This document shows positions 1-64,000 of a DNA stretch of 64,000 nucleotides, in pieces (positions within the stretch are counted from its first letter, which is position 1; each line of letters begins with the position of its first letter). The stretch spans positions 62,001 through 126,000 of the IMG/VR virus record IMGVR_UViG_3300042923_000569. One strand, written 5' to 3'. A program made the translations under genes and the position numbers. Below the pieces are notes generated by a model. That model had not been told where the DNA came from. It did not search any database and saw nothing but the letters and a program-made list of their open reading frames with translations.

Positions 1-679
1 TAAGTTGAACGGTATTTAGTAATTTACCAAAATGTTCTACACCGTCGCCGTACATACCTTCCATTGCAGCAAGAGAATCGCTGTTTTTGGTTACTGCTTG
101 ACTAAATTCATTGATGCTCATAAATGCAGCACCCGAACCTTTACGTACTGTCAACATCCCGTTGGCTAACGTAACACCAGCACTGTTTAACTGATTATAC
201 ATTTGTAACTGCTGGTTTAAATATTCATAAACCATTGCACCTACTTGTACAATTTGCATAAATCCACTAGCAACTAATCCAATTGGCCCAGGTAATGCAC
301 CCAATGAACGTTGTAGTATTTTTGCAGATGTTCCAACTGAACCAACAACGTTCTGGATATTTCCATTATTACCTAACGCTGTTCTTCCGAGATTTGATGC
401 TTCTCCGAATAAATCTTTAAATGCATTCTTGAAGCTACTGCCGCCGCCACCAGAATTACGATTATTATTTCCATTATTTCTTCGATTACCGCGATTACCG
501 CCGTTATTACCAGAACCATTTCCATTGTTATTACCACCGCCTCCACCAGAACCATTTTTCTTTCCAGTGTTCTTTTTGACGTCGAGTAGTATTTCACGCA
601 TCGCACTTAAATTATCATTCATGGAAACACTTTGGTCTAACAATTGCTGTTGGATATAGTCGTTGCTTAATCCTGCCAT
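1..679 (-). CDS. 5' part of a large tail protein, probably tape-measure-like (runs off the left edge of the window)
   Basis: Absent from the ORF track because no stop lies in the window. ATG at 679 preceded by GAGGAAGA; open to position 1: MAGLSNDYIQQQLLDQ...(G/N-rich)...LGALPGPIGLVASGFMQIVQVGAMVYEYLNQQLQMYNQLNSAGV. The amphipathic Ala/Gly-rich helical pattern is typical of tape-measure proteins; minus-strand TATAAATA lies at ~728-735. Confidence 0.6.
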   Translation of the reverse strand, partial: MAGLSNDYIQQQLLDQSVSMNDNLSAMREILLDVKKNTGKKNGSGGGGGNNNGNGSGNNGGNRGNRRNNGNNNRNSGGGGSSFKNAFKDLFGEASNLGRTALGNNGNIQNVVGSVGTSAKILQRSLGALPGPIGLVASGFMQIVQVGAMVYEYLNQQLQMYNQLNSAGVTLANGMLTVRKGSGAAFMSINEFSQAVTKNSDSLAAMEGMYGDGVEHFGKLLNTVQL

Positions 680-692
680 GTGTTCTTCCTCA

Positions 693-735
693 TAAATAAT
701 CGTATACAAAATATATAGTATAGTCATATTTATAA
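693..735. promoter_or_regulatory. Overlapping divergent late promoters: TAAATA on + at 693-698 and TATAAATA on - at ~728-735
   Basis: T4 gp55-type late -10 boxes upstream of the divergent genes starting at 746 (+) and 679 (-). Confidence 0.55.
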
Positions 736-745
736 TGGAGTCGAT

Positions 746-1603
746 ATGAATAAGATGAACCCTTTATCAAAGTACACTAAAGTAGAAGTACTTTATACAA
801 AGTTGATAAGTAACAATGTTGTGAAATACAACGAAGGTGTTTTAGTAAATGACACTGTGGAATGTGGCGTTTGTGCACGTTCTGCACGAGATGAATTAAT
901 GTTCAATAACCCTGACGCACTAATGAATGGTGAAGCAGTATCTAGTGTTATTGAGAACTGCGTACCAAATATTGCAGACGCAAGAAAACTTTTTGTTCCA
1001 GATGTTGAACTACTATTGATTGCAATTAAATTAGCAACAAAAGAAACCGAATATCATATTGAAGTAGATTGTCCTGAATGTGGTCATCATGGTGCATTTG
1101 AACGTAACCTACAAGTACTATTAGATAGTGCTGAACTATTAGAAAAGCAACCAGAATTACTATTAGAAGATGTAGGTGGTCTACTTCTTAAATTCAGACC
1201 TCAAACATGGCAGGAATATAATACCTTTGGACAGAATATGTTCCAGCAACAAAAGAAAGCACAGATCCTAGAAAAACGTGATGATTTAACTGATGAACAG
1301 AAAATGGAAGTCTTTAGTCAAATCTTTGAAGAAATGACAAGATTGAGTTTTGATATGATTGTTTGTAATATTGATAGTGTTGAAACTGTAGACGGGAATG
1401 TGATTACTGAGAAGGAATTTATTGCAGAATGGTTGGGTGTACAGCCTTCATTTATTCTCAAACAAATTCGAGAAAAAGCAGATGAAGTCAATAATTGCGG
1501 AGTTTCGCATGAGATGGATGTAGGATGTTCTAAGTGTGATCATGAATGGACAATCGAAAATCTTCAATTTGACCCAAGCAATTTTTTCGTACAAAGCTTC
1601 TAA
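746..1603 (+). CDS. Baseplate hub assembly protein / tail assembly chaperone (T4 gp26-like)
   Basis: ARDELMFNNPDALMNG, D-x-E-LLLIAIK, CPEC and CSKC Zn motifs, C-terminal DPSNFF; GGAG RBS. Confidence 0.75.
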   Translation: MNKMNPLSKYTKVEVLYTKLISNNVVKYNEGVLVNDTVECGVCARSARDELMFNNPDALMNGEAVSSVIENCVPNIADARKLFVPDVELLLIAIKLATKETEYHIEVDCPECGHHGAFERNLQVLLDSAELLEKQPELLLEDVGGLLLKFRPQTWQEYNTFGQNMFQQQKKAQILEKRDDLTDEQKMEVFSQIFEEMTRLSFDMIVCNIDSVETVDGNVITEKEFIAEWLGVQPSFILKQIREKADEVNNCGVSHEMDVGCSKCDHEWTIENLQFDPSNFFVQSF

Positions 1604-1800
1604 TTTCTGAACCGGAAGAAATACGGAAAGAAATAGCAGACCTAAGATTGAACTCGGAAGATATTAAAAGTGGATTGATGGAGGTGTCAGTGTACATAGA
1701 GAACACTACATATGAAACGCTACTGAATATGCCTGTAACCGACAGAGATCTTCTTGTGAAGCAATATAATAAAAAGGTCAAAAAAGAAAATAAGAAATAA
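1582..1800 (+). CDS. -1 frame extension of the gp26-like gene (or a small separate ORF from ATG 1678)
   Basis: -1 frame open from 1573 to TAA 1798-1800 (FRTKLLISEPEEIRKEIADLRLNSEDIKSGLMEVSVYIENTTYETLLNMPVTDRDLLVKQYNKKVKKENKK). Slippery heptamer T TTT TTC at 1582-1588; a terminator follows immediately. Confidence 0.6.
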   Translation, partial: FFRTKLLISEPEEIRKEIADLRLNSEDIKSGLMEVSVYIENTTYETLLNMPVTDRDLLVKQYNKKVKKENKK

Positions 1801-1805
1801 TTAAG

Positions 1806-1830
1806 AACCAGCCATTGTGCTGGTTTTTTT
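1806..1830 (+). terminator. Rho-independent terminator
   Basis: AACCAGC-cattgt-GCTGGTT followed by a T-run, directly after the 1800 stop. Confidence 0.8.
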
Positions 1831-1849
1831 GTATCTAAATTATCTTAAC

Positions 1850-2513
1850 TCTTTAGATTTGCCATTCTTCGAATGTCAAAGAATTTTCGTTGTTCTGTAC
1901 ATCACTAACGTTCTGTACTGAATCAACTCAATTCAGATTTATATCTAATGCATCACTGTTAACGTTACACACTTTATACTGACGAGATTTGTTTCATTTA
2001 TCATCCCCCCACAGGGGAAAGACGTAAAAAAAGCACTTATAAAAGTGCCTAAATTTCTGACGATGATAGTCGTACTTTAATTGTATCGTAAATTTCTATT
2101 TTTCAATAGAACGCAAGCGGGTTGCTCTGTTTCTCGCTATTACGGTCTTATGCAACGGTCGTGGGCTTACCACACTCAGTTTTAAGTCTATACAATCAAA
2201 CTTAAAACCTATCAACTGAAAATGGACGGATTTATATTGTATAAAAACCATCGCATTATTTAACATCAGTTAAATTCCCTTAGCTTTTTGGTAGGGGCGA
2301 TTCCTATATATCTATCGAGGATGTTCTGTCAGCTTAGTGAACATCTTTATAGTGCCGTATTGCCGTGGGTGGTACAAACTATGCCATCTCCTAACGGGTG
2401 TCTTCTGCACTTCGAACTGCTTGAACTTCTCATCTATCCTCTACATTTTCGAGTGAATTAGGTTCTATTTTATCAGTACTTAACAGTACTGCCAAGCAGG
2501 GTTGTATTACTAC
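1850..2513 (-). ncRNA. Candidate large structured non-coding RNA (alternatively an RNA-primed replication origin)
   Basis: No ORF of 60 aa or more in ~790 bp. More than 10 hairpins and long-range stems. Directly downstream of a TGAAACA-N16-TATAAT promoter (2520-2548). Terminator-like hairpin plus U7 at 2050-2026 on the minus strand. Confidence 0.55.
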
Positions 2514-2519
2514 AATCAT

Positions 2520-2548
2520 ATTATACCACAAAAACGTTCACTGTTTCA
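2520..2548 (-). promoter_or_regulatory. Phage promoter TGAAACA-N16-TATAAT (extended -10 TGG)
   Basis: Minus strand reads TGAAACAgtgaacgtttttgtggTATAAT; same architecture as 4 other copies. Confidence 0.75.
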
Positions 2549-2556
2549 CTTTCTTG

Positions 2557-2562
2557 TAAATA
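2557..2562 (+). promoter_or_regulatory. Late promoter TAAATA
   Basis: ~28 nt upstream of ATG 2590; back-to-back with the 2520-2548 promoter. Confidence 0.55.
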
Positions 2563-2589
2563 CATAAAGTAAACGTTTTTGGAGTACAT

Positions 2590-3081
2590 ATGAAGAAAAG
2601 ATTAAAAAATCCTAAAGAGGCAGCAGCCTATAGGAACGAACTATTAAAAAAACAAAATGGTATTGATCCAATCATTGGTATTCGCATAACTAAACCCGTA
2701 CTTGATCACCAACACTCAGGTAATCAACATTGTCGTGAAGTACTTCAAAATGAAGTAAATGGATGGGAAGGTAGAGTAGTTAACTCATACCGTAGATGCC
2801 TTGGACATTTAACTGATAAACCAATACATGAAGTACTTAGAAATCTAGCAGACTATATTGAACGTAATGGTAATATACCAGAAGAAGAACAAGTTATTCA
2901 CCATACTGCACTTACAATTGATGTAAAGAAGTTTAAGAACCTACCCGCAGCACAACAATCCTCAATTCTAATTTCTTTTGGAGTAGAACCTGAGTCTAAT
3001 TCATCTAAAAGAGCTAATCAAGCACGGAAACTTATTAAGTCCGGTGATTTGAATATGCTACACATAAAAAAAGGAGCCTAA
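2590..3081 (+). CDS. Recombination endonuclease VII-like Holliday junction resolvase (T4 gp49 family)
   Basis: R..LL..QNG.DPI, PVLDHQH, R.VL...VNGWEG (His-Me finger D-H, N and E retained), LRNLADYIE. Confidence 0.75.
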   Translation: MKKRLKNPKEAAAYRNELLKKQNGIDPIIGIRITKPVLDHQHSGNQHCREVLQNEVNGWEGRVVNSYRRCLGHLTDKPIHEVLRNLADYIERNGNIPEEEQVIHHTALTIDVKKFKNLPAAQQSSILISFGVEPESNSSKRANQARKLIKSGDLNMLHIKKGA

Positions 3082-3093
3082 TGGCTCCTTTTT
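3066..3093. terminator. Bidirectional terminator
   Basis: A7-GGAGCC-taat-GGCTCC-T5 between convergent genes. Confidence 0.85.
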
Positions 3094-3095
3094 GT

Positions 3096-5237
3096 TTATA
3101 GGTCTAATACATCACAGAATTCCATAGTACTAAAACTATCTTCTTTCACAACACGAAGTATTGAGCTTGCTCTGCTTACTAATTCTTCACGGTGTGATAC
3201 AACAAAGATGTTTTTACCACGGACTGCACTTAAATCTTGAAGCATATGCCATGAACATTCAATACCACCGGTATCAAGTCCATTATCCAACAATTCATCA
3301 ACTAATAGTACATTGATTCCCTGATAAAGTGATTCATATGTGTCACGGAATGCTAAATTCAATGCAATAATAACACGAGTTCTTTCACCACGAGACAACT
3401 GTTTGAAATCATATGACTGTCCGTTAAGTTCAATGTCTACACTTAAGTCATTTAGGAATTCAACAGTATGTTGTGAGCCTGACTTATCAATCCAGTACTG
3501 CAATCTTGAATTCAAGAATGAAATATTCTGTTCAATGATACGTCGGCGAACAAATGAGTCTTTATTCATAAGTAGCTTAGCTAGATAATCTTGATGATCT
3601 GATAGTTTTACTAACTTATTGTATTCATCATAGTCAACATGTTGAATTGAGTTTGTTTTTAACGTCTCAATTTGCTCAAAGAATGGATTCTCTGAAGCCT
3701 GTTCACGTTCCAATGATGAAACTAAAGAATTAAATGAATGTTGTAGGTCACGAACCTCATCAGTACTAAAAGTCTCTTCATATTCTTTAATCTCTGTGTT
3801 TTCTAACTCGGTAAATGCAGACATTAGTTCGTCATCATAGATATTAATATCTTCAGCAGTACTTTTCTTGATTAGTTCTTCAAGTTTGTGTTCATGTAGC
3901 TTTGCTTCTGACAAAGTACTATAAAATGTCACTGGTTTAGCTGGCATTTCAAACAATTCCAAATGAGAAACTTCAAATTGTAGAGTTTGTAGCTCTCCAG
4001 TTAGTGTTTCAATCGTGGAAGTAATCTTTTGCACTTCATCTTCTGCTTTCTGCTTCATTACAGAATGATTATCATCATGTTCTAATGAATGTTTACACAA
4101 TGGACACTTACTTTCAGCAATTTCAGCTAGTTTCTGTTGTTCATTCTGCAAATAACCTTCCTGATGAGCAATTCGATCAGTAACCGTTTTAATTTGTTGC
4201 TCTTTGAACCGTTTGGTATTCAATGCTTCTTTAAGTACTTGCTCTTTAAAAACCCAATTTGCTAATTCTTCGTGTAATGCTAACTCGGATGCAATATCGA
4301 ACTTAGAAAGTTCATCAATACTGTTAAGTACTTGTACTTTTTTGGTATGTAATGCGTTAGAATACTCTTCATGCTTAACTGCAAGTTGTGCAACTCGATT
4401 TTCAAGGTTAATACGGTTATTATTGTGTTTAATTGCTTCTTCCATTAATGAAGCTTGTGCAAATAATACATCAAAATCAATATCTTCATAATCACCTAAG
4501 CTTTGAATTAAATCATTGATAGTTTTAGCTTTCTTCTGTTCAAATTCATTAGCTCTAGTCTGTAAAGACTCAATACTTTGAACGATACGCTTGTTTGATT
4601 CAGTAATAGTTTCAATTTTGAACTTTTCCTGATCTGCAAGACGTTTAGTTTCACGGTACATATCTTTAAGTAGAGTAGCTTTCTCGGTTAGTTGGGTAAT
4701 ACCAAGTAGTTCTTCAATCATTTCACGTTGTTTCTGTTGTGAAAGTGATAAGAAAGGTTCTACGTTAGCATTAAGTACTACAATATGTTCAAAGAGTAAT
4801 TGTGATATACCTAGAATCTCATTTAAGTCTTCTTGGGTATCTTTCTTTTCCCCACGAGATTCATCTGCTACTGCTTTCCCATCTTCTAGTGTTAAGAAAT
4901 TAAAAAACGTGGGAGATCTCCCACGTTCAATTCTATATTCAACACCATCTTTCTCGAAATCAATCGTTACTTCACAATTCTTGCCGTTAATCTTGTTTAC
5001 TAGATTAGGGATCTTAATATCATTACTGATACTCTTACCATATAACCCATAAACAATACCTTGAATGATGGCAGACTTACCAACACCATTTCTGCGACCC
5101 GCCGCATCATCACCTACTGATGCATCATTGTTTTGACCTAGTACTAACGCTAGGTCAGTACTATCTAGGTCTAAAACTTGGGGTGCATTACCAAAAGAAA
5201 AGAAATTACGCATTGAAATACGTTTAATAGATAGCAT
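3096..5237 (-). CDS. Recombination endonuclease ATPase subunit (T4 gp46 / SbcC / Rad50-like)
   Basis: Walker A NGVGKS, coiled coils with CPLC zinc hook, signature LSRGE, Walker B LLVDELLD, H-loop VSH. Confidence 0.95.
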   Translation of the reverse strand: MLSIKRISMRNFFSFGNAPQVLDLDSTDLALVLGQNNDASVGDDAAGRRNGVGKSAIIQGIVYGLYGKSISNDIKIPNLVNKINGKNCEVTIDFEKDGVEYRIERGRSPTFFNFLTLEDGKAVADESRGEKKDTQEDLNEILGISQLLFEHIVVLNANVEPFLSLSQQKQREMIEELLGITQLTEKATLLKDMYRETKRLADQEKFKIETITESNKRIVQSIESLQTRANEFEQKKAKTINDLIQSLGDYEDIDFDVLFAQASLMEEAIKHNNNRINLENRVAQLAVKHEEYSNALHTKKVQVLNSIDELSKFDIASELALHEELANWVFKEQVLKEALNTKRFKEQQIKTVTDRIAHQEGYLQNEQQKLAEIAESKCPLCKHSLEHDDNHSVMKQKAEDEVQKITSTIETLTGELQTLQFEVSHLELFEMPAKPVTFYSTLSEAKLHEHKLEELIKKSTAEDINIYDDELMSAFTELENTEIKEYEETFSTDEVRDLQHSFNSLVSSLEREQASENPFFEQIETLKTNSIQHVDYDEYNKLVKLSDHQDYLAKLLMNKDSFVRRRIIEQNISFLNSRLQYWIDKSGSQHTVEFLNDLSVDIELNGQSYDFKQLSRGERTRVIIALNLAFRDTYESLYQGINVLLVDELLDNGLDTGGIECSWHMLQDLSAVRGKNIFVVSHREELVSRASSILRVVKEDSFSTMEFCDVLDL

Positions 5238-5248
5238 CCTGCCTCCAA

Positions 5249-6280
5249 TTATAGTGATAGATAAAGTTGAATCAAAAGTTCATTGTCGATAACGTTAGAT
5301 TTATTCTCTTTTATTTGAGCAATAACAATTTCATCAACTGTTTCAGTACCTGCTGAGAAATCTTCACCAGTAAAGTTGTTCTCTACTGCTTTCTTGCCTG
5401 GAATAATGTTAAATTCACGAATCTTATACAATTTGGTAAAAGTTTCACGAATAAAACCAATTTCGTCCATAGTTACCGGAATATCAATCTGAACTTTAGC
5501 AATTACATTGTCTTCAAGGTAATATGTAGGTTCAGATAGTAATTCTGATAGTGTAAATGTTCTGTAACGAGGTGCACCGGGCCACATTTTGAATTCTGGC
5601 TCTGAACCATGATCTAAGAACATAATACCCCTTGCATCATCCCAAGTATCTGAGAAGTTATGAGGGAAACAGTTTCCTGTGTACAGAATTTTAGTACCTT
5701 TTGACGTTACTTTAGCTTGTCTCTTGTGGAAGTGACCACTAAAGACATATTCACATCCATTAAACGAATCTTCCGTTTCTTTACCATGATCAGGCATCTC
5801 GACCATCTTGTTTAAAAGATAACCGGGAAGTTCTAAGTGTCCAAACACGTATTTTGCACGCAAAGAAGGAAGTTGTTTGTATTCATCATCAATTAGGAAT
5901 GGAATAAACGCACAATCATCAATGGATTCAATGTTATTGATAAAATGAATCTTATCAAACACTCTTGCCATATTAATACTTGTTACATCACGTTTATTTT
6001 TATGATACATGTCATGGTTACCTACTAAAAAGTAGGTAATATCGAATGAATCATTTAGTAATTGCATGATTTGAAGACCGAAGTCTAATGTATGAATGTT
6101 AATATTACTACGATTGTGGAAGAAATCACCCATAAAAATACAGGTTCTGATATTTCTTTCATTTGCTTCACTGATCATGAATTTAACAAATTCAAAACAA
6201 TCAGTATTGTGCTCCCTACTGTTATTCTTTAAACCTAAGTGAATATCAGTAAAAATAATAGCTTTATCAAACAGTGCCAT
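5249..6280 (-). CDS. Recombination endonuclease nuclease subunit (T4 gp47 / SbcD / Mre11-like)
   Basis: Metallophosphoesterase motifs DIH, GDFFH, GNHD, GHFH; adjacent to the gp46-like gene. Confidence 0.95.
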   Translation of the reverse strand: MALFDKAIIFTDIHLGLKNNSREHNTDCFEFVKFMISEANERNIRTCIFMGDFFHNRSNINIHTLDFGLQIMQLLNDSFDITYFLVGNHDMYHKNKRDVTSINMARVFDKIHFINNIESIDDCAFIPFLIDDEYKQLPSLRAKYVFGHLELPGYLLNKMVEMPDHGKETEDSFNGCEYVFSGHFHKRQAKVTSKGTKILYTGNCFPHNFSDTWDDARGIMFLDHGSEPEFKMWPGAPRYRTFTLSELLSEPTYYLEDNVIAKVQIDIPVTMDEIGFIRETFTKLYKIREFNIIPGKKAVENNFTGEDFSAGTETVDEIVIAQIKENKSNVIDNELLIQLYLSL

Positions 6281-7127
6281 TTTGCTTCCTTTCTAGCATC
6301 TTCATTTCGATTTCAATTTGTCGTGTATGACTTGGGTTAAAACCATGTAACTCAAGTAAATCATCACGAATATTGCGAACATTCTTTTCAGAATTAAGTA
6401 CTGAACGAAATGCGTTATTAACGAATGAAGTATAATATGCGAAAGGATTAAGCTGCACAGCAGGTTTAACCTTTTTATACAGAATACTTTCTGTAAAGAG
6501 TAGTGCGTTCTTAACTAGTTGAATTCTCGCATCACCCATCATCTCATCTAAGTATGTATAATTACGATAATTAGGTTTGTGAGATATTTCTTCTGCCAAC
6601 TTAATGAACATCTTACCGAGTTCATTTGTTTGTCTCCCATGAGTCATAGAGAAAACTCCATCCTCAAGGTCACCTTTCCAGTGTGAACGTGCAACTTCGT
6701 AAAGCTCACCAGTTTCATCAACAATATAATGTTTAAATGGTTCGAAGTTTGTACGTACTTTCTTTTCGTCGTTAGACCCTTCTACAAAAGGAATGTGTAC
6801 ATTTGTAATGACACGAATAACAACTTCATCGATTGGAACATCTGAAAGTAAAAGGTTGTTTTCTTCTGCGTGCTCTTTAGTTTTCTTGGCAGTGAATGCG
6901 TTAGCCGCACGTATTTTATCAAGTGTACTGGAATTAATGCGTTTGATACGCTCTGCTTTAGCCAGTTCAAGTAATTCTTCAGTAATTTCGGACTCGTCGA
7001 AGACGATGTAATCATACATACTATAAGCATCGTCTAGAACCCAACAGTATGACATTTTACTGATATGAATTTCTCTTAGCAAATCCGCATTGTTCAAGTA
7101 CTTCTTGCGTTTGGGTTTAATTGCCAT
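6267..7127 (-). CDS. Late-transcription sigma factor (T4 gp55-like)
   Basis: YLNNADLL, NYRNYTYLDEM, NPFAYYT motifs; gp55-gp47-gp46 synteny as in T4-like phages. Confidence 0.8.
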   Translation of the reverse strand: MAIKPKRKKYLNNADLLREIHISKMSYCWVLDDAYSMYDYIVFDESEITEELLELAKAERIKRINSSTLDKIRAANAFTAKKTKEHAEENNLLLSDVPIDEVVIRVITNVHIPFVEGSNDEKKVRTNFEPFKHYIVDETGELYEVARSHWKGDLEDGVFSMTHGRQTNELGKMFIKLAEEISHKPNYRNYTYLDEMMGDARIQLVKNALLFTESILYKKVKPAVQLNPFAYYTSFVNNAFRSVLNSEKNVRNIRDDLLELHGFNPSHTRQIEIEMKMLERKQNGTV

Positions 7128-7175
7128 TCAAAATCTCCATGTTTTTATATAAAACGATCCTTGTTTTACCTCTCT

Positions 7176-7204
7176 ATTATACCATAATTTTCAATTTCGT
7201 TTCA
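7176..7204 (-). promoter_or_regulatory. Phage promoter TGAAACG-N16-TATAAT driving the gp55-47-46 operon
   Basis: Minus strand reads TGAAACGaaattgaaaattatggTATAAT. Confidence 0.8.
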
Positions 7205-7207
7205 TAT

Positions 7208-7215
7208 TATAAATA
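7208..7215 (+). promoter_or_regulatory. Late promoter TATAAATA
   Basis: Perfect T4 late consensus upstream of ATG 7244. Confidence 0.75.
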
Positions 7216-7243
7216 CTTGATAATATTTTCACGGAGAACGTTT

Positions 7244-7981
7244 ATGATAGATCGCAGAATAAGATTAAGACCTAAAGATGCTGGGGCTAACTATGTATAT
7301 GGTGACATATCCAATGGTGGTGTACCTCAGAAATCTATTTTGTCTTTTTTACGTGTCACAAATGGTATGGTATGGAACTATACACCTATCATATCTGAAC
7401 AACGTACAGTTAACTATGAAATGGAACAACCAGTTCATACTAACAGTGGTTATAACAACTACAAAAATACATCAAATACAATACTAACAATCCAAGGTTC
7501 ATTCTATAGTAATACTGCAATGGAAGCTATGTATACACTTGCGTGTATGCACTTTGTCCGTTCAATAACTTTAATGGATTTTGGTAGATCCGCTGCACTT
7601 TCACAGAATCCAGATTTTGCAGTAGTTGGTGCACCACCACCAATACTATTACTAAGTGGGTACGGTCGTTACATTTATAACGACATTCCAGTTATTATTA
7701 AATCATACGCATTCAGTTATCCTGATGATGTATCATATATCCAAGTTCCTGTAGATTCATCTCTGGATGGATATGATTATAGTGATTCAGCAACACGTGC
7801 ATACTTCGAAAATCTTAGAGATGTTGGTACAGTCAACCCACAGAATGAAGTATGGGTTCCACAAAAAATGACTATAACATTACAACTTGAACAGCAACCT
7901 ACTCCAAGTTTCATGACTAATAAGTTTAACTTAAATTCATTTAAACGCGGTGAGATGCTTCGTAAAGGAGGATTTATTTAA
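7244..7981 (+). CDS. Baseplate / tail-tube initiator-like structural protein
   Basis: Start moved from the track's 7121 to ATG 7244 (GGAG RBS). GAPPPILLLSGYG...DIPVIIKSY..SYPDDV motif; first gene of the baseplate cluster. Confidence 0.55.
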   Translation: MIDRRIRLRPKDAGANYVYGDISNGGVPQKSILSFLRVTNGMVWNYTPIISEQRTVNYEMEQPVHTNSGYNNYKNTSNTILTIQGSFYSNTAMEAMYTLACMHFVRSITLMDFGRSAALSQNPDFAVVGAPPPILLLSGYGRYIYNDIPVIIKSYAFSYPDDVSYIQVPVDSSLDGYDYSDSATRAYFENLRDVGTVNPQNEVWVPQKMTITLQLEQQPTPSFMTNKFNLNSFKRGEMLRKGGFI

Positions 7982-8295
7982 TGTCCGTTAAATACAGTCT
8001 TTATTCACCTTATGCAAAGGTGAAACAAACTTGGTATCTTGATTATAATTTACCACAAATAATCATTCCAGCAGATTCTGATATTCAATATACAATTCCT
8101 TCTCAATATGCAGAACAACCTTGGCGTCTAGCTAAAGATTTGTATGGAAATGAAAGATTATACTACATTTTTGCATTACTTAATCCAAACACTATTGAAG
8201 ATCCAATTTATGATTTTAGTGCAGGTAAAGTAATACTAGTTCCAACATTACAACGTGTTCAAGTTTGGTTGAATGGACCACGCAGCGTTAAGTAA
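7981..8295 (+). CDS. Baseplate wedge protein (T4 gp53-like, LysM-like)
   Basis: P.RLAKDLYG...LYYIFALLN...I.DP pattern; 104 aa. Confidence 0.7.
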   Translation: MSVKYSLYSPYAKVKQTWYLDYNLPQIIIPADSDIQYTIPSQYAEQPWRLAKDLYGNERLYYIFALLNPNTIEDPIYDFSAGKVILVPTLQRVQVWLNGPRSVK

Positions 8296-8306
8296 GGATA
8301 TAAAAC

Positions 8307-10706
8307 ATGGCATCAATTAATAATATTATCAATAAAGCAACAACCGGTTCAACATCTTTACCTGATGCTAATATAGAAGGTGTTTCTGCACAAGTCTCCG
8401 CATCTATTGATTCAACTATATCATCAGTTAATCAGACAGCACAATCAGTTAAAAATAGTGCAACGGCAGCAGCGAATGCTTCAGTTAATAATCTAAAACA
8501 AGGTGTTGCCAAAACTGAAAATACAGTAAAAGGTATGATACCGGGAACTACTAATGGATATGTTGCTCGAATCACTAATGAAAAACAAAAATCATATAAT
8601 GCAGCAGACGGAACCTACTCAAATTTAGATTTGAATAGCTTAGTACTTCCATATGATAATCCACTACTATCTTACCATAACTATACGTGGAACTTTTCAC
8701 TATATACGATGGCACCAAATGAATATGAATTCTTTTTGGATAACCCAAACGCAGAAGTGTCTAAGTACATTATTGCACAAAGTGGTGTGACCGGTAAGTA
8801 CAGTATTAACAGTGTTAAAATGACAGTTGCTGGCCCAGCAACACCAGGATTAACTTCTAACTTCTCGTTGAATAGCGTAATTATGGAAGTTCAAGAGAAC
8901 GGTGGAATGAGTTTATTTGATGACTTAGTAGTACTTTCAAATGAATTGGGATATAAAAAATTCATGGATGTTCCAGTTGTCCTCGAATTAAACTTCATCG
9001 GATATGATCAAGATACTGGAGTTGCAACAACTATTACTTCGTTGAATAGAAAATGGGGCGTCCGTATCAACACAATACAAGGCTCTGCTTCACCATCAGG
9101 TGGAACAATGGCTTATACATTCACAATGGCAAGTACTCGTGGTGGAATCATGGAAAACCGTGATTGGACGTTAATGGAACCATATACTTGTACTACTGGA
9201 AACTTTGGTGCATTTATACAACAGTTACAAGACCATATGAATAAAGTTGCAACTGATCAGTACGGATATTTGCGTTATCGTTATGGTGCATTTGCAAATG
9301 ATGAGTATTTTAAATTGATATGTCCTTCTGAATTAGGAAGCATGACTATTAACTACGATGTTAAACAAAGTCCAGAAGTTAATCAGACTTCATCAGGTGC
9401 ATCAGCAGCTAAACAATTTACTTGGGGTGCAGATGTTCCTATTTCTCGTGTAATCGATGATGTATTGGACTGTTGTATGCCATTACATGAAAGTACTGAT
9501 AAAAGACGACAGTTTGTGAATATTATTCCAGTTTCCCGTTATGTTGGATATGATCCAGTACGTGATACCTCTGCATTTAAAAACTTTTTCTATATATTGA
9601 AATATAAAATTGGTGATGTAACTTCAAAAGATGATTTGGCACATGATGTTTTCAACTTGGATTATTTCTACGAAAACGCAGATAAGATTGCTGATGAAAG
9701 AGATCCAAACAAAAAACCAAAGATAAATGCTAAACGTTATGACTATCAGTTCAGTGGTTTGAATAATGAGATTATTAATTTGGATTTAAAATATGACCAA
9801 GGATTTAACTTAGCGGTTATTCGTAATCCACAATCTCAAATTGATAAAGCCAACAGTTCAGGTACACATACTGCTGAAACATTAGAATTAGCTGGTCAAG
9901 AATTCAGTACTAATGATACAGCAGGATTATGGGCTAAATCACAAAGTCTACTTCGTGAACAAGAGAATGGAAGACAGCTTTCTGATGAAGAACGCCAGTT
10001 TATTCGTGATGCACAGGGTGTATCTCAAAGTAACGTAATGCCAACTGAAGGTGAAACTGACCAAAGTAACTATAACCTTTCGTTAGCGGCGGCAGTTCCT
10101 AAGTATATTGAAGATTTTAGAAACGATATTGATTTAACAACTGAAGGTACTAATGGTATTGGTGCACCGCGTGTTGACTCTGTTCCAACCGAACCAACGA
10201 ATACCAAAACTACTAACTCAGCTTCAAAGGGTGATAACAGCTCCAATGATGAAATGGAACGTAGGCTTGTTCGAGACAACTACTATAACCGTTCATTCTT
10301 AGCTAAATTAGACATGAAAGTTATTGGTGATCCATTCTGGTTAGGATGGGGTGATTATTCATATATGCAGTATTTGGAAAGAGCAGTTCAAGGTCAGGAT
10401 ATTCAGCAAACTCCAGAAGACATTCATTTCGCAAACTATCTAACTACTGAAACATATTTGCTATTAAATCTAAAACCAATTGTTGCTATCAGTGATGAAA
10501 CTGGAATATTAGAAATAAATCAGTCATCAGTATTTGCACAAACTTTCTATCGAGTCAATAAAGTAGTGAGTGAATTTAACAGCAATGGTTCATTTACACA
10601 ACAAATAACTGGTGGTGTCGTAATACGTTCACTACGCAGAAAAGATCAGTACAATCAGGTTACTGAAAGTCCTGAATCAATTAAGAGAAATGGGAAAACA
10701 CAATAA
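8307..10706 (+). CDS. Baseplate hub protein (gp27-like)
   Basis: Sits between gp53-like and gp5-like genes; C-terminal KVIGDPFW...YRVNKVVSEF..GSFTQ hub-like motif. Confidence 0.55.
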   Translation: MASINNIINKATTGSTSLPDANIEGVSAQVSASIDSTISSVNQTAQSVKNSATAAANASVNNLKQGVAKTENTVKGMIPGTTNGYVARITNEKQKSYNAADGTYSNLDLNSLVLPYDNPLLSYHNYTWNFSLYTMAPNEYEFFLDNPNAEVSKYIIAQSGVTGKYSINSVKMTVAGPATPGLTSNFSLNSVIMEVQENGGMSLFDDLVVLSNELGYKKFMDVPVVLELNFIGYDQDTGVATTITSLNRKWGVRINTIQGSASPSGGTMAYTFTMASTRGGIMENRDWTLMEPYTCTTGNFGAFIQQLQDHMNKVATDQYGYLRYRYGAFANDEYFKLICPSELGSMTINYDVKQSPEVNQTSSGASAAKQFTWGADVPISRVIDDVLDCCMPLHESTDKRRQFVNIIPVSRYVGYDPVRDTSAFKNFFYILKYKIGDVTSKDDLAHDVFNLDYFYENADKIADERDPNKKPKINAKRYDYQFSGLNNEIINLDLKYDQGFNLAVIRNPQSQIDKANSSGTHTAETLELAGQEFSTNDTAGLWAKSQSLLREQENGRQLSDEERQFIRDAQGVSQSNVMPTEGETDQSNYNLSLAAAVPKYIEDFRNDIDLTTEGTNGIGAPRVDSVPTEPTNTKTTNSASKGDNSSNDEMERRLVRDNYYNRSFLAKLDMKVIGDPFWLGWGDYSYMQYLERAVQGQDIQQTPEDIHFANYLTTETYLLLNLKPIVAISDETGILEINQSSVFAQTFYRVNKVVSEFNSNGSFTQQITGGVVIRSLRRKDQYNQVTESPESIKRNGKTQ

Positions 10707-13381
10707 TGGCTGATTCAAATCTAAGTAAAAGTCAGGCGTTTGCTAAAAACCAAACAGCCAGATTTGATCCAAAATTCGTACAACTAGCAACTGTAATGGA
10801 TAATCGCGATCCACAAAAAAGCGGAAAGTTGAAAGTGTGGGTGCAAAATTCACAAAGTGCTGATGATTCAAAAGGCTCATGGATTACTGCGTCATATCTT
10901 TCACCATTTGCAGGAAGAACCCCAGGAGAGCCAGGAGCGGAATCATATCAACAATTCCCTAAAGGCTATGGCTTTTGGGGAGTTCCACCTGACGTTGGAG
11001 TTAGTGTAGCAATATTCTTTGCTAATGGTAATATCCATGATTGTTATTGGTTCGCATGTGGTTTTGATGACCGAATGAATACCATGATTCCAGGAAGTGC
11101 TACGCAGAAATTACCAAACAGTGGTTATGATATGCCAGTACCAGTTACTGACTATGACCGTAATACATTACAAACACAGTTAGACCAGAAGTATATTAAC
11201 GTACCGTTAGTAGCTGGCTTAACAAAACAAAACCTTCTTTATGATGAACAAAAAGGTGTACCGAACCGGAGTAGTACTCGTCAAACTACCAGTACTGTTT
11301 ATGGTCTTGCTTCACCGCGTGGAAATAACTTTATCATCGATGATGGTTATATCGATGCAGAACTAACCGCACCCAATTGGGATGAAGATCCAGATGGTTA
11401 CCAAAATACTCAACAGAACAATCCAGTAAATGATACAACAGTTGGTTTGCGTAAAAGTGAAGGTATTATTTTACGTACCAGAAGTGGTGCACAATTTCTA
11501 CTTTCTGAAAGTGACGGTAATGTTTTTATTATTAACCGTGACGGTACTGCACGTATTGAAATGACTGCTGATGGTCAAATTACTGCACACTCTGATAAAA
11601 GTATTACTATCAGAACTGATGAAGATTTCAACCTTTCAATTAAAAGAGATATGAACCTTGAAATTGGTCGTAATTTAAATGTTCATACACAAGGTGACAC
11701 TAAATTAAATCTAACTGGTAAATTAGATGCATTGGTAGGTGGACAGGTTGTTATTAATACTGGTGCTGATTTACGTTTAGTAGCTGCGGCGAGTATTCGT
11801 GTACAATCAGGTTCAAGTACTAACATTACTTCTGGTGAAAACACTGCAATTAAAACTGGTTCAACCTTTGATTTAACTGCACCAACTTCAGTAAATTTAA
11901 CTGGATCTGGAACACACTTTACTATTGCAGGAACCGTTGATAGTAGTTCTCAAATCAATGCACCTGACTTTGTAACACCATCTGTTGGTTTAAATAATCA
12001 CATCCACTTACATGCTGCGTTTGCTAGTCCAACTGATCATAGTAATGAAATGGCTGCACCTGTTCAGGGCGGTGGTTCTAATAATGCTAAGGCTGCTGCT
12101 GAACCGCAACCGGCTAATGATGTAGCACCAGTTACACCAACAGCCCAAGCTCAAAGCACAGTACAACATGTAAATAGCACTACTGAAGTAAATGAAGTTC
12201 TTACACAGGATTTAGTAGTAACTGATGGTAGTGATGGTTCAAGTACTTATACCACCACATATGAAGGATTGCAATTGTTTATGCCATGTACTGGTACAAT
12301 TCGTCAATTCGGTTTTTGGGGTAAAGGTGTTCCAACACAATCAGGTTCAACAACAAATAGAAATGGTTGGATTATACAGGCTAAAGGAGATGTTGTAGCT
12401 CCTGAAGGTGGTCTTGTGACCAAAATGGGAAATGGGGGTATTATAATCACGCACCCTATTGGTTATAAATCGGTGTTCTATGATATTACTGCTACTGTTA
12501 ATAATAAAGATACTGTCAAAAAAGGACAGAAAATAGGTACGGCTGATGGAGTATTCTCATATGAGATACGTTTAGTATCTGCAAATATATATGGATTCTC
12601 AGGTACAGTTGACCCTGGATTATTCTTCAGTTCTGTTACCGGCAAAGGTGCAGATTGTGCTAACAAAAGTTTAACTATTGGTAAGCCATCAAATCCAAAC
12701 CCTGCTCCATCTACTGGTTATTCACCTGATAGTACTGACTTGGTTGTTATTACAACTGTTAGTAGTATAGGTTCAGGATATGCACAGCGTGGCTCACTAC
12801 ACGTCCCACAACGTTCAGGTTCGAAGCGTCGTACATCCAATGCATCTGCATCATCTCCAGCAGAAGACTTGTCAAACATCGATAAGCAAGCTGTGGATTG
12901 GAAAGTTGCACCTAGTGATGGAAAACTTTTAGAAGAAGTTAAAGAGTTTGAAGGTACAATTCAATATCAAACAGCAGTTGGATATTTCCGTAATAATAAA
13001 TTCTGGATTTATAAAGATAGCTTGGGTTATCCAACTATTGGATATGGTCACTTAATTACAGCTAGTGATAACTTTGCTGGTGGTATAGATGAAGCACAAG
13101 CAGACGCCCTATTACAAAAAGATTTAGTGAGAACTGTCAACGATGCTAAATCAATTTATGCACAATATAAGATGAAAACTCCATATATTGTTCAAATAGT
13201 ACTTACCGAAATGGTATTCCAGATGGGTAAAGGTGGTGTGCTTAAATTCAAAAATACACTTCAGGCAATAGCTAACGGTGATTACAAAGCGGCAGCGGCA
13301 GGAATTAGAAATTCTGCATGGTATAAACAAACAACTCGTAGGGCAGAAGTTATGGCCCGTAGATTAGAGGCTGCTCAATAA
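10706..13381 (+). CDS. Baseplate central spike (gp5/VgrG-like) with a degenerate M23-like domain and a C-terminal T4-type lysozyme
   Basis: N-terminal OB fold (DPQKSGKLKVWV...PPDVGVSV), beta-helix spike repeats, HIH tip motif, C-terminal FEG...YKDSLGYPTIGYGHL. Confidence 0.8.
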   Translation: MADSNLSKSQAFAKNQTARFDPKFVQLATVMDNRDPQKSGKLKVWVQNSQSADDSKGSWITASYLSPFAGRTPGEPGAESYQQFPKGYGFWGVPPDVGVSVAIFFANGNIHDCYWFACGFDDRMNTMIPGSATQKLPNSGYDMPVPVTDYDRNTLQTQLDQKYINVPLVAGLTKQNLLYDEQKGVPNRSSTRQTTSTVYGLASPRGNNFIIDDGYIDAELTAPNWDEDPDGYQNTQQNNPVNDTTVGLRKSEGIILRTRSGAQFLLSESDGNVFIINRDGTARIEMTADGQITAHSDKSITIRTDEDFNLSIKRDMNLEIGRNLNVHTQGDTKLNLTGKLDALVGGQVVINTGADLRLVAAASIRVQSGSSTNITSGENTAIKTGSTFDLTAPTSVNLTGSGTHFTIAGTVDSSSQINAPDFVTPSVGLNNHIHLHAAFASPTDHSNEMAAPVQGGGSNNAKAAAEPQPANDVAPVTPTAQAQSTVQHVNSTTEVNEVLTQDLVVTDGSDGSSTYTTTYEGLQLFMPCTGTIRQFGFWGKGVPTQSGSTTNRNGWIIQAKGDVVAPEGGLVTKMGNGGIIITHPIGYKSVFYDITATVNNKDTVKKGQKIGTADGVFSYEIRLVSANIYGFSGTVDPGLFFSSVTGKGADCANKSLTIGKPSNPNPAPSTGYSPDSTDLVVITTVSSIGSGYAQRGSLHVPQRSGSKRRTSNASASSPAEDLSNIDKQAVDWKVAPSDGKLLEEVKEFEGTIQYQTAVGYFRNNKFWIYKDSLGYPTIGYGHLITASDNFAGGIDEAQADALLQKDLVRTVNDAKSIYAQYKMKTPYIVQIVLTEMVFQMGKGGVLKFKNTLQAIANGDYKAAAAGIRNSAWYKQTTRRAEVMARRLEAAQ

Positions 13382-13415
13382 ATACCTATACTGATTATTT
13401 TCAGGAGGTAAATAT

Positions 13416-13904
13416 ATGAGTAATTGGATTTTAACAAGTCAAGACCCTAAACTTGTGAGTGATATTAAAATATTTGAAGGAACTATTGCCTACCAGACAA
13501 AGGTAGGTTTTTTCAAGAATAATAAATTTTGGACTTACAAAGATAGTTTAGGTTATCCAACAATTGGATATGGACATTTATTGGTTGCAGGTGAAAGCTT
13601 TCCACAAGGTTTAACTGAAAGCCAAGCAAATGCTCTATTGGATAAAGATTTAGCTTCTAAAGTTGCTGACGCAAAATCAATCTATGAGCAGTACGGAATG
13701 AAAGGTGGTATTGAATTACAGAAAGTCCTAACTCAAATGGTATTCCAAATGGGCAAAGGTAAAGTACTGCAATTCAAAAACACCTTATCATGTATGGCTA
13801 GGGGTGATTATAAAGGTGCAGCAGCAGGGATGCGTAATTCTGCTTGGTACAAACAAGCAACTTCACGTGCAGAAGCATTAGCACGTATCGTTGAATCGCA
13901 ATAA
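13416..13904 (+). CDS. Lysozyme (GH24, T4 lysozyme-like)
   Basis: FEG...YKDSLGYPTIGYGHL, MVFQMG, SAWYKQ...RA; own TAAATA at 13379-13384 and AGGAGG RBS. Confidence 0.9.
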   Translation: MSNWILTSQDPKLVSDIKIFEGTIAYQTKVGFFKNNKFWTYKDSLGYPTIGYGHLLVAGESFPQGLTESQANALLDKDLASKVADAKSIYEQYGMKGGIELQKVLTQMVFQMGKGKVLQFKNTLSCMARGDYKGAAAGMRNSAWYKQATSRAEALARIVESQ

Positions 13905-13916
13905 GGAAACAAGTAG

Positions 13917-14306
13917 ATGGCAATTATTTTCAAAGGATTTTCTTCTCCAATAGTGGGGAAGACGCAAGTACTTTATGACGTCGATTTGGTCAAACAGGAT
14001 TTACTAAATCATTTTAATACTCGTAAGGGTGAGAGAGTGATGGATGTAGATTACGGATTTATTGGTTGGGATTTACTATTCGAACTTGATAGACCCGGTA
14101 ATGCACAATTACTGGAAGCAGATTGTAGAAATATAGTTTCACAAGATCCTAGATTATATTTGATATCTGTTACAGTATCCAGTGTTGAATACGGATATAG
14201 AATTGACTTAGTACTAAACTATGTACAGCTAGAAACGGTTGAAGAATTATCATTAGTTTTTGATAATCGTTCACAACAACGAATGGCATTTGTTAATGCC
14301 GCATAA
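13917..14306 (+). CDS. Baseplate wedge subunit (T4 gp25-like)
   Basis: LVKQDLLNHFNTRKGERVM...G...LLFE...DPR motif. Confidence 0.85.
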   Translation: MAIIFKGFSSPIVGKTQVLYDVDLVKQDLLNHFNTRKGERVMDVDYGFIGWDLLFELDRPGNAQLLEADCRNIVSQDPRLYLISVTVSSVEYGYRIDLVLNYVQLETVEELSLVFDNRSQQRMAFVNAA

Positions 14307-14309
14307 GTT

Positions 14310-14339
14310 AAAGGCATCTTTCGAGATGCCTTTTCTTTT
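14310..14339 (+). terminator. Rho-independent terminator followed by late promoter TAAATA (14343-14348)
   Basis: AAAGGCATCT-ttcg-AGATGCCTTT plus T-rich tail. Confidence 0.85.
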
Positions 14340-14380
14340 GGATAAATATTTCTATATTATTATATGAGGTGTATATAAAC

Positions 14381-17300
14381 ATGGCACAACAAAAAAGACA
14401 ATCTAATTTGTATGCTGCTGAAGATTGGCAACAAGTTTATGAAAGTTTTGCTCAAATCAATCTACAAGCCTACGATTTCGACACTATACGTGAAAGTATG
14501 ATTAACTACTTACGTTTGACATATCCAGATTCATTCAATGACTGGATTGAAAATGATGAGTTTATTTTCATTCTTGATACCATTGCTCTTATTGGTCAGA
14601 ACCTTGCGTTCCGTATGGATATGAACAGTAGAGAGAACTTTCTTGATACAGCAGAACGTAGAGCATCAGTATTAAAATTAGCTAAAATGATTTCATATGC
14701 ACCAAAACGTGCATATCCGGGTCGTGGACTTGCAAAAGTCATGACTGTTAAAACAAACCAAAATATTGAAAATAGTTTCGGAACTTCTTTACGTAATAAA
14801 GTTATCCGTTGGAATGATCCAAGTGATCCAAACTGGTATGAGAACTTTATTCTAGTAATGAACAGCTCATTTGTTGATACCAACCAATTTGGTGACCCTA
14901 TTAAAAAGATTGTGGTCAACGGTGTGTCTAACCAACTATACCAAATGAATACAATTCCAATGAGTGCTCCTAATATTCCATTTACTGCGAATATTAATGG
15001 TGAATCAATGGCATTTGAAGTTGTTAACCCTGATATTACAAGTACTGGTACAGCGGAAGAACGTCATCCACAGCCACAAGAACAAAAACATATAATCTAT
15101 CGTAATGATGGTAATGGATTCGACTCTCCATATACTGGTTTCTTTGTTTATTTCAAACAAGGTAATCTATCATTTACTGATTATGATTATGAACAGCGTA
15201 TTGAAAACCGTACACAGGATCTTGATACCAATAATATCAATGAAATTGATGTTTGGGTGCAGGAAATCACTGAAGACGGTTTAGTAAGAACTAAATGGAC
15301 TCGTGTTCCAGCAATTGAATCAATTTCGTATAACTCAGTTGACCGTAAACAGAAAAATATCTTCTCTGTAACTACTCGCGACAATGACCAAGTAACTATT
15401 AAGTTCCCTGATGCAAGAAGTGGTCAAGTACCACGTGGTTCTTATCGTTTTTGGTATCGTGTATCTAATGGTGAGACATATACAATCAAAACTACTGATA
15501 TTCAGAACAAACCTGTTCAATATACATATCGTACTAATTCTCAGTCAGAATTTGAAAGTAGTACCCTTGATATGCAGTTTAGTTTACAGTTTCAGTCATC
15601 ATTAGCACAGTCTAAAGAGACTTTAGAGCAAATTAAAGAGCGTGCACCACAATTATATTACACTCAGAACCGTTTTGTTAATGGTGAAGACTATAATATT
15701 GCACCGTTGATGCTTGGTAACTCGGTTTTAAAGGCAAAGGCCATAAACCGTATATATTCAGGACAATCACGATTCATTGATATTAATGACCCTACGGGAA
15801 AGTATCAAAATACCGATGTTTTCACTGATGATGGGGCAATTTACCGTGATAGCGTTCAAGCACGTAATTCTTTACTACTTCCTAGTAGTAAATCGAATAC
15901 GGCAGTAGCAATTGATGAAATTCAGCCGTTGATTTCTGCAAACTCAGTAATTCAGCTATATCAGGAATATCCAACTAACACAGTACGTATTGTAGCGAAC
16001 CAGCAATGGACTCCAGAGTTCAATTCAAGCTATTCATCTAATACTTATGGACGTATTATGGCAAGTGGTTCACCAGTTTCTTATGATATTGGTACAATAA
16101 TCAACTTCCCTACTGCTTCAGGTGCTGATGTATGGACTTCAGTTGTTGATGTATTTGATAATGGCTACTTAGTACTGTCAATGCCTATTTCAGCTAACCA
16201 ATTATGTACAGAATACATTAAACCGTTCCGTGTTAAGTTTTCAAACATTGAAGTACAGACTATTGCGGCAGCATTAGATAAGAAAACTGACTTTATTCTG
16301 ATTTATGTACCAAATACACTATCTTGGATTCCGATTGAAGGTACTTTCACTGGTGATACGGTTCAATATGAAAATATTACCTATCCAATACTAGTAACGG
16401 TATCATATACAGCAGAATCATGGGAATTTGTGTCTAATGGCGTTAATTATGTGTTTGTTGGTGGTGATAAGGTTCGTTTCTACTTCGTAAGCACTGATAA
16501 CATCAGCGATATTAGTACTGGTACAGTTCAATCTGATAAAATTGTCATTTTGTCTTATAATTCCAATTATGAAAATAATAATGGTTATACTGATGATGAA
16601 TCTTTCCAGATTATAAAGACTGTAAATCAGGAAAATGGTTATATTGATGGTTCACGTGTGATTGTAACCAGTTCATCTCGTGATTCTAGTGGAATTCCGT
16701 TGAATCCTAATCAATTCAGGAACATTGTTCCAACTTTAACAGGTGAAGAATTGACTAAGTACCAACAATGGGTATTTTTCCAAGAAAATTCAGACTTTAC
16801 GATTGATATTGTTGATCCTACTGGTTCAAACTTTACTTTCTTAGATACTTCTTGGACATACACTGCTGCACAAGCTAATTCAGAGACTATTGCATATAAA
16901 AAGGCTGCACTATTACGTAATGTAAACATGCGAAGTACTTCTATCACTAACTTGTATAACAAGGGTGCTGGTTTTGTAATAGGATTTGAATATAATGGGT
17001 CTGCATATTTCGTTAAACAAGTTGTTGGTAACAACAATGACCGTTTAAACAGCTTTGTATCTAACATGACGCTAGCAACTGACAGCAATCCTATTACTGT
17101 TGAGCAAGCATTTGTTCGAGCAATCGCAAATATGAGTGATGATACAGCAATTGAATCTACTAAATTAGATTATTATGGTTATGAGAACGTAAGTACTGAC
17201 TATTTTATTAAGAAAGACGCACGAGTTGATATAAACTATCACTGGAAGCACTATGCACCGGATGATAATCGTATCGACCCAAGCAGAACTAACTTGATTG

Positions 17301-17845
17301 ATATGTATGTATTAACAAATTCATATAAAACTGCTGTAGATTTATGGTTGAAGAAATCAGATGGTTCAGAATTCCCTAAACCTCCAACCAGTTCAGAACT
17401 AAATGAGATGTTTGCTGAAGTTAATAATAAGATTGTCATAAGTGACAGTACTATCTGGCACAGTGCGACGTACTTAAAACTATTTGGTGATACTGCTGAT
17501 GCAGATTATCGTGCAGATTTTAAAGTAATCAAGCTTGCAAACTCTAAATTAAGTGATGATGAGATTCGTCAGAAGGTTATTTCATTAACTAATGACTTCT
17601 TCAGTGTAGATAATTGGGATTTCGGTGAAAGTTTCTATTACACTGAACTTGCAACTTACATTCACATCAATTTAAGTACTGAAATTGCTTCGGTAGTTAT
17701 CGTTCCACAAAATCCAAGTTCAAAATTTGGTGAGTTGTTCGAAATACCAAGTGAATCAAACCAGTTGTTTATAAGCACAGCAACCGTTGATAACGTTATT
17801 ATCGTTAACTCTCTAGCGAAAAGTAATATTAACATCGGACGTTAA
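14381..17845 (+). CDS. Baseplate wedge protein (T4 gp6-like)
   Basis: DFDTIRESMINYL, ENFLDTAERRASVLKLAKMISY, ETLEQIKERAP...QNRFVNGEDY; start at ATG 14381 after GAGGTG. Confidence 0.85.
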   Translation: MAQQKRQSNLYAAEDWQQVYESFAQINLQAYDFDTIRESMINYLRLTYPDSFNDWIENDEFIFILDTIALIGQNLAFRMDMNSRENFLDTAERRASVLKLAKMISYAPKRAYPGRGLAKVMTVKTNQNIENSFGTSLRNKVIRWNDPSDPNWYENFILVMNSSFVDTNQFGDPIKKIVVNGVSNQLYQMNTIPMSAPNIPFTANINGESMAFEVVNPDITSTGTAEERHPQPQEQKHIIYRNDGNGFDSPYTGFFVYFKQGNLSFTDYDYEQRIENRTQDLDTNNINEIDVWVQEITEDGLVRTKWTRVPAIESISYNSVDRKQKNIFSVTTRDNDQVTIKFPDARSGQVPRGSYRFWYRVSNGETYTIKTTDIQNKPVQYTYRTNSQSEFESSTLDMQFSLQFQSSLAQSKETLEQIKERAPQLYYTQNRFVNGEDYNIAPLMLGNSVLKAKAINRIYSGQSRFIDINDPTGKYQNTDVFTDDGAIYRDSVQARNSLLLPSSKSNTAVAIDEIQPLISANSVIQLYQEYPTNTVRIVANQQWTPEFNSSYSSNTYGRIMASGSPVSYDIGTIINFPTASGADVWTSVVDVFDNGYLVLSMPISANQLCTEYIKPFRVKFSNIEVQTIAAALDKKTDFILIYVPNTLSWIPIEGTFTGDTVQYENITYPILVTVSYTAESWEFVSNGVNYVFVGGDKVRFYFVSTDNISDISTGTVQSDKIVILSYNSNYENNNGYTDDESFQIIKTVNQENGYIDGSRVIVTSSSRDSSGIPLNPNQFRNIVPTLTGEELTKYQQWVFFQENSDFTIDIVDPTGSNFTFLDTSWTYTAAQANSETIAYKKAALLRNVNMRSTSITNLYNKGAGFVIGFEYNGSAYFVKQVVGNNNDRLNSFVSNMTLATDSNPITVEQAFVRAIANMSDDTAIESTKLDYYGYENVSTDYFIKKDARVDINYHWKHYAPDDNRIDPSRTNLIDMYVLTNSYKTAVDLWLKKSDGSEFPKPPTSSELNEMFAEVNNKIVISDSTIWHSATYLKLFGDTADADYRADFKVIKLANSKLSDDEIRQKVISLTNDFFSVDNWDFGESFYYTELATYIHINLSTEIASVVIVPQNPSSKFGELFEIPSESNQLFISTATVDNVIIVNSLAKSNINIGR

Positions 17846-17850
17846 TAATT

Positions 17851-17889
17851 AAAGGGCATCTTATGATGCCCTTTCTACTTCTATAAATA
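17851..17889 (+). terminator. Terminator followed by late promoter TATAAATA (17882-17889)
   Basis: AAAGGGCATC-ttat-GATGCCCTTT, then TATAAATA. Confidence 0.8.
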
Positions 17890-17926
17890 AAACAAATGAG
17901 AGAAAGAATTTTTATTGGAGAATAAC

Positions 17927-20900
17927 ATGGCGAACGGATTTAAATTTCAGCCTTCAAAAGTATCAGAAGCTGTTAATCAAAAATTGTTCATAAAGAGATT
18001 ACCTGAGTGGATGCAAAATCTTGAACAGATTCAAATGTTCAGTGATGATATCATTCAACAATGGTTTAATCCAGCAGATGAAGAAATCGTAGACGGTTAT
18101 ATCGGTGATCGCGGATCACCTTCGGCTTCAGGAAAGATCTTTTTAAATGAATTAGACATTGCACGTCAGGAATATCAGTTAAGTACTGCATACGTTTCAC
18201 ATAATGCAGATACCAGCGTTCGTTCTCTCCAGTTTTACCCTGACTTAGTTGGTTATTTGGAGCATTACGGTGCTCTTACTGATAATCAAGCACGTCTATT
18301 AAGTGGTAAGTTCTATTCATGGACTCCCCCAATTAACCCTAATAAAATTCAAAACTACAGTTCATATCTTTGGGATAATGAAAACGAATATGGTATTTCT
18401 CCAGACTATATCGTAATGGAACGCGGTGCTCTTAACGGAAACACTTGGTCATTACAGAACTTCTGGTACACCGTAGGTCAAACTCTACCTGATGGATCAG
18501 TAGTAACTGAACAAAGTGCTCAGGGAACTCGATTCAGCCGTGCTCAGGCACCAATTATCGAATATAATAAAAATATCGAACTAACAAATTACGGAACAAC
18601 TTTCCGTGGTGTTGTTGATTACTTATCTGACTCAGTTAAACCTGAAGATATTGTTCAAAAAAACGTAAGTAACAACGTCCGTATCGATGGACATATTCTT
18701 TCTGCTGGCGACCGTATTCTATTCACTAGTATTGGTAACCCAGGAGAAAACAACCGTATCTATAAAGTATACATCAAGCAAATGGCTGATGGAACACGTG
18801 TATATGGCCTTGTATTAGACGAAGACGAAGAAACTACAGTACGCCCTACTGGTGAGCCACTTACCGGTGACGTCGTTCTAATTCGTTCTGGTGACGTTTA
18901 CGGCAACACTTCAGTTTACTGGAATGGTCGTAGCTGGATCACTGCACAAGCTAAAACTGGAGTAAACACATTCCCTATCTTCCAACTTTATGATAAGAAC
19001 GGAATTAAACTAGACAACAGCACTGTTTATCCTAGCAGTACGTTTTCTGGTTCAAGTCTATTTGGCTTGAAAATTAACTTCAACTACGGCTTAGATAAAA
19101 TCTATGGCAAACATGTTGAACTTAGTGAATACAACTACTACATCTTTGAAAACTTCCTACAGACTACACGTTATTCGTATTCTAAAGCTGGTGCGATCAC
19201 TGAGATCCCAGGCTTGTACTTCTATAATGTAATCTCTGAAGTTGGTGGTGTATTAGAACAGAATTTAAAATCAGATTGGGTTAGAAGTGAAGACCAGTCT
19301 AAACAATACGTGCGTCAAGTTCCTGAAGTCACTAAAACTTCAATGTATCGTGTATTCAATACTGTTTCAGAAATGAATCTGTATAAGAATCCGATTGAAA
19401 ATATGTATGCTTATGTGGTCGAAAACGACTCTACCTACAAATATTACAAACCATCAAATAGTACTTTTATGAAGTGGAATGTTATCAGTAGTGTTGCAGT
19501 TCAGTCCGACCGCTTTAAACACACCTATGAATTGGCACAGAAAATTACACCAAACAATACTGATGAATCATTAGAAGTATTCTTTGATGGCGTAAAAACA
19601 TTTGACTACACTACCACATTAAATTCAGATGGTGATGTAGAAAGTATTACTTTCAACAATAGTACTTCTATTAATGAAGACAGCGTTATTGAAATTGTTA
19701 CCTATAGTCCAACTAAGGTTCCTGATGAAACACTAGGTGTATACCAGATTCCTATTAACCTACAGAACAATCCTTATAACGAATTTGTTGATTTTATTCA
19801 CCAAGGTGAATATACCCCACATTTCCTTGAAATTATTGGTAAGAATATTACCAGTGGTTCAGTTAATGATTTAAACAATTACGAACTTCGTTTAGAAGCA
19901 GGTCTTGTTGATAATTCTGTTGGTACTAAAATTATCCAGAATGAAACATCACTACTTCCATTAATGCTTCACAGTGCTAACGAGAACCTAGATTTATTCT
20001 CTGCTATTATTTTTACGCAATACGAATATTTCCGTTTCAAGAATAAGTTCACTGCACAAATGATGAAGATGTATAATGCAAATCCAGCTAACTTCCTAGC
20101 AGAGAGTGCTTCTAACATCGTTGATTTGATTTTCAATGCAATTAATGTTGGCAAAGATAATGCTTTCCCATTTGCATTAGATAATGTTGCAACTAATACA
20201 ACTACAACTAAAACTTTCATTCCACCTACTCCACAATTCTTAGGTATGTTGAAAGCATTCTCTCCTGAGAAAGCTACTTATGTACATGTTGGTCGTGATA
20301 TTGGTTGTTATAATATCGACCATATGGGTGTTGCAAGTAAGGCATATCGTGTTATTAACGGTGTGGATTTAATGGATGAAGTAATTTATGAACTAGAAAA
20401 TCGTGTCTTTAATAGCATCGATAATACTTTCAAATCAGTTGATTATATTCCAGCAATGACCACGGATTTACTAAAGCCTACTCCGTACTTCAACAGTACT
20501 GAATATACTATAGATGAATATATCCAGCTTGAACTTCGTGGTTATGTAAACTTTATCGCAACAAACGGTATTGAAAATGGAACTCACGATTATGACCAAA
20601 GTAATTGGATGACTTGGAATTACACCGGAACTACGTATGTGGTTGATGGAAATCCAACAGAAATTCCTGCTCGTGGTTCATGGCGTGCAATCTATACAGA
20701 TATGTTTGGAACCTATCGACCACATACACATCCGTGGGAAATGTTCGGGTTCTCTCAACGTCCAGATTGGTTTAATCAAGAATACGAACCAACTAAAGTT
20801 CGTCTTGGGGCTGATGCATCTGAATATGTATATGTTTACACTGCATATGTTGTTGATGAGAATGGTGACTTGGTTCCTAGTGGATTGTGGGATACTACAT

Positions 20901-23900
20901 CTACACAAGGTGATGCAAGTACTGGTACAATCCTACATGGAACTCGTGCTGGTCAATATGATCAATTTAAACGTTTTGGTAAACAACCTTTTGAACTTGT
21001 GAGTACTGGTAATTTCTCATCTGATGGTGAAGAAATCTTTGAACTTAATCTTATTGCTCCTGAAGTACTAGGATTAGTTAGTGGTTCATTATCACATGTA
21101 TCTGAACCGTGGGCTTATGGTGACATGGGTGATATGGAATTCACATACATGAATACCGTAATGTATGCATATGATAAAGTCATGGCACTATTACGTGCGA
21201 AACCATGCCAATTTGCAAACTACTTCTATGATACAAAGGGAAGTACTGTTCAGAAGATTGTTAATGATGGTTCACAGTTCCTTTATGGGGAAACTAATAA
21301 GCGTTTGAACTTCAATTCAAATACAATTGTTCATGGTGAAAACGGTCAACGTATTCTAGGATACCAGACTTGGGTAAGTGATTATCTAACATACCAGAAC
21401 AAGAATGTAACTACTAACTACGGAGATATTCTACGTTCATCCGGCGTTAATGTTGGTCACCGGATTGGTGGATTTACTAAACAAGATCAACTAACTTTCA
21501 GTTCTGATAGTTTTGGTTTAGTATCTCAAGAAAACCAACATATCGGTTTAGTTAAGAGTTCTGCATTCCGTGATGAAGTACTAAGTGCAGTTAAAATCCA
21601 ATGGACAGGAACTGGTTTCTCAATTAGTGGATATGACCTCGTTGGTGCTAAACTAAAATATAAAATTGCTAACAAAACTGGTCGTCGCGTATCAGTAACT
21701 GTTGGTAAACGTTCGGTAGTTCATTATAACGAGTACTTAGATCAGTACGGCGAATATGAATACGGAACATTACTTAAAACTTTCCAAGAAGTTTACACAT
21801 TCCTTTGTGGTTATGGTGAATACTTAGAAGATGCTGGTTGGATCTTTGAAGATGTTTCAGAAGATGGTGTAACTCAGGATTGGTCAGTTATAGGTAAGGA
21901 CTTTATTTCATGGAGTGCAACATCTCCAGCCGTGGGTGAATACATTTCAGTATCCCCAAGTACTAAGAATGCTAAATTCGGAACTACTTTCGGTTCAGTA
22001 CAGTCCGTAACACAATTTAATGGTGGTGTATGGTCGTTATTAGACGATACAAACACAGGTATCCGTCCATATGAAATCGATACTTCAAGAATTGGTAACG
22101 TGTTCAGTGTTCGTCTAACTGATGAATCTGATAAAAACATGTCACTAATCCGTGTTAGTGTAGTTGCATATGAACATGCAGTAATTTTTGATGACAAAAC
22201 TATTTTTGGTAACAGCCTTTATATTCCTAAGTATGGTGTAGTTCATGAAATGCTTAAGATGTACGGTTATATTACTGGTTCATGGAATGGTCGCCTAGAA
22301 GCGAAAGGTTTCATTATCTTAGAAGCTGGCACAATGCCAGATTTCGAAAAATTAGTAGATGATTTCAAGAGTTATTATGATGTTGAACATCCAGTTGATA
22401 ACGTTACTATTCGTAATCTAGCACGTCATCTAATTGGATTCCAGACTCGTGATTATATCTCTCAGATGATCACCAGTGATACATCACAAATTGATTTCTA
22501 TCGTGGATTTATCCGTGATAAAGGTACTAATCAGGTATTTGAACGCGTACTCCGTGTATCTAAGTCTTATAATACTGATAACTACAAAGCATTACAGGAA
22601 TGGGCGTTTAAAATTGGTGAATATGGTAACGTATATGGTAAGAAACATCTACAGTTCCAATTAGTCAACAATGAATTCGAACAACAGCCACAAATGTTTA
22701 CCTTCAGTGAATCTGCTACGGCAGACAGTACTGAAAATAATATTGTGTACTTCGGTTCTCAGGGTGTTGATTCACGTTGGATCACCCGTCCTAAAGGACA
22801 GTTCGCATTCCCTACCAGAACTGGTAAAAGTGAAGCAATTCATCTACCAGATATTGGTCCGGTAACATTGAACGAAGTTTCGTATAGTACTCGTGATTTC
22901 AGTACCGCATATACAGACCGTTTATCTTATATCAGCAATACTGGTAATAATCCTACTTCGGTTTGGGTATTACGTGATATGGATAATAACTGGAATGTTT
23001 ACGAATTAGAAAACACTGGTATTACTTTAGAGAGTATTACACCAATTGGTGATGGAGATAACTATCCAGGAAACCACTGTACATTACAATTAAGTGCAGC
23101 ACATGGAATGGAAGATGGAGATTACTTCTTCTTCGTAGACAATTCTGAATATATGCCTGATTTACTTAAAGCAGAAACTCAGTACTTTACCACTGGTGAC
23201 AGTGAAACAAGTTTTGTTATTCCACTTGATGTAACTAATACAATTAATTTTGCAGATAACAATCCAGTACTATATCGTTATGTAAATCGATTCACTGATG
23301 CACAGAAACAAGAATATATCGATAAGAAGTATTCATTCTCTGCACCAGAAAGTTCATTGTTTGTTCGTCCAACAACATATAATTCAGAAACTAACGTAAC
23401 TGAACTATATATGAATGTATATGACCCAATCAATGGTGTTATCCCAGGAACAATCATGGCTGATATAACATATGTTAGTCCAGTAGACCCAGCTAAGTAT
23501 AATAGTGAAAGCGAAACACTTCAAGCATGGGGTTCTGAAAAGGTTGGTCTAGTTTGGTGGAACACTACTAACGCATTCTTCATGGATTATACTCGTCCGG
23601 TATATGACTCGGAAGGTAATGTAGATATAGAAGCTACTAATAACTATAAACGTTATAATTGGGGTAAACTACTACCAAACTCAGAAATTAATGTTCTTGA
23701 GTGGGTAGCATCACCAGTACTTCCTTATGGATGGGCTACACATTGTGAACGCATGGCTAAATTGAATAAAGATAGCAATGCATGGATTCCAAGTGGAGAC
23801 GCAGTAGAGGATTATTATTCAGAATTCCAAGAGTATGATGAAGGTACTGATACTTACAAGACTGTATATTATTTTTGGGTTAAAAACGCAATTTACGTTC

Positions 23901-26900
23901 CAAAAGCTAAGAACAGAAACAAACCTTGTAATGAATTATCAAGAACTATTCAAGACCCTTCATTACTAAATGCTCCTTGGTTCTCACCAATTAGTACTGA
24001 TTCATTTATCATTAGCGGTCTACAACAGGAAATCACTGATGATAAGAGCATCCTTTCAATCACATACCAGAACGATACTACTGAAGTTGTAAAACATGAA
24101 CAGTATCAATTATGCCGTGAAGGTCAGGATTATAATTTTAACCCTGTTATTTGGGAATCAATGTGGAATTCATTGGTATCTCAGGAAACTCTACCCGATG
24201 GTACAGTATCTGAGTTACATTACCCAACTAACGATACCGGTATACTACCTGGTGAAACATGGTTCGAAAATGTCATTGAGGCACGTAGAAACTTTGTTAC
24301 AGCAGCGAACGAGATATACAAAACAATCAACGTAACAACAAACACTGTTGTAATGGATGATGTGTTTAACGTTAAAACTGTTGAAGATAACCCAAATCTA
24401 ATCAGTTTTAAAGTACTAACCTACAATAACGAACTCGTAATCAATCCTTCACAAGAAGCATTTGTTGAGAACGATGCAGTACTAGTAAGTACTTCTGGTA
24501 CACTTCCTTCTCCATTGGATTCAACTACTGTGTACTTCGTACACTTTGATGAAAACAATTACATTCGTTTAATGAACTCCCCAAGCACTTCGGGTTCTAC
24601 TGTGTATATTACACTAGAAGATAAAGGTGAAGGTCAACATAAAATGATTAAACAGTCAGATTATATTGAATCACTAGGAACTTCTTTGGATATGACTCAG
24701 TACTGGACACTAGCTGATTGGTATGACATTGGATATGACGAAAATACCTCTTACACTGATGAGATTAGTATTGATGTAGCAAACCAAAAGAATTATCAAG
24801 AAGGTGATGTTATCCGTATTACGGATGCAGAAGGTACATGGACATTATATGTTAAGACACTATCACGTAATGTTGTAATCTGGCAAGCAATTGCAAGACA
24901 AAACAGTACTATAGCTCTAAACAACCAGTTATATTATGGTTATGACCAGTACAAGGCTGATGGTTCATTGAGTAACGTTGAAGTTAACGTTCGTAAAGCA
25001 CTAGCTTTAATTAAGAACTCCTTCAAAACAACTCAAAGTCGTTTAGTATTTGAAATGGTAAAATATGTTCACACTGAACAAACTGTTGTTGATTGGGTAT
25101 TCAAAACTTCTTACATCTATGTTATTGGCTTAGAGCAATCTTTGCAACAAAATAGTTCGAGTGACAACTTGATTGAACAAATCGTTGAGTACTTCGAAGA
25201 AGTTAAACCGTACAGAACTAAGATTCGTTCTCAAATTGAACAGAAAACTTCCAACACCGATGAAATGACCGGAATTAGCAACGACCTTGATCCTAACGGA
25301 TATGTGTTTGTTGACGGTGCATGGGTTAAGACAGAAGATGATATTTGGGATCATGAATATGCTAAGTTAAACGAAACAACAGGAAAATGGGAAATCGTTG
25401 GTTCATTACCTGCTGGATTTAAATCTCCTTCTCGTGCATTCCAAGAATCGTATGAGATGTTAGTATACGATAACTTCCAGTGTACACCAGATGCAGATTT
25501 GGGTAATAAACTTACTCTTGAAGAAGTTAATAACTCATTCATGAATAATAAAGGTGACGTTCTAGCCCCAGGAAACCATTATAAATTACAACGTTACTCA
25601 TTCACTTATCCAGTGATTGATACTGATTCAATTGACAGTAATGTTCTAATTGGAATCAGTGCGATTTATACTGATATGATTACTACTGGAACTCTACAGG
25701 AAGCAATCAAAGAACAACTACAAAAATATAATGATGATGTAGCAATGACTGAGAAATTTTTGTCAGACCTACAAACCGTATATGATGATGTTGTTGCCGA
25801 TGATAGTACTGTTAAAGTTGCACAGCAATATAATCAGTACAATACACTAGCGAACAGAAGAAGATTATATACTTCACTAAGTGATAATTCAATTTCTCAG
25901 GAAATGAATTGTCCATTCAAAGGTCGAGTATTATCTGATAACTTGAATACACGTTTACCGTTCGGATACTCTGCATCAAATAATGAAAATTATGGATATG
26001 TAATGTATACCCGCGACTTGTACGAGAAGTTTGTTTCACTAGTCACCGAAGCTAATCCTTCATTCAGTACTGAACAAATTAATGATTACCTAGTGTATGA
26101 ATATGGTTTGTATCCTTGGATGTATGATATAGATTCAGTGAACGATTCTGGTATCAAGAATGGAAAGAATTACTTAGATGCACTATATGTACTAACAGCA
26201 ATGAGAAATACATATAACCCTGATAATGATGACCAATTCGAGATTGCAAGACAAATTCTTGCACAACCAACAATCGATATGTACTGTATGGTTATGATTC
26301 CACGTAAGTTAGTAAAAATCAAAAATGTAAACACCGATGAATATCTAGATGTTCCAATGGATGTTAGTCTTGACTTGTTTATGGAAGATGCTTTAATTGT
26401 TAATAACGATGTTGTTACTTTAGAAGAAATTAACCTAGACGATTTACCTCTTGATAAAAACAATCCATTGTATGATGAAATTCAGGATGTATTAACTTTA
26501 GGTTCAGAAATTTACCTAAATGATGCAAACTCATTTGATAACTTCGGTTTAGAATCTCAAACTAAAGATGTATTATATACTGCTAGCGGTACTGTCAATA
26601 CAACACAAGATCCTATATTTGTGGATGTAAGTGATATTAACCCACTAGGTAATGATTCAGCCCAAATGAGATTTACGGTTAACGGATATGGCTATGATAC
26701 CTCTGGTAATCTACAGCTTAAGACCCAAGGTAACTTCCAGATTGAAGGTTATGTTCTACAGAACCCTTACAATACTAAAGAAGCTATCGTAAGTATTCCA
26801 CGCTATACCCAAGCAATTGAGTATATGCAAAGAAATCTAATTTCTAGAAATGAAATTCGTTATTCTTACCAAGTTAAAGATGTAATTGATTCGTCAGGTA

Positions 26901-27937
26901 CTATCCGTCTTGTACAAGAAAATGATTTCAAAGTTGGTGAGAAAGTTATGGTCTTCACTCCTGAAGCAGAAGATTATGATGTACTAATGGCAGATAACAC
27001 TTGGAACACTGTTCTACCTGTTGCTAATATTAAAAATGGAACTCGACCACGCATCTATACTATTTCGTCTGTTACTGGTGATACAATTCGCGTAGGTGGA
27101 TTAACATTCAACGGAACATATGATAGTAACTCAGATGAGTTAATGGTTCCTGGTACACCAACTGCAATTAACGTTGTTCGTATTACTTCATTCAATGATG
27201 CAGAATTCACTAATGGTTCTATATCAATGTATAGTACTGAACGTTCTTACCGAGTAAGTATTCTTGATTATGACTTGTTCTATGATAGAATGATTAAAGG
27301 TGAAACGTACTCAGATACTTATACAGGCGATGATTATGATTCAATGTATATTTCTAATGAGATTGTTGAGATTGATGGAAATGAAGTTGACCACGGATAC
27401 TACCAACCAATATATGGTAAAGGTGTTCTAAGTGAACTAATTCGTACTAAAATGGATGATAGCTTACAGATTTTCGTTTACGAATATCAAGATATTAATC
27501 CAGTACTTAACGGTTCTACCTGGACTTATACTGGAAACTTAGTAGACGGCGTTTACATTAACGATCACGATGCAGCACTAGTTGTTGCGATTTCGGATTC
27601 GGTACAGCATATGGGATATGTAGCAACTCCAATTAAGGTTGAAAGTACTACTATTGAGAATGGTATATTAACTTCTGCATCATCTGCTACTAAAGATTTG
27701 ATTGCAGTAGGTAATGAAATTGTTCTTATTCGTCAGAATGGAAATATGTTGCGTGAAATGTTTGGTACTTGTGAAAACAATTATGTTTCTGGAACTGCTT
27801 ATACCAAGATGGGTGTTATTCTTGGAACGGAAGATACGTTAGAAGTTTACAATGCTAACTACCCTTCAATACCATTGAGTACATTCAGTGCTGGATATAC
27901 AGTTACTGGTTCAGAGATTGAACAATTAATTAAATAA
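17927..27937 (+). CDS. Giant (~3,336 aa) baseplate / virion structural protein (gp7-like position)
   Basis: Single 10-kb ORF after the gp6-like gene; YFEEVKPYRTKIR motif; late promoter and GGAG RBS before ATG 17927. Confidence 0.7.
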   Translation: MANGFKFQPSKVSEAVNQKLFIKRLPEWMQNLEQIQMFSDDIIQQWFNPADEEIVDGYIGDRGSPSASGKIFLNELDIARQEYQLSTAYVSHNADTSVRSLQFYPDLVGYLEHYGALTDNQARLLSGKFYSWTPPINPNKIQNYSSYLWDNENEYGISPDYIVMERGALNGNTWSLQNFWYTVGQTLPDGSVVTEQSAQGTRFSRAQAPIIEYNKNIELTNYGTTFRGVVDYLSDSVKPEDIVQKNVSNNVRIDGHILSAGDRILFTSIGNPGENNRIYKVYIKQMADGTRVYGLVLDEDEETTVRPTGEPLTGDVVLIRSGDVYGNTSVYWNGRSWITAQAKTGVNTFPIFQLYDKNGIKLDNSTVYPSSTFSGSSLFGLKINFNYGLDKIYGKHVELSEYNYYIFENFLQTTRYSYSKAGAITEIPGLYFYNVISEVGGVLEQNLKSDWVRSEDQSKQYVRQVPEVTKTSMYRVFNTVSEMNLYKNPIENMYAYVVENDSTYKYYKPSNSTFMKWNVISSVAVQSDRFKHTYELAQKITPNNTDESLEVFFDGVKTFDYTTTLNSDGDVESITFNNSTSINEDSVIEIVTYSPTKVPDETLGVYQIPINLQNNPYNEFVDFIHQGEYTPHFLEIIGKNITSGSVNDLNNYELRLEAGLVDNSVGTKIIQNETSLLPLMLHSANENLDLFSAIIFTQYEYFRFKNKFTAQMMKMYNANPANFLAESASNIVDLIFNAINVGKDNAFPFALDNVATNTTTTKTFIPPTPQFLGMLKAFSPEKATYVHVGRDIGCYNIDHMGVASKAYRVINGVDLMDEVIYELENRVFNSIDNTFKSVDYIPAMTTDLLKPTPYFNSTEYTIDEYIQLELRGYVNFIATNGIENGTHDYDQSNWMTWNYTGTTYVVDGNPTEIPARGSWRAIYTDMFGTYRPHTHPWEMFGFSQRPDWFNQEYEPTKVRLGADASEYVYVYTAYVVDENGDLVPSGLWDTTSTQGDASTGTILHGTRAGQYDQFKRFGKQPFELVSTGNFSSDGEEIFELNLIAPEVLGLVSGSLSHVSEPWAYGDMGDMEFTYMNTVMYAYDKVMALLRAKPCQFANYFYDTKGSTVQKIVNDGSQFLYGETNKRLNFNSNTIVHGENGQRILGYQTWVSDYLTYQNKNVTTNYGDILRSSGVNVGHRIGGFTKQDQLTFSSDSFGLVSQENQHIGLVKSSAFRDEVLSAVKIQWTGTGFSISGYDLVGAKLKYKIANKTGRRVSVTVGKRSVVHYNEYLDQYGEYEYGTLLKTFQEVYTFLCGYGEYLEDAGWIFEDVSEDGVTQDWSVIGKDFISWSATSPAVGEYISVSPSTKNAKFGTTFGSVQSVTQFNGGVWSLLDDTNTGIRPYEIDTSRIGNVFSVRLTDESDKNMSLIRVSVVAYEHAVIFDDKTIFGNSLYIPKYGVVHEMLKMYGYITGSWNGRLEAKGFIILEAGTMPDFEKLVDDFKSYYDVEHPVDNVTIRNLARHLIGFQTRDYISQMITSDTSQIDFYRGFIRDKGTNQVFERVLRVSKSYNTDNYKALQEWAFKIGEYGNVYGKKHLQFQLVNNEFEQQPQMFTFSESATADSTENNIVYFGSQGVDSRWITRPKGQFAFPTRTGKSEAIHLPDIGPVTLNEVSYSTRDFSTAYTDRLSYISNTGNNPTSVWVLRDMDNNWNVYELENTGITLESITPIGDGDNYPGNHCTLQLSAAHGMEDGDYFFFVDNSEYMPDLLKAETQYFTTGDSETSFVIPLDVTNTINFADNNPVLYRYVNRFTDAQKQEYIDKKYSFSAPESSLFVRPTTYNSETNVTELYMNVYDPINGVIPGTIMADITYVSPVDPAKYNSESETLQAWGSEKVGLVWWNTTNAFFMDYTRPVYDSEGNVDIEATNNYKRYNWGKLLPNSEINVLEWVASPVLPYGWATHCERMAKLNKDSNAWIPSGDAVEDYYSEFQEYDEGTDTYKTVYYFWVKNAIYVPKAKNRNKPCNELSRTIQDPSLLNAPWFSPISTDSFIISGLQQEITDDKSILSITYQNDTTEVVKHEQYQLCREGQDYNFNPVIWESMWNSLVSQETLPDGTVSELHYPTNDTGILPGETWFENVIEARRNFVTAANEIYKTINVTTNTVVMDDVFNVKTVEDNPNLISFKVLTYNNELVINPSQEAFVENDAVLVSTSGTLPSPLDSTTVYFVHFDENNYIRLMNSPSTSGSTVYITLEDKGEGQHKMIKQSDYIESLGTSLDMTQYWTLADWYDIGYDENTSYTDEISIDVANQKNYQEGDVIRITDAEGTWTLYVKTLSRNVVIWQAIARQNSTIALNNQLYYGYDQYKADGSLSNVEVNVRKALALIKNSFKTTQSRLVFEMVKYVHTEQTVVDWVFKTSYIYVIGLEQSLQQNSSSDNLIEQIVEYFEEVKPYRTKIRSQIEQKTSNTDEMTGISNDLDPNGYVFVDGAWVKTEDDIWDHEYAKLNETTGKWEIVGSLPAGFKSPSRAFQESYEMLVYDNFQCTPDADLGNKLTLEEVNNSFMNNKGDVLAPGNHYKLQRYSFTYPVIDTDSIDSNVLIGISAIYTDMITTGTLQEAIKEQLQKYNDDVAMTEKFLSDLQTVYDDVVADDSTVKVAQQYNQYNTLANRRRLYTSLSDNSISQEMNCPFKGRVLSDNLNTRLPFGYSASNNENYGYVMYTRDLYEKFVSLVTEANPSFSTEQINDYLVYEYGLYPWMYDIDSVNDSGIKNGKNYLDALYVLTAMRNTYNPDNDDQFEIARQILAQPTIDMYCMVMIPRKLVKIKNVNTDEYLDVPMDVSLDLFMEDALIVNNDVVTLEEINLDDLPLDKNNPLYDEIQDVLTLGSEIYLNDANSFDNFGLESQTKDVLYTASGTVNTTQDPIFVDVSDINPLGNDSAQMRFTVNGYGYDTSGNLQLKTQGNFQIEGYVLQNPYNTKEAIVSIPRYTQAIEYMQRNLISRNEIRYSYQVKDVIDSSGTIRLVQENDFKVGEKVMVFTPEAEDYDVLMADNTWNTVLPVANIKNGTRPRIYTISSVTGDTIRVGGLTFNGTYDSNSDELMVPGTPTAINVVRITSFNDAEFTNGSISMYSTERSYRVSILDYDLFYDRMIKGETYSDTYTGDDYDSMYISNEIVEIDGNEVDHGYYQPIYGKGVLSELIRTKMDDSLQIFVYEYQDINPVLNGSTWTYTGNLVDGVYINDHDAALVVAISDSVQHMGYVATPIKVESTTIENGILTSASSATKDLIAVGNEIVLIRQNGNMLREMFGTCENNYVSGTAYTKMGVILGTEDTLEVYNANYPSIPLSTFSAGYTVTGSEIEQLIK

Positions 27938-27964
27938 AAAAAAGGGAGCCATTGGCTCCCTTTT
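27936..27964. terminator. Bidirectional terminator
   Basis: A8-GGGAGCC-att-GGCTCCC-T4 between convergent genes. Confidence 0.85.
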
Positions 27965-27968
27965 GTTT

Positions 27969-30272
27969 TTATACTAGTTTGATTTCGCCATCGACAACAT
28001 CAAAGTTTGCAACACCACCATTCTGTAGAGAACCAATTAAGATTTCTTTAGACAATGGTACGCGGATCTTATCATTGATGATACGTTTCATTGGACGTGC
28101 ACCCATTCCTGGAGTAACACCTTTCTTAGCCAATTCTTCTTTAGCTGCTGGTGATAGTAGTACTGTGACATTACGACCGTCAAGATCTGACTGAAGTTCT
28201 GCAATAAACTTATCAACAACACTTAGAATTACATCATGACCAAGTTCTTTGAACTTAATAACACTATCAATACGGTTCATAAACTCTGGTGGTAAATGCT
28301 GCTTAATTGCTGCATCCATACCATCATCGCCGCCTGAATTCATTCCCATAGACATTACTGAAGAATCACGTGCACCTAAGTTGGTTGTCATGATAATAGT
28401 AACATTATCGAAATATACAGTTTTACCGTGTGAACCAGTTAGTCGTCCTTCATCCATAACCTGTAGGAAAGTTAGAAGTACTTTACGGTTCGCCTTCTCA
28501 ATTTCATCAAGAAGTAGAATACAGTTCGGATGCTGTTCAACTTTGTCTAGTAGTGCACCATTACCTGAATCATGGCCTACATAGCCTGGTGGTGAACCGA
28601 TAAGTTTAGATACGTTATGCTCTTGAGCATATTCTGACATATCAAAGCGAATTAGTTCCTGACCCATTGAATCAGCAAGTGCTTTGGTAATTTCAGTTTT
28701 ACCTGTACCTGATGGACCTACAAACATAAATGCACCTTGAATAGTACTTTTACCGCGTAGACCTGCACGAGCAACCATTACGTTTTCAACCAATTTCTCA
28801 ACTGCTTGATCCTGACCAAATACACGGTTACGTAGATTATCGCCAAGTTCTAACATACGAGTACTTTCCGCACACGCAACTACTTCCAATGGTAAGTTTG
28901 CTACACGAGCAACTTCACTTACAATATCTTCACGTTCGATAACATCTGCTGGATTAGCTTTGTTACGGTTACGTGCACCAGCAGCATCTAGTAGATCGAT
29001 TGCTTTATCAGGGAAACGTTTATTCTGTAGATACTTACTTGATAGTTCTAGAATTGCATCAATTGCCGCAGCAGAGAATACAGTACTATGGAACTTCTCG
29101 TAGGTAGCTTTAATCCCGTTAACAATCAAACGAGTTTCATCTAAAGTAGGTTCTAGAATATCAACCTTCATGAAACGGCGTTGTAGTGCTGCGTCTTTTT
29201 CAATGTGTTTACGATATTCATCGTATGTAGTTGCACCGATAACACGGATTTCACCGCGAGACAATGCAGGCTTTAACATATTGCTCATGTCCAAAGAACC
29301 TGAACCAGATGCACCAGCACCCATAATTGTGTGAATTTCATCAATGAAAAGAATAACATTTTCACGTTCTTTCAATTCAGAAAGAAGACTATCAACACGT
29401 TCTTCGAACTCACCACGATACTTAGTACCGGCAGTGAATGCACCCATGTTTAGAGATAAGATCTCAACATCACGCATTTCTTCTGGAACTGTACCAGCAG
29501 CGATCATTTGTGCAAGACCATCTACGATTTGTGTTTTACCAACACCTGGCTCACCAACTAATGCAGCATTCTTTTTAGTTTTACGAGAAAGAATCTGTAC
29601 TAGATCTGCTAGTTCAACTTCGCGACCGATAAGAGGATCAAGTTTACCTTCTGAAGCAAGTTCAGTTAGGTTAGTAGTAAAGTTTTTAATAGAATTTTTT
29701 GATTCTACTTTTACATTCGTAGTTGAACCAGATGCAGAACGTTTAGAACTAATTTCTGTTTTTTCTGGTACTTCATCAGAAGTACTGCTACGCAAATCGA
29801 TATCGTAATCGATACTGTTAATGTAACTTTGTAGTTCACGTGCAACCGCAGTGCGACTTAGATCAAGTTCTTCTAGTGCAGCATCTAGTGCAGTGTTAGG
29901 GAATGATAAACATTCAAAAAGAATGAAATACGCTTGGATAGTGTAATCATTTTCTTTAAGTTGTTCAATTACTGACTTCTTTTGAAGTTCGAACATGATC
30001 TTACTTACCATTGATGATACTGGTGTTTTCTTATCAAGATCGACTTGTTCTTCCACTGAATACGGAAGTGCTGGTGAAGTAGATTTCTCCAGATAATCAG
30101 TAATGCGGTCTTTTAATTTTTTAGCACTGATATCGTTTTCGTTCAAGAACTCGATAATGCTTGGAATGTCAAGAGCAACAACAGTTAAATGATCAACAGA
30201 CAAAATGCTGTGACCTAAAGAACGTGCTAGTTGTTCACCCTTCTGGAAAAAATCGTCGAAACTGTAGCTCAT
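27969..30272 (-). CDS. clpA: ClpA-like Hsp100 AAA+ ATPase (Clp protease ATP-binding subunit)
   Basis: Two AAA modules ([15 protein letters not shown]; [16 protein letters not shown]), [24 protein letters not shown]; no ClpB middle domain. Confidence 0.9.
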
Positions 30273-30311
30273 CGTGCTCTCCTACGTTTTAATTTTATCT
30301 GTAACTAGTAT

Positions 30312-30340
30312 ATTATATCACAATTTTCTAACCCGTTCCA
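30312..30340 (-). promoter_or_regulatory. Phage promoter TGGAACG-N16-TATAAT for clpA; divergent late TAAATA at 30345-30350
   Basis: Minus strand reads TGGAACGggttagaaaattgtgaTATAAT. Confidence 0.7.
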
Positions 30341-30380
30341 AAAATAAATACAATATAGATTTCTTTTTGGAGATTAGAAA

Positions 30381-31859
30381 ATGACATATAGAATGTGGAA
30401 AAAAGGTCGTACCAACGATTATAAATTCATTGACAATGCTATTGGTGAACAATACAACATTGGTGGAGTTGATATGTGGTTATATACATATCAAGGACCA
30501 AAAGGCAATGAAGGAAGTACTGATGCTACATTACCAGACTTTAGTAAAGGTAACGGAACATCATCTAGTATTGGTGATCTTGTGTTTGGGGAAACTACCC
30601 AACGTTCCTACAATATTCAGGCAATAACATTACCTGTAGTTTATCAAGTGCAAGAAGCAACACCAGATTTAAAAATACCGGGTTTATTCTTTAACTTCGA
30701 CACTATGGACATTACTGTGCATTATAACACAATGATGCAGCGTGTTGGAAGGAAGATTATGCCAGGTGATGTATTAGAATTACCAAACTTACGCGACTTT
30801 GATGTTATTGGTCGTGATGTAGGTTTGAATCGTTTTTATGTAGTACAAGATGCATTCAGAACTTCTGAAGGTTACTCTGCTACGTGGCAACATCATATAT
30901 TTAAACTTAGAGTAAAACCTTTAACTGATTCTCCTGAGTTCGCAGAAATCACTGATCCAGATAACAATGCATTCCCTGATAATCCTAATGATCCAAACAA
31001 TGGAAATGGAAACTCACCGGGTAACAGTACTGGAAGTGCAGAACTTGATATCATGAATCAAATCATTCAGCAAGCAGATTCTGAAGTTCCATACATTCAC
31101 TGGACTAATGAACATATCTACAACGATATTTCTGACATTAGTGAGTTATCAAGATACATCATCAGTGGATACGAGTTTCCAGTTAATCCATCTAAGAACA
31201 TGTTTTTCATAAAAAACACTTTACCAGTACTTTATGAGAAAGATGCTGATTCTAACTGGATACTTGTTGATACTGCATATGGTTCTAAGTTGCCACGCAA
31301 AGCTGCTGATTTTTCATTCTTCTTTTTAGAAGATGCTGCTAGCGTTTCAGGATATTCACTTTACCAGTACTACTTAACTGATAAAAAGTGGTTAAGCTGT
31401 ATTCTTCCGTTCACCGATGAAAACATTGTACCAGAAGATGCTGAAGACTTCTACTGTTATTATCATAAACCTCAACTTTATCAGGTAGAAGATGATGGTG
31501 TAACATGGGTAATCCCACCAGATTCACATAGTAACGTTCCGTTCACAACTAAAGATATTGCTGCGAACCGTACTAACCATGATGACATTCGTTCAGCAAT
31601 ACCACCAACACAGACTAAAGATAACTCAGGTGACCAGTTTCCAAGTGATCCGGTTGATGGAGAATATTTCTATCGTACTGATTATGTTCCGCAGACACTA
31701 TGGCAATTCAGCTCAGAAAACTCTGCTTGGACACAATTCAACTATGGTGGTCGTTTACCTTGGACTGGACCTAATCAGGAACAATCTTCCTTCATTAATA
31801 GTCCTGACCGTGTATCGATTCAGGATGTGGTCAAGCCTAACATTGTGTACAGAAAATAA
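30381..31859 (+). CDS. Neck / head-completion protein (T4 gp14-like)
   Basis: NDYKFID, IGDLVFGE...R.Y, GRKIMPGDVLELP, FYVVQD...EGYS..W..H; precedes the gp15-like gene. Confidence 0.65.
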   Translation: MTYRMWKKGRTNDYKFIDNAIGEQYNIGGVDMWLYTYQGPKGNEGSTDATLPDFSKGNGTSSSIGDLVFGETTQRSYNIQAITLPVVYQVQEATPDLKIPGLFFNFDTMDITVHYNTMMQRVGRKIMPGDVLELPNLRDFDVIGRDVGLNRFYVVQDAFRTSEGYSATWQHHIFKLRVKPLTDSPEFAEITDPDNNAFPDNPNDPNNGNGNSPGNSTGSAELDIMNQIIQQADSEVPYIHWTNEHIYNDISDISELSRYIISGYEFPVNPSKNMFFIKNTLPVLYEKDADSNWILVDTAYGSKLPRKAADFSFFFLEDAASVSGYSLYQYYLTDKKWLSCILPFTDENIVPEDAEDFYCYYHKPQLYQVEDDGVTWVIPPDSHSNVPFTTKDIAANRTNHDDIRSAIPPTQTKDNSGDQFPSDPVDGEYFYRTDYVPQTLWQFSSENSAWTQFNYGGRLPWTGPNQEQSSFINSPDRVSIQDVVKPNIVYRK

Positions 31860-31868
31860 GGAACACAA

Positions 31869-33206
31869 ATGAAATTAAATTATTACTACGACGGACAGTT
31901 CCGTCGGTTATTAAAACATCTTATCAGAGTTTTTGGGGAATTTCAAGTAAAAAATGGTGTTGACGACACAGGAAACCAGAAATATAAAGTTGTTCCTGCT
32001 CGGTACGCTGATATATCAAGAATGGCAGCATATATCATTTCGGGTGGTTCCGAAAACGTTCTACCGTCAACACCACTTATAACTATCAATGTACAGTCTT
32101 TGAAAATGGACCGTCAGGGCATTCGTTCACCAGCTTCACATACGATGGTTATGGGTACTAACAAGTCTCCAGCACCAAACGAATATACTAAAGAGTTAGA
32201 TAAACAATATCAAGTTACAAGATACAATCCGACACCTTGGATTCTAACATTTAATGTCAATATATGGGCTACGAATTTAACGAACAAGATGGAACTTTTT
32301 GAACAAATTGCAACATTATTCAATCCATCAATTCAGCTACAACTAACAGAAAATCCTATGGATTGGACAGGAGTTGTTGATATCGAGTTGAAAGACTGCC
32401 AGTTCAGTACTCGTGGATTCCCACAAGGTACTGATACAGATTTAGACATCATGGTACTAACTTTTGAGTGTCCAATTTGGCTAAGCTTACCAGCTAATGT
32501 TAAACAAGCAAAACTAATACAACAGATTGTAACAAATATCAATACTGCAAAGGATGAATTAGAAATAGACTTACAGAATTACACTGATAATATTACTGAT
32601 GTTTACACACCAAAAAATATGTGCATCATGGTTAATAGAGTTGATGCTGAAAATTCTATAGAGACTTATGATGTTACTTTAGTAAGTTCAAGTTTAAATA
32701 CGTTATCGACAAATGGTAAAATATATTCATGGAACCGCTATCTAGATTATCTAGATCCTGGATTTGAAGATAAGGAATTATATCTTAAGTTTCAGCAGGG
32801 GATTGAAGAAGTAAATCCGATAAGAGGTGATGTTATAGTAAGACCAACTGATGAACATCCTAATAAGATGACAGTTCAGGTTGATACTTCACTATACAAT
32901 GTATCGCATACTATCAAGGGATTTGTTTATGAAATAAATCAACTAAGTACTGCACTCCCAGAAGACCAGTTTGTTAACATTGCGGAACATAACATAATCT
33001 ACAAGGATACAGTTATTAAGCCAAATGATTTATTCAAGATAACTAATAATGGTGCAGATATCATCAATCCAAGTACTATTGATGGATATGTTTATAATGG
33101 TGATGATACACATTTCTATAGATATAATGATGTGTTTGGTTGGCACCAATCAGTACAGAATAAGTATCGACAAGGATACTGGAGAATTGCATTTAAGAAT
33201 GCATAA
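31869..33206 (+). CDS. Tail terminator / sheath stabilizer (T4 gp15-like)
   Basis: YYYDGQFRR...F..F, VPARY, PTPWILTFNVNIW...K.ELFEQI..LFNP. Confidence 0.75.
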   Translation: MKLNYYYDGQFRRLLKHLIRVFGEFQVKNGVDDTGNQKYKVVPARYADISRMAAYIISGGSENVLPSTPLITINVQSLKMDRQGIRSPASHTMVMGTNKSPAPNEYTKELDKQYQVTRYNPTPWILTFNVNIWATNLTNKMELFEQIATLFNPSIQLQLTENPMDWTGVVDIELKDCQFSTRGFPQGTDTDLDIMVLTFECPIWLSLPANVKQAKLIQQIVTNINTAKDELEIDLQNYTDNITDVYTPKNMCIMVNRVDAENSIETYDVTLVSSSLNTLSTNGKIYSWNRYLDYLDPGFEDKELYLKFQQGIEEVNPIRGDVIVRPTDEHPNKMTVQVDTSLYNVSHTIKGFVYEINQLSTALPEDQFVNIAEHNIIYKDTVIKPNDLFKITNNGADIINPSTIDGYVYNGDDTHFYRYNDVFGWHQSVQNKYRQGYWRIAFKNA

Positions 33207-33215
33207 GGAATAACT

Positions 33216-33686
33216 ATGACTAACGAAGCAGTGGGAGCTATTTTTCTATCAGAGCGTACTGGACGTATGATGTTGAACTTACGTTCTGACACAGTGACGT
33301 ACCCTAATAATTGGGGCTTCGTTGGTGGTAAGATTGAAAATAGTGAATCCCCAATAGAAGCATTATATCGGGAAATATCAGAAGAATTGGGGGAGTCAAT
33401 ACCTCCAATTCAGGATATTATACCATTTGATGTTTTCTGTACTAAGAACGAAAAGTTCAGATATTACTCTTTTATTGTTGTAGTTCAGGATGAATTTATT
33501 CCTGATCTTAATGATGAAAGTGCAGGCTATTCCTGGGTTAAAATTGGAAATTGGCCTAAACCTCTCCATCCCGGAGCTAAAAGTACTTTATATAATAGTT
33601 CTATTGTAAATGACTTCAACTCACTTTGGGATTCAATAAAAAATGGCAGACCATTTAAAAACAGTCTGCCATTCAATATCTATTAA
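33216..33686 (+). CDS. NUDIX hydrolase
   Basis: Nudix box GGKIENSESPIEALYREISEELG; LNDESAGYSW, PLHPG. Confidence 0.9.
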   Translation: MTNEAVGAIFLSERTGRMMLNLRSDTVTYPNNWGFVGGKIENSESPIEALYREISEELGESIPPIQDIIPFDVFCTKNEKFRYYSFIVVVQDEFIPDLNDESAGYSWVKIGNWPKPLHPGAKSTLYNSSIVNDFNSLWDSIKNGRPFKNSLPFNIY

Positions 33687-34796
33687 TTATACCCCTACTG
33701 GCGGTATACCTGTCAATGTAAGCAACGCTGACCATTGTGTTAGCGTTGTTTGTCCTGCATTCAAATCTGAAATAGAAGCATCAATTCTGAAACCTAAATG
33801 TTTAGAACTATTCAGTGCTGCTGTTACATATGTATTGTAATCAGCTTGAGTTGTTCCATTAGCACCGGGTAGAGTAATATCTGCACCATTAATAACAACT
33901 GAAACTGACCATGTTTGATCAATGCTATCAATCGTATCAACAATCTGTGTTAAAGAAGCTATTTTACGTGGGTCAGGAATCTGACTAGCAGTAGCTACAC
34001 CATTAGTAATAGTACCTGCATTATCAACATAAAACGAACCTTTAATAATCCAATCACTATAAACACTAGGGAACGGAATAATTTCACCTGACGTTGGATC
34101 TGTTGTTACAACACGCCCCATAATCTTTAATTCATAAAAATAGTTAGAACCAAATTGAAGAACACTCTCACCATTCTGGAAAGTAACCCAACCATCTGAG
34201 CTAGTAGTACTAGCACCACCTAAATTAAAGTAGGCAATTGTTTTAGTCGAAGTACTTTGACTGAAAGCAATATATTTCCTGCCAGTATCATAATTAATAT
34301 CTAATAGTGATTCATACTGTTTATTAACAGGGCGAGTGGTTTGAATTTCACGCCATTCTTTATTCTTCATCAGTACTTTCAATGAATCGCCATTGTTGGT
34401 TAATACCATACGACCCATGATAGATGTATCACCATCTGGTACAGTATTGAACAATGTTATCATTGGTACGCTAGCCCAATCTAATTCAGTAGCTGGATTA
34501 GTATTGTCTGGTTGACGTGCAGAATCAACTAATGATATTAGTAATTCACCAGTACCTGTAGTGTTCCTGTACCACAACTGACCCGGTACTGAACCATTTG
34601 GTTTAGTTTGACCAGCAAAGTTTTCAGCTAGCCATAATGCGTTTTCATTCCATGCCTGACCGTAACTTACTTTATCCCTACCGACTAAGTTAATCGGTAC
34701 TGGATTCGCTGCTGGCTGATTAGGGCCAAGAATTACGTTGTTTGGAATAGTAGCGTAGACTTTTCCGTTACTACGCTTGATTGTATATTGGATCAT
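33687..34796 (-). CDS. Virion structural protein (baseplate or fibre-associated)
   Basis: LVG...YG...NEN.LWLAENFA...P...GQLWY N-terminal motif; in an operon behind a late promoter. Confidence 0.55.
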   Translation of the reverse strand: MIQYTIKRSNGKVYATIPNNVILGPNQPAANPVPINLVGRDKVSYGQAWNENALWLAENFAGQTKPNGSVPGQLWYRNTTGTGELLISLVDSARQPDNTNPATELDWASVPMITLFNTVPDGDTSIMGRMVLTNNGDSLKVLMKNKEWREIQTTRPVNKQYESLLDINYDTGRKYIAFSQSTSTKTIAYFNLGGASTTSSDGWVTFQNGESVLQFGSNYFYELKIMGRVVTTDPTSGEIIPFPSVYSDWIIKGSFYVDNAGTITNGVATASQIPDPRKIASLTQIVDTIDSIDQTWSVSVVINGADITLPGANGTTQADYNTYVTAALNSSKHLGFRIDASISDLNAGQTTLTQWSALLTLTGIPPVGV

Positions 34797-34806
34797 TTAG
34801 TTCCCC

Positions 34807-35415
34807 TTATTGTAGTTGAACGCGAACGGTGTATTTAATTTGAAGTACACGGTTTGCACTCTTTTCAACAGGGTGGAAAATGATATGTGACAACGGTAGA
34901 CCCGAATCACCATCTGTGTATAGACCTAATTCGTCAAATACATAGTTTCCTTCCATATCGGTAGTTGAACTTACGTTCTGGTCAGATGGTTCACCCAAAC
35001 TTAGGGTACATAAACAAACAATATCGGTATAAACCTGTCCTGGAATATGAACAGTACTGATGTTGTTGTATGCAGAATCTACACTAGCATTTACATTTGC
35101 ATTAATCTTTTTTGCATATGTTTCTGAGTATAGTCCACCAAATGAGCTAATTCGTGGTGATTTATAAGTTACACGACCAGTACTAAGCACAACAGTACCG
35201 CCATTACCAAAACGCATTTCCGAGATAGCACCTAAGCTAATACCTGAAGAGTTTTCAGATCCAGCTAATGCATAAGCAATTGCTTGACTCATATTTTCAG
35301 GATGGATTGCGTTAGACTTATCTACCACTACCGATACGTTTTCAGGATCAGTAATATCAGTGATTAGCACATGTCCTTTAACAAATAATCTAGGTAGTTC
35401 TATTTTGTTATTCAT
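34807..35415 (-). CDS. Virion structural protein
   Basis: GHVLITD...NAIH, FGNGG, FDELGL, FHPVEKSANR..I.YT; late operon. Confidence 0.55.
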   Translation of the reverse strand: MNNKIELPRLFVKGHVLITDITDPENVSVVVDKSNAIHPENMSQAIAYALAGSENSSGISLGAISEMRFGNGGTVVLSTGRVTYKSPRISSFGGLYSETYAKKINANVNASVDSAYNNISTVHIPGQVYTDIVCLCTLSLGEPSDQNVSSTTDMEGNYVFDELGLYTDGDSGLPLSHIIFHPVEKSANRVLQIKYTVRVQLQ

Positions 35416-35425
35416 TTCTAATCCC

Positions 35426-35923
35426 TTAGTAGTTAATCTGGATTTCTTCTAACTTACCAGCAAGTGTTTTTTGAAGTTCGGTAGGCTGAACACTAATGTA
35501 ATCCCTTTGAACACCAACACGCAAATAAGTAAAGTTACCGACTACATTCTCTGCAAACGTTCCAGTGACACCATGTAAGTAAATGGTCTTTTCGGAGTTT
35601 GGATTGAAAATAACTGTGTCAGTAAATTCCATGTAATATTTACAACTTTCTTGGAATTTGATTGGGAACCAATCTGCTTCCGTTGGATCGCTTGCTAATG
35701 TTGCTTGAACGTAAATTCGTCCAATAAAGTTGCGTAGTGTAAAAGCAAGGGTGTGTAATCCGGTAGTACTGCCATAATACCCGCCAGCAGCAAGCGGTAG
35801 TGAAACTTCATTCCAGTGATAATCATTGTTAGTAGTATACCACGAATCAGTATCTTGATAATCAAGGATTTCACCATCTTTACTTTTTCTTCTAAAAAGA
35901 AAATTTTTCGATCTCAAAGCCAT
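35426..35923 (-). CDS. Hypothetical, probably structural, protein
   Basis: 165-aa ORF, GAGGA RBS, TATAAATA on the minus strand at ~35956-35963. Confidence 0.6.
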   Translation of the reverse strand: MALRSKNFLFRRKSKDGEILDYQDTDSWYTTNNDYHWNEVSLPLAAGGYYGSTTGLHTLAFTLRNFIGRIYVQATLASDPTEADWFPIKFQESCKYYMEFTDTVIFNPNSEKTIYLHGVTGTFAENVVGNFTYLRVGVQRDYISVQPTELQKTLAGKLEEIQINY

Positions 35924-36028
35924 TTCTTTCAGTCCTCAGTATTTGAACTTTTACTTATTTATAGTACAGCGATTGTAAAAATACTGGATAAATATTGATA
36001 ATATGACATAACATAAAAGGAATGAACT

Positions 36029-37135
36029 ATGACAATTTCATTTAATAATGGGTCTTCATCTTCATGCAATTCTTGTAGTGGTATCCAGAGTCTAGTGATT
36101 AATAATGCAGGACACCTTATTGTAACGTATGATGATGGATTAATCCAAGATTTGGGATTGGTAGTTGGTGCTGATGGTACTAACTTTTATCCTAATGAAA
36201 TGGGTTTTGTTGTTCCAGACTCTACATTCGATTTGGATAAACCGTTGGGTTGGACTTATCTAAGTTTAGTACAACCAGTTTCTTTGTACTTTAAAACTAA
36301 TGCAGCAAATGAATCAACTGCAACCTGGGTAAGTGCACCATTCGGTCAAGGTCCAAAAGGTGATACAGGTGAACCATTTGAAATTGATTCACAGGGAACA
36401 ACCCTGCCTACAACCAATTTAACTGATAATTATACTTTCTATAATACCACTGACGGTAAGATTTACATTTATGACTTAGCAACTACAAGTTGGTCAAATT
36501 ACCAATTCAGAGGTGCTCAAGGTATTCAAGGTAAATTTATCATTGATTTCCAAGGTGAAGAATTCCCTGATATTACTAATTTAGATTCAGGTTATACATT
36601 TTATGAAACCGACACTGGTTATTTGTATTATGTAAAAGTAGATGCCAATGGTCAAAAATCATGGAGTCAGGGAATTTTATTCCGTGGTCCTAAAGGTGAA
36701 GAGGGTGAACCTGGTCTTAAAGGTGATCCGGGTAGAGACGCTAACAACATTTATGCAATCAAGAATGTAATTGATACATCTTATGAAAACGCATTACTTG
36801 TTATTGGAAAAGTACCAGCAGGTTATTTGGTAACGAGAATTGAAGTGACTATTCAGAATGCTTATTCGGCACCTGTAACTGATCTCGAAGTACGGTTTGG
36901 TGGAACTGCACAGTCCGAAATTGACGGTACTGTAATTGCACCATTTGATTACTTTGATATTAATACTCCACAAAAATACATTGTTGATGAAGTTAATCAT
37001 GAAATAAGTGATAAAGAAGAGATTCTTTCATGTATTTTCAACGAATCTGTTAACAATAGTCCAGTAGGTTTAATGACAATAATTTGCACCATTGCAAAAC
37101 AACTTGAAATAACACCAATATCAGATAATATTTAA
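36029..37135 (+). CDS. Fibre-associated protein with short collagen-like GXY segments
   Basis: GPKGDTG, GAQGIQG, GPKGEEGEPGLKGDPGRD; TAAATA at ~35989. Confidence 0.6.
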   Translation: MTISFNNGSSSSCNSCSGIQSLVINNAGHLIVTYDDGLIQDLGLVVGADGTNFYPNEMGFVVPDSTFDLDKPLGWTYLSLVQPVSLYFKTNAANESTATWVSAPFGQGPKGDTGEPFEIDSQGTTLPTTNLTDNYTFYNTTDGKIYIYDLATTSWSNYQFRGAQGIQGKFIIDFQGEEFPDITNLDSGYTFYETDTGYLYYVKVDANGQKSWSQGILFRGPKGEEGEPGLKGDPGRDANNIYAIKNVIDTSYENALLVIGKVPAGYLVTRIEVTIQNAYSAPVTDLEVRFGGTAQSEIDGTVIAPFDYFDINTPQKYIVDEVNHEISDKEEILSCIFNESVNNSPVGLMTIICTIAKQLEITPISDNI

Positions 37136-37138
37136 CTT

Positions 37139-37180
37139 AAGGGAAGCTTATGCTTCCCTTTTTTATTACCTCAATAAATA
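37139..37180 (+). terminator. Terminator followed by late promoter TAAATA (37175-37180)
   Basis: AAGGGAAGC-ttat-GCTTCCCTT-T4. Confidence 0.85.
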
Positions 37181-37211
37181 TATTAAACAAACATTCTAGG
37201 AGAACGTATCG

Positions 37212-38069
37212 ATGGCAGTTTTTTCTAATTTAGAAGGGACCATGAAAAAGGCTTTCATCCTTGGTAAGAACGGAGCAAAGCTATCTTATGATAACAATGC
37301 ACTATCTGTTCATAATTATCGAGGTACTAGCCTTATACCTATCAGTGCTGGCGAACCAGTTGACGGTACTCACCTTATAACTTTATCTTACTTTAACTCT
37401 CACTCAGGTGGTGGTTCAAGTAGTGCTTTGCGTGGAACAACAGATCCTGCACAAAGTCTAGGTTCAGATGGTGATACATACTACAAAGTGGATTCGGTCA
37501 GTATTTTACAAATTTATGTAAAAGATGAAGGAATTTGGAAACCTTATGCAACACCAACTGATTCTCAATATGTAACTACAACCGTAGCTACTGTATCAGA
37601 CTTTCAACAAATAGGTACTGATTATGTTTATACCTTACCTGCAACAACACATATGCGTGGTTCTGACATTATTGTTCAGCTTCAGGCTGCTGGTGGAGCA
37701 GTGACCGGTAGTGATGTTCAAATTGATGCATCTGGAAATATAACAGTTACTCTTGATTCACAACCAACATCTGACATTAACCTTGTCATTATAGGGAGCA
37801 CTACATTGTCAACACCATATAGTAAATTAATTAATAAATCCGATTGGATTGCTTCAGGAAGTGATTTTGAATTATCAATTCCTCAATCTGTTCATGGTCA
37901 AGAAGCAGGGTCAATCTTCTTAGCGGTTTATCAAAATACTATTGACTCAGCAACAAGTGTCTCACCATATTCTATCGTAGCAGTTCAAACTTCAATTGAT
38001 AGTACTGGTAATGTGATTTTAACCGCCTCAGTCGCATTCAGTGGGAAGATTGTAATCAGCGGAAAATAA
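37212..38069 (+). CDS. Virion structural / fibre-associated protein
   Basis: GTTDP...GSDGDTYY fibre-type motif; two C-terminal beta-rich repeats. Confidence 0.55.
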   Translation: MAVFSNLEGTMKKAFILGKNGAKLSYDNNALSVHNYRGTSLIPISAGEPVDGTHLITLSYFNSHSGGGSSSALRGTTDPAQSLGSDGDTYYKVDSVSILQIYVKDEGIWKPYATPTDSQYVTTTVATVSDFQQIGTDYVYTLPATTHMRGSDIIVQLQAAGGAVTGSDVQIDASGNITVTLDSQPTSDINLVIIGSTTLSTPYSKLINKSDWIASGSDFELSIPQSVHGQEAGSIFLAVYQNTIDSATSVSPYSIVAVQTSIDSTGNVILTASVAFSGKIVISGK

Positions 38070-38087
38070 TATAATTGGAGAATTAAT

Positions 38088-41000
38088 ATGCATTCTATAA
38101 AAACTGATTTATCAGTTACAGGAAGCTCCAACTTTCTGAAAGCAGTAAATGTACAAGGTTCAGCAGTGTTCGCAAGTACAATTACTGGTGGGAACGTAAC
38201 TTTCCACAATGCAACATTTAATGCCATTGACGCAGCAGGAGAAATTACCTCTCCTGCTATTTCAATTTCAGGTAATATAAATGTTGATGGTAACATAATC
38301 GGCTCAGAAACAACTACAGCCACTTTCAATACTTTAAACTCAACCGATGTTAATACTAACGTCCTCAGTACTACTGATGTAATCAGTACGGGTACAATAT
38401 CTTCTACTAATATAATTAATTCAGGAAGTATTAACTCCCAATCCTTAACAAATACAAATACTATAACCACCAACGCTATTGAAAGTGTTAACTCAAGTGT
38501 TTCTGGTATTCTGTCAAGTAATACAATAAACAATGTAAATTCAATCAATACTAAAGATTTATCTAGTACTGGTATAGTTACAACTGAAATTCTAAATGCA
38601 TCTGAAATATCAAGTTCAGGTGAAATTTCTGCTTCTCTATTCACTGCCGAAACAGAACTCGTTTCTCCATTAATTACGGCTTTATCATTAAAAGCAACCA
38701 CCATTGATACAATTGAAAAGATTAATACAAAAGATATTTCAAGTACTGGAATGTTTGAAAGTACTAATATATCAAACACCGGAACTATTAATACCGGAAA
38801 CATTGTAAGTACTGGTACAACAACAGTTAATCATCTTATCAGCACAGATCAGATTAATTCTGAAAATTTAGTAACCAAAAACATTTCAAGTACTGGTATA
38901 GCAAACACTACTGATATTGTTAACACCGGAAATATTGGAACTGTAAATTTATCAAGTACTGGTACTCTTTCAAGTCGTGATATTGTTAATACCAATAGTA
39001 TTAATACAGTCGATTTTGTTAGTACCGGATCAGCAAATATCACTGATTTAACTGCATCAACAATTCACAGCGTAGATTTAATTATTTCTCGTGATATATC
39101 ATCAGATACAATTCACACAGGTGATGTTATTAGTACGGGCACAATTACCAGTGCCGATTTTATTAATAGTGGTATATTAACTACTAATACTGCATCTGTA
39201 CAACGGTTGGCAGCTAATACTATAGATGTTGATGGTGATTTAAACACATTCGGTAGCGTTAATACTGATATGGTGAATGCAAACTTCCTGACATTAGGTA
39301 AAACTATGAACTCAGCTTATAGTAACAACGTTACTTGGGTTCTTGAAGATACTGCGGTATCTCCATCATGGGAAGGTGTTTCATTAGATGGTACTCAGGT
39401 TATGCCTTTAAGTACTAAAATATTTGATGATTTAAACAATGTAGAAACTCTTGGTCCAATAGGAACTGACACTATTCCATTAGATTCATCATTAACCAGC
39501 ACCAATAATCGTGCAATTTTCAGTACTGAATTTATAAGTGCTGAACCATATGACGGTCCATTATCAATTGTTATATCAAATGAAGCTAAAGGTGTAATAT
39601 TAACCAAATATGATACAATGGTTGATTTGAATGTTGGTGATTCATACGTATTAGAATATAACACACCTTTGTGGGTTTCTAATGCAGAAACTGTATTGTT
39701 CAAAGCTATTAAAGAAGATGATTCTGTATTGCAAGTCAAATCAACAGAAGATGGGACTAAACCGTATATAAAAAGTAAAATTCGTACATTTGATAATTCA
39801 ATGGTATTCAATCAATCTAATATGGATATGATTGTGAATGAACTTGAAAGTATGACGGGTGATGATAGACTAGATGTTACACTACTTAAAAATATAGAAA
39901 ATTACCAAACTGGTACATATATGGGACCGATTAATTTCAGTGCTCCAGTATCACAGTTTAATGGTGCAGTAATTGGTTCTAACTGGATAGCTATCACTGC
40001 TGGTACAATTGATGGAATTAACTTCAAAGTAGGTGATTCTTTAGTTAGTAAAGCATTAAATCCAACAGTTACTACAATAGCTGACAGCAATAAGTTTATC
40101 GTTAAAGATAATCCAAATCCATTTGCAACATCAACAACTCCGGGTATTGTACTCTCAGGACATGGTTTAGAAGTTGATGGTTCTGGACATTTAAGTACTA
40201 AATTAGGTTCTGGTTTAACGTTTGATAATACGTTTAGAGTCATTGCTGACGTTGCAAATATTGATGTTACGCAATTAAAGAATTTCAACACACTACAAAA
40301 AGGTACGTTCAGAGGTTTAATTCCTGCTACATTAGCTGGATTAGCTGGGGCTGTTCGTGGAGATTTCTGGAAAGCCAGTACATCAGGTACAATTGGAACA
40401 CAATCTTATATTCCTGGTGATGAATTGTATTGTAATACAGATACACCAACTACTCCAAGCAATTTAACGAACTTCACTTATGTTCCACAAACTACATCAG
40501 CCATGATTGGTGCAACAAATTCGGTTGCAGGTGTAGCTGGTGTTGTTCCATCACCAGCAGCCGGTGATAATTTAAAGGCACTATTCGGTGACGCAACATA
40601 TAGACCAGTATTACAACCGACTGATGTGGTAGACACGCTATTAAGTACAAGTCAAATAGTTCCATTAAGTGCGAATCAGGGTAACGTATTAAATGCATTA
40701 ATTAATACCAAGTCAAGTATTACTGATATTGTTGATAATCTTAATAGTAATTCACCAATTCTACCACTTAGTGCAAACCAAGGTAGTATTATAGCCGGTT
40801 TACTTGATACAAAAATTAATATTTCAAGTATCAATGATACATTAACCAGTACCAGTACTGTTGTTCCATTAAGTGCAAATCAAGGTAATATCTTGAATAC
40901 ATTGATTGGAACTAAAGTAGATAAAGCTGATATATTTGATACTCTACAAAGTACACAAGCAGTTAAGGCACTTAGTGCAAATCAGGGTAATGTTTTATAC

Positions 41001-42908
41001 ACCATGATTGGTACAAAGATTAACACGTTGGATGTGGTTGATAACCTATTAAGCTCAAGTGTTATATTCCCATTGAGTGCTAACCAAGGAAGAATATTAA
41101 GTGCAGCAATTGCTACAAAAAGCAATGCTTCTGATATTGTTGATAATCTTACAAGTACAAGTTCGGTCGTTCCATTAAGTGCTAATCAAGGACGAGTACT
41201 AAAAGGTTTCATTGATACTAAAGTCAACACATCTGATATTTTTGACGCATTAACAAGTACTTCAGCAGTATTACCGCTAAGTGCGAATCAGGGTAACGTG
41301 TTAAATGCTGCTATTGGTACTAAGTTGAATATAGCTGACATTAACGATACGTTAATAAGTACTTCAGTTATAGTTCCATTAAGTGCAAATCAAGGTAGAG
41401 TTCTAAAAGATAGTATCGATTTAAAAATCAACATAACTGATATTGTAAACACTCTTACAAGTACTAGCATTCTTAATCCATTAAGTGCGAATCAGGGTAG
41501 AGTACTTAATAATTCAATTCAGACTAAGGTTAATATTTTAGACATAGTAGATTCAGTTGTAAGTACTTCAGTAGTATTACCACTAAGTGCTAACCAAGGG
41601 CGTATTCTTAATAATGCTATTCAAACTAAGGTTAATACTTCTGATATTATAGACAATCTGCTAAGTACTTCAGGATCTGTTCCATTAAGTGCGAATCAGG
41701 GTCGCATATTAAGTGCAGCAGTGAACACGAAGGTAAACACATCTGATGTAATTGATACTTTAACCAGTTCAAGTACTGTGTTCCCATTAAGTGCTAACCA
41801 AGGGCGTATTCTTAATAATTCAGTTAATACTAAAGTTAACACGGCTGACATTGTAGATAACTTATTAAGCACTAATAGTACAGTACCATTAAGTGCCAAC
41901 CAGGGTAATGTACTAAATGCAGCAATACAATTAAAAATTAACACTTCATCTATAGTAGATGCATTAACCAGTACTTCTGCTGTTGTACCACTAAGTGCGA
42001 ATCAGGGTAACGTGTTAAATGCTGCTATTGGTACTAAACAAAATAACCTTGTTAGTGGTGTTAATATTAAAACTATTAATGGTGCTTCTGTTCTTGGCAC
42101 TGGTGATATTATTACTAATAATGATGCAAGTACAAGTATCAAAGGTGTTATTCAGTTAGCTGGGGATTTAAGCGGAACGGCTGCTTCACCAACAGTATCG
42201 AAGGTAAATGGTATTTCTATTTCTGGTACTCCTGCAACTGGAAGTGTTTTAATAGCAACAGGTACGACTGCTGCTACATGGCAAGCACAAACTTCATTTG
42301 CTGCTGCGACCACTACAACTAATGGTGCAATGAGTAGTACTGATAAAACTAAGTTAAATGCTTTAGTAACTACTAACTTTGTTGGTAGTACTTCTAGTAC
42401 TAACGGTACTTCTGGATATGTACCTGCCCCTGTAATTGCAAATAGCTATAACCATATGTTAAAAGCTAATGGTACTTGGGGTGGTATTAACAACGCAGGT
42501 AGAGTAAGTAATTACAATACAATTACTCAAAATGCCACCACCACTTTTGCTAACGTAGTAAACCCTACTGCATTAACCCTTACTGGTAATAGTTCATTAT
42601 ATACAGGTAATACTAATGGAATACAATGTTTATTAGCAGGAACATATAAGGTGACAATTACTACTCATTTAGCATCAAACGGTTCAGTATATGCTGAGGC
42701 TTCAGTTGGTGTTAATAGTGTTGCAACTGGTGCGATATATGTATCATTTGCTCCAGCAGGTTTACTAACTGGTAATGATCGAAATACTATATCATTTACT
42801 GAATTAGTTACTGTTGGTGCAGGACAAACAATTAGTTTAATGTTCCGATCAACAAATACAAACAGTACTTGTTCTGGTGCAACTATAATTGTTGAAAAAC
42901 TAGATTAA
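38088..42908 (+). CDS. Long tail-fibre-like protein (1,606 aa) with 14 x 34-aa LSANQG repeats
   Basis: N-terminal ~11-aa S/T/N-rich repeats, central tandem repeats, NIKTING.S.LG.GDI and A.T..KG.IQLAGDL fibre motifs. Confidence 0.75.
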   Translation: MHSIKTDLSVTGSSNFLKAVNVQGSAVFASTITGGNVTFHNATFNAIDAAGEITSPAISISGNINVDGNIIGSETTTATFNTLNSTDVNTNVLSTTDVISTGTISSTNIINSGSINSQSLTNTNTITTNAIESVNSSVSGILSSNTINNVNSINTKDLSSTGIVTTEILNASEISSSGEISASLFTAETELVSPLITALSLKATTIDTIEKINTKDISSTGMFESTNISNTGTINTGNIVSTGTTTVNHLISTDQINSENLVTKNISSTGIANTTDIVNTGNIGTVNLSSTGTLSSRDIVNTNSINTVDFVSTGSANITDLTASTIHSVDLIISRDISSDTIHTGDVISTGTITSADFINSGILTTNTASVQRLAANTIDVDGDLNTFGSVNTDMVNANFLTLGKTMNSAYSNNVTWVLEDTAVSPSWEGVSLDGTQVMPLSTKIFDDLNNVETLGPIGTDTIPLDSSLTSTNNRAIFSTEFISAEPYDGPLSIVISNEAKGVILTKYDTMVDLNVGDSYVLEYNTPLWVSNAETVLFKAIKEDDSVLQVKSTEDGTKPYIKSKIRTFDNSMVFNQSNMDMIVNELESMTGDDRLDVTLLKNIENYQTGTYMGPINFSAPVSQFNGAVIGSNWIAITAGTIDGINFKVGDSLVSKALNPTVTTIADSNKFIVKDNPNPFATSTTPGIVLSGHGLEVDGSGHLSTKLGSGLTFDNTFRVIADVANIDVTQLKNFNTLQKGTFRGLIPATLAGLAGAVRGDFWKASTSGTIGTQSYIPGDELYCNTDTPTTPSNLTNFTYVPQTTSAMIGATNSVAGVAGVVPSPAAGDNLKALFGDATYRPVLQPTDVVDTLLSTSQIVPLSANQGNVLNALINTKSSITDIVDNLNSNSPILPLSANQGSIIAGLLDTKINISSINDTLTSTSTVVPLSANQGNILNTLIGTKVDKADIFDTLQSTQAVKALSANQGNVLYTMIGTKINTLDVVDNLLSSSVIFPLSANQGRILSAAIATKSNASDIVDNLTSTSSVVPLSANQGRVLKGFIDTKVNTSDIFDALTSTSAVLPLSANQGNVLNAAIGTKLNIADINDTLISTSVIVPLSANQGRVLKDSIDLKINITDIVNTLTSTSILNPLSANQGRVLNNSIQTKVNILDIVDSVVSTSVVLPLSANQGRILNNAIQTKVNTSDIIDNLLSTSGSVPLSANQGRILSAAVNTKVNTSDVIDTLTSSSTVFPLSANQGRILNNSVNTKVNTADIVDNLLSTNSTVPLSANQGNVLNAAIQLKINTSSIVDALTSTSAVVPLSANQGNVLNAAIGTKQNNLVSGVNIKTINGASVLGTGDIITNNDASTSIKGVIQLAGDLSGTAASPTVSKVNGISISGTPATGSVLIATGTTAATWQAQTSFAAATTTTNGAMSSTDKTKLNALVTTNFVGSTSSTNGTSGYVPAPVIANSYNHMLKANGTWGGINNAGRVSNYNTITQNATTTFANVVNPTALTLTGNSSLYTGNTNGIQCLLAGTYKVTITTHLASNGSVYAEASVGVNSVATGAIYVSFAPAGLLTGNDRNTISFTELVTVGAGQTISLMFRSTNTNSTCSGATIIVEKLD
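40620..42040 (+). repeat. Coding tandem repeat, 14 units of 102 bp
   Basis: LSANQG codons recur every 102 bp from 40665 to 41991. Confidence 0.9.
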
Positions 42909-42915
42909 TGTAATT

Positions 42916-42984
42916 AAAAAAAGCCAGAACATGTATGTTCTGGCTTTTTCTTTATTGGTGCTTAGGGTACTACCTGGATAAATA
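42916..42984 (+). terminator. Terminator followed by late promoter TAAATA (42979-42984)
   Basis: A7-GCCAGAACA-tgta-TGTTCTGGC-T5. Confidence 0.85.
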
Positions 42985-43031
42985 CATAAAATAATGATTT
43001 GGGATAAATTCAAATCCAACGGAGGGATTAC

Positions 43032-46000
43032 ATGTATTCTATAAAAACTGATCTTGGCGTATCTGGTAATTCAACAGTCGATAAAGACTTGTTGATTAAA
43101 GGTAATGCTGTCATCGCCAACAATCTTACCGTAAATGGTACTGTTGTTTTCGCTGATGCAACCTTTACTCAGATTACTGTCAGTGGGACAGCGAATCTTA
43201 AGGATGTTAACGCTACAGGGACTGCAACTCTAAATGATGTTGAAGCTGCGGGTAACACAATTCTTGGTAATTCCGATACCAATTCTGTGACCGTAAATGC
43301 TACAAGTACTTTTAATGCACCAGTTACTATTAAAAGTGATACTTCCATTGAAGGTAATACTGTATTAGGAAGTGCTGCTACTGATACACTACAAGTTAAT
43401 GCTGATTCTACATTTACCGCACCAAGCAAATTCAACAGTGATGTTATTGTTGGTGATGCCGGAACTGATGCATTAACCGTAAATTCAGGTGCTGCCTTTA
43501 AAAATAACGTGAGTGTTGGTGAAGATTCAACCGATACTCTAAATGTAAAAAGTACTGCTAAATTTGATAATGGTGTAACCATCGGAGATACTTCTGCTGC
43601 TGCATTAGTAATTAACAGTACAACAACTATTAAAAATGATCTAACTATTGGTGATAACTCAACTGATACCGTAACAATCAACAGTGATGTTGATTTAGTT
43701 GGTAATATGGTTGCTTCAGGTGATGTTACCTTGGGTGGAAAAGTTACAGTAACTGGTGATACCAGTTTGGAATCTCTTACTGTAAATGGTATTAGCCGTT
43801 TAAAAGGTTCACTATCTTTAGATACAGGAACTACTGCTACTTTTGATAATGTAGTAATTAACGGAACCATTGGTGGTAGCTTTACTCAAGATGCTGGTAA
43901 ATTTAACACACTAACCGTAACTGGTACTTCAAGTCTTGGAAACGTTAACTTAAGTGGGAACCTTTCAGGAACTTCGAATTCATCAACATTTAATATCTAT
44001 AACGTTGCTGGTTCTGATGGTATCATCCAATTTAACTACAATGACCCAGCACGCCCAACCGATATTAAATCATCAATTGAACCTTATCAAGTAAGTTCTA
44101 ATACCGTATTCGGTAAATTAGGTGATTTCGATAGAATTACTGTTGGTGATGTAACATTCTCAACACCAGGTTTAACTGCTGCTGGCATTGCTAAGATCGA
44201 TTATCTAGATATTGTTGGTAACGCAACTACTGGTACTGGACGTTCACAATTAACGGTAGCTGGTAAAACTACTTTACATGATCTAGAAGTACTTGGTACT
44301 GTTTCTGGTATTACAGTAGATTTAACTGGTCAGGACATTGCACCAAAATCTGTAACTGCTGCTGAATTAGTTAAAGGTGCAACTTTACAATCAACTGGTA
44401 ATGCTTCTGTTGGTGGTAACCTAACAGTAACTGGTCAGACTACAACTATTAAAGATTTAGTAGTAACTGGTACAACTACTGGCGTAACAGTAACTGCAAA
44501 CGTTGACGGTTTAGATATTAAACCAAATACTGTTGTCACCACTGGTGATAGTACAGTTGGTGGTGATCTTTCAGTAACTGGTAATTACAAAACTGCATTA
44601 AAAGCAATTGCTGGTATTAACACTAACACAATAACCGTAACTGGTAATACTATTCTTGCTGGTGCAACTGCAACAAGTTTAACTGTGAGTGGTTTAACCG
44701 CATTAGCAGGTTTAACTACAACTGGTCTAACTGTAAATGGTAATGAAACTGTTTCCGGTACTTTAGGTGTAACTGGAAAGGTAACTTTATCCAACGATTT
44801 AACTGTAAATGGACAAACTACTACTGTTAAAGATTTAGTAGTAACTGGTACAACTACTGGCGTAACAGTAACAGCAAATGTCGATGGACAAGACATTAAA
44901 CCTAACACAGTTGCTACAACTGCTGGTGCAACAATTGGCACTACTTTAGCAGTAACAGGAGCATCTACTTTAGGTATTCTAACTGCTGGTGCAACAACTG
45001 TTGGTTCATTAACTACTACCGGTTCAGTAACTGCTGGCTCACTATTAAGTTCAACTATCGGAAATGGTGCAAGTGCAGTAAACTTCACATCTGATGTTAC
45101 TATGGCTAAAAATCTATCAGTAACTGGTACACTAACTGCTGGAAGCATTGATCTAAGTAGTTCAACTCTATCCGTAACTGGTGTAGATACAAGTGGTGAT
45201 GTAAACGTTGGTGGTAACTTAACTGTTGCTGGTTCGTTTGATCTAAGTACGACTGATTTGTTCGTTAAATCTGTAATTGCACAAGATAAAATAACTGTTC
45301 AGAGTGCAACTTTAGAATCTGTACTTCCAGTACTAACAAGTACTACATTGAAATCAACCACATTAAATGTTACTGGTGCAAGTACTTTAGGTACAATTAA
45401 TGCTACTAACATTACCGGAAGTGGTATATTCACTGTTGCAGGTAATTCAACACTTGCTGGTGTTTCAGCTACTTCATTAACTGTTTCTGGTGTAACTACT
45501 TTAAATGGTAATATTACTTCAGCTAACGCTACTGTGGCAATTGGTAAATCAACTGCAATCACAGGAAATCTAAGTGTTAGTGGGACATTAACTGCTGGTA
45601 TTATCGATTTAAGTACAACTGACGTAACTGTTAAATCATTAGTATCAAACGGAAATACACACGTTAAAGGTGATTTGATTGTTGATGGTGCATTTGATCT
45701 AAGTGCAACTAATCTTGCTGCTGCAAGTCTTTCAAGTACTGGAACAACTACTGTTGGTGCTGCATTAATTCTTACCGATGGTACTATTACTGGTGCTCCG
45801 AAGATTTCTGGAAACACTACAATTGGTGGTACTTTAGGTGTAACTGGTGCAACTTCACTATCTAGCCTATCTACTTCTGGAAACACTACATTAGGTGGAA
45901 CTCTAGGTGTAACTGGTGCTATTTCTAAACTTGGTGGTGGTAGTTTAACATTCAGTTCTGCTTCGGTATTCTCTGGTAACGTAACTGTTAATGGAACATT

Positions 46001-47408
46001 CACTCCTGCTGGTGGACTAAACTTAGCTGGTGCAGACATTTCTGCGAACTCATTAACTACTGCTGCTGCTGTTTCAGTTGGAACAACTTTAGGTGTAACT
46101 GGTGCTTCAACCCTAGCTGCTCTTTCAGCTACTAACGTAACTGCTAGCGGAACATTGGGTGTAACTGGTGCTTCTACTTTAGCTTCGGTATCTGCAACTA
46201 ATGTAACTGCAAGTGGTACTTTAGGTGTAACTGGTAATACAACAGTTGGTGGTATATTGACCGTTAATGGTGCAACCGCATCAATGAAAGCAACTTCTGT
46301 AACAACTATGACTGTTGGTACAGGTACTGTTGATTCTTCTAAAGTAGTAAACATATTTGGTGATTCAGTATTCAACGGCGATTTAGCTGTAACAGGTACA
46401 ATTAACGCATCAATTAACTTGTCTGGTCGTGATATTTCTCCACGTGGTGTATTTGCTTCGGCAAACATTACTGCTGGTGGTTCTATTACTGCTACTACTT
46501 CAGTTACCGCAGCAACTGCTGTAATCGGAGCATCAGGTAGTACTAATAACAACTTACAAATTAATGGTAATGCAGTAACAACTGGTGACTTCACCGTAAC
46601 TGGTAGAATTATCGGTACTCTTGACCAAACTACTTCAGATGTAACTGTAAAAAGCCTTACTACTACCGGTCTTATCAAAGCTGGTACAACATTACAAGTT
46701 CTTGGAACTTCAACTTTGGCTGCTGTTTCAGCAACAAACGTAACTGCTAGCGGTACTTTAGGTGTAACAGGTGCTTCTACACTAGCGGCTGTTTCAGCAA
46801 CTAATATAACTGCAAGTGGTACTCTAGGCGTAACAGGTAATTCTACTTTAGGTATTCTAAGTGCAGGTAATACTACACTAACTGGTACTTTGGGGGTTTC
46901 CGGTCTTGCAACATTAGCATCTGCTAACGTAACTGGTAATACAACATTAGGTAATTCTTCAACTAATACACTAACTGTTAATGCAACAAGTAATTTTGCA
47001 AATGCAGTAACTGTTAAAGATATTACTATAACTGGTACTTTAACTACTGACTTGTCTAATTTAGTAACTACTTCGTTCAAAACTGGTACTTACTATGTGG
47101 CACAACATGCAGCAGAAACTGTAAGTACTACTGCTTGGACTCCTGATGGTACTTCTAACGTTTATAACGTTACCGTTTCATCAAATACTACTATCCAGCC
47201 TATTACTGGTGCAACAACTAAAGGTGCAGGTTCATGGTTTATATATGTAACCCAAGATGCAACTGGTGGACGTACTGTAACTTGGGATTCTTCTTACAAA
47301 GTTATCGGTGGTTCAGTAAATACCACTGCCGGTTCTGTAAGTATTTGCCAAGTTGTTTATTGCGGTATCGGTTCAACATTTGATGTGTTCATCGCACAAC
47401 GCCCATAA
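43032..47408 (+). CDS. Long fibre protein (1,458 aa) with L-T-V-T-G beta-strand repeats
   Basis: Extremely T/G/V/S-rich repeats; C-terminal QDATGGRTVTW motif; followed by a DUF4376-like gene. Confidence 0.75.
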   Translation: MYSIKTDLGVSGNSTVDKDLLIKGNAVIANNLTVNGTVVFADATFTQITVSGTANLKDVNATGTATLNDVEAAGNTILGNSDTNSVTVNATSTFNAPVTIKSDTSIEGNTVLGSAATDTLQVNADSTFTAPSKFNSDVIVGDAGTDALTVNSGAAFKNNVSVGEDSTDTLNVKSTAKFDNGVTIGDTSAAALVINSTTTIKNDLTIGDNSTDTVTINSDVDLVGNMVASGDVTLGGKVTVTGDTSLESLTVNGISRLKGSLSLDTGTTATFDNVVINGTIGGSFTQDAGKFNTLTVTGTSSLGNVNLSGNLSGTSNSSTFNIYNVAGSDGIIQFNYNDPARPTDIKSSIEPYQVSSNTVFGKLGDFDRITVGDVTFSTPGLTAAGIAKIDYLDIVGNATTGTGRSQLTVAGKTTLHDLEVLGTVSGITVDLTGQDIAPKSVTAAELVKGATLQSTGNASVGGNLTVTGQTTTIKDLVVTGTTTGVTVTANVDGLDIKPNTVVTTGDSTVGGDLSVTGNYKTALKAIAGINTNTITVTGNTILAGATATSLTVSGLTALAGLTTTGLTVNGNETVSGTLGVTGKVTLSNDLTVNGQTTTVKDLVVTGTTTGVTVTANVDGQDIKPNTVATTAGATIGTTLAVTGASTLGILTAGATTVGSLTTTGSVTAGSLLSSTIGNGASAVNFTSDVTMAKNLSVTGTLTAGSIDLSSSTLSVTGVDTSGDVNVGGNLTVAGSFDLSTTDLFVKSVIAQDKITVQSATLESVLPVLTSTTLKSTTLNVTGASTLGTINATNITGSGIFTVAGNSTLAGVSATSLTVSGVTTLNGNITSANATVAIGKSTAITGNLSVSGTLTAGIIDLSTTDVTVKSLVSNGNTHVKGDLIVDGAFDLSATNLAAASLSSTGTTTVGAALILTDGTITGAPKISGNTTIGGTLGVTGATSLSSLSTSGNTTLGGTLGVTGAISKLGGGSLTFSSASVFSGNVTVNGTFTPAGGLNLAGADISANSLTTAAAVSVGTTLGVTGASTLAALSATNVTASGTLGVTGASTLASVSATNVTASGTLGVTGNTTVGGILTVNGATASMKATSVTTMTVGTGTVDSSKVVNIFGDSVFNGDLAVTGTINASINLSGRDISPRGVFASANITAGGSITATTSVTAATAVIGASGSTNNNLQINGNAVTTGDFTVTGRIIGTLDQTTSDVTVKSLTTTGLIKAGTTLQVLGTSTLAAVSATNVTASGTLGVTGASTLAAVSATNITASGTLGVTGNSTLGILSAGNTTLTGTLGVSGLATLASANVTGNTTLGNSSTNTLTVNATSNFANAVTVKDITITGTLTTDLSNLVTTSFKTGTYYVAQHAAETVSTTAWTPDGTSNVYNVTVSSNTTIQPITGATTKGAGSWFIYVTQDATGGRTVTWDSSYKVIGGSVNTTAGSVSICQVVYCGIGSTFDVFIAQRP

Positions 47409-47421
47409 TAGGAGATAAACG

Positions 47422-48057
47422 ATGGTTTACTTGTCAGTAGTAAAAAATGGGAATAATTGGGTGATTCTTAAAACAATCACCAATACCATTAACGTTCGTG
47501 GTAACAAAACAGGAAATACATACGGTGATATCTCGGTCTTAGACCTTGATACCCGCCGTGCTGAAGGATTCTGGACTCAAGAAGATAAGTATGTTAATAC
47601 TGGTGAATTTATGATTTTCAAAGAGAAAACTGTAGAGTTTTCTGAAGAAAATGCGGTAGTTACCAATACATACATTTATGAATTAATGCCGTTGGATGAT
47701 ATTAGAATGGACCTTATCAATAGAGTCGATTCAATGCGTGAGAATTTATATTACGCTGGATTTACATTCCAAGATAAAAAGTTTAATTCTGGTTTATCAA
47801 ATCGTAGTAATATTCAGTTAATGCTTTTAAATGCAATTTCTGATGAAGCAAATTTTCCAGCTAATTTAGTTTGGGAAACCGTTGACGGAGAACAAATCCC
47901 TATGGATTTGGTAACTTTCAAGGCATTTGCAAATCAACTTGCAGTTTGGACACGTAATCTGTTTATTGAAGCACGTAGTATTAAAGTTGCTATTAATGCA
48001 GCAACTACCTATGAAGATCTGCGTTCAGCAGCTTCATGGGATGGTGTATCTTTATAA
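47422..48057 (+). CDS. Tail fibre assembly-associated protein (DUF4376-like C-terminus)
   Basis: R......GF.F....F.S....R.NI...W.T.D.....M pattern; directly downstream of a fibre gene. Confidence 0.6.
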   Translation: MVYLSVVKNGNNWVILKTITNTINVRGNKTGNTYGDISVLDLDTRRAEGFWTQEDKYVNTGEFMIFKEKTVEFSEENAVVTNTYIYELMPLDDIRMDLINRVDSMRENLYYAGFTFQDKKFNSGLSNRSNIQLMLLNAISDEANFPANLVWETVDGEQIPMDLVTFKAFANQLAVWTRNLFIEARSIKVAINAATTYEDLRSAASWDGVSL

Positions 48058-48065
48058 TTAGAAAC

Positions 48066-48094
48066 AAAAAGCCGACTTTTGTCGGCTTTTTTTT
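48066..48094 (+). terminator. Rho-independent terminator (late TAAATA follows at 48130-48135)
   Basis: A5-GCCGAC-tttt-GTCGGC-T8. Confidence 0.9.
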
Positions 48095-48183
48095 GTCTAC
48101 GTAGAGCATGTTTTTTGGCTTTCATGAGGTAAATACCTAGTATATTAATAATATACAATTAACATATCGTGAAAGGATAATGT

Positions 48184-50097
48184 ATGTCAAATTTAAATAA
48201 CAACTTTCAAGTATCAGGCACCCTAAACATTAGTGGTATTATTCCTGATATTCAACTTAGTTCTGCTGAAAAAAATATTCTAATCAAAAAAGAAGATGGT
48301 TATTATGTCAAACAGCCAGATACAGTATTACCAGACTTAAGTGTTTTCAAGACCAGCATCGATAATGCCACTTCAATGGCATCAACTGCACTCGCTGCTT
48401 CATATACCGTAGAATCAATTACTGACTTAAAAGCAATTGAACCTTCTACATCCTCTATTACACACATTCGTGTCAAATCATATTTTAAAGATAAAAACGT
48501 TGGTGGTGGATATTTCTACTACGATTCTGCTGACCGTTCAACTGCAAGTGATGGCAGTACTGTCATTGTTACAGCTAAAGGTGCACGCTGGAAACGCGTT
48601 ATTGAAGACCAAAATATGTTAAACGTTACACACTTTGGTGCTCTACCAGATGGTGCAACAGATTGTACAGATTCATGTATTGCTATGTACAAATGGTCAC
48701 AAAAATATAATGCTAGACTTGGAATTCAATTCCCTGCTGGTACATTTAAATTAAACGGTTTTGATATATCTGCTAGTAATACCTCAACTTTCAGAATGGT
48801 AGGTGCAATGGTATCTTATGGATATTTCCCAGCTACAACACTAGTTTCTGATAGAACTTCTGGACCTATGGTTAAAGTAAAAGCACGTTGGTCTGAAGTA
48901 GCTAACTTTTTTGTAGATGGCGAAACTGATAAAGCTGACAATACTAAAGGTTTCTTCGAAAACATTGGTATTGAAGGTCAATTCGTTCGTATGGGTAACC
49001 TTCGTTTCAAAAATGTGGGTGGTTTATGTATTAGCCTAATCGATACACTTGATACCAAAATTGACCAATTCTACGCAAGTAATTGTTCAGGTGGTGTTAT
49101 CCGTGCAACTTGGTCAGGTTCTAAAACTGGTTCATGGGATCATACTACTGCATGTGAACTAAGTAACTTCAATATCCAAAACTGTAAAAGTGATATTCAG
49201 GTTCTTGATATGCAACGTTGTACTCAATCATTTATCTATAACGGATGGATTGAGAAAACTACTAACCCAGGCGACCTATCAAATGGTGGATGGATTATTG
49301 ATGGACTAAGTATGGAAGATTGTTTAAATCCATTAAACATGACTTTCTGTAAATTCATCATGAAACAAAAGAACTTCCAAGGTACTTCAGCTATTACTAC
49401 AACCGACCCAACTAAAACCCGCTGGTTATCAATTTGGGAAGATGGTAGTACTGAAATGAAACACAATGCTTTTAGAAGTACCGGTTCAATGAACTATGGT
49501 TTCTTAACTTCTGAAAACCGTTTCTCAAATAACTCAGCAACCTCTGGTTGGGTTAAAGTAGGTTCAGTATTTGTTCCTAATGATGGTGATACTGTTAATA
49601 TTCGTATTCTTGGTTCACTTGGTTTCTCATCTTCGATGAATACCAATGAAGTAGGAAATGGTCGTCATGGTAACGGTGAAGCTACTATCAGGATTCAAAA
49701 GAAATCAAGTGCAATTGGTATGACATGGGAAGGTCAAGGTTCTTGTGCAGTTCAGGATGTTATGTATGTAAGTACTAAAACTGATTGTACTGTATATGTT
49801 AAGCTCGGCCCATATGTTATGAACTCGGTCGCTATCATTGAAACTTCTGCAAAAGACCGTTTCTATGCTGGTGTATGTTTCCGCTGGACGTTTGACGGTT
49901 CTAAAATGGCAGAAGCTGATGTATTAGCTACTCCAGGAATTGTACAAGCTCTAGGTCAGGCATCATGGAGTGCGGGTAATAACGGCATCGTATTAAGTGC
50001 TGATGGTTCAATTGGTATTAAAACTTTACCAATCGAAAATAACCAACTACCACTTTATATTAATGGTGTATTATACAAAATCGCATTAACTAAATAA
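48184..50097 (+). CDS. Tailspike / exopolysaccharide depolymerase-like protein (parallel beta-helix)
   Basis: GGGYFYYD...DGSTVI...GARWKR tailspike N-domain, NVTHFGALPDGATDCT and FPAGTF pectate-lyase-like start, beta-helix repeats. Confidence 0.7.
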   Translation: MSNLNNNFQVSGTLNISGIIPDIQLSSAEKNILIKKEDGYYVKQPDTVLPDLSVFKTSIDNATSMASTALAASYTVESITDLKAIEPSTSSITHIRVKSYFKDKNVGGGYFYYDSADRSTASDGSTVIVTAKGARWKRVIEDQNMLNVTHFGALPDGATDCTDSCIAMYKWSQKYNARLGIQFPAGTFKLNGFDISASNTSTFRMVGAMVSYGYFPATTLVSDRTSGPMVKVKARWSEVANFFVDGETDKADNTKGFFENIGIEGQFVRMGNLRFKNVGGLCISLIDTLDTKIDQFYASNCSGGVIRATWSGSKTGSWDHTTACELSNFNIQNCKSDIQVLDMQRCTQSFIYNGWIEKTTNPGDLSNGGWIIDGLSMEDCLNPLNMTFCKFIMKQKNFQGTSAITTTDPTKTRWLSIWEDGSTEMKHNAFRSTGSMNYGFLTSENRFSNNSATSGWVKVGSVFVPNDGDTVNIRILGSLGFSSSMNTNEVGNGRHGNGEATIRIQKKSSAIGMTWEGQGSCAVQDVMYVSTKTDCTVYVKLGPYVMNSVAIIETSAKDRFYAGVCFRWTFDGSKMAEADVLATPGIVQALGQASWSAGNNGIVLSADGSIGIKTLPIENNQLPLYINGVLYKIALTK

Positions 50098-50100
50098 ATT

Positions 50101-50147
50101 AAAGGCCAATCGCAAGATTGGCTTTTTTATTTTAACCCCAATAAATA
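50101..50147 (+). terminator. Terminator followed by late promoter TAAATA (50142-50147)
   Basis: GCCAATC-gcaa-GATTGGC-T6. Confidence 0.85.
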
Positions 50148-50178
50148 CTTGATATAACCATTATATAAGGATATTTTA

Positions 50179-52062
50179 ATGAGTGCAACGAGAATTAAAG
50201 GTGCTGAAGGCGTAATAATTGATAGTAATTACTACCTTGAACTACCTAAAGCACAGACGAAAACTACTACCTACGCTGAACGTGCAGGTATGATCCGTTA
50301 TAATACAGCATGGAAAGCATTTGAAGGTGTTCTTGATTTTGATGATGGTACAGTTGAATACAGACGTTTTGCAAACCTTGACTCAAACGGACAATTACTA
50401 ACATCTCAATTACCAAGCTATATTACTAGCGGTACTGATTACATGGGTACATATTCCCCAATTACAGATGATATCGATCCACCTGTAGTTGTAGGCCAAT
50501 ATGATATTTTACCAGCTCCGACTACAGATAATGCGGGTGATTATTTTATTATTCGTGGCATTTTTGATGCTGCACAAGCACACTATGTAGCAAATTCACC
50601 AGCTACATCACCTGTAATTTTCACTGTATCAAATCCAAGTTCTCAGGGGAACTGGATTGAAATCAAATATTATTTCAGTGTCGATCCAGTAGATACCTCG
50701 AAAAAGATTGTTGTTGCCGCATTTGGTCGTATCAATGTATCAGCAATTCCAAGTACTGGTCATGAGGGTTTAATTTCATTATCTTCAGATTCAGATTTAA
50801 CCGCTGCTTTTACACAGGTTGATGACCGTTCAATCGAAACAGCATTAACTGATGGTGATTGGGTTATCAGTACTGGATTAAAGCAACAAAGATTACGTAA
50901 TTCAAGAGTAAGTATTAGTGCTGGTGCAGTTATGTTTGACCGTACCATTTCTACTGCAACTAATAGAGGCTTCGCTTCAAGTACTGGTACAGTACAAACC
51001 ATTCTAGATAGTTTGATTATGTCCGGTTTACGCCGCACTGGAGACTCTATGCTAGATGATGGTGGTAAGGGTGCCGGACGCCTTGGGTTGACATACGGTA
51101 CTGCCACAGCCCCTGCTATTGCGTTTAACAGCAATCCATTTGATGCTACCACGAATCCAGGCAATGATCCTACATTATGGTCAGATACTACAACTGGTAT
51201 TTTCCATCCTGCAACCGGTAGTATTGGATTTTCTGCAAGTGCAGTTGAAAGATTACGTATTTCACCAACACAGATTATTGCATATCCAGTTGCTTCTGCT
51301 TCAGTAACAGTGCCGAATATTTTATTCTCTGCAACTGGAAATACCAATTTAGGTTTATTGACTACTAATAACTCATTACGATTTGTTAGTAATGGTTCCG
51401 TAAACGTTACATTCGCACAGGGTCTTAGTACTTTTAGTGGTAATGTTGTTGTGTCTGGAAATACACAATTAGGTGATGCTTCAACTGATATTCTTTCAGT
51501 TCCTTCTTCAAGTGTGTTTACAAATACTAGCAATACCTTTGCAGGATTGCAAATGGTTTCAGGTTCAGCTTTAACTTTCCAAGGAACTAATGCAGCAACT
51601 ATTACAAAGGGTGCAACTTCTTTAAATATTAATATGACTGCGTTTGATGATTTGTCTGTTATGGATGGTACAAACTTACGTGCTAAGATTAATAGATATG
51701 GTATTCAATTACCAGTACTTAATCCGATTGACGATGCGGTTGGTGTTGATGGGATGATTGCATATAGTTCTTCAAGAAGTACTGTTATGCAAAAAACTGG
51801 TGGGAAGTGGGTTGTTGTTGGTTCAGGTGGTGGTGTTGCTACCACGTTTGCAAATGCTGATTGGGTACTTAATGGTTCTAACTACACTTACACAATAACT
51901 AGTGCTAATATCCTAAGCGTAACTGTTCAGGAATTAAGTGGTTCTAATTACAGTCCAGTTGAAGTTGATACTATTGTAATATCACCAACTAATGCAGTAC
52001 TGTCAGTACCAGCAAGTCCAGATTTAAGATTTACTGGTCGTGTTATTGTACAATACCAATAA
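50179..52062 (+). CDS. Virion fibre / structural protein
   Basis: GMIRYN....FEG, A.LDSNG.L..SQLP, G.A.AP.I.F...TTTGIFHP..GSIGFS...ERLRI fibre motifs; late promoter. Confidence 0.65.
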   Translation: MSATRIKGAEGVIIDSNYYLELPKAQTKTTTYAERAGMIRYNTAWKAFEGVLDFDDGTVEYRRFANLDSNGQLLTSQLPSYITSGTDYMGTYSPITDDIDPPVVVGQYDILPAPTTDNAGDYFIIRGIFDAAQAHYVANSPATSPVIFTVSNPSSQGNWIEIKYYFSVDPVDTSKKIVVAAFGRINVSAIPSTGHEGLISLSSDSDLTAAFTQVDDRSIETALTDGDWVISTGLKQQRLRNSRVSISAGAVMFDRTISTATNRGFASSTGTVQTILDSLIMSGLRRTGDSMLDDGGKGAGRLGLTYGTATAPAIAFNSNPFDATTNPGNDPTLWSDTTTGIFHPATGSIGFSASAVERLRISPTQIIAYPVASASVTVPNILFSATGNTNLGLLTTNNSLRFVSNGSVNVTFAQGLSTFSGNVVVSGNTQLGDASTDILSVPSSSVFTNTSNTFAGLQMVSGSALTFQGTNAATITKGATSLNINMTAFDDLSVMDGTNLRAKINRYGIQLPVLNPIDDAVGVDGMIAYSSSRSTVMQKTGGKWVVVGSGGGVATTFANADWVLNGSNYTYTITSANILSVTVQELSGSNYSPVEVDTIVISPTNAVLSVPASPDLRFTGRVIVQYQ

Positions 52063-52087
52063 AAAAAAGGAGCCTATGGCTCCTTTT
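52061..52087. terminator. Bidirectional terminator
   Basis: A8-GGAGCC-tat-GGCTCC-T4 between convergent genes. Confidence 0.85.
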
Positions 52088-52090
52088 CTC

Positions 52091-53026
52091 TTATACAGCC
52101 ATTGGTGCTTTAATGGTTGCGTCTGGATTATAATTTTCTAAACGGAATGAATCCATTGTGAACTTTTCAATATCATCAATAGTTGGATCAATCCATAGAG
52201 TAGGTAACTCTTTTGGAGTACGTTCTAATTGTTCTTTTACTTGGTCAACGTGATTTTTATAGATATGACAATCACCACCCATCCAAATAAATTCACCAAC
52301 ATCCAATCCACAAACTTGTGCTAACATATGTGTTAGTAGAGAATATGATGCAATGTTAAATGGAACACCTAAAAATAAATCAGCAGAACGTTGGTATAAC
52401 GTACAAGATAGTTTACCATCAACCACGAAGAACTGACTAAATGCATGACATGGTGGTAGGGTCATTTTATCAAGTTCACCAACATTCCATGCAGTCATAA
52501 TATGACGGCGACTATCTGGATTATTCTTTAATCCATCGATTAGTACTTGTAACTGGTCAATAGTTCTTGAAAGAACAGAAACACCCTGATAGGTATCTTG
52601 TGCAACTACAACTTCATATCCAGCTTTTTCATATTCAGCATGGCTTTCAAATGCAGGAACTACGATGTAATCAACCCACTCACGCCATTGTTTACCATAT
52701 ACCGGACCCAATTCACCATCAGAATAACCTAATGCTACTCCCTGATTCTGGTAGTTACCTGTCCAAATGGTTTTCTTTTCCCAATCACGTGTACCATAAA
52801 GTATTTCAGCTAAACGACGTTCATCATGAGAACCTTCGATAAACCACAATAGTTCAGATAGCATTGCTTTCCAGGCTAAACGTTTAGTTGTTGTTGCAGG
52901 AAAACCAATATTCAAATCGAACCGCATTGTTTGTCCAATTAATTTTATCGTACCTGTACCTGTTCTATCCGAACTTTCAGAACCTTCTTCAAGTACTTTT
53001 TTGTATAGATCGTGTAATTGTTGCAT
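52091..53026 (-). CDS. thyA: Thymidylate synthase
   Basis: DRTGTGT, ELLWF, GPVYGKQWR, DSRRH, LPPCH, YQRSADLFLGVPFNIASY, GDCHIY, APMAV. Confidence 0.97.
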   Translation of the reverse strand: MQQLHDLYKKVLEEGSESSDRTGTGTIKLIGQTMRFDLNIGFPATTTKRLAWKAMLSELLWFIEGSHDERRLAEILYGTRDWEKKTIWTGNYQNQGVALGYSDGELGPVYGKQWREWVDYIVVPAFESHAEYEKAGYEVVVAQDTYQGVSVLSRTIDQLQVLIDGLKNNPDSRRHIMTAWNVGELDKMTLPPCHAFSQFFVVDGKLSCTLYQRSADLFLGVPFNIASYSLLTHMLAQVCGLDVGEFIWMGGDCHIYKNHVDQVKEQLERTPKELPTLWIDPTIDDIEKFTMDSFRLENYNPDATIKAPMAV

Positions 53027-53333
53027 TAGTCTTCCTTAACTCGTAATTTTCATTTCTCAACTGTTTTATAGTAGTTTGGAATTGAGAAATAATATATTCT
53101 ATATTACATTTTATATTACTCAATTCACGTTCATATTTGTCTTCAGCGTCATTCTGACCATTTTTATAAGATTTGGCGATTTCATTTTCATGTTCGTATA
53201 TTAGGTCACTAAGCTTATCTTTATAATCATCAGCAGCATCATTAGATCCTTCTAAGTACCCTTCATTATAACCTAGCTCTCGCCCGTCATCTACACCGTC
53301 TGAATAACCGTCTGCATATGTATGTTCATCCAT
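52989..53333 (-). CDS. Hypothetical protein (GxxxG repeats plus coiled coil)
   Basis: 114-aa ORF in a tightly packed operon; overlaps the thyA start. Confidence 0.55.
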   Translation of the reverse strand: MDEHTYADGYSDGVDDGRELGYNEGYLEGSNDAADDYKDKLSDLIYEHENEIAKSYKNGQNDAEDKYERELSNIKCNIEYIISQFQTTIKQLRNENYELRKTNATITRSIQKST

Positions 53334-53334
53334 A

Positions 53335-53922
53335 TTATCTAAACTTTTCTATGAATTGTTTCATTTGTTGTTCAGTAGCCCTTCGTGTACCAATACCAGT
53401 CCATTTACCATGTGGTTTAGGAACACTGTCTACTTCTATGAATTGTTTTGTTTGATTGCAGTACTGATAAACTTTATTGTCCACAATATCATAGTGATAA
53501 ATTTCTTTATCATTATCATCACGGTCTAAGTACATTTGAACCGCCCATGCAGTTCCACCATCTAATTGTGACGGAGAAATTAGTTTACCGATGGTATATA
53601 CTCGGTCAGTACTACTGATTTGATAGCTATTTCTAGCTAAAAGATTATAGACATATCCAAATCTAGGAACAGATCTTTCCAAAGTTCGGTTTGCCTTTCT
53701 TAATTGTTCACGTACTTCTTTACAAGTAAGTAAATCAGTTGGTAATTGAATAACGGTTTCTTCTCTTACGTGGACTTTATGTTTTTCGAATGAAAAATGA
53801 ATTTCTTCATGTCCATTCTCTGCCGCCCACAAACCAAAAAGGCGGTCAGCTCCCGCTGCACCGCCACTAAAACATACGTTTTCAAACACCATTAACATCT
53901 CTATGAGATCATTACGATGCAT
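53335..53922 (-). CDS. Putative SLOG-superfamily (DprA/YpsA-like) nucleotide-binding protein
   Basis: SGGAAGAD, LARN..Q, GGTAWA, GIGTR motifs; start moved to ATG 53922. Confidence 0.55.
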   Translation of the reverse strand: MHRNDLIEMLMVFENVCFSGGAAGADRLFGLWAAENGHEEIHFSFEKHKVHVREETVIQLPTDLLTCKEVREQLRKANRTLERSVPRFGYVYNLLARNSYQISSTDRVYTIGKLISPSQLDGGTAWAVQMYLDRDDNDKEIYHYDIVDNKVYQYCNQTKQFIEVDSVPKPHGKWTGIGTRRATEQQMKQFIEKFR

Positions 53923-54214
53923 CTTTATCTTCCAATTTAGATAGTAGTTCTTTAATGCTATCATCTTCCAAAGAAAAGCTAGTTTCTAGAGCCGCTAAAA
54001 TAACGGCTGCTGATTTAATCAAAGATGATCTGAAATCATCAAACGAAATATGTTTATCTGGTCGGGAAGCACTTTCAAACAAGTAATAACCTGCTAGGCT
54101 AGTCCAATCATTTTTCGTTTTAAGATGATCTGCTAAAGTATTTGGGTTGCTTAATTGCCGTAAACGTTCTTCGACAATTAATTTAATTATTTCATCCCTT
54201 GATACTTGTTGCAT
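53912..54214 (-). CDS. Hypothetical protein
   Basis: 100-aa ORF coupled to its neighbours; ER.RQ...DW...LIK.AAV..A pattern (MazG-like helical fold possible). Confidence 0.6.
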   Translation of the reverse strand: MQQVSRDEIIKLIVEERLRQLSNPNTLADHLKTKNDWTSLAGYYLFESASRPDKHISFDDFRSSLIKSAAVILAALETSFSLEDDSIKELLSKLEDKDAS

Positions 54215-54891
54215 TATTCACCCTTGCGTTCTTTTAAAGCTTTTTTGACAAGTTCTATTGCTTTAGCTTGTGAGATACCATCAGGCATTTCAAGATAAAA
54301 TGTTCTTTTCACTTCATCTTCTGTAACTGCTGAATCAGATGGTAGTACTACAGCTTGTGTTTGTGGGCGTTGACTTGGGTCAAGGCTATACGCACGTTCA
54401 CGGTTTTCACGTGCAAGTTGTTCATATTTCGAAGCTTCATCAAGAAGACGACCAACAATAGAATCTTGTTCTGGATATTGAGTTTGTGTCTGTTGTTCAT
54501 ATGGATTAAACGACTTAACAGTTCCATCCTGAACAACTGAAGATTGATTAATTTCTTCATTTAGAATATTCAATGGAATTTTGTTAGTTCCACCAACATG
54601 CATATCAATATCTAGGGTATTTTGTTTACGAATATAACCAGAATTATGAAGACGGGAAAGCATGTTTCCACCTTCTAGAATACCGATTTTATCCATAACA
54701 TCCCAAAGTTCTAGTGAATTCTGACCACGGCCTAATACAAGCTCAGCAACACGATTAGAATAGACTTCAGGTAGTGAGTCACGATAAATTACTAGGCAAT
54801 GTGCAGGATCGTTTTCAAGCTGACGCCATACTACGAACACACGAGAACCAGTACTGCGAACAACTCCGCAGTGGCGGGTAATATTACTCAT
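54214..54891 (-). CDS. Hypothetical protein
   Basis: 225-aa ORF with TAATG translational coupling. Confidence 0.7.
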   Translation of the reverse strand: MSNITRHCGVVRSTGSRVFVVWRQLENDPAHCLVIYRDSLPEVYSNRVAELVLGRGQNSLELWDVMDKIGILEGGNMLSRLHNSGYIRKQNTLDIDMHVGGTNKIPLNILNEEINQSSVVQDGTVKSFNPYEQQTQTQYPEQDSIVGRLLDEASKYEQLARENRERAYSLDPSQRPQTQAVVLPSDSAVTEDEVKRTFYLEMPDGISQAKAIELVKKALKERKGE

Positions 54892-55118
54892 TATTCACCT
54901 TCCTGTGATTCTTGACCGTCAGCCTGTGCAGCTTCTTGCTCAGCCATGATTGCAGCAGAAAAATCCTGAAAACGTGAAACGATTGGAGCAACTTCAGCTA
55001 GTTCTTTAATATTAAAGACACTACGCTCAATTGCAGCTTCCATGATTTTAGTTGCATTGATAATATCAATGTACTCAAGGCTTGGACCTGAAACTTGTTC
55101 TTTTGCTTGTTCACTCAT
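54891..55118 (-). CDS. Hypothetical protein
   Basis: GGAG RBS before ATG 55118; first gene after the promoter at 55154-55182. Confidence 0.65.
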   Translation of the reverse strand: MSEQAKEQVSGPSLEYIDIINATKIMEAAIERSVFNIKELAEVAPIVSRFQDFSAAIMAEQEAAQADGQESQEGE

Positions 55119-55153
55119 TATATACACTCCATGTATTATTAATAATTATCTAT

Positions 55154-55182
55154 ATTATACCACAAAAATGTAGTACGTTTCA
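55154..55182 (-). promoter_or_regulatory. Phage promoter TGAAACG-N16-TATAAT driving the operon that ends in thyA
   Basis: Minus strand reads TGAAACGtactacatttttgtggTATAAT. Confidence 0.8.
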
Positions 55183-55222
55183 AAAAATTAGGTCGTCATC
55201 CATAACGACCCGTTATTTATGT

Positions 55223-56584
55223 TTAATTGCGTTCCTGAATATATTCGTAGTGTACTGTCACTCCAAAAGGTGATTCTTTTTTCGGATTAGAATGCACTAC
55301 AAATAATGTATCACAATAATCTGGATCACCCCACGAACCCCAAGGCTCACCATCAGTAAACATAAGTAATTGTTTAGGGCAATAATTTGCCTCTTTCATA
55401 TAATCCCAAACTGCCGTGAATAAAGTACCACCGCCGCCACGTACAGGATACGAAAGAATTTGTTCTTCTTGACCATTAGTATAATCATGAACTTCAAATA
55501 CACTAGTATCAAAAGTTAGAATTTTAATTTTAAACTGAGTAAACTGTTTAGTAATTCCATAAACTTCTGATAAAAAGTCACGTAACATTTCAGAACTAAT
55601 ACTACCGGAAGCATCAAGTGCTACGCAAATATCAATATCAAGATCTGGTTTTAAGCCTGGAAAGATTGGGTTACCAAAACCAATACCACGTGAATATGAA
55701 CGGCGGGAAGGTGTCATATAAGTAGAATCATTCTTAATTAGAGAGCGGATTGTACGGTTTAGTTTTGAACGCCAATCAATTTTAGGTTCTTTGAATTCAT
55801 CAACCATTGCACGGATTTCTGGTGGTGCACCACCAGCCATTGAAGCATTGATCATTGCATCTTTAAATGATTCCATGAAACCTGCCAATTCTTCTTCTGA
55901 GAAGTTTGGAAGATCATCATATTCATCATCAGAACCATCTGCACTATCACCTTGTTGTGGAATATCATGCTGGTCTAATGTACCACCGCCACTATTACCG
56001 GAACCACCACCGCCACCACCTTCTGATTCAGCACGCTCAAGTAGGATATTATAAATTTCCTCTGATGCCATTCCTTCAAATTCTTGACTATATAACCAAG
56101 AACTTTGAATTTCACCCATTGCCTTGTCACGTTTGATAATTTGGTTAATTGCATAATCAGCAGCACGGTTCCAGATTTTACGATCACGAGTTCCTTGACG
56201 TAAAAAATGGTTATAAGCACAGTGTAAAATTTCATGACAAAGTGCTGCAATTAAATTTTGTTGACTTAATCCGTTTAATGCTGCGTTAATTTGTTCTTCA
56301 GTGATTGAATCGATTGCAACACGTAGTTCATCTTCGTATTCTTTACGTAGTTGTGGATTTTCAATACCCATAATGAATTCAACATTATAGTAAAGGTGTT
56401 TCCCATCTACGGCAAGTGTTCTACACCACGTATTATTCTCAACTAATTTTAGTTGAGCTGCAAGTACTCCAAAAAACGGACATGCCATTACCATTGTAGT
56501 ACGTGCAATGTAAATTCGTTCAAGACATTCAGCGGATAACTTTTCTGACACTTGATAACGAACTTTTTTATTTTTATCTGACAT
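55223..56584 (-). CDS. Metallopeptidase-like + VWA domain protein (DUF2201-type; MoxR partner)
   Basis: HEILH zincin motif, WN.A.DY.IN, MIDAS DASGS, GGGGT, FTDG. Confidence 0.85.
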   Translation of the reverse strand: MSDKNKKVRYQVSEKLSAECLERIYIARTTMVMACPFFGVLAAQLKLVENNTWCRTLAVDGKHLYYNVEFIMGIENPQLRKEYEDELRVAIDSITEEQINAALNGLSQQNLIAALCHEILHCAYNHFLRQGTRDRKIWNRAADYAINQIIKRDKAMGEIQSSWLYSQEFEGMASEEIYNILLERAESEGGGGGGSGNSGGGTLDQHDIPQQGDSADGSDDEYDDLPNFSEEELAGFMESFKDAMINASMAGGAPPEIRAMVDEFKEPKIDWRSKLNRTIRSLIKNDSTYMTPSRRSYSRGIGFGNPIFPGLKPDLDIDICVALDASGSISSEMLRDFLSEVYGITKQFTQFKIKILTFDTSVFEVHDYTNGQEEQILSYPVRGGGGTLFTAVWDYMKEANYCPKQLLMFTDGEPWGSWGDPDYCDTLFVVHSNPKKESPFGVTVHYEYIQERN

Positions 56585-56598
56585 AAATTTCCCAATAC

Positions 56599-56619
56599 AA
56601 AAGGGGCATAAGCCCCTTT
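56599..56619 (-). terminator. Terminator-like hairpin between the AAA ATPase and VWA genes
   Basis: Minus strand reads AAAGGGGC-ttat-GCCCC-TTTT. Confidence 0.6.
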
Positions 56620-56626
56620 ATTTTTA

Positions 56627-57964
56627 TTATTTCATTGTACGTGCACGGCGTAATAGTGGGCCATAACTTTTAACAAACTCACGGAAGATTGGTACTTCTG
56701 CATATGTAATGTTAATGTTTGCATCAGTGATAGTACGGATAGAGTGGACAATTAGTTCTTTTTGTGTTGAAGAGAACTGACTATCCATGAATTTTAGGAA
56801 GTTAGAGCAATACAATCCCCATTGTTCAACCGCAAGTTCACCATTATGACGCTGATCAGCAAGTTCAATAATAGCTTGAGTAAGACTTAATGTAATAAAG
56901 TAGTTTTTAGAAACTTCTTGTTTATGATCACCAAAATCAGTTACTACACCAGAAAGAATGTCGGACACTTTCGGTAGATTTGCCATCTGCTCAACATAAG
57001 TAGTATATTCAATTCCGGCACGTGTACCAACGCGGCCCGCAACCATTGCTTTGAATACGGATGGTGATACATTTTGATTTTCACGATGCGTCTGAATATC
57101 TGATACACGAGTCCATGAACGAGGTGACGAACCACCACTATGACTTGTATCTTTTACACTTAACGTGTTAAACCATTTAGAACCAGTTTCTTGAATAAAT
57201 GCAATAGTGTTTGGATTTAGACGATTAGGAATTGCAAAGTTGTCAATCCATGCACGGAAATCAGCAACCATTTCAACGTGAGTCATACGGTCACGTAGTG
57301 GAGTTGCTAGACTGAATGTAACACCACCATCAGTTTCACGGTTGCCAGCGGCAAGAATCAATGCACCTTCCGGTAGTGTTAGTTCACCAACACAACGATC
57401 TAGAATTAACTGATATGATGCTGCTTGGACGATTGGCATTGCAGAGTTGATTTCATCAAAAATGATGACACCTTTCCAACCTTTAGGTAGTTGTAGAATT
57501 TGTGGTGAAGCCCACACTACACCAACCTGTTCAGTATATCCCGGATTATCTTTCAGTTGAGATTCCATAATAACATTTCCGTTAATATCGAAATATGCTT
57601 TTACTGGAATTGGAATACCACGAAGATCTGACGGCTCAATCTGTGATAGACGGAAATCAATGAAGTTGATTTCTTGGTCCAATAGTGAATTGTTATAATT
57701 ATGATAATCTTGCATAGAAACCATAACATCATCTTCATCTTCTGCACGACGAAGTAGATATGCTAGACGACCAGCACTGTTTTTACGTAAGGGGTAATGT
57801 TCATCTGCATATTGTTTTGCTAGTGCTGATTTACCGATGCCAGGTGGACCCCAAATCATAAGGCTATCACCAATTGCATCAGCTATACTCATTGCTTCTA
57901 GTACTTCAGTTGCATTCAGATCATAGTTTAGTACGTTGTTTACTGCTGCTTTTGAATCACTCAT
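56627..57964 (-). CDS. MoxR-like AAA+ ATPase
   Basis: Walker A GPPGIGKS, D.RLSQ.EPSDLRGIP, Walker B IIFDEIN, AAGNR, PLRDR, SPRSW; adjacent to a VWA gene. Confidence 0.85.
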   Translation of the reverse strand: MSDSKAAVNNVLNYDLNATEVLEAMSIADAIGDSLMIWGPPGIGKSALAKQYADEHYPLRKNSAGRLAYLLRRAEDEDDVMVSMQDYHNYNNSLLDQEINFIDFRLSQIEPSDLRGIPIPVKAYFDINGNVIMESQLKDNPGYTEQVGVVWASPQILQLPKGWKGVIIFDEINSAMPIVQAASYQLILDRCVGELTLPEGALILAAGNRETDGGVTFSLATPLRDRMTHVEMVADFRAWIDNFAIPNRLNPNTIAFIQETGSKWFNTLSVKDTSHSGGSSPRSWTRVSDIQTHRENQNVSPSVFKAMVAGRVGTRAGIEYTTYVEQMANLPKVSDILSGVVTDFGDHKQEVSKNYFITLSLTQAIIELADQRHNGELAVEQWGLYCSNFLKFMDSQFSSTQKELIVHSIRTITDANINITYAEVPIFREFVKSYGPLLRRARTMK

Positions 57965-58015
57965 ACTTCTCACTTCACCTTTATTATAATTTAATTATAT
58001 TCAGATCCATCTGAC

Positions 58016-58046
58016 AAAAAGAAAGCACTGGATTAACCAGTGCTTT
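58016..58046 (-). terminator. Rho-independent terminator
   Basis: Minus strand reads AAAGCACTGG-ttaat-CCAGTGCTTT-CTTTTT. Confidence 0.8.
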
Positions 58047-58075
58047 GTTTTATTACATCATTCTTTGATATGGTT

Positions 58076-58104
58076 ATTATACCATAATTTTTTTTAACGT
58101 TTCA
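58076..58104 (-). promoter_or_regulatory. Phage promoter TGAAACG-N16-TATAAT
   Basis: Minus strand reads TGAAACGttaaaaaaaattatggTATAAT; the -35 overlaps the upstream TGA stop codon. Confidence 0.75.
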
Positions 58105-58476
58105 TAAAAATGCAGCAAACAGTTTATTGAAATCATCTCTACAAAATGTAAGCTGTGCTATCACTAAATCGTCTGATAAGTACAAAGTTTCTCCATCAAC
58201 ATAGTATGGAGTGGTGCATATACGGTCTAGTGAGGTAAAGACGCTAGAAGTTTTTTGACTTCGTTTCATGGGAATTGCGGTAAATTCGAAAAGAAAATTC
58301 TCTGAACAAATTTTGAAACCCAATTTACTCAACCTAAGACCACCACCAGTTCTGTAATTATCAAAAATAGATATTAAAATCATTCTATCAGACAAGTCAC
58401 AGTCAAAATCGTAGACTTCTCTGATAGCATTTAATACCGTGTATTGAAATTCAGTACTGTTGGTTTTTGGTATCAT
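58102..58476 (-). CDS. Hypothetical protein
   Basis: 124-aa ORF; GLRLSKLG, LDR....PYY. Confidence 0.65.
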   Translation of the reverse strand: MIPKTNSTEFQYTVLNAIREVYDFDCDLSDRMILISIFDNYRTGGGLRLSKLGFKICSENFLFEFTAIPMKRSQKTSSVFTSLDRICTTPYYVDGETLYLSDDLVIAQLTFCRDDFNKLFAAFL

Positions 58477-58478
58477 AA

Positions 58479-58871
58479 TTAGATTCCCACAAAACCTTTC
58501 TGTTGTGCAAATGATGAAGCTTCAGCAGCAGATACTTCATAGTTTTGAACACCGTCTTTATCAATATAAGGACCAAAATCTTCTGCACCATGATCTTCGT
58601 CTAGTTCTTCTTCAGAACCATCAACGCTGTATTCATCATCAACTTCACCAGAAGTTAACTCTTTAAGTGAATCAGCAACATTCTTCAAATCTGAAGTAAG
58701 TGATGCTAAATCTTCAATAGACCCATCAGCAATTTGCCCTGATAGTTCTTTTAACGAACCAATAATTTCTTTTAATAGCTCAGGTGCAGTTTGTTCTGAT
58801 TGTACTTCTTCAGTTTCTTCTGCATCATAAATGTCATCAATAGATTCCATTAGATTTTTCATATTACTCAT
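58479..58871 (-). CDS. Acidic protein, putative internal head protein
   Basis: MKNLMES N-terminus; D/E-rich. Confidence 0.5.
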   Translation of the reverse strand: MSNMKNLMESIDDIYDAEETEEVQSEQTAPELLKEIIGSLKELSGQIADGSIEDLASLTSDLKNVADSLKELTSGEVDDEYSVDGSEEELDEDHGAEDFGPYIDKDGVQNYEVSAAEASSFAQQKGFVGI

Positions 58872-59788
58872 TATAGACCTTCCATAAATTTATTATATTT
58901 GCTGGTAATTGATTCAAAAATGGAATCTACTGATTCATCATCTTCATCAGATTCACCTACAAGTGGATTGTCACCTAATGCAGTACCTGGCTGTTTATCT
59001 TTATATGCATGACGTGAATTAACAATACCTTCATCATCATAGAATTCCGGTTCAGGACGGTTTGTTGCATCTTCTTGCATTGTACGTTTCCAATAAAAGG
59101 CATTACCTTTAGGAACTACAATGAAGTTGTCGCCTTCAAAACCATTAGTTTCTTGCTGACCATTTGCAACGCATTCAAATTCAGTACGGAAAGGTCCGAA
59201 TTCTTTAGAAGCATCAGCTTCAGTGGCAATTGAATCTTCATCAAGGGATAAATCAGGTAGGAGACTTTCAGATACAGAATCATCTTCATCGTCTAAATCT
59301 TCATCTTCTTCTAATTCTTGGCTTTCACGAATACCGGCTAATGAGGACATTAGACCCATATCAAAATCGTCATCACCAGATGAATCGAATTCAGAATCTT
59401 GTTCATCAGAGCTAAAATCATCAGATCCAAATTCTACATCAGAATCACCAGCAACGTCAAGTGAATCATCACCAAAATCGGTCACAGAGCCAGCTAAATC
59501 GCTCTCAGCAGCACCCAATTCAGCAGCTCCGGGTTCGCCCATACCGCCCATGTCATCGGCACTCGGTGCCATGTCAGGACTCATGATTGGTTGAGTTTCA
59601 TCTTCTCCACCAATGCTATCAAAATTTAATGGTGCGATAGAAGGAACTGAGGTCATTCCTCCCATTTGTGACGAACCACGTTCTGCCTGCCCTGCAAGGG
59701 CAAGCATACGAGATAGAGTATCAAGATCGCTAGATTCTAAACCCTGAACATCAATACGAACTGATGCCTCGTTAATTTTATTTTTCAT
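58871..59788 (-). CDS. Highly acidic protein, putative prohead core/internal protein
   Basis: Start at ATG 59788 (AAGGA RBS); INEA, LAGIRES, IFES motifs; D/E/S low complexity. Confidence 0.55.
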   Translation of the reverse strand: MKNKINEASVRIDVQGLESSDLDTLSRMLALAGQAERGSSQMGGMTSVPSIAPLNFDSIGGEDETQPIMSPDMAPSADDMGGMGEPGAAELGAAESDLAGSVTDFGDDSLDVAGDSDVEFGSDDFSSDEQDSEFDSSGDDDFDMGLMSSLAGIRESQELEEDEDLDDEDDSVSESLLPDLSLDEDSIATEADASKEFGPFRTEFECVANGQQETNGFEGDNFIVVPKGNAFYWKRTMQEDATNRPEPEFYDDEGIVNSRHAYKDKQPGTALGDNPLVGESDEDDESVDSIFESITSKYNKFMEGL

Positions 59789-59808
59789 AATAACTAATTC
59801 CTTTTTAA

Positions 59809-61224
59809 TCAATCTTTATTATTTAATGAATTTAGAATCTGTGATGCTTCACTTTGCTTTCCAGCAAGTAAAATATCTGCTGCAAGTAATGAAATATCAT
59901 CACCACGACTTAAAAGTACAGTAATACGTCTACGAGTATTAGCTGGAGCAGCTTTAATTTTATCAGCCAAACCTTCTAAGCCAGTAGTTTCACTTTGACT
60001 CGAATCTCCCTGTGCTGGAGCATTACTTGATGTATTACCCTGTACTGGAGGTTGTTCAGTACTATCAGTGTTTCCTTGTTGTTCTTGTGCTGAATTTTCA
60101 CCATCTACTTGAACTTCTGGAATATCAGTATTTTGTTCTGACTGTTCTGAACTATCTTGAGATAAATTATCAAGTACTTTCTTAGCAATATCTTGTGGTA
60201 GTAATTTACCTGAATCAGAAATGAAACGTCCATTTCCAACATATTTGTAAGATTGACCTTTCTTAGATTTCCACTCAGTACCAATTTTAACAGGTTCAGT
60301 CTGATTGTGTTTCTGAATAGCAGCTTGTGCAGCACGTTCTAATGGAATTGCAGATGAACTATTAATAGGTTTTTTAGTTTCTGCTGAGAACCATTGTCCA
60401 TTCTTCTTAAAGTACTTTTTACCTTTACCTGAAGTATATACATATCCATTAGGAACTTCTACACTTGAATTAGATTGGGTATTAGAACTTTCAGGACTTG
60501 AATTTTCATCAGAAGTTGAATTATCTTGTTCAGTACTGTTAGAGGAATTATTATCTTCTGAAGATTTAGCATATTCTTTAAGACGATCAACATAAACAGA
60601 TGGATATTCTTTATTGTTTTTAAGGTCAACCAACGCATCACCAACAAAAGTTAAAGTATTACCTTTGTATTGTACGGTTGAACCAACTGGTAATGTTTCG
60701 TTTGGGTTATTATTGATTTTTTTAATGTAATCTTTAGCATCAGCCATAAGCTCATCTAAGTTATCACCTTTTTTGGCAACACGAGCACCATTATGGAACC
60801 AACCACCTTTGCTATAAACATAGTCTCCCATTTTAAAATAGCTTGGGACTTCATCATTTGATTTATCACCAAGTTTCAAATCTGAGAAATTAGTATCTTC
60901 AGCTTCAAACAAATTTTTAACACGTTTGTTAATACTTTCATTTAGTAGATTACCATTGAAAGTGAAATTATCACGACCAACATAAACATAAGCAGATTCA
61001 TTGAAAATATACTTTTTACCAATTTGTAAGTTATTTTTGCTGTTGTGTTCAGCAATTTGTTGAGTAGCAGACTTATTCATTTTGAAATTATGAGTGCTTT
61101 CAACAATATTTAAAGTAGAGCAATTCATCCAAGAACCATCAAGGTACATATATTCTGTACCTTTATTTGATGTGTATACGTAGTTATTTGGAATTGAAAT
61201 GTTATTACCGTAGGATTTAAACAT
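59809..61224 (-). CDS. Hypothetical protein with three internal repeat domains
   Basis: [IV]P..Y...YVY...G.W module repeated 3 times, with low-complexity linkers. Confidence 0.7.
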   Translation of the reverse strand: MFKSYGNNISIPNNYVYTSNKGTEYMYLDGSWMNCSTLNIVESTHNFKMNKSATQQIAEHNSKNNLQIGKKYIFNESAYVYVGRDNFTFNGNLLNESINKRVKNLFEAEDTNFSDLKLGDKSNDEVPSYFKMGDYVYSKGGWFHNGARVAKKGDNLDELMADAKDYIKKINNNPNETLPVGSTVQYKGNTLTFVGDALVDLKNNKEYPSVYVDRLKEYAKSSEDNNSSNSTEQDNSTSDENSSPESSNTQSNSSVEVPNGYVYTSGKGKKYFKKNGQWFSAETKKPINSSSAIPLERAAQAAIQKHNQTEPVKIGTEWKSKKGQSYKYVGNGRFISDSGKLLPQDIAKKVLDNLSQDSSEQSEQNTDIPEVQVDGENSAQEQQGNTDSTEQPPVQGNTSSNAPAQGDSSQSETTGLEGLADKIKAAPANTRRRITVLLSRGDDISLLAADILLAGKQSEASQILNSLNNKD

Positions 61225-61236
61225 TTTCTTCTCCTA

Positions 61237-61779
61237 TTAAGAAATTAGACGTAGTAGTTTTGCTCGGTCTTCTGGACTTAATGCAGATAACTCACCACCA
61301 AAACTCGAATTTCCTGCCGCTGGTTCATTGGTTGGTTGTTGGCCTTGTGGCTGTTCTTCCTGACCTTGCTGCTGTGGTTGTGGTTGACCTTGTGGTTTTT
61401 CTTCATCTGGATATTCAGAATTAGCTTTCTGTACTGCTTTCATTAGAGCAGCACCTACATCTTTAGGGCTAAATGAACGTCGTTCGTTCGTTCCCAAAAA
61501 TGAAGTATCTAATTTATTACCTTTAAAGAAATTTGCTACATCACCAAACGATACTGCTTGTGGATGTGAACCATATTTCTTACCAATATAACGTTTGAAA
61601 TCATTCCAAAGTTGGTTAGCTTGCTGACCAGTTTCCTGTGCACCTTGCTCAACTTGACCTGAACCAAACATACCTTTGACTTTACCTTTCGCAGAGTCAA
61701 TCGCTGATTGGCTACGGCTATAAGGACGTTCATTTAATGGTTCTTGTTGACCATCAAACATTTCTTCTAAAAGACTCAT
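61237..61779 (-). CDS. Hypothetical protein, putative internal head protein
   Basis: MSLLEE...LNER N-terminus; Q/P-rich linker. Confidence 0.6.
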   Translation of the reverse strand: MSLLEEMFDGQQEPLNERPYSRSQSAIDSAKGKVKGMFGSGQVEQGAQETGQQANQLWNDFKRYIGKKYGSHPQAVSFGDVANFFKGNKLDTSFLGTNERRSFSPKDVGAALMKAVQKANSEYPDEEKPQGQPQPQQQGQEEQPQGQQPTNEPAAGNSSFGGELSALSPEDRAKLLRLIS

Positions 61780-61782
61780 CGA

Positions 61783-62328
61783 TTACCCCTTTTTACCAAA
61801 GCCAGCAGACATATATTCTGAATAAGGCTTTTTATCTTTTTTATAACTGTCAATTGCATCTTTTACTACAGTATCCGCACGGCCTTGACCACCAAGTTCT
61901 TCAGCATCAACTTCAGGAACTTCTTTATATTCTGGATCAAGTAAACGTGGCTCGTAATCATCGAATTCGATATCATCTTCAGAATCAGCAATTTCTTCCT
62001 GATAAGGTTCTAAGTTATTTCGAACGTGAAGTAGAGCTTCCGACCATTGTAATAGACTTCCGATTTCAAATAAAAGTACTTGTGGCTGAATACCACGCTT
62101 GCATTTAAAATCAAACATCCAAATCTCACCACAGTCAAGATTGTAAAAATCAATTGGGTTAGATTGGAAAATTGTTTTCTTTAAAGGACCAACTTCAAAA
62201 GCGTCATATCGATCAGTAAGTCGTGCTACGACTTTATGTAATTCTTCGGAGCTTGGCTCACACGCAAATTTTACACGATATGAATATTCTGGAGTAAGGT
62301 CGGTTAATATTTTTTGTAATTTATTCAT
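61783..62328 (-). CDS. Hypothetical conserved phage protein
   Basis: Y.YRVK.A, KKT..Q..P.DF motif; 181 aa. Confidence 0.65.
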   Translation of the reverse strand: MNKLQKILTDLTPEYSYRVKFACEPSSEELHKVVARLTDRYDAFEVGPLKKTIFQSNPIDFYNLDCGEIWMFDFKCKRGIQPQVLLFEIGSLLQWSEALLHVRNNLEPYQEEIADSEDDIEFDDYEPRLLDPEYKEVPEVDAEELGGQGRADTVVKDAIDSYKKDKKPYSEYMSAGFGKKG

Positions 62329-62355
62329 GTTAACTCCGAGTCACAGTAATTTAAT

Positions 62356-62919
62356 TTATTTATTACGTTTCATTGATGCAAGTAGCTCGTTGCGGGATTT
62401 TACTGCCACAACCTTCTCACCTTCAATTGCGTTCGGGTCTGTTCCACCTAATGATACTGGTGTTTTGGATTTTTGATTTAATTCGATTTCCATTTTGTCT
62501 TTTTTAATCTGCATATCAATTAACTTAATATCAGAATCGATTACTTTTGAATGTGCGTCTAAGGCAATCTTAAGCATAGCATTTGCAGCATTAATCATTT
62601 CTGATGCAAATCTGTCTTCGCAATTAAAAGCACGGTCAAAAATATCTTCAAATTTATCTTCTGCCATTTTAGCCAAACGGTCTAAATGTGATTTACGACT
62701 TGTAATATCAGGAATGTCTTTCAACTGTTCACGATATTCTTTCAGTTGTTGCATTGAACGTCTAGCTTTATCAACATCAACACCTGATATTTCAGTACTT
62801 TCATCTTCGTCATCATCTGAATATAAGTCGTTCTCGTCATAGTCTTCACCAAGTAGTTTCTGTATATCTTCAGTACTAGCTAGACCTAGTGCTTCTTCAA
62901 CACCACGTTTTACTTTCAT
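62356..62919 (-). CDS. Coiled-coil protein, possibly terminase small subunit
   Basis: Helical LD.LA..A...F...A..ML..AL.A...K.I..Q.KK core and C-terminal SRNELL; next to the gp4-like gene. The function call is tentative. Confidence 0.4.
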   Translation of the reverse strand: MKVKRGVEEALGLASTEDIQKLLGEDYDENDLYSDDDEDESTEISGVDVDKARRSMQQLKEYREQLKDIPDITSRKSHLDRLAKMAEDKFEDIFDRAFNCEDRFASEMINAANAMLKIALDAHSKVIDSDIKLIDMQIKKDKMEIELNQKSKTPVSLGGTDPNAIEGEKVVAVKSRNELLASMKRNK

Positions 62920-62920
62920 A

Positions 62921-64000
<1,080 letters not shown>

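What the first reader, a model, noticed from the sequence alone, without database searches (positions are those of the whole stretch)
1570..1800. Predicted programmed -1 ribosomal frameshift in the gp26-like gene (G/GT chaperone-like architecture)
Seen in sequence: the 285-aa ORF ends ...AAT TTT TTC GTA CAA AGC TTC TAA, containing a canonical X_XXY_YYZ heptamer, T TTT TTC (1582-1588). The -1 frame opens just before it (stop at 1570-1572) and stays open for 70 codons past the heptamer to TAA 1798-1800, followed by the terminator. The first ATG in that frame is at 1678 with a weak RBS, yet the 30 preceding codons look like a helical protein. A frameshift would give a ~351-aa product. Established: lambda G/GT and many long-tailed phages make tape-measure chaperones by -1 frameshifting. 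Here the gene is divergent from a probable tape-measure gene. Inference: the 'baseplate hub gp26' gene of this phage is a frameshifting tail chaperone.
Basis: partly seen in the sequence, partly recalled or inferred. Interest (0 to 1): 0.75.

Follow-up and report, generated by a model that had tools for sequence, protein, structure and literature searches.

The report
Frameshifted long form of gp26 chaperone
The single gp26-type tail-hub chaperone gene of this giant phage almost certainly makes a short and a longer protein by a programmed -1 ribosome slip on UUUUUUC, a job phage T4 does with two genes (26 and 51); it is a well-supported but unsurprising case of a known trick.

Summary
The gp26-like ORF (746-1603, 285 aa, Pfam T4_baseplate) carries T_TTT_TTC at 1582-1588. 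The -1 frame runs 70 codons further to TAA at 1798-1800, and a terminator follows at 1803-1828.

- All 38 related loci examined (gp26 identity down to 24%; hosts from Enterobacteria to Agrobacterium, Pseudomonas and Salicola) keep the heptamer in register and a 69-80 codon -1 extension.
- The extension is conserved as protein from the slip site onward. The 0-frame stop moves about and no start codon is conserved.
- The window's complete genome has only one gene of this family.
- Uncultured relatives without the slip site carry the extension in frame, always beside a second, shorter paralogue. That is T4's two-gene arrangement (gp26 short, gp51 long).
- The extension resembles the gp51 C-terminal tail, but only weakly.

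Predicted products are 285 aa and 351 aa.

No stimulatory RNA structure was found, and there is no expression evidence. Transcriptional slippage is not excluded.

Tail-chaperone frameshifting is classical, and a 2022 paper I could not read identified the T4-like tail chaperone genes. I therefore call this a new member of a known kind. None of the 21 annotated GenBank loci viewed marks it.

The parts
737..740 (+). Shine-Dalgarno-like GGAG, 5 nt upstream of the gp26 ATG
   Evidence: Read directly from the sequence. No comparable motif precedes any start codon in the -1 ORF.
746..1603 (+). gp26-like gene in the 0 frame: the 285-aa short form (T4_baseplate family, hub assembly chaperone type)
   Evidence: PF12322 scores 81.4 bits against a cut-off of 24.5, and phrog_150 'baseplate hub' also matches. 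The protein is 83-84% identical to CBB_250 and GAP32_243. It is the only PF12322 gene in the 357,873-bp genome.
1582..1588 (+). Slippery heptamer T_TTT_TTC (U_UUU_UUC), codons 280-281 (Phe-Phe) plus the last base of codon 279
   Evidence: The heptamer is in register in all 38 related loci: T_TTT_TTC everywhere except the two Stenotrophomonas phages (CM1, RAS14), which have T_TTT_TTT. T4 gp26 keeps the Phe-Phe pair but encodes it as TTC TTT, which is not slippery.
1588..1800 (+). -1 frame extension: 70 codons plus TAA, giving a C-terminal helical domain that resembles Gp51_C in the 351-aa long form
   Evidence: Open frame. Conserved as protein from the slip site. Codon-position variability is 0.37/0.23/0.56, and there are 0 stops against 50 and 52 in the other two frames. 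It matches phrog_18291. In-frame homologues exist. Its likeness to the gp51 tail is weak.
1601..1603 (+). 0-frame stop codon (TAA), which ends the short form four codons after the heptamer
   Evidence: In relatives the 0-frame stop lies 1 to 15 codons after Phe-Phe.
1803..1836 (+). Intrinsic-terminator-like hairpin and T-run, placed after the -1 stop rather than after the 0-frame stop
   Evidence: 10-bp stem at 1803-1828 followed by a T-run.
1..679 (-). Context: the 5' part of a divergent 733-aa virion structural protein gene, a possible tape measure
   Evidence: Full length is L039:979-3180 on the minus strand. It matches phrog_14121 (E = 0) but no tape-measure Pfam family, and it has no likeness to T4 gp29. 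The genome has no PF25671 match. The CBB homologue CBB_251 gave 29 peptides in virions (PMC5259590). Some GenBank records call it a tape measure.

Best explanation
Proposed mechanism. Most ribosomes read 746-1603 and release a 285-aa gp26-type protein, the short form. A minority slip back one base on U_UUU_UUC (1582-1588). The two tRNA-Phe re-pair from UUU-UUC to UUU-UUU. Decoding resumes at CGU (1588) and runs to UAA (1798), giving a 351-aa long form. The long form is the first 281 residues of gp26 plus a 70-residue helical tail. The slip frequency sets a fixed short-to-long ratio from one gene and one transcript, which ends at the terminator at 1803-1828.

Proposed role. The pair is the single-gene equivalent of T4 gp26 (short) plus gp51 (the same domain with a C-terminal tail). 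Both T4 proteins are hub assembly chaperones that are not part of the virion. In genetic logic the pair also matches lambda G/GT and P2 E/E+E'.

Shown here: the heptamer, the open -1 frame, their deep conservation, the lack of any conserved start codon, the single gene copy, and the existence of in-frame and two-gene alternatives in relatives.

Inferred: that slipping occurs, that it is ribosomal rather than transcriptional, its efficiency, and the chaperone role of both forms.
For: 1. Anatomy..

2. Conservation of the slip site. All 38 loci keep T_TTT_TT[C/T] in register, with gp26 identity falling to 24%. The preceding codon encodes N, S, R, H, Y or D but always ends in T. Elsewhere in these genes such codons end in T 73% of the time and Phe is TTT 69% of the time.

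3. Coding signature in the -1 frame upstream of any start. Pairwise variability by codon position is 0.37/0.23/0.56 for codons 1-30 and 0.42/0.22/0.62 for codons 14-30. There are 0 stops, against 50 and 52 in the other frames.

4. No conserved start. Start codons are scattered, nearly all without a Shine-Dalgarno motif, and PA5oct has none in 36 codons.

5. Short forms only, tails vary. 119 of 120 homologue clusters end with Phe-Phe plus a tail of 1-15 residues. None is longer than 298 aa.

6. Wider search with the extension profile. It finds 308 cluster representatives. Of 33 small-ORF calls that begin upstream of the extension, 31 read FF just before it, which means the T6 run is present. 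Eight hits are in-frame gp26-plus-extension proteins of 324-351 aa that pass the PF12322 cut-off and have a non-slippery xFR junction.

7. Two-gene alternative. In all four in-frame cases with enough flanking sequence, a second, shorter PF12322 paralogue sits immediately upstream.

8. Single copy. The window's complete genome has one PF12322 gene.

9. Link to T4. T4 gp51 is PF12322 plus a tail. Its homologues carry PF28602 Gp51_C. The extension profile against the gp51 tails gives hhalign P = 3e-4. Reciprocal HMM hits are weak. 23 of the 100 nearest Atlas hits belong to the set of clusters in which some members carry Gp51_C, the best at score 0.93. MAFFT aligns the two in register, with an invariant F and the R of an ER motif.

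10. Structure. An AlphaFold model of an in-frame relative (pLDDT 96, pTM 0.91) folds the extension as four helices.

11. Virion proteomics. The CBB table lists the neighbour CBB_251 but not CBB_250 or CBB_249.
Against: - No protein, ribosome-profiling or RNA evidence exists for this phage or any relative that I could find. No RNA run holds the locus.
- No conserved downstream stimulatory structure was found. RNAalifold gives only a -0.87 kcal/mol pairing of the heptamer with GAAGAAA. The CTTCT/AGAAG stem shows no covariation. The fold z-score is -0.36.
- The Phe-Phe pair is also a conserved protein motif, present even in T4. Part of the heptamer's conservation is therefore due to the protein.
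- Several relatives have an ATG at or near the 0-frame stop (Kaldavass, BF, 121Q, CBB). Independent or coupled initiation of a small protein is possible in those genomes.
- The likeness to Gp51_C is weak. The extension HMM against T4 gp51 alone gives E = 0.26, and hhalign probability is 19-39%.
- There is no sequence or fold likeness to lambda-type chaperones.
Confidence: 0.85

Rival explanations
1. The downstream ORF is a separate small gene (about 40-60 aa). It is translated on its own or by termination-reinitiation coupling, which is how every GenBank record annotates it. No frameshift occurs.
For: Some relatives have an ATG overlapping or close to the gp26 stop: TAATG in Kaldavass, BF and 121Q, and an ATG 20 nt downstream in CBB and GAP32. 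PHROG 18291 models a 59-aa protein. An ATG at codon 31 is present in most RaK2-like members.
Against: - No start position is conserved, and nearly all candidate starts lack a Shine-Dalgarno motif. PA5oct has no ATG, GTG or TTG in 36 codons. RaK2 has only codon 31, and L027 and L029 lack even that.
- Protein-level conservation and third-position wobble extend upstream of every candidate start, right to the heptamer.
- In relatives without the heptamer the same domain is covalently fused to gp26.
- The heptamer's synonymous positions are frozen.
Confidence: 0.06
2. The same two proteins are made, but by transcriptional slippage. RNA polymerase adds one U at the T6 run, and the ribosome then reads the altered mRNA normally.
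For: The protein product would be identical, so comparative genomics cannot tell the two mechanisms apart. A homopolymer run is conserved. No ribosomal stimulator was found.
Against: From my own knowledge, six T is short for bacterial RNA polymerase slippage, which usually needs a run of about 8-9. The run is always in exact X_XXY_YYZ register, and it is extended to exactly six or seven by a constrained NNT codon, as ribosomal tandem slippage requires. I could lay only assembled contigs, which drop rare variants, so this was not tested directly.
Confidence: 0.07
3. The arrangement is a chance overlap or a decaying gene, that is, a frameshift mutation in what was once a 351-aa gene, or a sequencing error.
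For: In-frame versions of 324-351 aa exist in other lineages. One base more or fewer would fuse the two frames.
Against: The same arrangement occurs in 38 loci and in at least 31 further clusters at 50% identity, across very different hosts. Four independent assemblies agree on T6. Purifying selection is visible in the -1 frame. None of the 120 closest homologue clusters is fused.
Confidence: 0.01

Closest known systems
Phage T4 gp26 and gp51 (hub assembly chaperones; Pfam PF12322, with PF28602 Gp51_C in gp51)
   Same: The N-terminal domain is the same family, with the conserved CxxC pairs and the C-terminal Phe-Phe. There is one short form ending just after Phe-Phe and one long form with an added C-terminal tail. 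That tail aligns in register with the extension here.
   Different: T4 uses two divergently transcribed paralogous genes, and its Phe-Phe is encoded TTC TTT, which is not slippery. Here one gene plus a -1 slip supplies both forms, and the two share an identical N-terminal body. The extension is about 20 residues longer than the gp51 tail. Homology of the tails is only weakly supported.
Lambda gpG/gpGT tail assembly chaperones (-1 slip at G_GGA_AAG; Levin 1993 and Xu 2004, 2013, as cited in PMC5009743)
   Same: Two products share an N-terminus. [quoted passage not shown] By analogy neither is in the virion. Lambda also needs no strong RNA stimulator (my recollection).
   Different: There is no detectable sequence or fold similarity. 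The protein here is twice the size of gpG and has zinc-ribbon-like CxxC motifs. The gene is not between the tube and tape-measure genes; it is divergent from a 733-aa virion protein of unproven identity. The heptamer is different.
Phage P2 gpE/gpE+E' (myovirus tail chaperone pair made by a -1 frameshift)
   Same: It is a contractile-tail phage with the same genetic logic. A language-model search lists a Phage_P2_GpE cluster among the more distant look-alikes of the extension (score 0.89). This is a lead only.
   Different: No HMM-level match was found, and the proteins are much smaller. The relationship was not tested further.
Tandem short-plus-long PF12322 gene pairs in uncultured phages (L036, L040, L041, L043)
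   Same: Same family and same extension domain on the long member.
   Different: The extension is in frame with an xFR junction, so no slip is needed. A separate gene encodes the short form. One short paralogue (in L036) still has TTTTTTC, but the -1 frame closes after one codon.
T7 gene 10A/10B (-1 slip on Phe codons at G_GUU_UUC)
   Same: The slip occurs on tRNA-Phe at a U-run near the end of a structural-module gene. PMC12846349 cites poly-T signals in T7 and in 'TAC-N genes of T4-like phages'.
   Different: It concerns a capsid protein rather than a chaperone, and the heptamer is different. The details given here are from my memory.

Membership tests
Programmed -1 ribosomal frameshift site (tandem-slippage type) | X_XXY_YYZ heptamer in register with the 0 frame | tested here: met
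   T_TTT_TTC lies at 1582-1588. It is in register in all 38 related loci.
Programmed -1 ribosomal frameshift site (tandem-slippage type) | The -1 ORF begins at the site and is conserved as protein from there, with no initiation signal of its own | tested here: met
   the -1 frame shows a coding signature and no stops, start codons are scattered, and nearly all candidate starts lack a Shine-Dalgarno motif.
Programmed -1 ribosomal frameshift site (tandem-slippage type) | Stimulatory element (downstream hairpin or pseudoknot, or an upstream SD-like sequence) | tested here: not met
   No conserved structure was found and the z-score is -0.36. No SD-like motif is visible upstream. Pseudoknots cannot be predicted with these tools. 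This feature is not obligatory for phage chaperone sites.
Programmed -1 ribosomal frameshift site (tandem-slippage type) | A trans-frame protein is actually produced | not testable with these tools
   No RNA or proteomic data cover the locus.
T4 gp26/gp51 family (PF12322 T4_baseplate, hub assembly chaperones) | PF12322 domain above the curated cut-off | tested here: met
   81.4 bits against 24.5, covering residues 55-281.
T4 gp26/gp51 family (PF12322 T4_baseplate, hub assembly chaperones) | Conserved CxxC pairs and C-terminal Phe-Phe shared with T4 gp26 | tested here: met
   C109, C112, C261, C264, F280 and F281 are invariant in 14 sequences that include T4.
T4 gp26/gp51 family (PF12322 T4_baseplate, hub assembly chaperones) | The long form carries the Gp51_C domain (PF28602) | tested here: inconclusive
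   The model is not in the local library. Indirect evidence: hhalign P = 3e-4 with probability 19-39%, weak reciprocal HMM hits, Atlas score 0.93 and an alignment in register.
T4 gp26/gp51 family (PF12322 T4_baseplate, hub assembly chaperones) | Needed for hub or tail assembly and absent from the virion | not testable with these tools
   The only indication is that the homologue CBB_250 is absent from the CBB virion peptide table.
Lambda-type tail assembly chaperones (G/GT; TAC-N/TAC-NC) | Short and long forms share an N-terminus, with the long form made by a -1 slip near the 3' end | tested here: met
   Met in silico only; see the frameshift rows above.
Lambda-type tail assembly chaperones (G/GT; TAC-N/TAC-NC) | Gene lies between the tail tube and tape-measure genes and is co-oriented with them | tested here: not met
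   The gene is divergent from a 733-aa virion protein that is followed by the portal gene. Its identity as a tape measure is unproven.
Lambda-type tail assembly chaperones (G/GT; TAC-N/TAC-NC) | Sequence or fold similarity to known tail assembly chaperone families or structures | tested here: not met
   No chaperone Pfam hit. No PDB sequence hit. The best Foldseek PDB hit for a pLDDT-96 model of an in-frame relative has E = 0.16 and TM no higher than 0.13.
Lambda-type tail assembly chaperones (G/GT; TAC-N/TAC-NC) | The short part binds the tape measure and the extension binds the tube protein | not tested
   No complex prediction was run, and the binding partners are unknown.

The most novel reading that the evidence does not exclude
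The -1 frameshift in PF12322 (gp26/gp51-type) genes may not have been described at this breadth. If so, this one protein family shows three interchangeable ways of making a short and a long chaperone: recoding in jumbo phages of many hosts, tandem paralogues in uncultured lineages, and divergent paralogues in T4. That would give a natural series in which gene duplication replaced recoding, or the reverse. It would also explain the long-puzzling 'catalytic' gp51 as the TAC-NC-type long form.
Probability: 0.3. Interest if true: 0.6.

Novelty: new member of a known kind. Interest (0 to 1): 0.4.

Why it matters
Practical value. The gp26 region is mis-annotated as two genes, or as one gene plus empty space, in every one of the 21 annotated GenBank loci I viewed among RaK2-, CBB-, GAP32-, 121Q-, PA5oct- and Atu_ph07-type jumbo phages. 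Several of these are therapy or biocontrol candidates. A joined CDS with ribosomal slippage should be added to those records.

Conceptual value. The finding ties the T4 gp26/gp51 pair to the general rule that long-tailed phages need a short and a long chaperone in a fixed ratio. It also offers cultivable systems (CBB, GAP32, 121Q, RaK2) in which that ratio can be changed by editing a single heptamer. This is easier than in T4, where two genes are involved.

It is not a new mechanism.

Tried and rejected
- RNA stimulators. RNAalifold on 18 sequences gave only a pairing of the heptamer with GAAGAAA at -0.87 kcal/mol, with no compensatory changes. A hand-proposed CTTCT/AGAAG stem did no better than shuffles. 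The single-sequence fold had z = -0.36.
- Link to T4 gp51. The extension HMM against T4 gp51 alone was not significant (E = 0.26). Only profile-profile and family-wide searches gave weak support.
- Libraries. PF28602 is not in the local Pfam copy. NCBIfam gave nothing. A Pfam scan of 66 family members gave no DUF6760, GpE or tail-chaperone hits.
- Tape measure. The neighbour has no tape-measure Pfam family and no likeness to T4 gp29. The genome has no PF25671 match.
- Late promoter. TATAAATA occurs once near the locus (727-734, minus strand) but is not enriched in the window, with 4 found against 9 expected. I make no promoter claim.
- Expression data. No RNA run holds the locus. Only assembled contigs could be laid, so rare transcript variants are invisible.
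- Searches that failed. The search for related loci failed with the 14-sequence alignment and found nothing for the Vibrio query.
Foldseek against PDB and Swiss-Prot AFDB found no fold match.
- Literature. The full text of Vladimirov et al. 2022 is not held.
Full report
**What is there.** The window comes from a complete, uncultivated jumbo myovirus genome of 357,873 bp with terminal repeats. Its nearest cultured relatives are Pectobacterium phage CBB and Cronobacter phage GAP32. The ORF at 746-1603 (+) encodes a 285-aa protein with a GGAG ribosome-binding site at 737-740. It belongs to Pfam PF12322 T4_baseplate (81.4 bits against a cut-off of 24.5) and to PHROG 150 'baseplate hub'. Its last codons are AAT TTT TTC GTA CAA AGC TTC TAA, so T_TTT_TTC lies at 1582-1588 in X_XXY_YYZ register. 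The -1 frame has a TGA at 1570-1572 and is then open to TAA at 1798-1800. A hairpin-plus-T-run terminator follows at 1803-1828. A -1 slip would join residues 1-281 to 70 further residues, giving 351 aa.

**Chance and artefact.** The window has 25 TTTTTT[C/T] sites, and the -1 frame after them stays open for a median of 3 codons. Only the site at 1582 sits at the end of a long ORF and opens at least 50 codons in the -1 frame. About 20 public runs, mostly metagenomes from soil, food, plant and insect-gut samples, hold near-identical DNA. Contigs from four of them cover the T-run with no indel.

**Conservation of the slip site.** I examined 38 loci. They comprise the RaK2, 121Q/PBECO4, Munch, EJP2, CBB/GAP32, BF/pEa and Kaldavass/Hallingskeid groups, Vibrio phage 2.275.O, Agrobacterium Atu_ph07, Sinorhizobium Phosso, Pseudomonas PA5oct and PAC2, Salicola SCTP-2, Stenotrophomonas CM1 and RAS14, and IMG/VR contigs. 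gp26 identity falls to 24%.
- Every locus has T_TTT_TTC in register; the two Stenotrophomonas phages, CM1 and RAS14, have T_TTT_TTT instead.
- Every locus has a -1 extension of 69-80 codons, so the predicted fusion is 346-355 aa (380 aa in SCTP-2).
- Among 24 non-redundant genes, the codon before Phe-Phe encodes six different amino acids but always ends in T. Phe-Phe is TTT TTC in 23 and TTT TTT in one.
- Elsewhere in these genes NNY codons end in T 73% of the time and Phe is TTT 69% of the time.
- Phe-Phe is itself a conserved protein motif, present even in T4 gp26. T4 encodes it as TTC TTT, which cannot slip, and goes straight on to gene 25.

**Conservation of the -1 frame.** After the heptamer the 0-frame tail is short, variable in length and poorly conserved. 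It is 1-15 residues long in 119 of 120 homologue clusters, and none of those clusters exceeds 298 aa. The -1 frame is conserved from the first codon: FFR-x-x-LL-...-P-E-E-I.... In 17 RaK2-like genes, pairwise nucleotide differences by -1-frame codon position are 0.37/0.23/0.56 over codons 1-30. Over codons 14-30 they are 0.42/0.22/0.62. That stretch lies beyond every 0-frame stop and, in several genomes, before any start codon. The -1 frame has no stop there, against 50 and 52 in the other two frames.

**No conserved start.** Start codons in the -1 frame are scattered at codons 2, 3, 5, 6, 13, 15, 16, 19, 21, 31 and others. Nearly all lack a Shine-Dalgarno motif. PA5oct has none in 36 codons and RaK2 has only codon 31. 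This explains why annotators placed the 'small gene' at different positions, or left it out, in the 21 annotated GenBank loci I viewed. None of those records carries a joined CDS.

**Natural controls.** A profile of the extension, searched against 1.84 billion cluster representatives, found 308 proteins. Among the best 150:
- 109 are small-ORF calls that begin at assorted positions inside the extension.
- 33 begin upstream of the extension, and 31 of those read FF just before it, which means the T6 run is present.
- 8 are proteins of 324-351 aa in which a bona fide PF12322 domain is joined in frame to the extension through a non-slippery xFR junction.

In all four in-frame cases with enough flanking sequence (L036, L040, L041, L043), a second, shorter PF12322 paralogue without the extension lies immediately upstream. 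So lineages that lack the slip site encode the short and long forms as two genes. Lineages with one gene have the slip site, and the window's own genome has exactly one PF12322 gene. This mutual exclusivity is the strongest argument that both forms are needed and that the slip supplies the long one.

**Relation to T4.** T4 gp51 is a paralogue of gp26: PF12322 over residues 1-201 plus a tail of about 48 residues. Its homologues carry the newer Pfam family PF28602 Gp51_C. The evidence linking that tail to the extension is as follows.
- Profile-profile comparison of the extension (102 sequences) with the gp51 tails (92 sequences) gives P = 3e-4 at probability 19-39%, aligning the last 35 columns.
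- Reciprocal HMM searches give weak hits: 19 of 92 and 5 of 150 at E <= 0.01.
- A language-model search puts 23 of the extension's 100 nearest Atlas hits in the set of clusters in which some members carry Gp51_C; the best of these scores 0.93.
- MAFFT aligns the two in register (F-R/K..LL..P-D/E-E-I/V ... M-x-P-x-E-R ... I-E-K), with two deletions in gp51.

I regard homology as probable but not proven. The extension HMM against T4 gp51 alone was not significant.

**Literature.** gp26 and gp51 are listed as hub assembly chaperones in PMC3004832. Vladimirov et al. 2022 (Virology 566:9) is not held. PMC10885494 cites it as showing that some T4-like phages carry a short gene and a long fusion gene instead of frameshifting. 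PMC12846349 cites it for poly-T slippery signals in 'TAC-N genes of T4-like phages'. The concept, and perhaps this very site, is therefore probably in print.

**Structure.** The trans-frame protein cannot be submitted to the folding tool, so I modelled an in-frame relative (P0176, 346 aa) with a 66-row alignment. The model has mean pLDDT 96 and pTM 0.91. The extension forms helices at 266-275, 279-306, 313-317 and 321-341. Foldseek found no similar fold in the PDB (best E = 0.16, TM no higher than 0.13) or in Swiss-Prot AFDB. A profile search of PDB sequences found nothing. The family is therefore not a structural relative of the solved lambda-type chaperones. The resemblance to G/GT is one of genetic logic only.

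**Gaps.**
- No conserved stimulatory RNA structure was found. Pseudoknots were not assessable.
- There is no expression evidence.
- Ribosomal and transcriptional slippage give the same protein. I favour the ribosome because the run is only six T and is in strict tandem-slippage register. This rests on general knowledge, not on a test.
- The divergent neighbour is a 733-aa virion protein (29 peptides in CBB). It has no demonstrable tape-measure signature. The genome has no T4-type gp29 match either, so the neighbour remains the best tape-measure candidate.

**Verdict.** This is a deeply conserved, unannotated -1 frameshift that makes the gp51-like long form of a gp26-type chaperone from a single gene. 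It is a new member of a known kind. Interest is moderate: 0.4.

Noticed in passing
window 1830-2589: A stretch of about 760 nt between the terminator and the endonuclease VII-like gene has no convincing ORF, yet it is conserved at the DNA level in relatives (76-81% identity). It has no tRNA and no Rfam match above threshold. A sub-threshold STnc370 match at 1796-1859 on the minus strand (35.7 bits against 54) is essentially the terminator hairpin. Relatives annotate assorted tiny ORFs here.
   Followed up: partly
window 1856-1891 (31-mer at 1859-1889): A short element has a second exact copy at G000:C1:337981-338011. In public assemblies many contigs end in it, and summed word depth there rises to 1,454 in run X9 against 35 for the flanks. 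It behaves like a repeat that breaks assemblies.
   Followed up: partly
L036:1270-1290 (uncultured phage contig): The short PF12322 paralogue of a two-gene lineage still ends ...AAT TTT TTC ACT GA.., so it carries the same heptamer. However, the -1 frame closes after one codon. This may be a relic of a former slip site.
   Followed up: no
relatives of window 746-1603 (Yersinia phages fHe-Yen9-03 and fHe-Yen9-04): The gp26 homologue is annotated 'Lead, cadmium, zinc and mercury transporting ATPase'. JGI names others 'ribosomal protein S27E' or 'glutaredoxin'. These are almost certainly mis-annotations triggered by the CxxC zinc-ribbon-like motifs.
   Followed up: no
window 1588-1797; Atlas clusters: More distant language-model look-alikes of the extension include bacterial DUF6760 proteins (score 0.90) and a Phage_P2_GpE cluster (0.89). 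A bacterial cluster combines PF12322 with DUF6760. This hints that the short/long chaperone module extends to P2-like phages or to contractile injection systems. No HMM-level support was found.
   Followed up: partly
window 430-560 (minus strand): The N-terminal part of the 733-aa virion protein contains a long Gly/Asn/Arg-rich low-complexity tract (GGGGGNNNGNGSGNNGGNRGNRRNNGNNNRNSGGGG), seen.
   Followed up: no
window 2590-3081, 3096-5237 (minus strand), 5249-6280 (minus strand): Downstream genes correspond to what relatives annotate as endonuclease VII (gp49-like) and the recombination endonuclease subunits gp46 and gp47. The local Pfam scan gave no significant hit for the 163-aa endonuclease VII-like protein.
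   Followed up: no

Follow-up and report, generated by a model that had tools for sequence, protein, structure and literature searches.

The only long ORF-free gap of the analyzed stretch of DNA (the window, 64,000 nucleotides, positions 62,001 to 126,000 of record IMGVR_UViG_3300042923_000569) contains, on its minus strand, what is most probably a gene for a heavily folded non-coding RNA of about 655 nt, belonging to a family that has no match in Rfam 15. The element is conserved in all Rak2-like jumbo phages found (62–72 GenBank records) as four diverged paralogs per genome, and full-length copies also occur in integrative islands of Citrobacter, Serratia, Enterobacter, Buttiauxella, Silvania and E. 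coli chromosomes. In 77 non-redundant sequences, more than 20 helices are kept by compensatory changes, including four supported pseudoknots. It should be noted that conservation, RNA-level pairing, strand, limits, copy number and distribution were established by comparison, whereas transcription, the 5′ and 3′ ends and action in trans are inferred; there are no expression data for any Rak2-like phage in the searchable literature. No description of this family was found in the literature on these phages, on jumbo phages, on large ornate RNAs or in phage RNA motif surveys, as far as open-access papers and preprints are concerned.

The flanks of the gap encode a T4-type baseplate hub protein (746–1603, plus strand), a small ORF (1648–1800, plus strand), endonuclease VII (2590–3081, plus strand) and the gp46-like recombination nuclease (3096–5237, minus strand). 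The DNA is 79% identical to Cronobacter phage GAP32 and Pectobacterium phage CBB and matches 68 records of Rak2-like jumbo phages (Mimasvirus, Eneladusvirus, Asteriusvirus and relatives). No ORF of 60 aa or more lies between 1801 and 2589, the longest being 57 aa (2288–2461, plus strand) and 56 aa (2096–2266, minus strand). The 655-nt stretch folded better than shuffled sequences on either strand (z = −4.9 for minus and −4.25 for plus), and therefore a single sequence shows excess structure but does not settle the strand. No match at the gathering score of any Rfam 15 family (including ROOL, GOLLD, OLE, raiA, RNase P, tmRNA, 6S, group I/II introns and self-cleaving ribozymes) was obtained in the window or in the paralogs, nor in the bacterial copies at E-values up to 0.1; at E-values up to 10, only noise appeared, the best being 35.7 bits against a gathering score of 54, over the terminator at 1796–1859. 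ARAGORN detected no tRNA or tmRNA gene in the whole window. A resemblance of CTGACGAG and GAAA on the plus strand to a hammerhead core was rejected, because the spacing is wrong, no Rfam ribozyme matches and the RNA is on the other strand, and for ACAGAGCAACCCGCUU, which seems to resemble RNase P CR-V, no RNase P model matched even at E-values up to 10. The following features of the element were distinguished:

2520–2549, minus strand: sigma-70-like promoter with a −35-like GTGAAA (2549–2544), an 18-nt spacer and a TG-extended −10 TATAAT (2525–2520); predicted start near 2513.
1859–2513, minus strand: predicted RNA of about 655 nt, the whole unit shared by phage paralogs and island copies; its 3′ end may reach the terminator at 1828–1803.
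2417–2499, minus strand: H1 pseudoknot, 2499–2493 with 2423–2417 (89% paired, 4–6 of 7 pairs compensatory); the 3′ arm is the loop of hairpin H4 (2429–2427 with 2416–2414; 100% paired).
2474–2491, minus strand: H2, a variable hairpin (7 of 7 pairs compensatory).
2437–2455, minus strand: H3, a hairpin with the conserved 9-nt loop GAAAAUGUA.
2351–2411, minus strand: H5 (2411–2407 with 2355–2351) enclosing H6 (2397–2394 with 2366–2363) and an apical stem (2386–2384 with 2372–2370); H5 and H6 are 100% paired, and H5 has 4 of 5 pairs compensatory.
2282–2345, minus strand: hairpin H7 (2345–2339 with 2326–2320; 7 of 7 pairs compensatory), whose loop (2334–2331) pairs with 2285–2282 (H8 pseudoknot; G-U 28–40 against A-C 0–4), with H9 (2306–2303 with 2295–2292) between them.
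2219–2266, minus strand: variable insertion, absent in paralog B and present in paralogs A, C and D, with a hairpin bearing the conserved loop UACAAUAU followed by GAUCCGUCC; 2254–2250 probably pairs with the H9 loop (2301–2297), on qualitative covariation only.
2178–2209, minus strand: H11, a 13-bp hairpin (94–96% paired, 11–12 of 13 pairs compensatory, G-U 223 versus A-C 17).
2080–2196, minus strand: H12 pseudoknot, the loop of H11 (2196–2190) with 2086–2080 (99.6% paired, 6–7 of 7 pairs compensatory).
2076–2177, minus strand: 3′ core with H13 (2174–2170 with 2164–2160), H15 (2144–2140 with 2091–2087), H16 (2137–2133 with 2117–2113), H17 (2111–2105 with 2100–2094), the H14 pseudoknot (2156–2152 with 2125–2121, in the loop of H16; 100% paired) and the invariant GACCGUU and AACCCGCUU.
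2026–2050, minus strand: H19, a terminator-like hairpin plus U7, present in paralogs A and B and some island copies and absent in C and D.
1979–2020, minus strand: H20 hairpin (UUUCCCC-UGU-GGGGGGA) and the near-invariant box AAAUCUCGUCAG, conserved in all four paralogs and in islands; GAUGA (2005–2001) may pair with UCGUC (1985–1981), but these helices show at most 1 compensatory pair each in the 77-sequence set, and the pairing itself is not proven.
1892–1978, minus strand: AT-rich spacer (28% G+C) of variable length (35–119 nt) with a loosely conserved ACGAAGUGA motif.
1859–1879, minus strand: 3′ hairpin UUGACAUUC-GAA-GAAUGGCAA with a conserved purine-purine mismatch and compensatory changes at 9 of 9 positions, including island copies.
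1803–1828: hairpin that reads as a terminator on both strands, ending the baseplate-hub operon (plus strand) and possibly the RNA (minus strand).

The same gap, from the hub operon to EndoVII, was examined in 13 relatives. It is non-coding in the careful annotations, whereas elsewhere it carries only short hypothetical ORFs that differ from record to record, and the alignment shows long invariant blocks interrupted by hairpins whose two arms change together. Two relatives have a gene inserted beside the element without disturbing it, namely, a methyltransferase beyond its 3′ end in fHe-Yen9-04 and a 318-aa ORF between the element and EndoVII in Munch. The element is not a singleton in its genome: this was shown by pattern scans of IMG/VR and by blastn, and the 511-nt core finds 265 places in 62 phage records, with four or five per record. 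In GAP32, the copies lie at about 35.0, 177.4, 261.4 and 340.6 kb of 358.7 kb (designated D, A, B and C, respectively; the window holds A), and all have the RNA sense on the plus strand of the record, which is the strand of most genes. The paralogs are 56–68% identical to one another and cluster by position rather than by phage; the duplication therefore predates the divergence of these genera. Copies B, C and D follow a terminator and are followed by co-directional genes, whereas copy A converges on the hub operon. The promoter (TGRRAC-N-TGnTATAAT) is kept in every phage paralog and every bacterial copy and is of the same class as the "divergent RpoD-like" TGAAACG promoters of CBB and GAP32, reported mostly ahead of DNA-synthesis genes (PMC5259590). 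Within the window, there is only this one copy, the only other matches being to the promoter part, at about 7.2, 30.3, 55.2 and 58.1 kb on the minus strand.

A global RNAalifold fold of the 763-column alignment gave several false long-range pairs and scored both strands alike (−163 versus −151), and it was replaced with column covariation, MAFFT plus RNAalifold on the 5′ domain (31 pairs, 21 of them with compensatory changes) and a curated helix list scored on two alignment sets. Most curated helices are 88–100% canonically paired, against 20–50% when the partner is slid by one or two columns. The pairings H1, H8, H12 and H14 cross other helices. A covariance model of the 98-position 3′ core found every copy once and nothing else in 637 kb; on its alignment, 98.6% of cells pair, against 81% in shuffles and 32–62% in slid controls, 11 of 16 pairs show changes on both sides, and none of 500 shuffles reached any measure. 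Over the curated helices, G-U pairs outnumber A-C pairs (which would be G-U on the other strand) by 466 to 95 in 42–45 sequences and by 869 to 203 in the 77 non-redundant sequences. Together with the promoter orientation, this places the RNA on the minus strand and resolves the mixed G-U evidence noted in the preliminary description.

The preliminary description, which read the gap as a promoter-driven, ORF-free, large ornate minus-strand ncRNA without tRNA, tmRNA or intron hallmarks, is supported, although not in all of its details. Of the stems proposed there, CAGTACT/AGTACTG, CTGCTTG/CAAGCAG, GATGTTC/GAACATC, GTTTTAAGT/ACTTAAAAC, GTGG/CCAC, TTCTATT/AATAGAA and GCACTT/AAGTGC are supported by covariation. 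CCCC/GGGG is kept (about 84% of cells paired) but shows almost no compensatory change (at most 1 of 7 pairs), and TTGTA-GTAA-TACAA is specific to this phage and a few relatives. TCGC/GCGA, which is the pairing between the H9 loop and the insertion, covaries by eye (AUCAC/GUGAU, GCCAAA/UUUGGC, GUGCA/UGCAC), as does ATTTAAC/GTTAAAT, but the statistics are weak, and the former did not reach significance in a crude alignment-free test (mean longest run 4.8 against 4.2). Two stems are not supported, namely, CACTCGAA/TTCGAAGTG (33% paired) and TATCATC/GATGATA (74–80% paired, at most 3 of 7 pairs with any compensatory type, and broken wherever the 5′ arm changes). The length of about 490 nt proposed from the hairpin plus T run at 2050–2026 also requires correction. 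This hairpin covaries, but it is missing in paralogs C and D and lacks the U tract in several island copies, while conserved sequence and structure continue about 170 nt further, through H20, the AAAUCUCGUCAG box and the spacer to the 3′ hairpin. Consequently, the conserved unit runs from about 2513 to 1859; in this copy, 2050–2026 may give a shorter isoform and 1828–1803 may be the final stop. Reading the 3′ hairpin as merely the −35 box of a downstream promoter fits paralogs A to D but was rejected, since island copies keep the hairpin, mismatch included, without TTGACA.

Outside phages, a scan of 185,579 species-representative genomes with a 21-base gapped pattern gave 15 loci, of which six were chance matches and nine are full-length copies (nhmmer E-values from 1e-82 to 1e-122): Citrobacter amalonaticus, Serratia fonticola (complete chromosome), Serratia sp., Silvania hatchlandensis, Enterobacter chinensis, two Enterobacteriaceae, a Buttiauxella MAG and a 2.8-kb contig labelled Clostridium. 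Two of 5,426 complete E. coli genomes carry it on the chromosome, unannotated. There it lies inside islands of about 11–12 kb flanked by host genes, next to an integrase of either the tyrosine type or the large serine type, and usually converges on a cI-like S24 repressor followed by a Ner/Cro-like gene, whereas in S. fonticola it sits beside two ParB/RepB-like genes. The island cargo includes a PADLOC candidate defence gene (PDC-S73, an nSTAND3 NTPase) and AbiGi. The island copies keep the same promoter, helices and 3′ hairpin, and homology between phage and island copies begins at the −35 box and ends at the 3′ hairpin, although the flanking genes are unrelated. The conserved 286-aa island protein has no homolog in 50,697 phage records. 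The element was not found in any isolated phage outside the Rak2-like group, nor, at blastn sensitivity, in 72,556 plasmid records. Of 85 metagenome pattern hits, 12 were chance matches and 73 were true copies, one of which comes from a more distant T4-like jumbo phage with the same hub synteny.

Taken as a whole, positions 2549–1859 are best explained as a self-contained gene for a large, pseudoknotted non-coding RNA, most likely acting as a free, compactly folded RNA in trans, alone, as an oligomer or with a host-encoded partner (probability of this explanation about 0.55). That it is a new structured RNA gene is very likely, whereas action in trans, although favored, has only about an even chance, and no activity, ligand or partner can be named. 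Action in trans is favored because the unit travels intact, promoter included, between unrelated contexts; copy A has no sense gene downstream in the 13 relatives examined except fHe-Yen9-04, yet it is as conserved as copies B to D; most island copies examined likewise have no sense gene downstream; no encoded protein partner is shared; and the density of pseudoknots and invariant unpaired bases is what globular RNAs, ribozymes and RNA assemblies show. The G+C content is 40–42% in the core against 26–28% in the flanks. The loop-to-distal pairs are paralog-specific (H12 reads AUUGUAU/AUACAAU in A and C, UCGAAU/AUUCGA in B and UCAUGU/ACAUGA in D) and could be intramolecular or, as in ROOL and GOLLD, intermolecular.

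An RNA-primed replication origin, the alternative put forward in the preliminary description, is neither shown nor excluded, although it is considered unlikely. In this model, the transcript would form a persistent hybrid in or after the G6 and AT-rich segment and prime leading-strand synthesis, as ColE1 RNA II or the R-loops at T4 oriF and oriG, which start from middle promoters, do; the four phage copies would be four origins, and the islands would carry one copy so that they are replicated, perhaps only when such a phage infects. It is favored by the four dispersed copies co-oriented with the bulk of transcription, the promoter class and its inseparability from the unit, the G6 tract and hairpin followed by the variable spacer (which, however, lies about 535 nt downstream and is flanked by conserved RNA structure), the lack of need for an encoded partner and the absence of a recognisable replication gene from the islands examined. 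However, absence from the plasmid records at blastn sensitivity argues against a self-sufficient ColE1-type origin, at least four pseudoknots and many invariant unpaired bases go far beyond what known primer RNAs need, structure under selection continues to the 3′ hairpin beyond the supposed transition zone, and the T4 origins are apparently not paralogous to one another. Still less likely, although it remains a live rival, is a cis-acting leader, acting on the polymerase that makes it, for example by processive antitermination as HK022 put RNA does, or controlling read-through into the operons downstream of copies B to D or antisense into the hub operon (copy A) or the island repressor. Copies B, C and D do sit directly upstream of co-directional genes after a terminator of the preceding operon, C and D have neither the internal terminator-like hairpin nor an obvious terminator before the next gene, the 3′ hairpin of phage copies overlaps a −35-like box of a following promoter, and in islands read-through would run antisense through the cI-like gene and then sense into the cro-like operon. 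Against this, copy A has nothing to control in the sense direction, the element is about ten times larger than known antitermination RNAs, the downstream genes differ completely between copies and contexts, and island 3′ hairpins lack the TTGACA box.

A purely DNA-level repeat (protein-binding array, packaging or recombination site, or mobile non-autonomous element) or a set of small coding ORFs is essentially excluded, even though several GenBank records annotate small hypothetical ORFs over the element, one calls a copy a repeat_region, and stop-free stretches on the plus strand recur. Compensatory changes keep pairing rather than sequence, G-U tolerance is strand-specific, and positions are syntenic across genera, so the element is not recently mobile in phages. 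The open frames differ in frame and start between sequences, mostly begin with TTG or GTG, lack ATG and ribosome-binding sites and are broken by insertions and deletions, and the recurrent stop-free stretch coincides with the most conserved paired region. A more speculative and rather unlikely possibility is that the family is a new class of RNA machine, either a ribozyme or an RNA-only (possibly hetero-oligomeric) assembly of four paralogs needed by jumbo phages during infection, which integrative defence islands of the same hosts captured as a mimic, decoy or sensor in conflict between phage and island.

Among known systems, GOLLD, ROOL, OLE and raiA are of a similar size class (about 600–800 nt), with many helices and pseudoknots, highly conserved unpaired bases, their own promoter and no obligatory neighbouring protein gene; GOLLD and ROOL are associated with phages and prophages, and GOLLD, ROOL and OLE form homo-oligomeric assemblies (PMC12286853). 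The present element matches none of them in sequence or structure by Rfam cmscan, is found in Enterobacterales and their jumbo phages, has four diverged paralogs per genome and also occurs in integrative islands. ColE1 RNA II and the T4 oriF/oriG primer transcripts are likewise promoter-driven non-coding transcripts of several hundred nt whose promoter belongs to the element, with several dispersed copies per T4-type genome and a promoter class shared with replication genes, but the present fold is far more intricate, there is no homology, and in these sequence comparisons there was no evidence of a hybrid, processing site or unwinding element beyond the AT-rich spacer. HK022 put RNA and other antitermination leaders share with copies B to D a structured RNA made just downstream of a promoter ahead of long operons, whereas copy A and most island copies examined face convergent genes. 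The phi29 pRNA is a phage-encoded structured RNA with its own promoter that acts as a free RNA and oligomerises through loop-loop pairs, but it is 174 nt long, present in one copy in Bacillus podoviruses and not homologous, and no link of the present element to packaging is shown. The ncRNA001–004 of jumbo phage PA5oct, a distant relative of the Rak2-like phages, are ORF-free regions of 236–619 nt whose transcription was shown by RNA-seq (PMC7318152); they show that jumbo phages of this wider clade express long non-coding RNAs but are not homologous, with no nhmmer, covariance-model or motif match.

Large, intricately folded bacterial and phage RNAs are rare, and each one found so far (RNase P, group II introns, OLE, GOLLD, ROOL, raiA) has revealed either catalysis or unexpected architecture. 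The covariation within this family is sufficient to draw most of its secondary structure, and it lives in phages that grow on E. coli, Salmonella, Serratia and Cronobacter. Two features are unusual for a large non-coding RNA, namely, its maintenance as four anciently diverged paralogs per genome and its sharing between lytic jumbo phages and chromosomal islands that carry anti-phage genes. The small ORFs placed on these loci in several GenBank records, and the repeat_region in one, are thus corrected as annotations.

In Yersinia phage fHe-Yen9-04, an adenine-specific methyltransferase gene was found on the strand of the RNA just beyond the 3' hairpin of copy A (positions 1630-2436 of the retrieved sequence L007), whereas nothing lies there in the window and the other relatives; among the cases examined, this is the only one where copy A has a sense gene downstream. 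Insertions between the RNA promoter and the EndoVII gene were found in two phages, namely, a 318-aa minus-strand ORF in Salmonella phage Munch (sequence L011, 2283-3239) and about 250 nt with repeated AGTACT-containing units in Escherichia phage EJP2 (sequence L009, about 2340-2585), and neither of them disturbs the element. It should be noted that three to four short CDS of about 30-70 aa, annotated as "hypothetical protein" and differing between records, were present across the RNA gene in phages 7t3, Kaldavass, and Hallingskeid (sequences L008, L010, and L012, respectively); these are probably over-calls by gene finders. In GenBank record ON568341.1 (Escherichia phage UE-S1), two of the paralogous RNA loci, at about 80.8 kb and at 311.3-311.9 kb, fall under features annotated as "repeat_region", while the terminal repeat of this phage is, according to a 2026 paper, probably mis-assigned (PMC13070987).

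The nhmmer search of the window revealed weak matches to the promoter part of the element only, on the minus strand at about 7170-7218, 30306-30353, 55148-55204, and 58070-58124, that is, further promoters of the TGAAAC-N-TATAAT class, which is consistent with the remark in the preliminary description that this class recurs in the window. In island copies, two promoters of the same (A/G)TGAAA-18-TATA(A/C)T type were found in tandem (3418-3447 and 3482-3511 in the island sequence L078; 7185-7214 and 7710-7739 in the island sequence L088), and in L088 the upstream promoter precedes a 52-aa ORF.

The islands that carry the RNA also carry anti-phage or candidate anti-phage genes, namely, PDC-S73/nSTAND3 NTPase, AbiGi, and DUF4238 (L088:12286-17551 and L087, a Buttiauxella MAG and a JGI contig); the island of E. 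coli LR-29-1 (sequence L086, 15297-20341) carries DUF4326, DUF488, a dual-OB protein, and a resolvase and is inserted beside ffs. An island-type copy nearly identical to the enterobacterial ones was detected in a 2.8-kb contig assigned to a Clostridium MAG (L084, contig DPOH01000171.1, labelled Clostridium sp. UBA10317), which is probably a binning artefact.

Comparative analysis of the phage and island copies showed that the hairpin module with loop UACAAUAU followed by GAUCCGUCC (window 2229-2249) sits in the variable insertion in phage paralogs A, C, and D, whereas in several island copies it sits at the tip of H17 instead (the H17 position in sequences L083, L077, L081, and L086 of alignment A3), so a peripheral module occupies different positions on the same core. 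Paralog D begins with a strong hairpin followed by a U6 run, located directly after the predicted start site and before H1 (for example, in the paralog D sequences L038, positions 6728-6790, L036, and L043); this hairpin could be a 5' stabiliser or an attenuator, and the TTGTA-GTAA-TACAA hairpin of the window (2515-2502) may be a small counterpart of it.

What the first reader, a model, noticed from the sequence alone, without database searches (positions are those of the whole stretch)
2520..58104. Non-standard promoter class TGAAACG-N16-TATAAT in front of the non-structural minus-strand units
Seen in sequence: five copies with identical spacing at 2520-2548 (TGAAACA), 7176-7204, 30312-30340 (TGGAACG), 55154-55182 and 58076-58104. 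All have an extended -10 (TG[G/A]TATAAT) and an A/T tract in the spacer. TGAAAC sits exactly where the sigma70 -35 TTGACA would be (17-bp spacing). Targets are gp55/47/46, clpA, the thyA operon, the MoxR region and the ORF-free element. Established: T4 redirects sigma70 with AsiA/MotA at a -30 box. Inference: an early/middle regulon read by a modified sigma70 or a phage activator with its own upstream box.
Basis: partly seen in the sequence, partly recalled or inferred. Interest (0 to 1): 0.6.

Follow-up and report, generated by a model that had tools for sequence, protein, structure and literature searches.

The report
Phage-specific middle promoters, TGAAAC box
The five sites are real promoters of a class already published for the sister phages CBB and GAP32, and comparison across related jumbo phages suggests that the phage's own RpoD-like sigma factor, not a T4-style AsiA/MotA system, reads the unusual -35 box.

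Summary
All five sites exist as described (6 matches against 0.24 expected by chance). They belong to a genome-wide set of 36 sites, all on the coding strand and mostly 10-100 nt upstream of genes. The extended logo is A-tract, TGAAAC(G/A), N13, TRTGnTATAAT, N6, then a purine at +1 in 36 of 36 sites.

The window comes from a 358-kb GAP32/CBB-like jumbo myovirus. The same motif was published for CBB as a "divergent RpoD-like promoter" with TGAAACG replacing the -35, and was noted there for GAP32, so the class is not new.

New here:
- Orthologous promoters in sister genera keep the invariant extended -10 but carry a lineage-specific box: TGGGAC in Munch, TGAGAC/T in EJP2, TGGGAC/TGAGAC in 121Q, TTGAAC in RaK2.
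- The host-type TTGAC early promoters are the same in all six compared genomes.
- Box type tracks the region-4 recognition helix of a phage-encoded RpoD-like sigma in 12 genomes, including five predicted blind.
- PA5oct lacks this sigma and lacks the class.
- No AsiA or MotA homologue was found.

Best model: a cascade from host sigma70 to the phage sigma (TGAAAC promoters) to a gp55-like late sigma. No start-site or timing data exist. The regulon also includes tRNA genes and a multi-copy structured RNA.

The parts
2520..2548 (-). Class promoter P1. Box TGAAACA at 2542-2548, TG at 2527-2528, TATAAT at 2520-2525, predicted +1 near 2513. It drives an ORF-poor structured RNA element.
   Evidence: match. 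(logo, purine at +1). site 23 (orthologous promoters in GAP32 and BF, and a TGGGAC promoter in Munch). (no convincing ORF, no Rfam family).
1960..2513 (-). Transcribed ORF-poor element: one of at least five paralogous copies of a roughly 500-nt structured RNA. It contains an internal terminator-like hairpin at 2031-2050 and a second terminator at 1806-1825. The boundaries are approximate.
   Evidence: paralogues, each downstream of a class promoter. (14-copy alignment; 42 of 80 predicted pairs show compensatory changes). (no Rfam match). (terminators).
7176..7204 (-). Class promoter P2. Box TGAAACG at 7198-7204, TATAAT at 7176-7181, predicted +1 near 7169. It sits 48 nt upstream of the gp55-like gene.
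   Evidence: (orthologous alignment in six phages: the -10 is invariant and the box is lineage-specific). site 22.
3096..7127 (-). Operon driven by P2: gp55-like late sigma (6267-7127), Mre11/gp47-like phosphoesterase (5249-6280) and Rad50/gp46-like ATPase (3096-5237). A terminator lies at 3068-3093.
   Evidence: phrog_12791, sigma factor for late transcription, E 7.6e-156. (Metallophos; AAA_23, SMC_N, Rad50 zinc hook). (terminator).
30312..30340 (-). Class promoter P3. Box TGGAACG, extended -10 TGATATAAT, predicted +1 near 30305. It drives the ClpA/ClpB-like ATPase gene at 27969-30272.
   Evidence: (AAA_2 2.3e-51, ClpB_D2-small). site 21 (the TGGAAC variant is shared with GAP32 and BF; Munch has TGGGAC; RaK2 has TTGACA).
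55154..55182 (-). Class promoter P4. Box TGAAACG, predicted +1 near 55147. It drives small ORFs, a DprA/SLOG-like gene (53335-53964) and thyA (52091-53026).
   Evidence: (Thymidylat_synt 3.8e-103). (phrog_768). site 20.
58076..58104 (-). Class promoter P5. Box TGAAACG, predicted +1 near 58069. It overlaps the stop codon of upstream ORF 58102-58476. It drives an AAA/MoxR-like gene (56627-57973) and a DUF2201/VWA gene (55223-56584).
   Evidence: (DUF2201_N 1.6e-32, DUF2201 1.4e-17; weak AAA hits). site 19.
8021..8049 (+). Chance match; not a member of the class.
   Evidence: one mismatch in the box and no TG before TATAAT. It lies inside ORF 7981-8295. It is the only + strand hit in the whole genome.
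7208..7215 (+). T4-late-like TATAAATA facing away from P2, in front of the first + strand structural gene. Its SD and ATG are near 7233-7253.
   Evidence: position. (the reverse complement, GTATTTAT, is invariant in six phages, as is the adjacent TTCTCC, which is the GGAGAA Shine-Dalgarno of the divergent gene).

Best explanation
The TGAAAC(G/A)-N16-TATAAT sites are the middle-class promoters of a GAP32/CBB-like jumbo myovirus.

Proposed cascade:
1. Host RNA polymerase with sigma70 transcribes early genes from ordinary TTGAC-type promoters. These early genes include a phage RpoD/RpoS-like sigma factor of about 330 aa, encoded outside the window at genome 261344-262348 on the - strand.
2. This sigma binds host core polymerase. 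Its regions 2 and 3 read a host-like extended -10 (TRTGnTATAAT). Its divergent region 4 reads TGAAAC at the -35 position. Region 4 here is a helix-turn-helix interrupted by a roughly 12-residue hairpin, followed by the recognition helix KATLSRRY.
3. The regulon comprises replication, recombination and nucleotide-metabolism genes, ClpA-like and MoxR-like ATPases, tRNA genes, a multi-copy structured RNA, and the gp55-like late sigma.
4. The gp55-like sigma then switches on TATAAATA-type late promoters of the structural genes.

Shown: the motif, its placement, its conservation, lineage-specific box turnover, the presence and fold of the sigma, and the sigma-box correspondence.
For: 1. Promoter character. 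There are 36 sites, all on the coding strand and mostly 10-100 nt upstream of ORFs. The spacing is fixed at 17 bp and +1 is a purine in 36 of 36.
2. Published precedent in CBB and GAP32 (PMC5259590).
3. Regulon conserved, box replaced. For 27 promoter-proximal genes, the orthologues in GAP32, BF, Munch, 121Q and RaK2 mostly keep a promoter at a similar distance with an invariant TATAAT but a lineage-specific box. Counts of TGAAAC-type versus TGGGAC-type sites: this phage 37/1, GAP32 39/0, BF 39/1, Munch 1/32, 121Q 4/15. EJP2 uses TGAGAC/T.
4. Internal control. The hairpin-embedded TTGAC early promoters are essentially the same sequence in all six compared genomes. So elements read by the (assumed constant) host sigma do not drift, while the box does.
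5. Candidate reader. The sigma has Sigma70_r2 and r3 domains. Its best family and PDB matches are RpoD, RpoS and SigA. The AlphaFold model has a confident sigma4-like C-terminal domain and matches whole sigmaS/sigmaA chains with probability 1.00. Homologues occur in every lineage that has the architecture.
6. Covariation. In 12 genomes the recognition-helix type matches the box type. A blind prediction for five metagenomic genomes was correct 5 of 5: TGAAAC/TGGGAC counts were 31/0, 20/0, 19/0, 0/28 and 0/28, with all controls at 0.
7. Negative case. PA5oct has the gp55-like gene but no homologue of this sigma. It has no box class and no strand bias of TGnTATAAT. Its paper reports only TTGAC/TATAATA promoters.
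8. The sigma gene is preceded by sigma70-like promoter elements and not by a class promoter.
9. Core binding. Sigma residues 60-160 docked on E. coli beta-prime residues 240-340 score 0.63, against a best of 0.01 among 3 controls. That mark was reached by 51 of 78 solved complexes and 2 of 108 mismatched pairs. The runs agree in at least 75% of contacts, and partner pLDDT is at least 77.
10. Alternatives weakened. No AsiA or MotA homologue was found. The adjacent XRE-type HTH protein is absent from BF, Munch, 121Q and RaK2.
Against: - No transcription start or timing data exist. No public RNA run holds this phage.
- The sigma-box correspondence follows phylogeny, with about five independent types. 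Any other co-inherited phage protein would show the same correlation.
- Read as nTGAAA with an 18-bp spacer plus TGnTATAAT, the sites score 10 of 12 in a plain sigma70 scan. A perfect extended -10 can work without a -35, so host sigma70 alone might fire them.
- Pfam Sigma70_r4 does not match the sigma. The tryptophan pair of region 2.3 is replaced (alignment). Some residues that would contact -12 vary between lineages although the -10 does not.
- The docking pass may reflect memory of solved sigma/beta-prime complexes.
- In RaK2 the box is close to TTGACA and the class is less distinct.
Confidence: 0.6

Rival explanations
1. Host sigma70 holoenzyme reads the extended -10. The box is bound by a phage-encoded activator or sigma appropriator that works like T4 MotA/AsiA but is unrelated in sequence. 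The phage RpoD-like sigma would then serve another purpose.
For: - The architecture resembles T4 middle promoters: the -10 is kept and the -35 is replaced by a phage box, in front of replication and nucleotide-metabolism genes (established knowledge of T4).
- Lineage-specific box turnover requires only some phage-encoded reader, not necessarily the sigma.
- The -10 is a perfect host consensus.
- AsiA homologues are reported in a subset of related 'group 2' jumbo phages (PMC7824862).
Against: - No AsiA, MotA_activ or MotCF match at E <= 10.
- The only DNA-binding gene next to the sigma is not conserved across lineages that have the class.
- This model leaves a clade-wide, fast-evolving, full-length sigma without a promoter class, although there are exactly three classes and three sigmas (host, RpoD-like, gp55-like).
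- PA5oct lacks both the sigma and the class.
Confidence: 0.25
2. Unmodified host sigma70 alone uses these sites as strong extended -10 promoters. The box is then either a tolerated weak -35 (nTGAAA at 18 bp) or the operator of a phage repressor or timing factor, so the class would be early or constitutive rather than sigma-switched.
For: - The generic sigma70 scan scores the sites 10 of 12, with TG.
- TGnTATAAT promoters can dispense with a -35 (established knowledge).
- The RaK2 version is nearly TTGACA.
Against: - A tolerated weak -35 would not be held at about 10 bits of information in 36 sites, with C at box position 6 in 33 of 36.
- It would not be replaced in concert in about 20-39 promoters per lineage while genuine TTGAC promoters stay constant.
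- TTGAC-type and box-type promoters occupy different genome regions.
Confidence: 0.12
3. The sites are not promoters but copies of a dispersed repeat or a chance pattern.
For: Five of the 36 sites precede paralogous copies of one RNA element, so some copies could have spread by duplication.
Against: - 0 of 100 shuffles reach the observed count.
- Spacers and flanks are unrelated between sites.
- Position and orientation relative to unrelated genes are conserved across genera.
- +1 is a purine in 36 of 36 sites.
Confidence: 0.02

Closest known systems
'Divergent RpoD-like promoter' of Pectobacterium phage CBB, also noted for Cronobacter phage GAP32 (Buttimer et al. 2017, PMC5259590, citing Abbasifar et al. 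2014)
   Same: Same consensus: TGAAACG in place of TTGACA, with a classic -10. Same clade. Same kind of downstream genes (DNA synthesis, and one copy upstream of the gp55-like gene). I counted 28 exact TGAAAC-N17-TATAAT sites in GAP32 and 26 in Serratia phage BF.
   Different: The paper reports 18 copies found by MEME and names no reader. This genome is a different phage (about 76% nucleotide identity to GAP32) with 36 copies. The box turnover in sister genera and the link to the phage sigma are not in that paper.
T4 middle promoters (MotA box plus sigma70 -10, with AsiA remodelling sigma70 region 4)
   Same: A host-type -10 is kept and the -35 is replaced by a phage-specific box. Both drive replication, recombination and nucleotide-metabolism genes ahead of gp55-dependent late transcription. 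This rests on established knowledge of T4.
   Different: The box sequence differs (TGAAAC versus TGCTT). Its position is -35 to -29 rather than centred on -30. No AsiA or MotA homologues were found. The -10 here is far stricter, with an obligatory TG. The phage carries a full RpoD-like sigma, which T4 lacks.
Phage-encoded sigma cascades, such as Bacillus phage SPO1 (host sigmaA, then gp28, then gp33/34)
   Same: A phage sigma70-family protein made early redirects host core polymerase to middle promoters, and a later factor takes over. SPO1's use of phage sigmas for middle and late transcription is stated in the abstract of PMC13401047.
   Different: From my own knowledge, SPO1 gp28 promoters differ from the host consensus in both hexamers. 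Here only the -35 differs, and the -10 with TG is the host optimum. The late factor here is gp55-like.
Extended -10 (TGnTATAAT, 'TRTG') promoters of bacteria, and the -35-less middle/late promoters of Thermus phage P23-45
   Same: An invariant TGnTATAAT with T and R at -17/-16.
   Different: Those promoters need no upstream box. Here a roughly 10-bit box sits at a fixed 17-bp distance.
ECF-type -35 elements (for example the B. subtilis sigmaW consensus TGAAAC-N16-CGTA, recalled from memory)
   Same: The hexamer at -35 is identical.
   Different: The -10 is unrelated. The phage sigma is not ECF-like: it has region 3 and is nearest to RpoD/RpoS. The resemblance is probably coincidental.

Membership tests
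CBB/GAP32 'divergent RpoD-like' promoter class | TGAAACG at the -35 position with a classic TATA-type -10 | tested here: met
.
CBB/GAP32 'divergent RpoD-like' promoter class | Occurs in phages of the GAP32/CBB clade, upstream of DNA-metabolism genes and the gp55-like gene | tested here: met
   (clade). (targets). (28 sites in GAP32, 26 in BF).
Sigma70-type bipartite promoter | -10 hexamer TATAAT, with a purine start about 7 nt downstream | tested here: met
   The start itself is inferred from sequence only.
Sigma70-type bipartite promoter | -35 hexamer close to TTGACA at 16-18 bp | tested here: not met
   TGAAAC at 17 bp matches 2 of 6 positions. Read as nTGAAA at 18 bp it matches 4 of 6. True TTGAC promoters form a separate class elsewhere in the genome.
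T4-type middle promoter (sigma appropriation) | MotA box (TGCTT core) centred near -30 | tested here: not met
   The box is TGAAAC(G/A) at -35 to -29.
T4-type middle promoter (sigma appropriation) | AsiA and MotA encoded by the phage | tested here: not met
   No match to PF09010, PF09114 or PF09158 at E <= 10 in six frames. Analogues unrelated in sequence cannot be excluded.
Phage-sigma-dependent middle promoter | The phage encodes a sigma70-family protein with core-binding region 2 and a DNA-binding region 4 | tested here: met
   Region 4 is seen only in the model and the PDB alignment, not by Pfam. Docking on beta-prime scored 0.63 against a best control of 0.01.
Phage-sigma-dependent middle promoter | Promoter specificity element co-varies with the sigma's recognition helix | tested here: met
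   Twelve genomes and five box types. A blind prediction was correct 5 of 5. This is correlative and confounded by phylogeny.
Phage-sigma-dependent middle promoter | Holoenzyme with the phage sigma initiates at these sites, and expression depends on prior phage protein synthesis | not testable with these tools
   No RNA runs are available. This needs in vitro transcription and time-resolved start-site mapping.
ECF sigma promoter | AAC-type -35 together with a CGT-type -10, read by a two-domain (regions 2 and 4 only) sigma | tested here: not met
   The -10 is TATAAT. The sigma has region 3 and is RpoD/RpoS-like.

The most novel reading that the evidence does not exclude
The RpoD-like sigmas of RaK2/GAP32-like jumbo phages form a natural specificity series. 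Regions 2 and 3 have kept host-like reading of the extended -10. An insertion-bearing region 4 has re-targeted the -35 position at least five times: TGAAAC, TGGGAC with a 1-bp shift, TGAGAC/T, TGGGAC/TGAGAC, and TTGAAC. Each phage genus would then own a private sigma/promoter pair that insulates its middle regulon from the host and from co-infecting relatives. That regulon includes a previously undescribed multi-copy structured RNA of about 500 nt.
Probability: 0.45. Interest if true: 0.6.

Novelty: new member of a known kind. Interest (0 to 1): 0.35.

Why it matters
In itself the finding re-discovers a promoter class already printed for CBB and GAP32, so it mainly improves the annotation of this genome: transcription units, temporal classes and a regulon list.

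The comparative result adds a concrete, cheap experiment. If the phage sigma reads the box, the clade offers ready-made orthogonal sigma/promoter pairs that all share one -10. That is useful for studying how sigma region 4 chooses a -35 sequence, and as parts for synthetic circuits in enterobacteria.

It would also settle how T4-distant jumbo myoviruses that lack AsiA and MotA time their middle genes.

The structured RNA family found downstream of five of these promoters may be the more surprising object and deserves its own study.

Tried and rejected
- **RNA evidence.** The look-up of sequencing runs found five DNA-type holders and no RNA run. Read laying was therefore not used, because contigs cannot show starts.
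- **A second sigma in the window.** The weak Sigma70_r2 hit at window 52850-53029 is thymidylate synthase, a false positive.
- **Pfam Sigma70_r4.** No match in the genome. Region 4 had to be inferred from the PDB alignment and the model.
- **AsiA and MotA.** No match.
- **XRE-type HTH protein next to the sigma as box reader.** Rejected, because it is absent from BF, Munch, 121Q and RaK2.
- **Literature.** The RaK2 paper says nothing on promoters or sigma. Searches for phAPEC6, PBECO4 and 121Q promoter work, and for jumbo-phage middle promoters, found no experimental study of this class.
- **Rfam** on the ORF-poor element and its paralogues: nothing at E <= 1 except a sub-threshold sRNA-like hit on a terminator hairpin.
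- **Exact TATAAATA as the late-promoter marker.** Only 13 copies, so too strict to map the late class properly. Not pursued.
- **Vibrio phage 2.275.O** has two sigma paralogues. Its promoters were not analysed.
- **Not tested.** That the host sigma70 is the same across the hosts of these phages comes from general knowledge. The host of this phage is unknown.
Full report
**Observation.** A search for TGAAACG-N16-TATAAT with one mismatch finds the five reported sites on the minus strand at the stated coordinates, plus one plus-strand hit at 8021-8049. That is 6 matches against 0.24 expected, and none of 100 shuffles reached 6. The plus-strand hit lacks the TG before TATAAT and lies inside an ORF, so it is chance.
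- a gp55-like late sigma (phrog_12791), an Mre11-like phosphoesterase and a Rad50-like ATPase;
- a ClpA/ClpB-like ATPase;
- an operon ending in thymidylate synthase;
- an AAA/MoxR-like gene with a DUF2201/VWA gene;
- an ORF-poor stretch.

**Context.** The window is part of a 357,873-bp phage genome with terminal repeats. At the tested 5-kb stretch it is 72-76% identical to Cronobacter phage GAP32, Pectobacterium phage CBB, Serratia phage BF and relatives. Almost all genes outside the structural block lie on the minus strand, so the strand bias of the motif is the coding-strand bias.

**Genome-wide picture.**
- There are 36 sites, all on the coding strand. Thirty are intergenic by a crude gene call, and most are 10-100 nt upstream of an ORF.
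- The motif is nearly all-or-none. With an exact box, the -10 is exactly TATAAT in 32 cases and one mismatch off in two. Of the 33 TGAAAC...TATAAT pairs found at spacings of 12-21, 32 are at 17.
- Among all 583 TATAAT words in the genome, TGAAAC is by far the commonest hexamer 17 bp upstream.

**Already known.** Buttimer et al. 2017 (PMC5259590) describe in CBB a second promoter type, "a classic -10" with "TGAAACG instead of TTGACA". They report 18 copies, 11 of them in front of DNA-synthesis genes and one upstream of the gp55-like gene, and state that GAP32 has it too. They also list RpoD-like early promoters, an ATAAATA late motif and a phage sigma-70-like gene, but they do not assign a reader to the TGAAACG class. 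I found no experimental work on it. The Iyer et al. review notes only that such "group 2" jumbo phages carry both a minimal sigma and an RpoD-like sigma, and that AsiA occurs in a subset.

**What could read the box.** The T4 route is not supported: no AsiA, MotA_activ or MotCF match appears in six frames even at E <= 10. The genome does encode a sigma-70-family protein at 261344-262348 on the minus strand.
- It has Pfam regions 2 and 3, and its best family and PDB matches are RpoD, RpoS and SigA.
- An AlphaFold model built from 40 homologues has a confident C-terminal four-helix domain. A hairpin insertion of about 12 residues separates the two helix-turn-helix helices. The whole model matches sigmaS and sigmaA chains with probability 1.00.
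- Its region 2 docks on the E. coli beta-prime clamp helices with a score of 0.63, against a best of 0.01 among 3 controls. That mark was reached by 51 of 78 solved complexes and 2 of 108 mismatched pairs. The runs agree in at least 75% of contacts, and partner pLDDT is at least 77. Because sigma/beta-prime complexes are solved, this shows likeness rather than proof.
- The gene follows sigma70-like promoter elements, not a TGAAAC promoter. It lies at the edge of the 220-262 kb region where TTGAC-type promoters cluster and from which the TGAAAC class is nearly absent.

**Comparative test.** Homologues of this sigma occur throughout the RaK2-like clade: 70-78% identity in GAP32, CBB, BF and Yen9-04; 42-46% in Munch and EJP2; 35% in 121Q and PBECO4; 31% in RaK2 and K64-1.
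- Exact TGAAAC-N17-TATAAT occurs 28 times in GAP32 and 26 times in BF, all on the coding strand. It occurs 0, 1 and 0 times in Munch, 121Q and RaK2.
- Those three phages have the same architecture with another box: cTTGGGACAAA in Munch (mostly an 18-bp spacer), TGGGAC/TGAGAC/TTGGAC in 121Q, and TTGAAC(A) in RaK2. EJP2 has TGAGAC/T.
- At the orthologous promoter of the gp55-like gene, the -10 is invariant in six phages. The box reads TGAAACG, TGGAACG, TGGAACG, TGGGACA, TGGGACA and TGAATAA.
- For 27 promoter-proximal genes, orthologues mostly keep a promoter at a similar distance with the lineage's own box. Site-specific deviations are inherited: a C-to-T change in one box appears in all six phages.
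- By contrast, the hairpin-embedded early promoters (GGGTTGAC-loop-GTCAGCCC-TTTT, then a -10) are essentially the same sequence in all six genomes.
- So the element presumably read by the host sigma is constant, while the box evolves in concert within each phage lineage. The same box serves phages of Cronobacter, Serratia, Pectobacterium and other hosts. That the hosts' sigma70 is the same rests on general knowledge, not on a test here.

**Link to the sigma.**
- The putative recognition helix is (T/S)SKATLSRRY in all six TGAAAC genomes. It is SRTSLHRCY, with a 2-residue-longer hairpin, in all three TTGGGAC genomes. It is NRCTIHRRY in EJP2, SRSSIHRKY in 121Q and VRGTLHYKF in RaK2.
- For five complete metagenomic genomes I predicted the box from sigma identity before counting. 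The TGAAAC/TGGGAC counts were 31/0, 20/0, 19/0, 0/28 and 0/28, with zero hits in all reversed-pattern controls.
- PA5oct has the gp55-like gene but no homologue of this sigma. It has no box class and no excess or strand bias of TGnTATAAT. Its own paper reports only TTGAC/TATAATA promoters.
- The XRE-type HTH gene next to the sigma is absent from BF, Munch, 121Q and RaK2, so it cannot be the general reader.

**Caveats.**
- The correspondence is structured by phylogeny, with about five independent types, so another co-inherited phage protein cannot be excluded.
- A plain sigma70 scan scores the sites 10 of 12 when read as nTGAAA with an 18-bp spacer. A perfect extended -10 may allow some host-sigma70 activity.
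- Pfam does not recognise region 4, and parts of region 2.3-2.4 differ from RpoD.
- No RNA data exist for this phage.
- I therefore put 0.6 on the phage-sigma model, 0.25 on host sigma70 plus an unrecognised phage activator or appropriator, about 0.12 on host sigma70 alone, and 0.02 on a non-promoter repeat or chance pattern.

**Regulon content.** Besides protein genes, two class promoters drive tRNA genes: Arg and Leu at one, Asn and Gln at the other. Five drive paralogous copies of an ORF-poor element of about 500 nt, one of which is the window's "ORF-free element".
- An alignment of 14 copies from four phage lineages shows long invariant blocks. RNAalifold predicts 80 pairs, of which 42 are kept through changes on both sides, including a long-range closing helix.
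- There is no Rfam match.
- A conserved 19-nt word from the element finds 31 stretches in viral contigs.
- Its function is unknown and I did not pursue it further.

**Verdict.** The class is already in the literature for sister phages. The lineage-specific box turnover and the sigma-box correspondence appear to be new, and they make the mechanism directly testable.

Noticed in passing
window ~1960-2513 (-). Paralogues at G000:C1 ~337960-338570, ~256930-257416, ~208090-208530 and ~148580-149130 (all on the - strand).: A multi-copy structured RNA of about 500 nt, each copy with its own TGAAAC promoter. There are at least 5 copies here, and further copies in GAP32, BF, Munch and 121Q; none was found in RaK2 by blastn. 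Of 80 predicted base pairs, 42 show compensatory changes across 14 copies. There is no Rfam match, no tRNA and no shared ORF. A conserved 19-nt word finds 31 stretches in viral contigs, those identifiable by length being from this clade. Function unknown; it may be a new RNA family.
   Followed up: partly
L113 (G000:C1:307500-308230) and L114 (G000:C1:288700-289430), outside the window: Two class promoters with a gap of about 600-700 nt to the next ORF drive tRNA genes: Arg(ccg) and Leu(taa) at one, Asn(gtt) and Gln(ttg) at the other. So phage tRNAs belong to the same regulon.
   Followed up: yes
G000:C1 ~220-262 kb (outside the window); the same element occurs in GAP32, BF, Munch, 121Q, RaK2 and EJP2: Early-type promoters are embedded in a conserved hairpin: GGGTTGAC, a loop, GTCAGCCC, a T-run, then a -10. 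The stem of a terminator-like hairpin carries the TTGAC -35 of the next promoter. The sequence is nearly identical across genera.
   Followed up: partly
window 727-734 (-), 7208-7215 (+), 17882-17889 (+), 35956-35963 (-): Exact TATAAATA, the T4 late-promoter consensus, is strongly depleted genome-wide: 13 copies against roughly 80 expected on both strands. Nine of the 13 are intergenic, and the four in the window all lie just upstream of genes. The copy at 7208 faces away from promoter P2 and is invariant in six phages.
   Followed up: partly
Phage sigma protein P0002, residues ~291-302 (gene at G000:C1:261344-262348, -): The model shows a beta-hairpin insertion of about 12 residues (GYIDGKGKFV) between the two helices of the region-4 helix-turn-helix. 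The hairpin is two residues longer in Munch-type sigmas, whose promoters use an 18-bp rather than a 17-bp spacer. This is a correlation only.
   Followed up: partly
genome-wide; examples appear in the outputs: Another recurrent word at the -35 position of TATAAT sites is ACTTGC(A/T) or GTACTTGAC, about 8-10 copies here and also present in 121Q, Munch and EJP2. It may be a sub-class of early promoters.
   Followed up: no
window 17915-27937 (+): A single ORF of 3340 aa lies in the structural block, preceded by a TATAAATA at 17882-17889. It was not annotated here.
   Followed up: no
L107 and L108 (Vibrio phage 2.275.O, MG592671.1): This distant relative carries two paralogues of the RpoD-like sigma, at 30% and 26% identity. 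The reading frame of one match contains a TAG. Its promoter classes were not examined.
   Followed up: no
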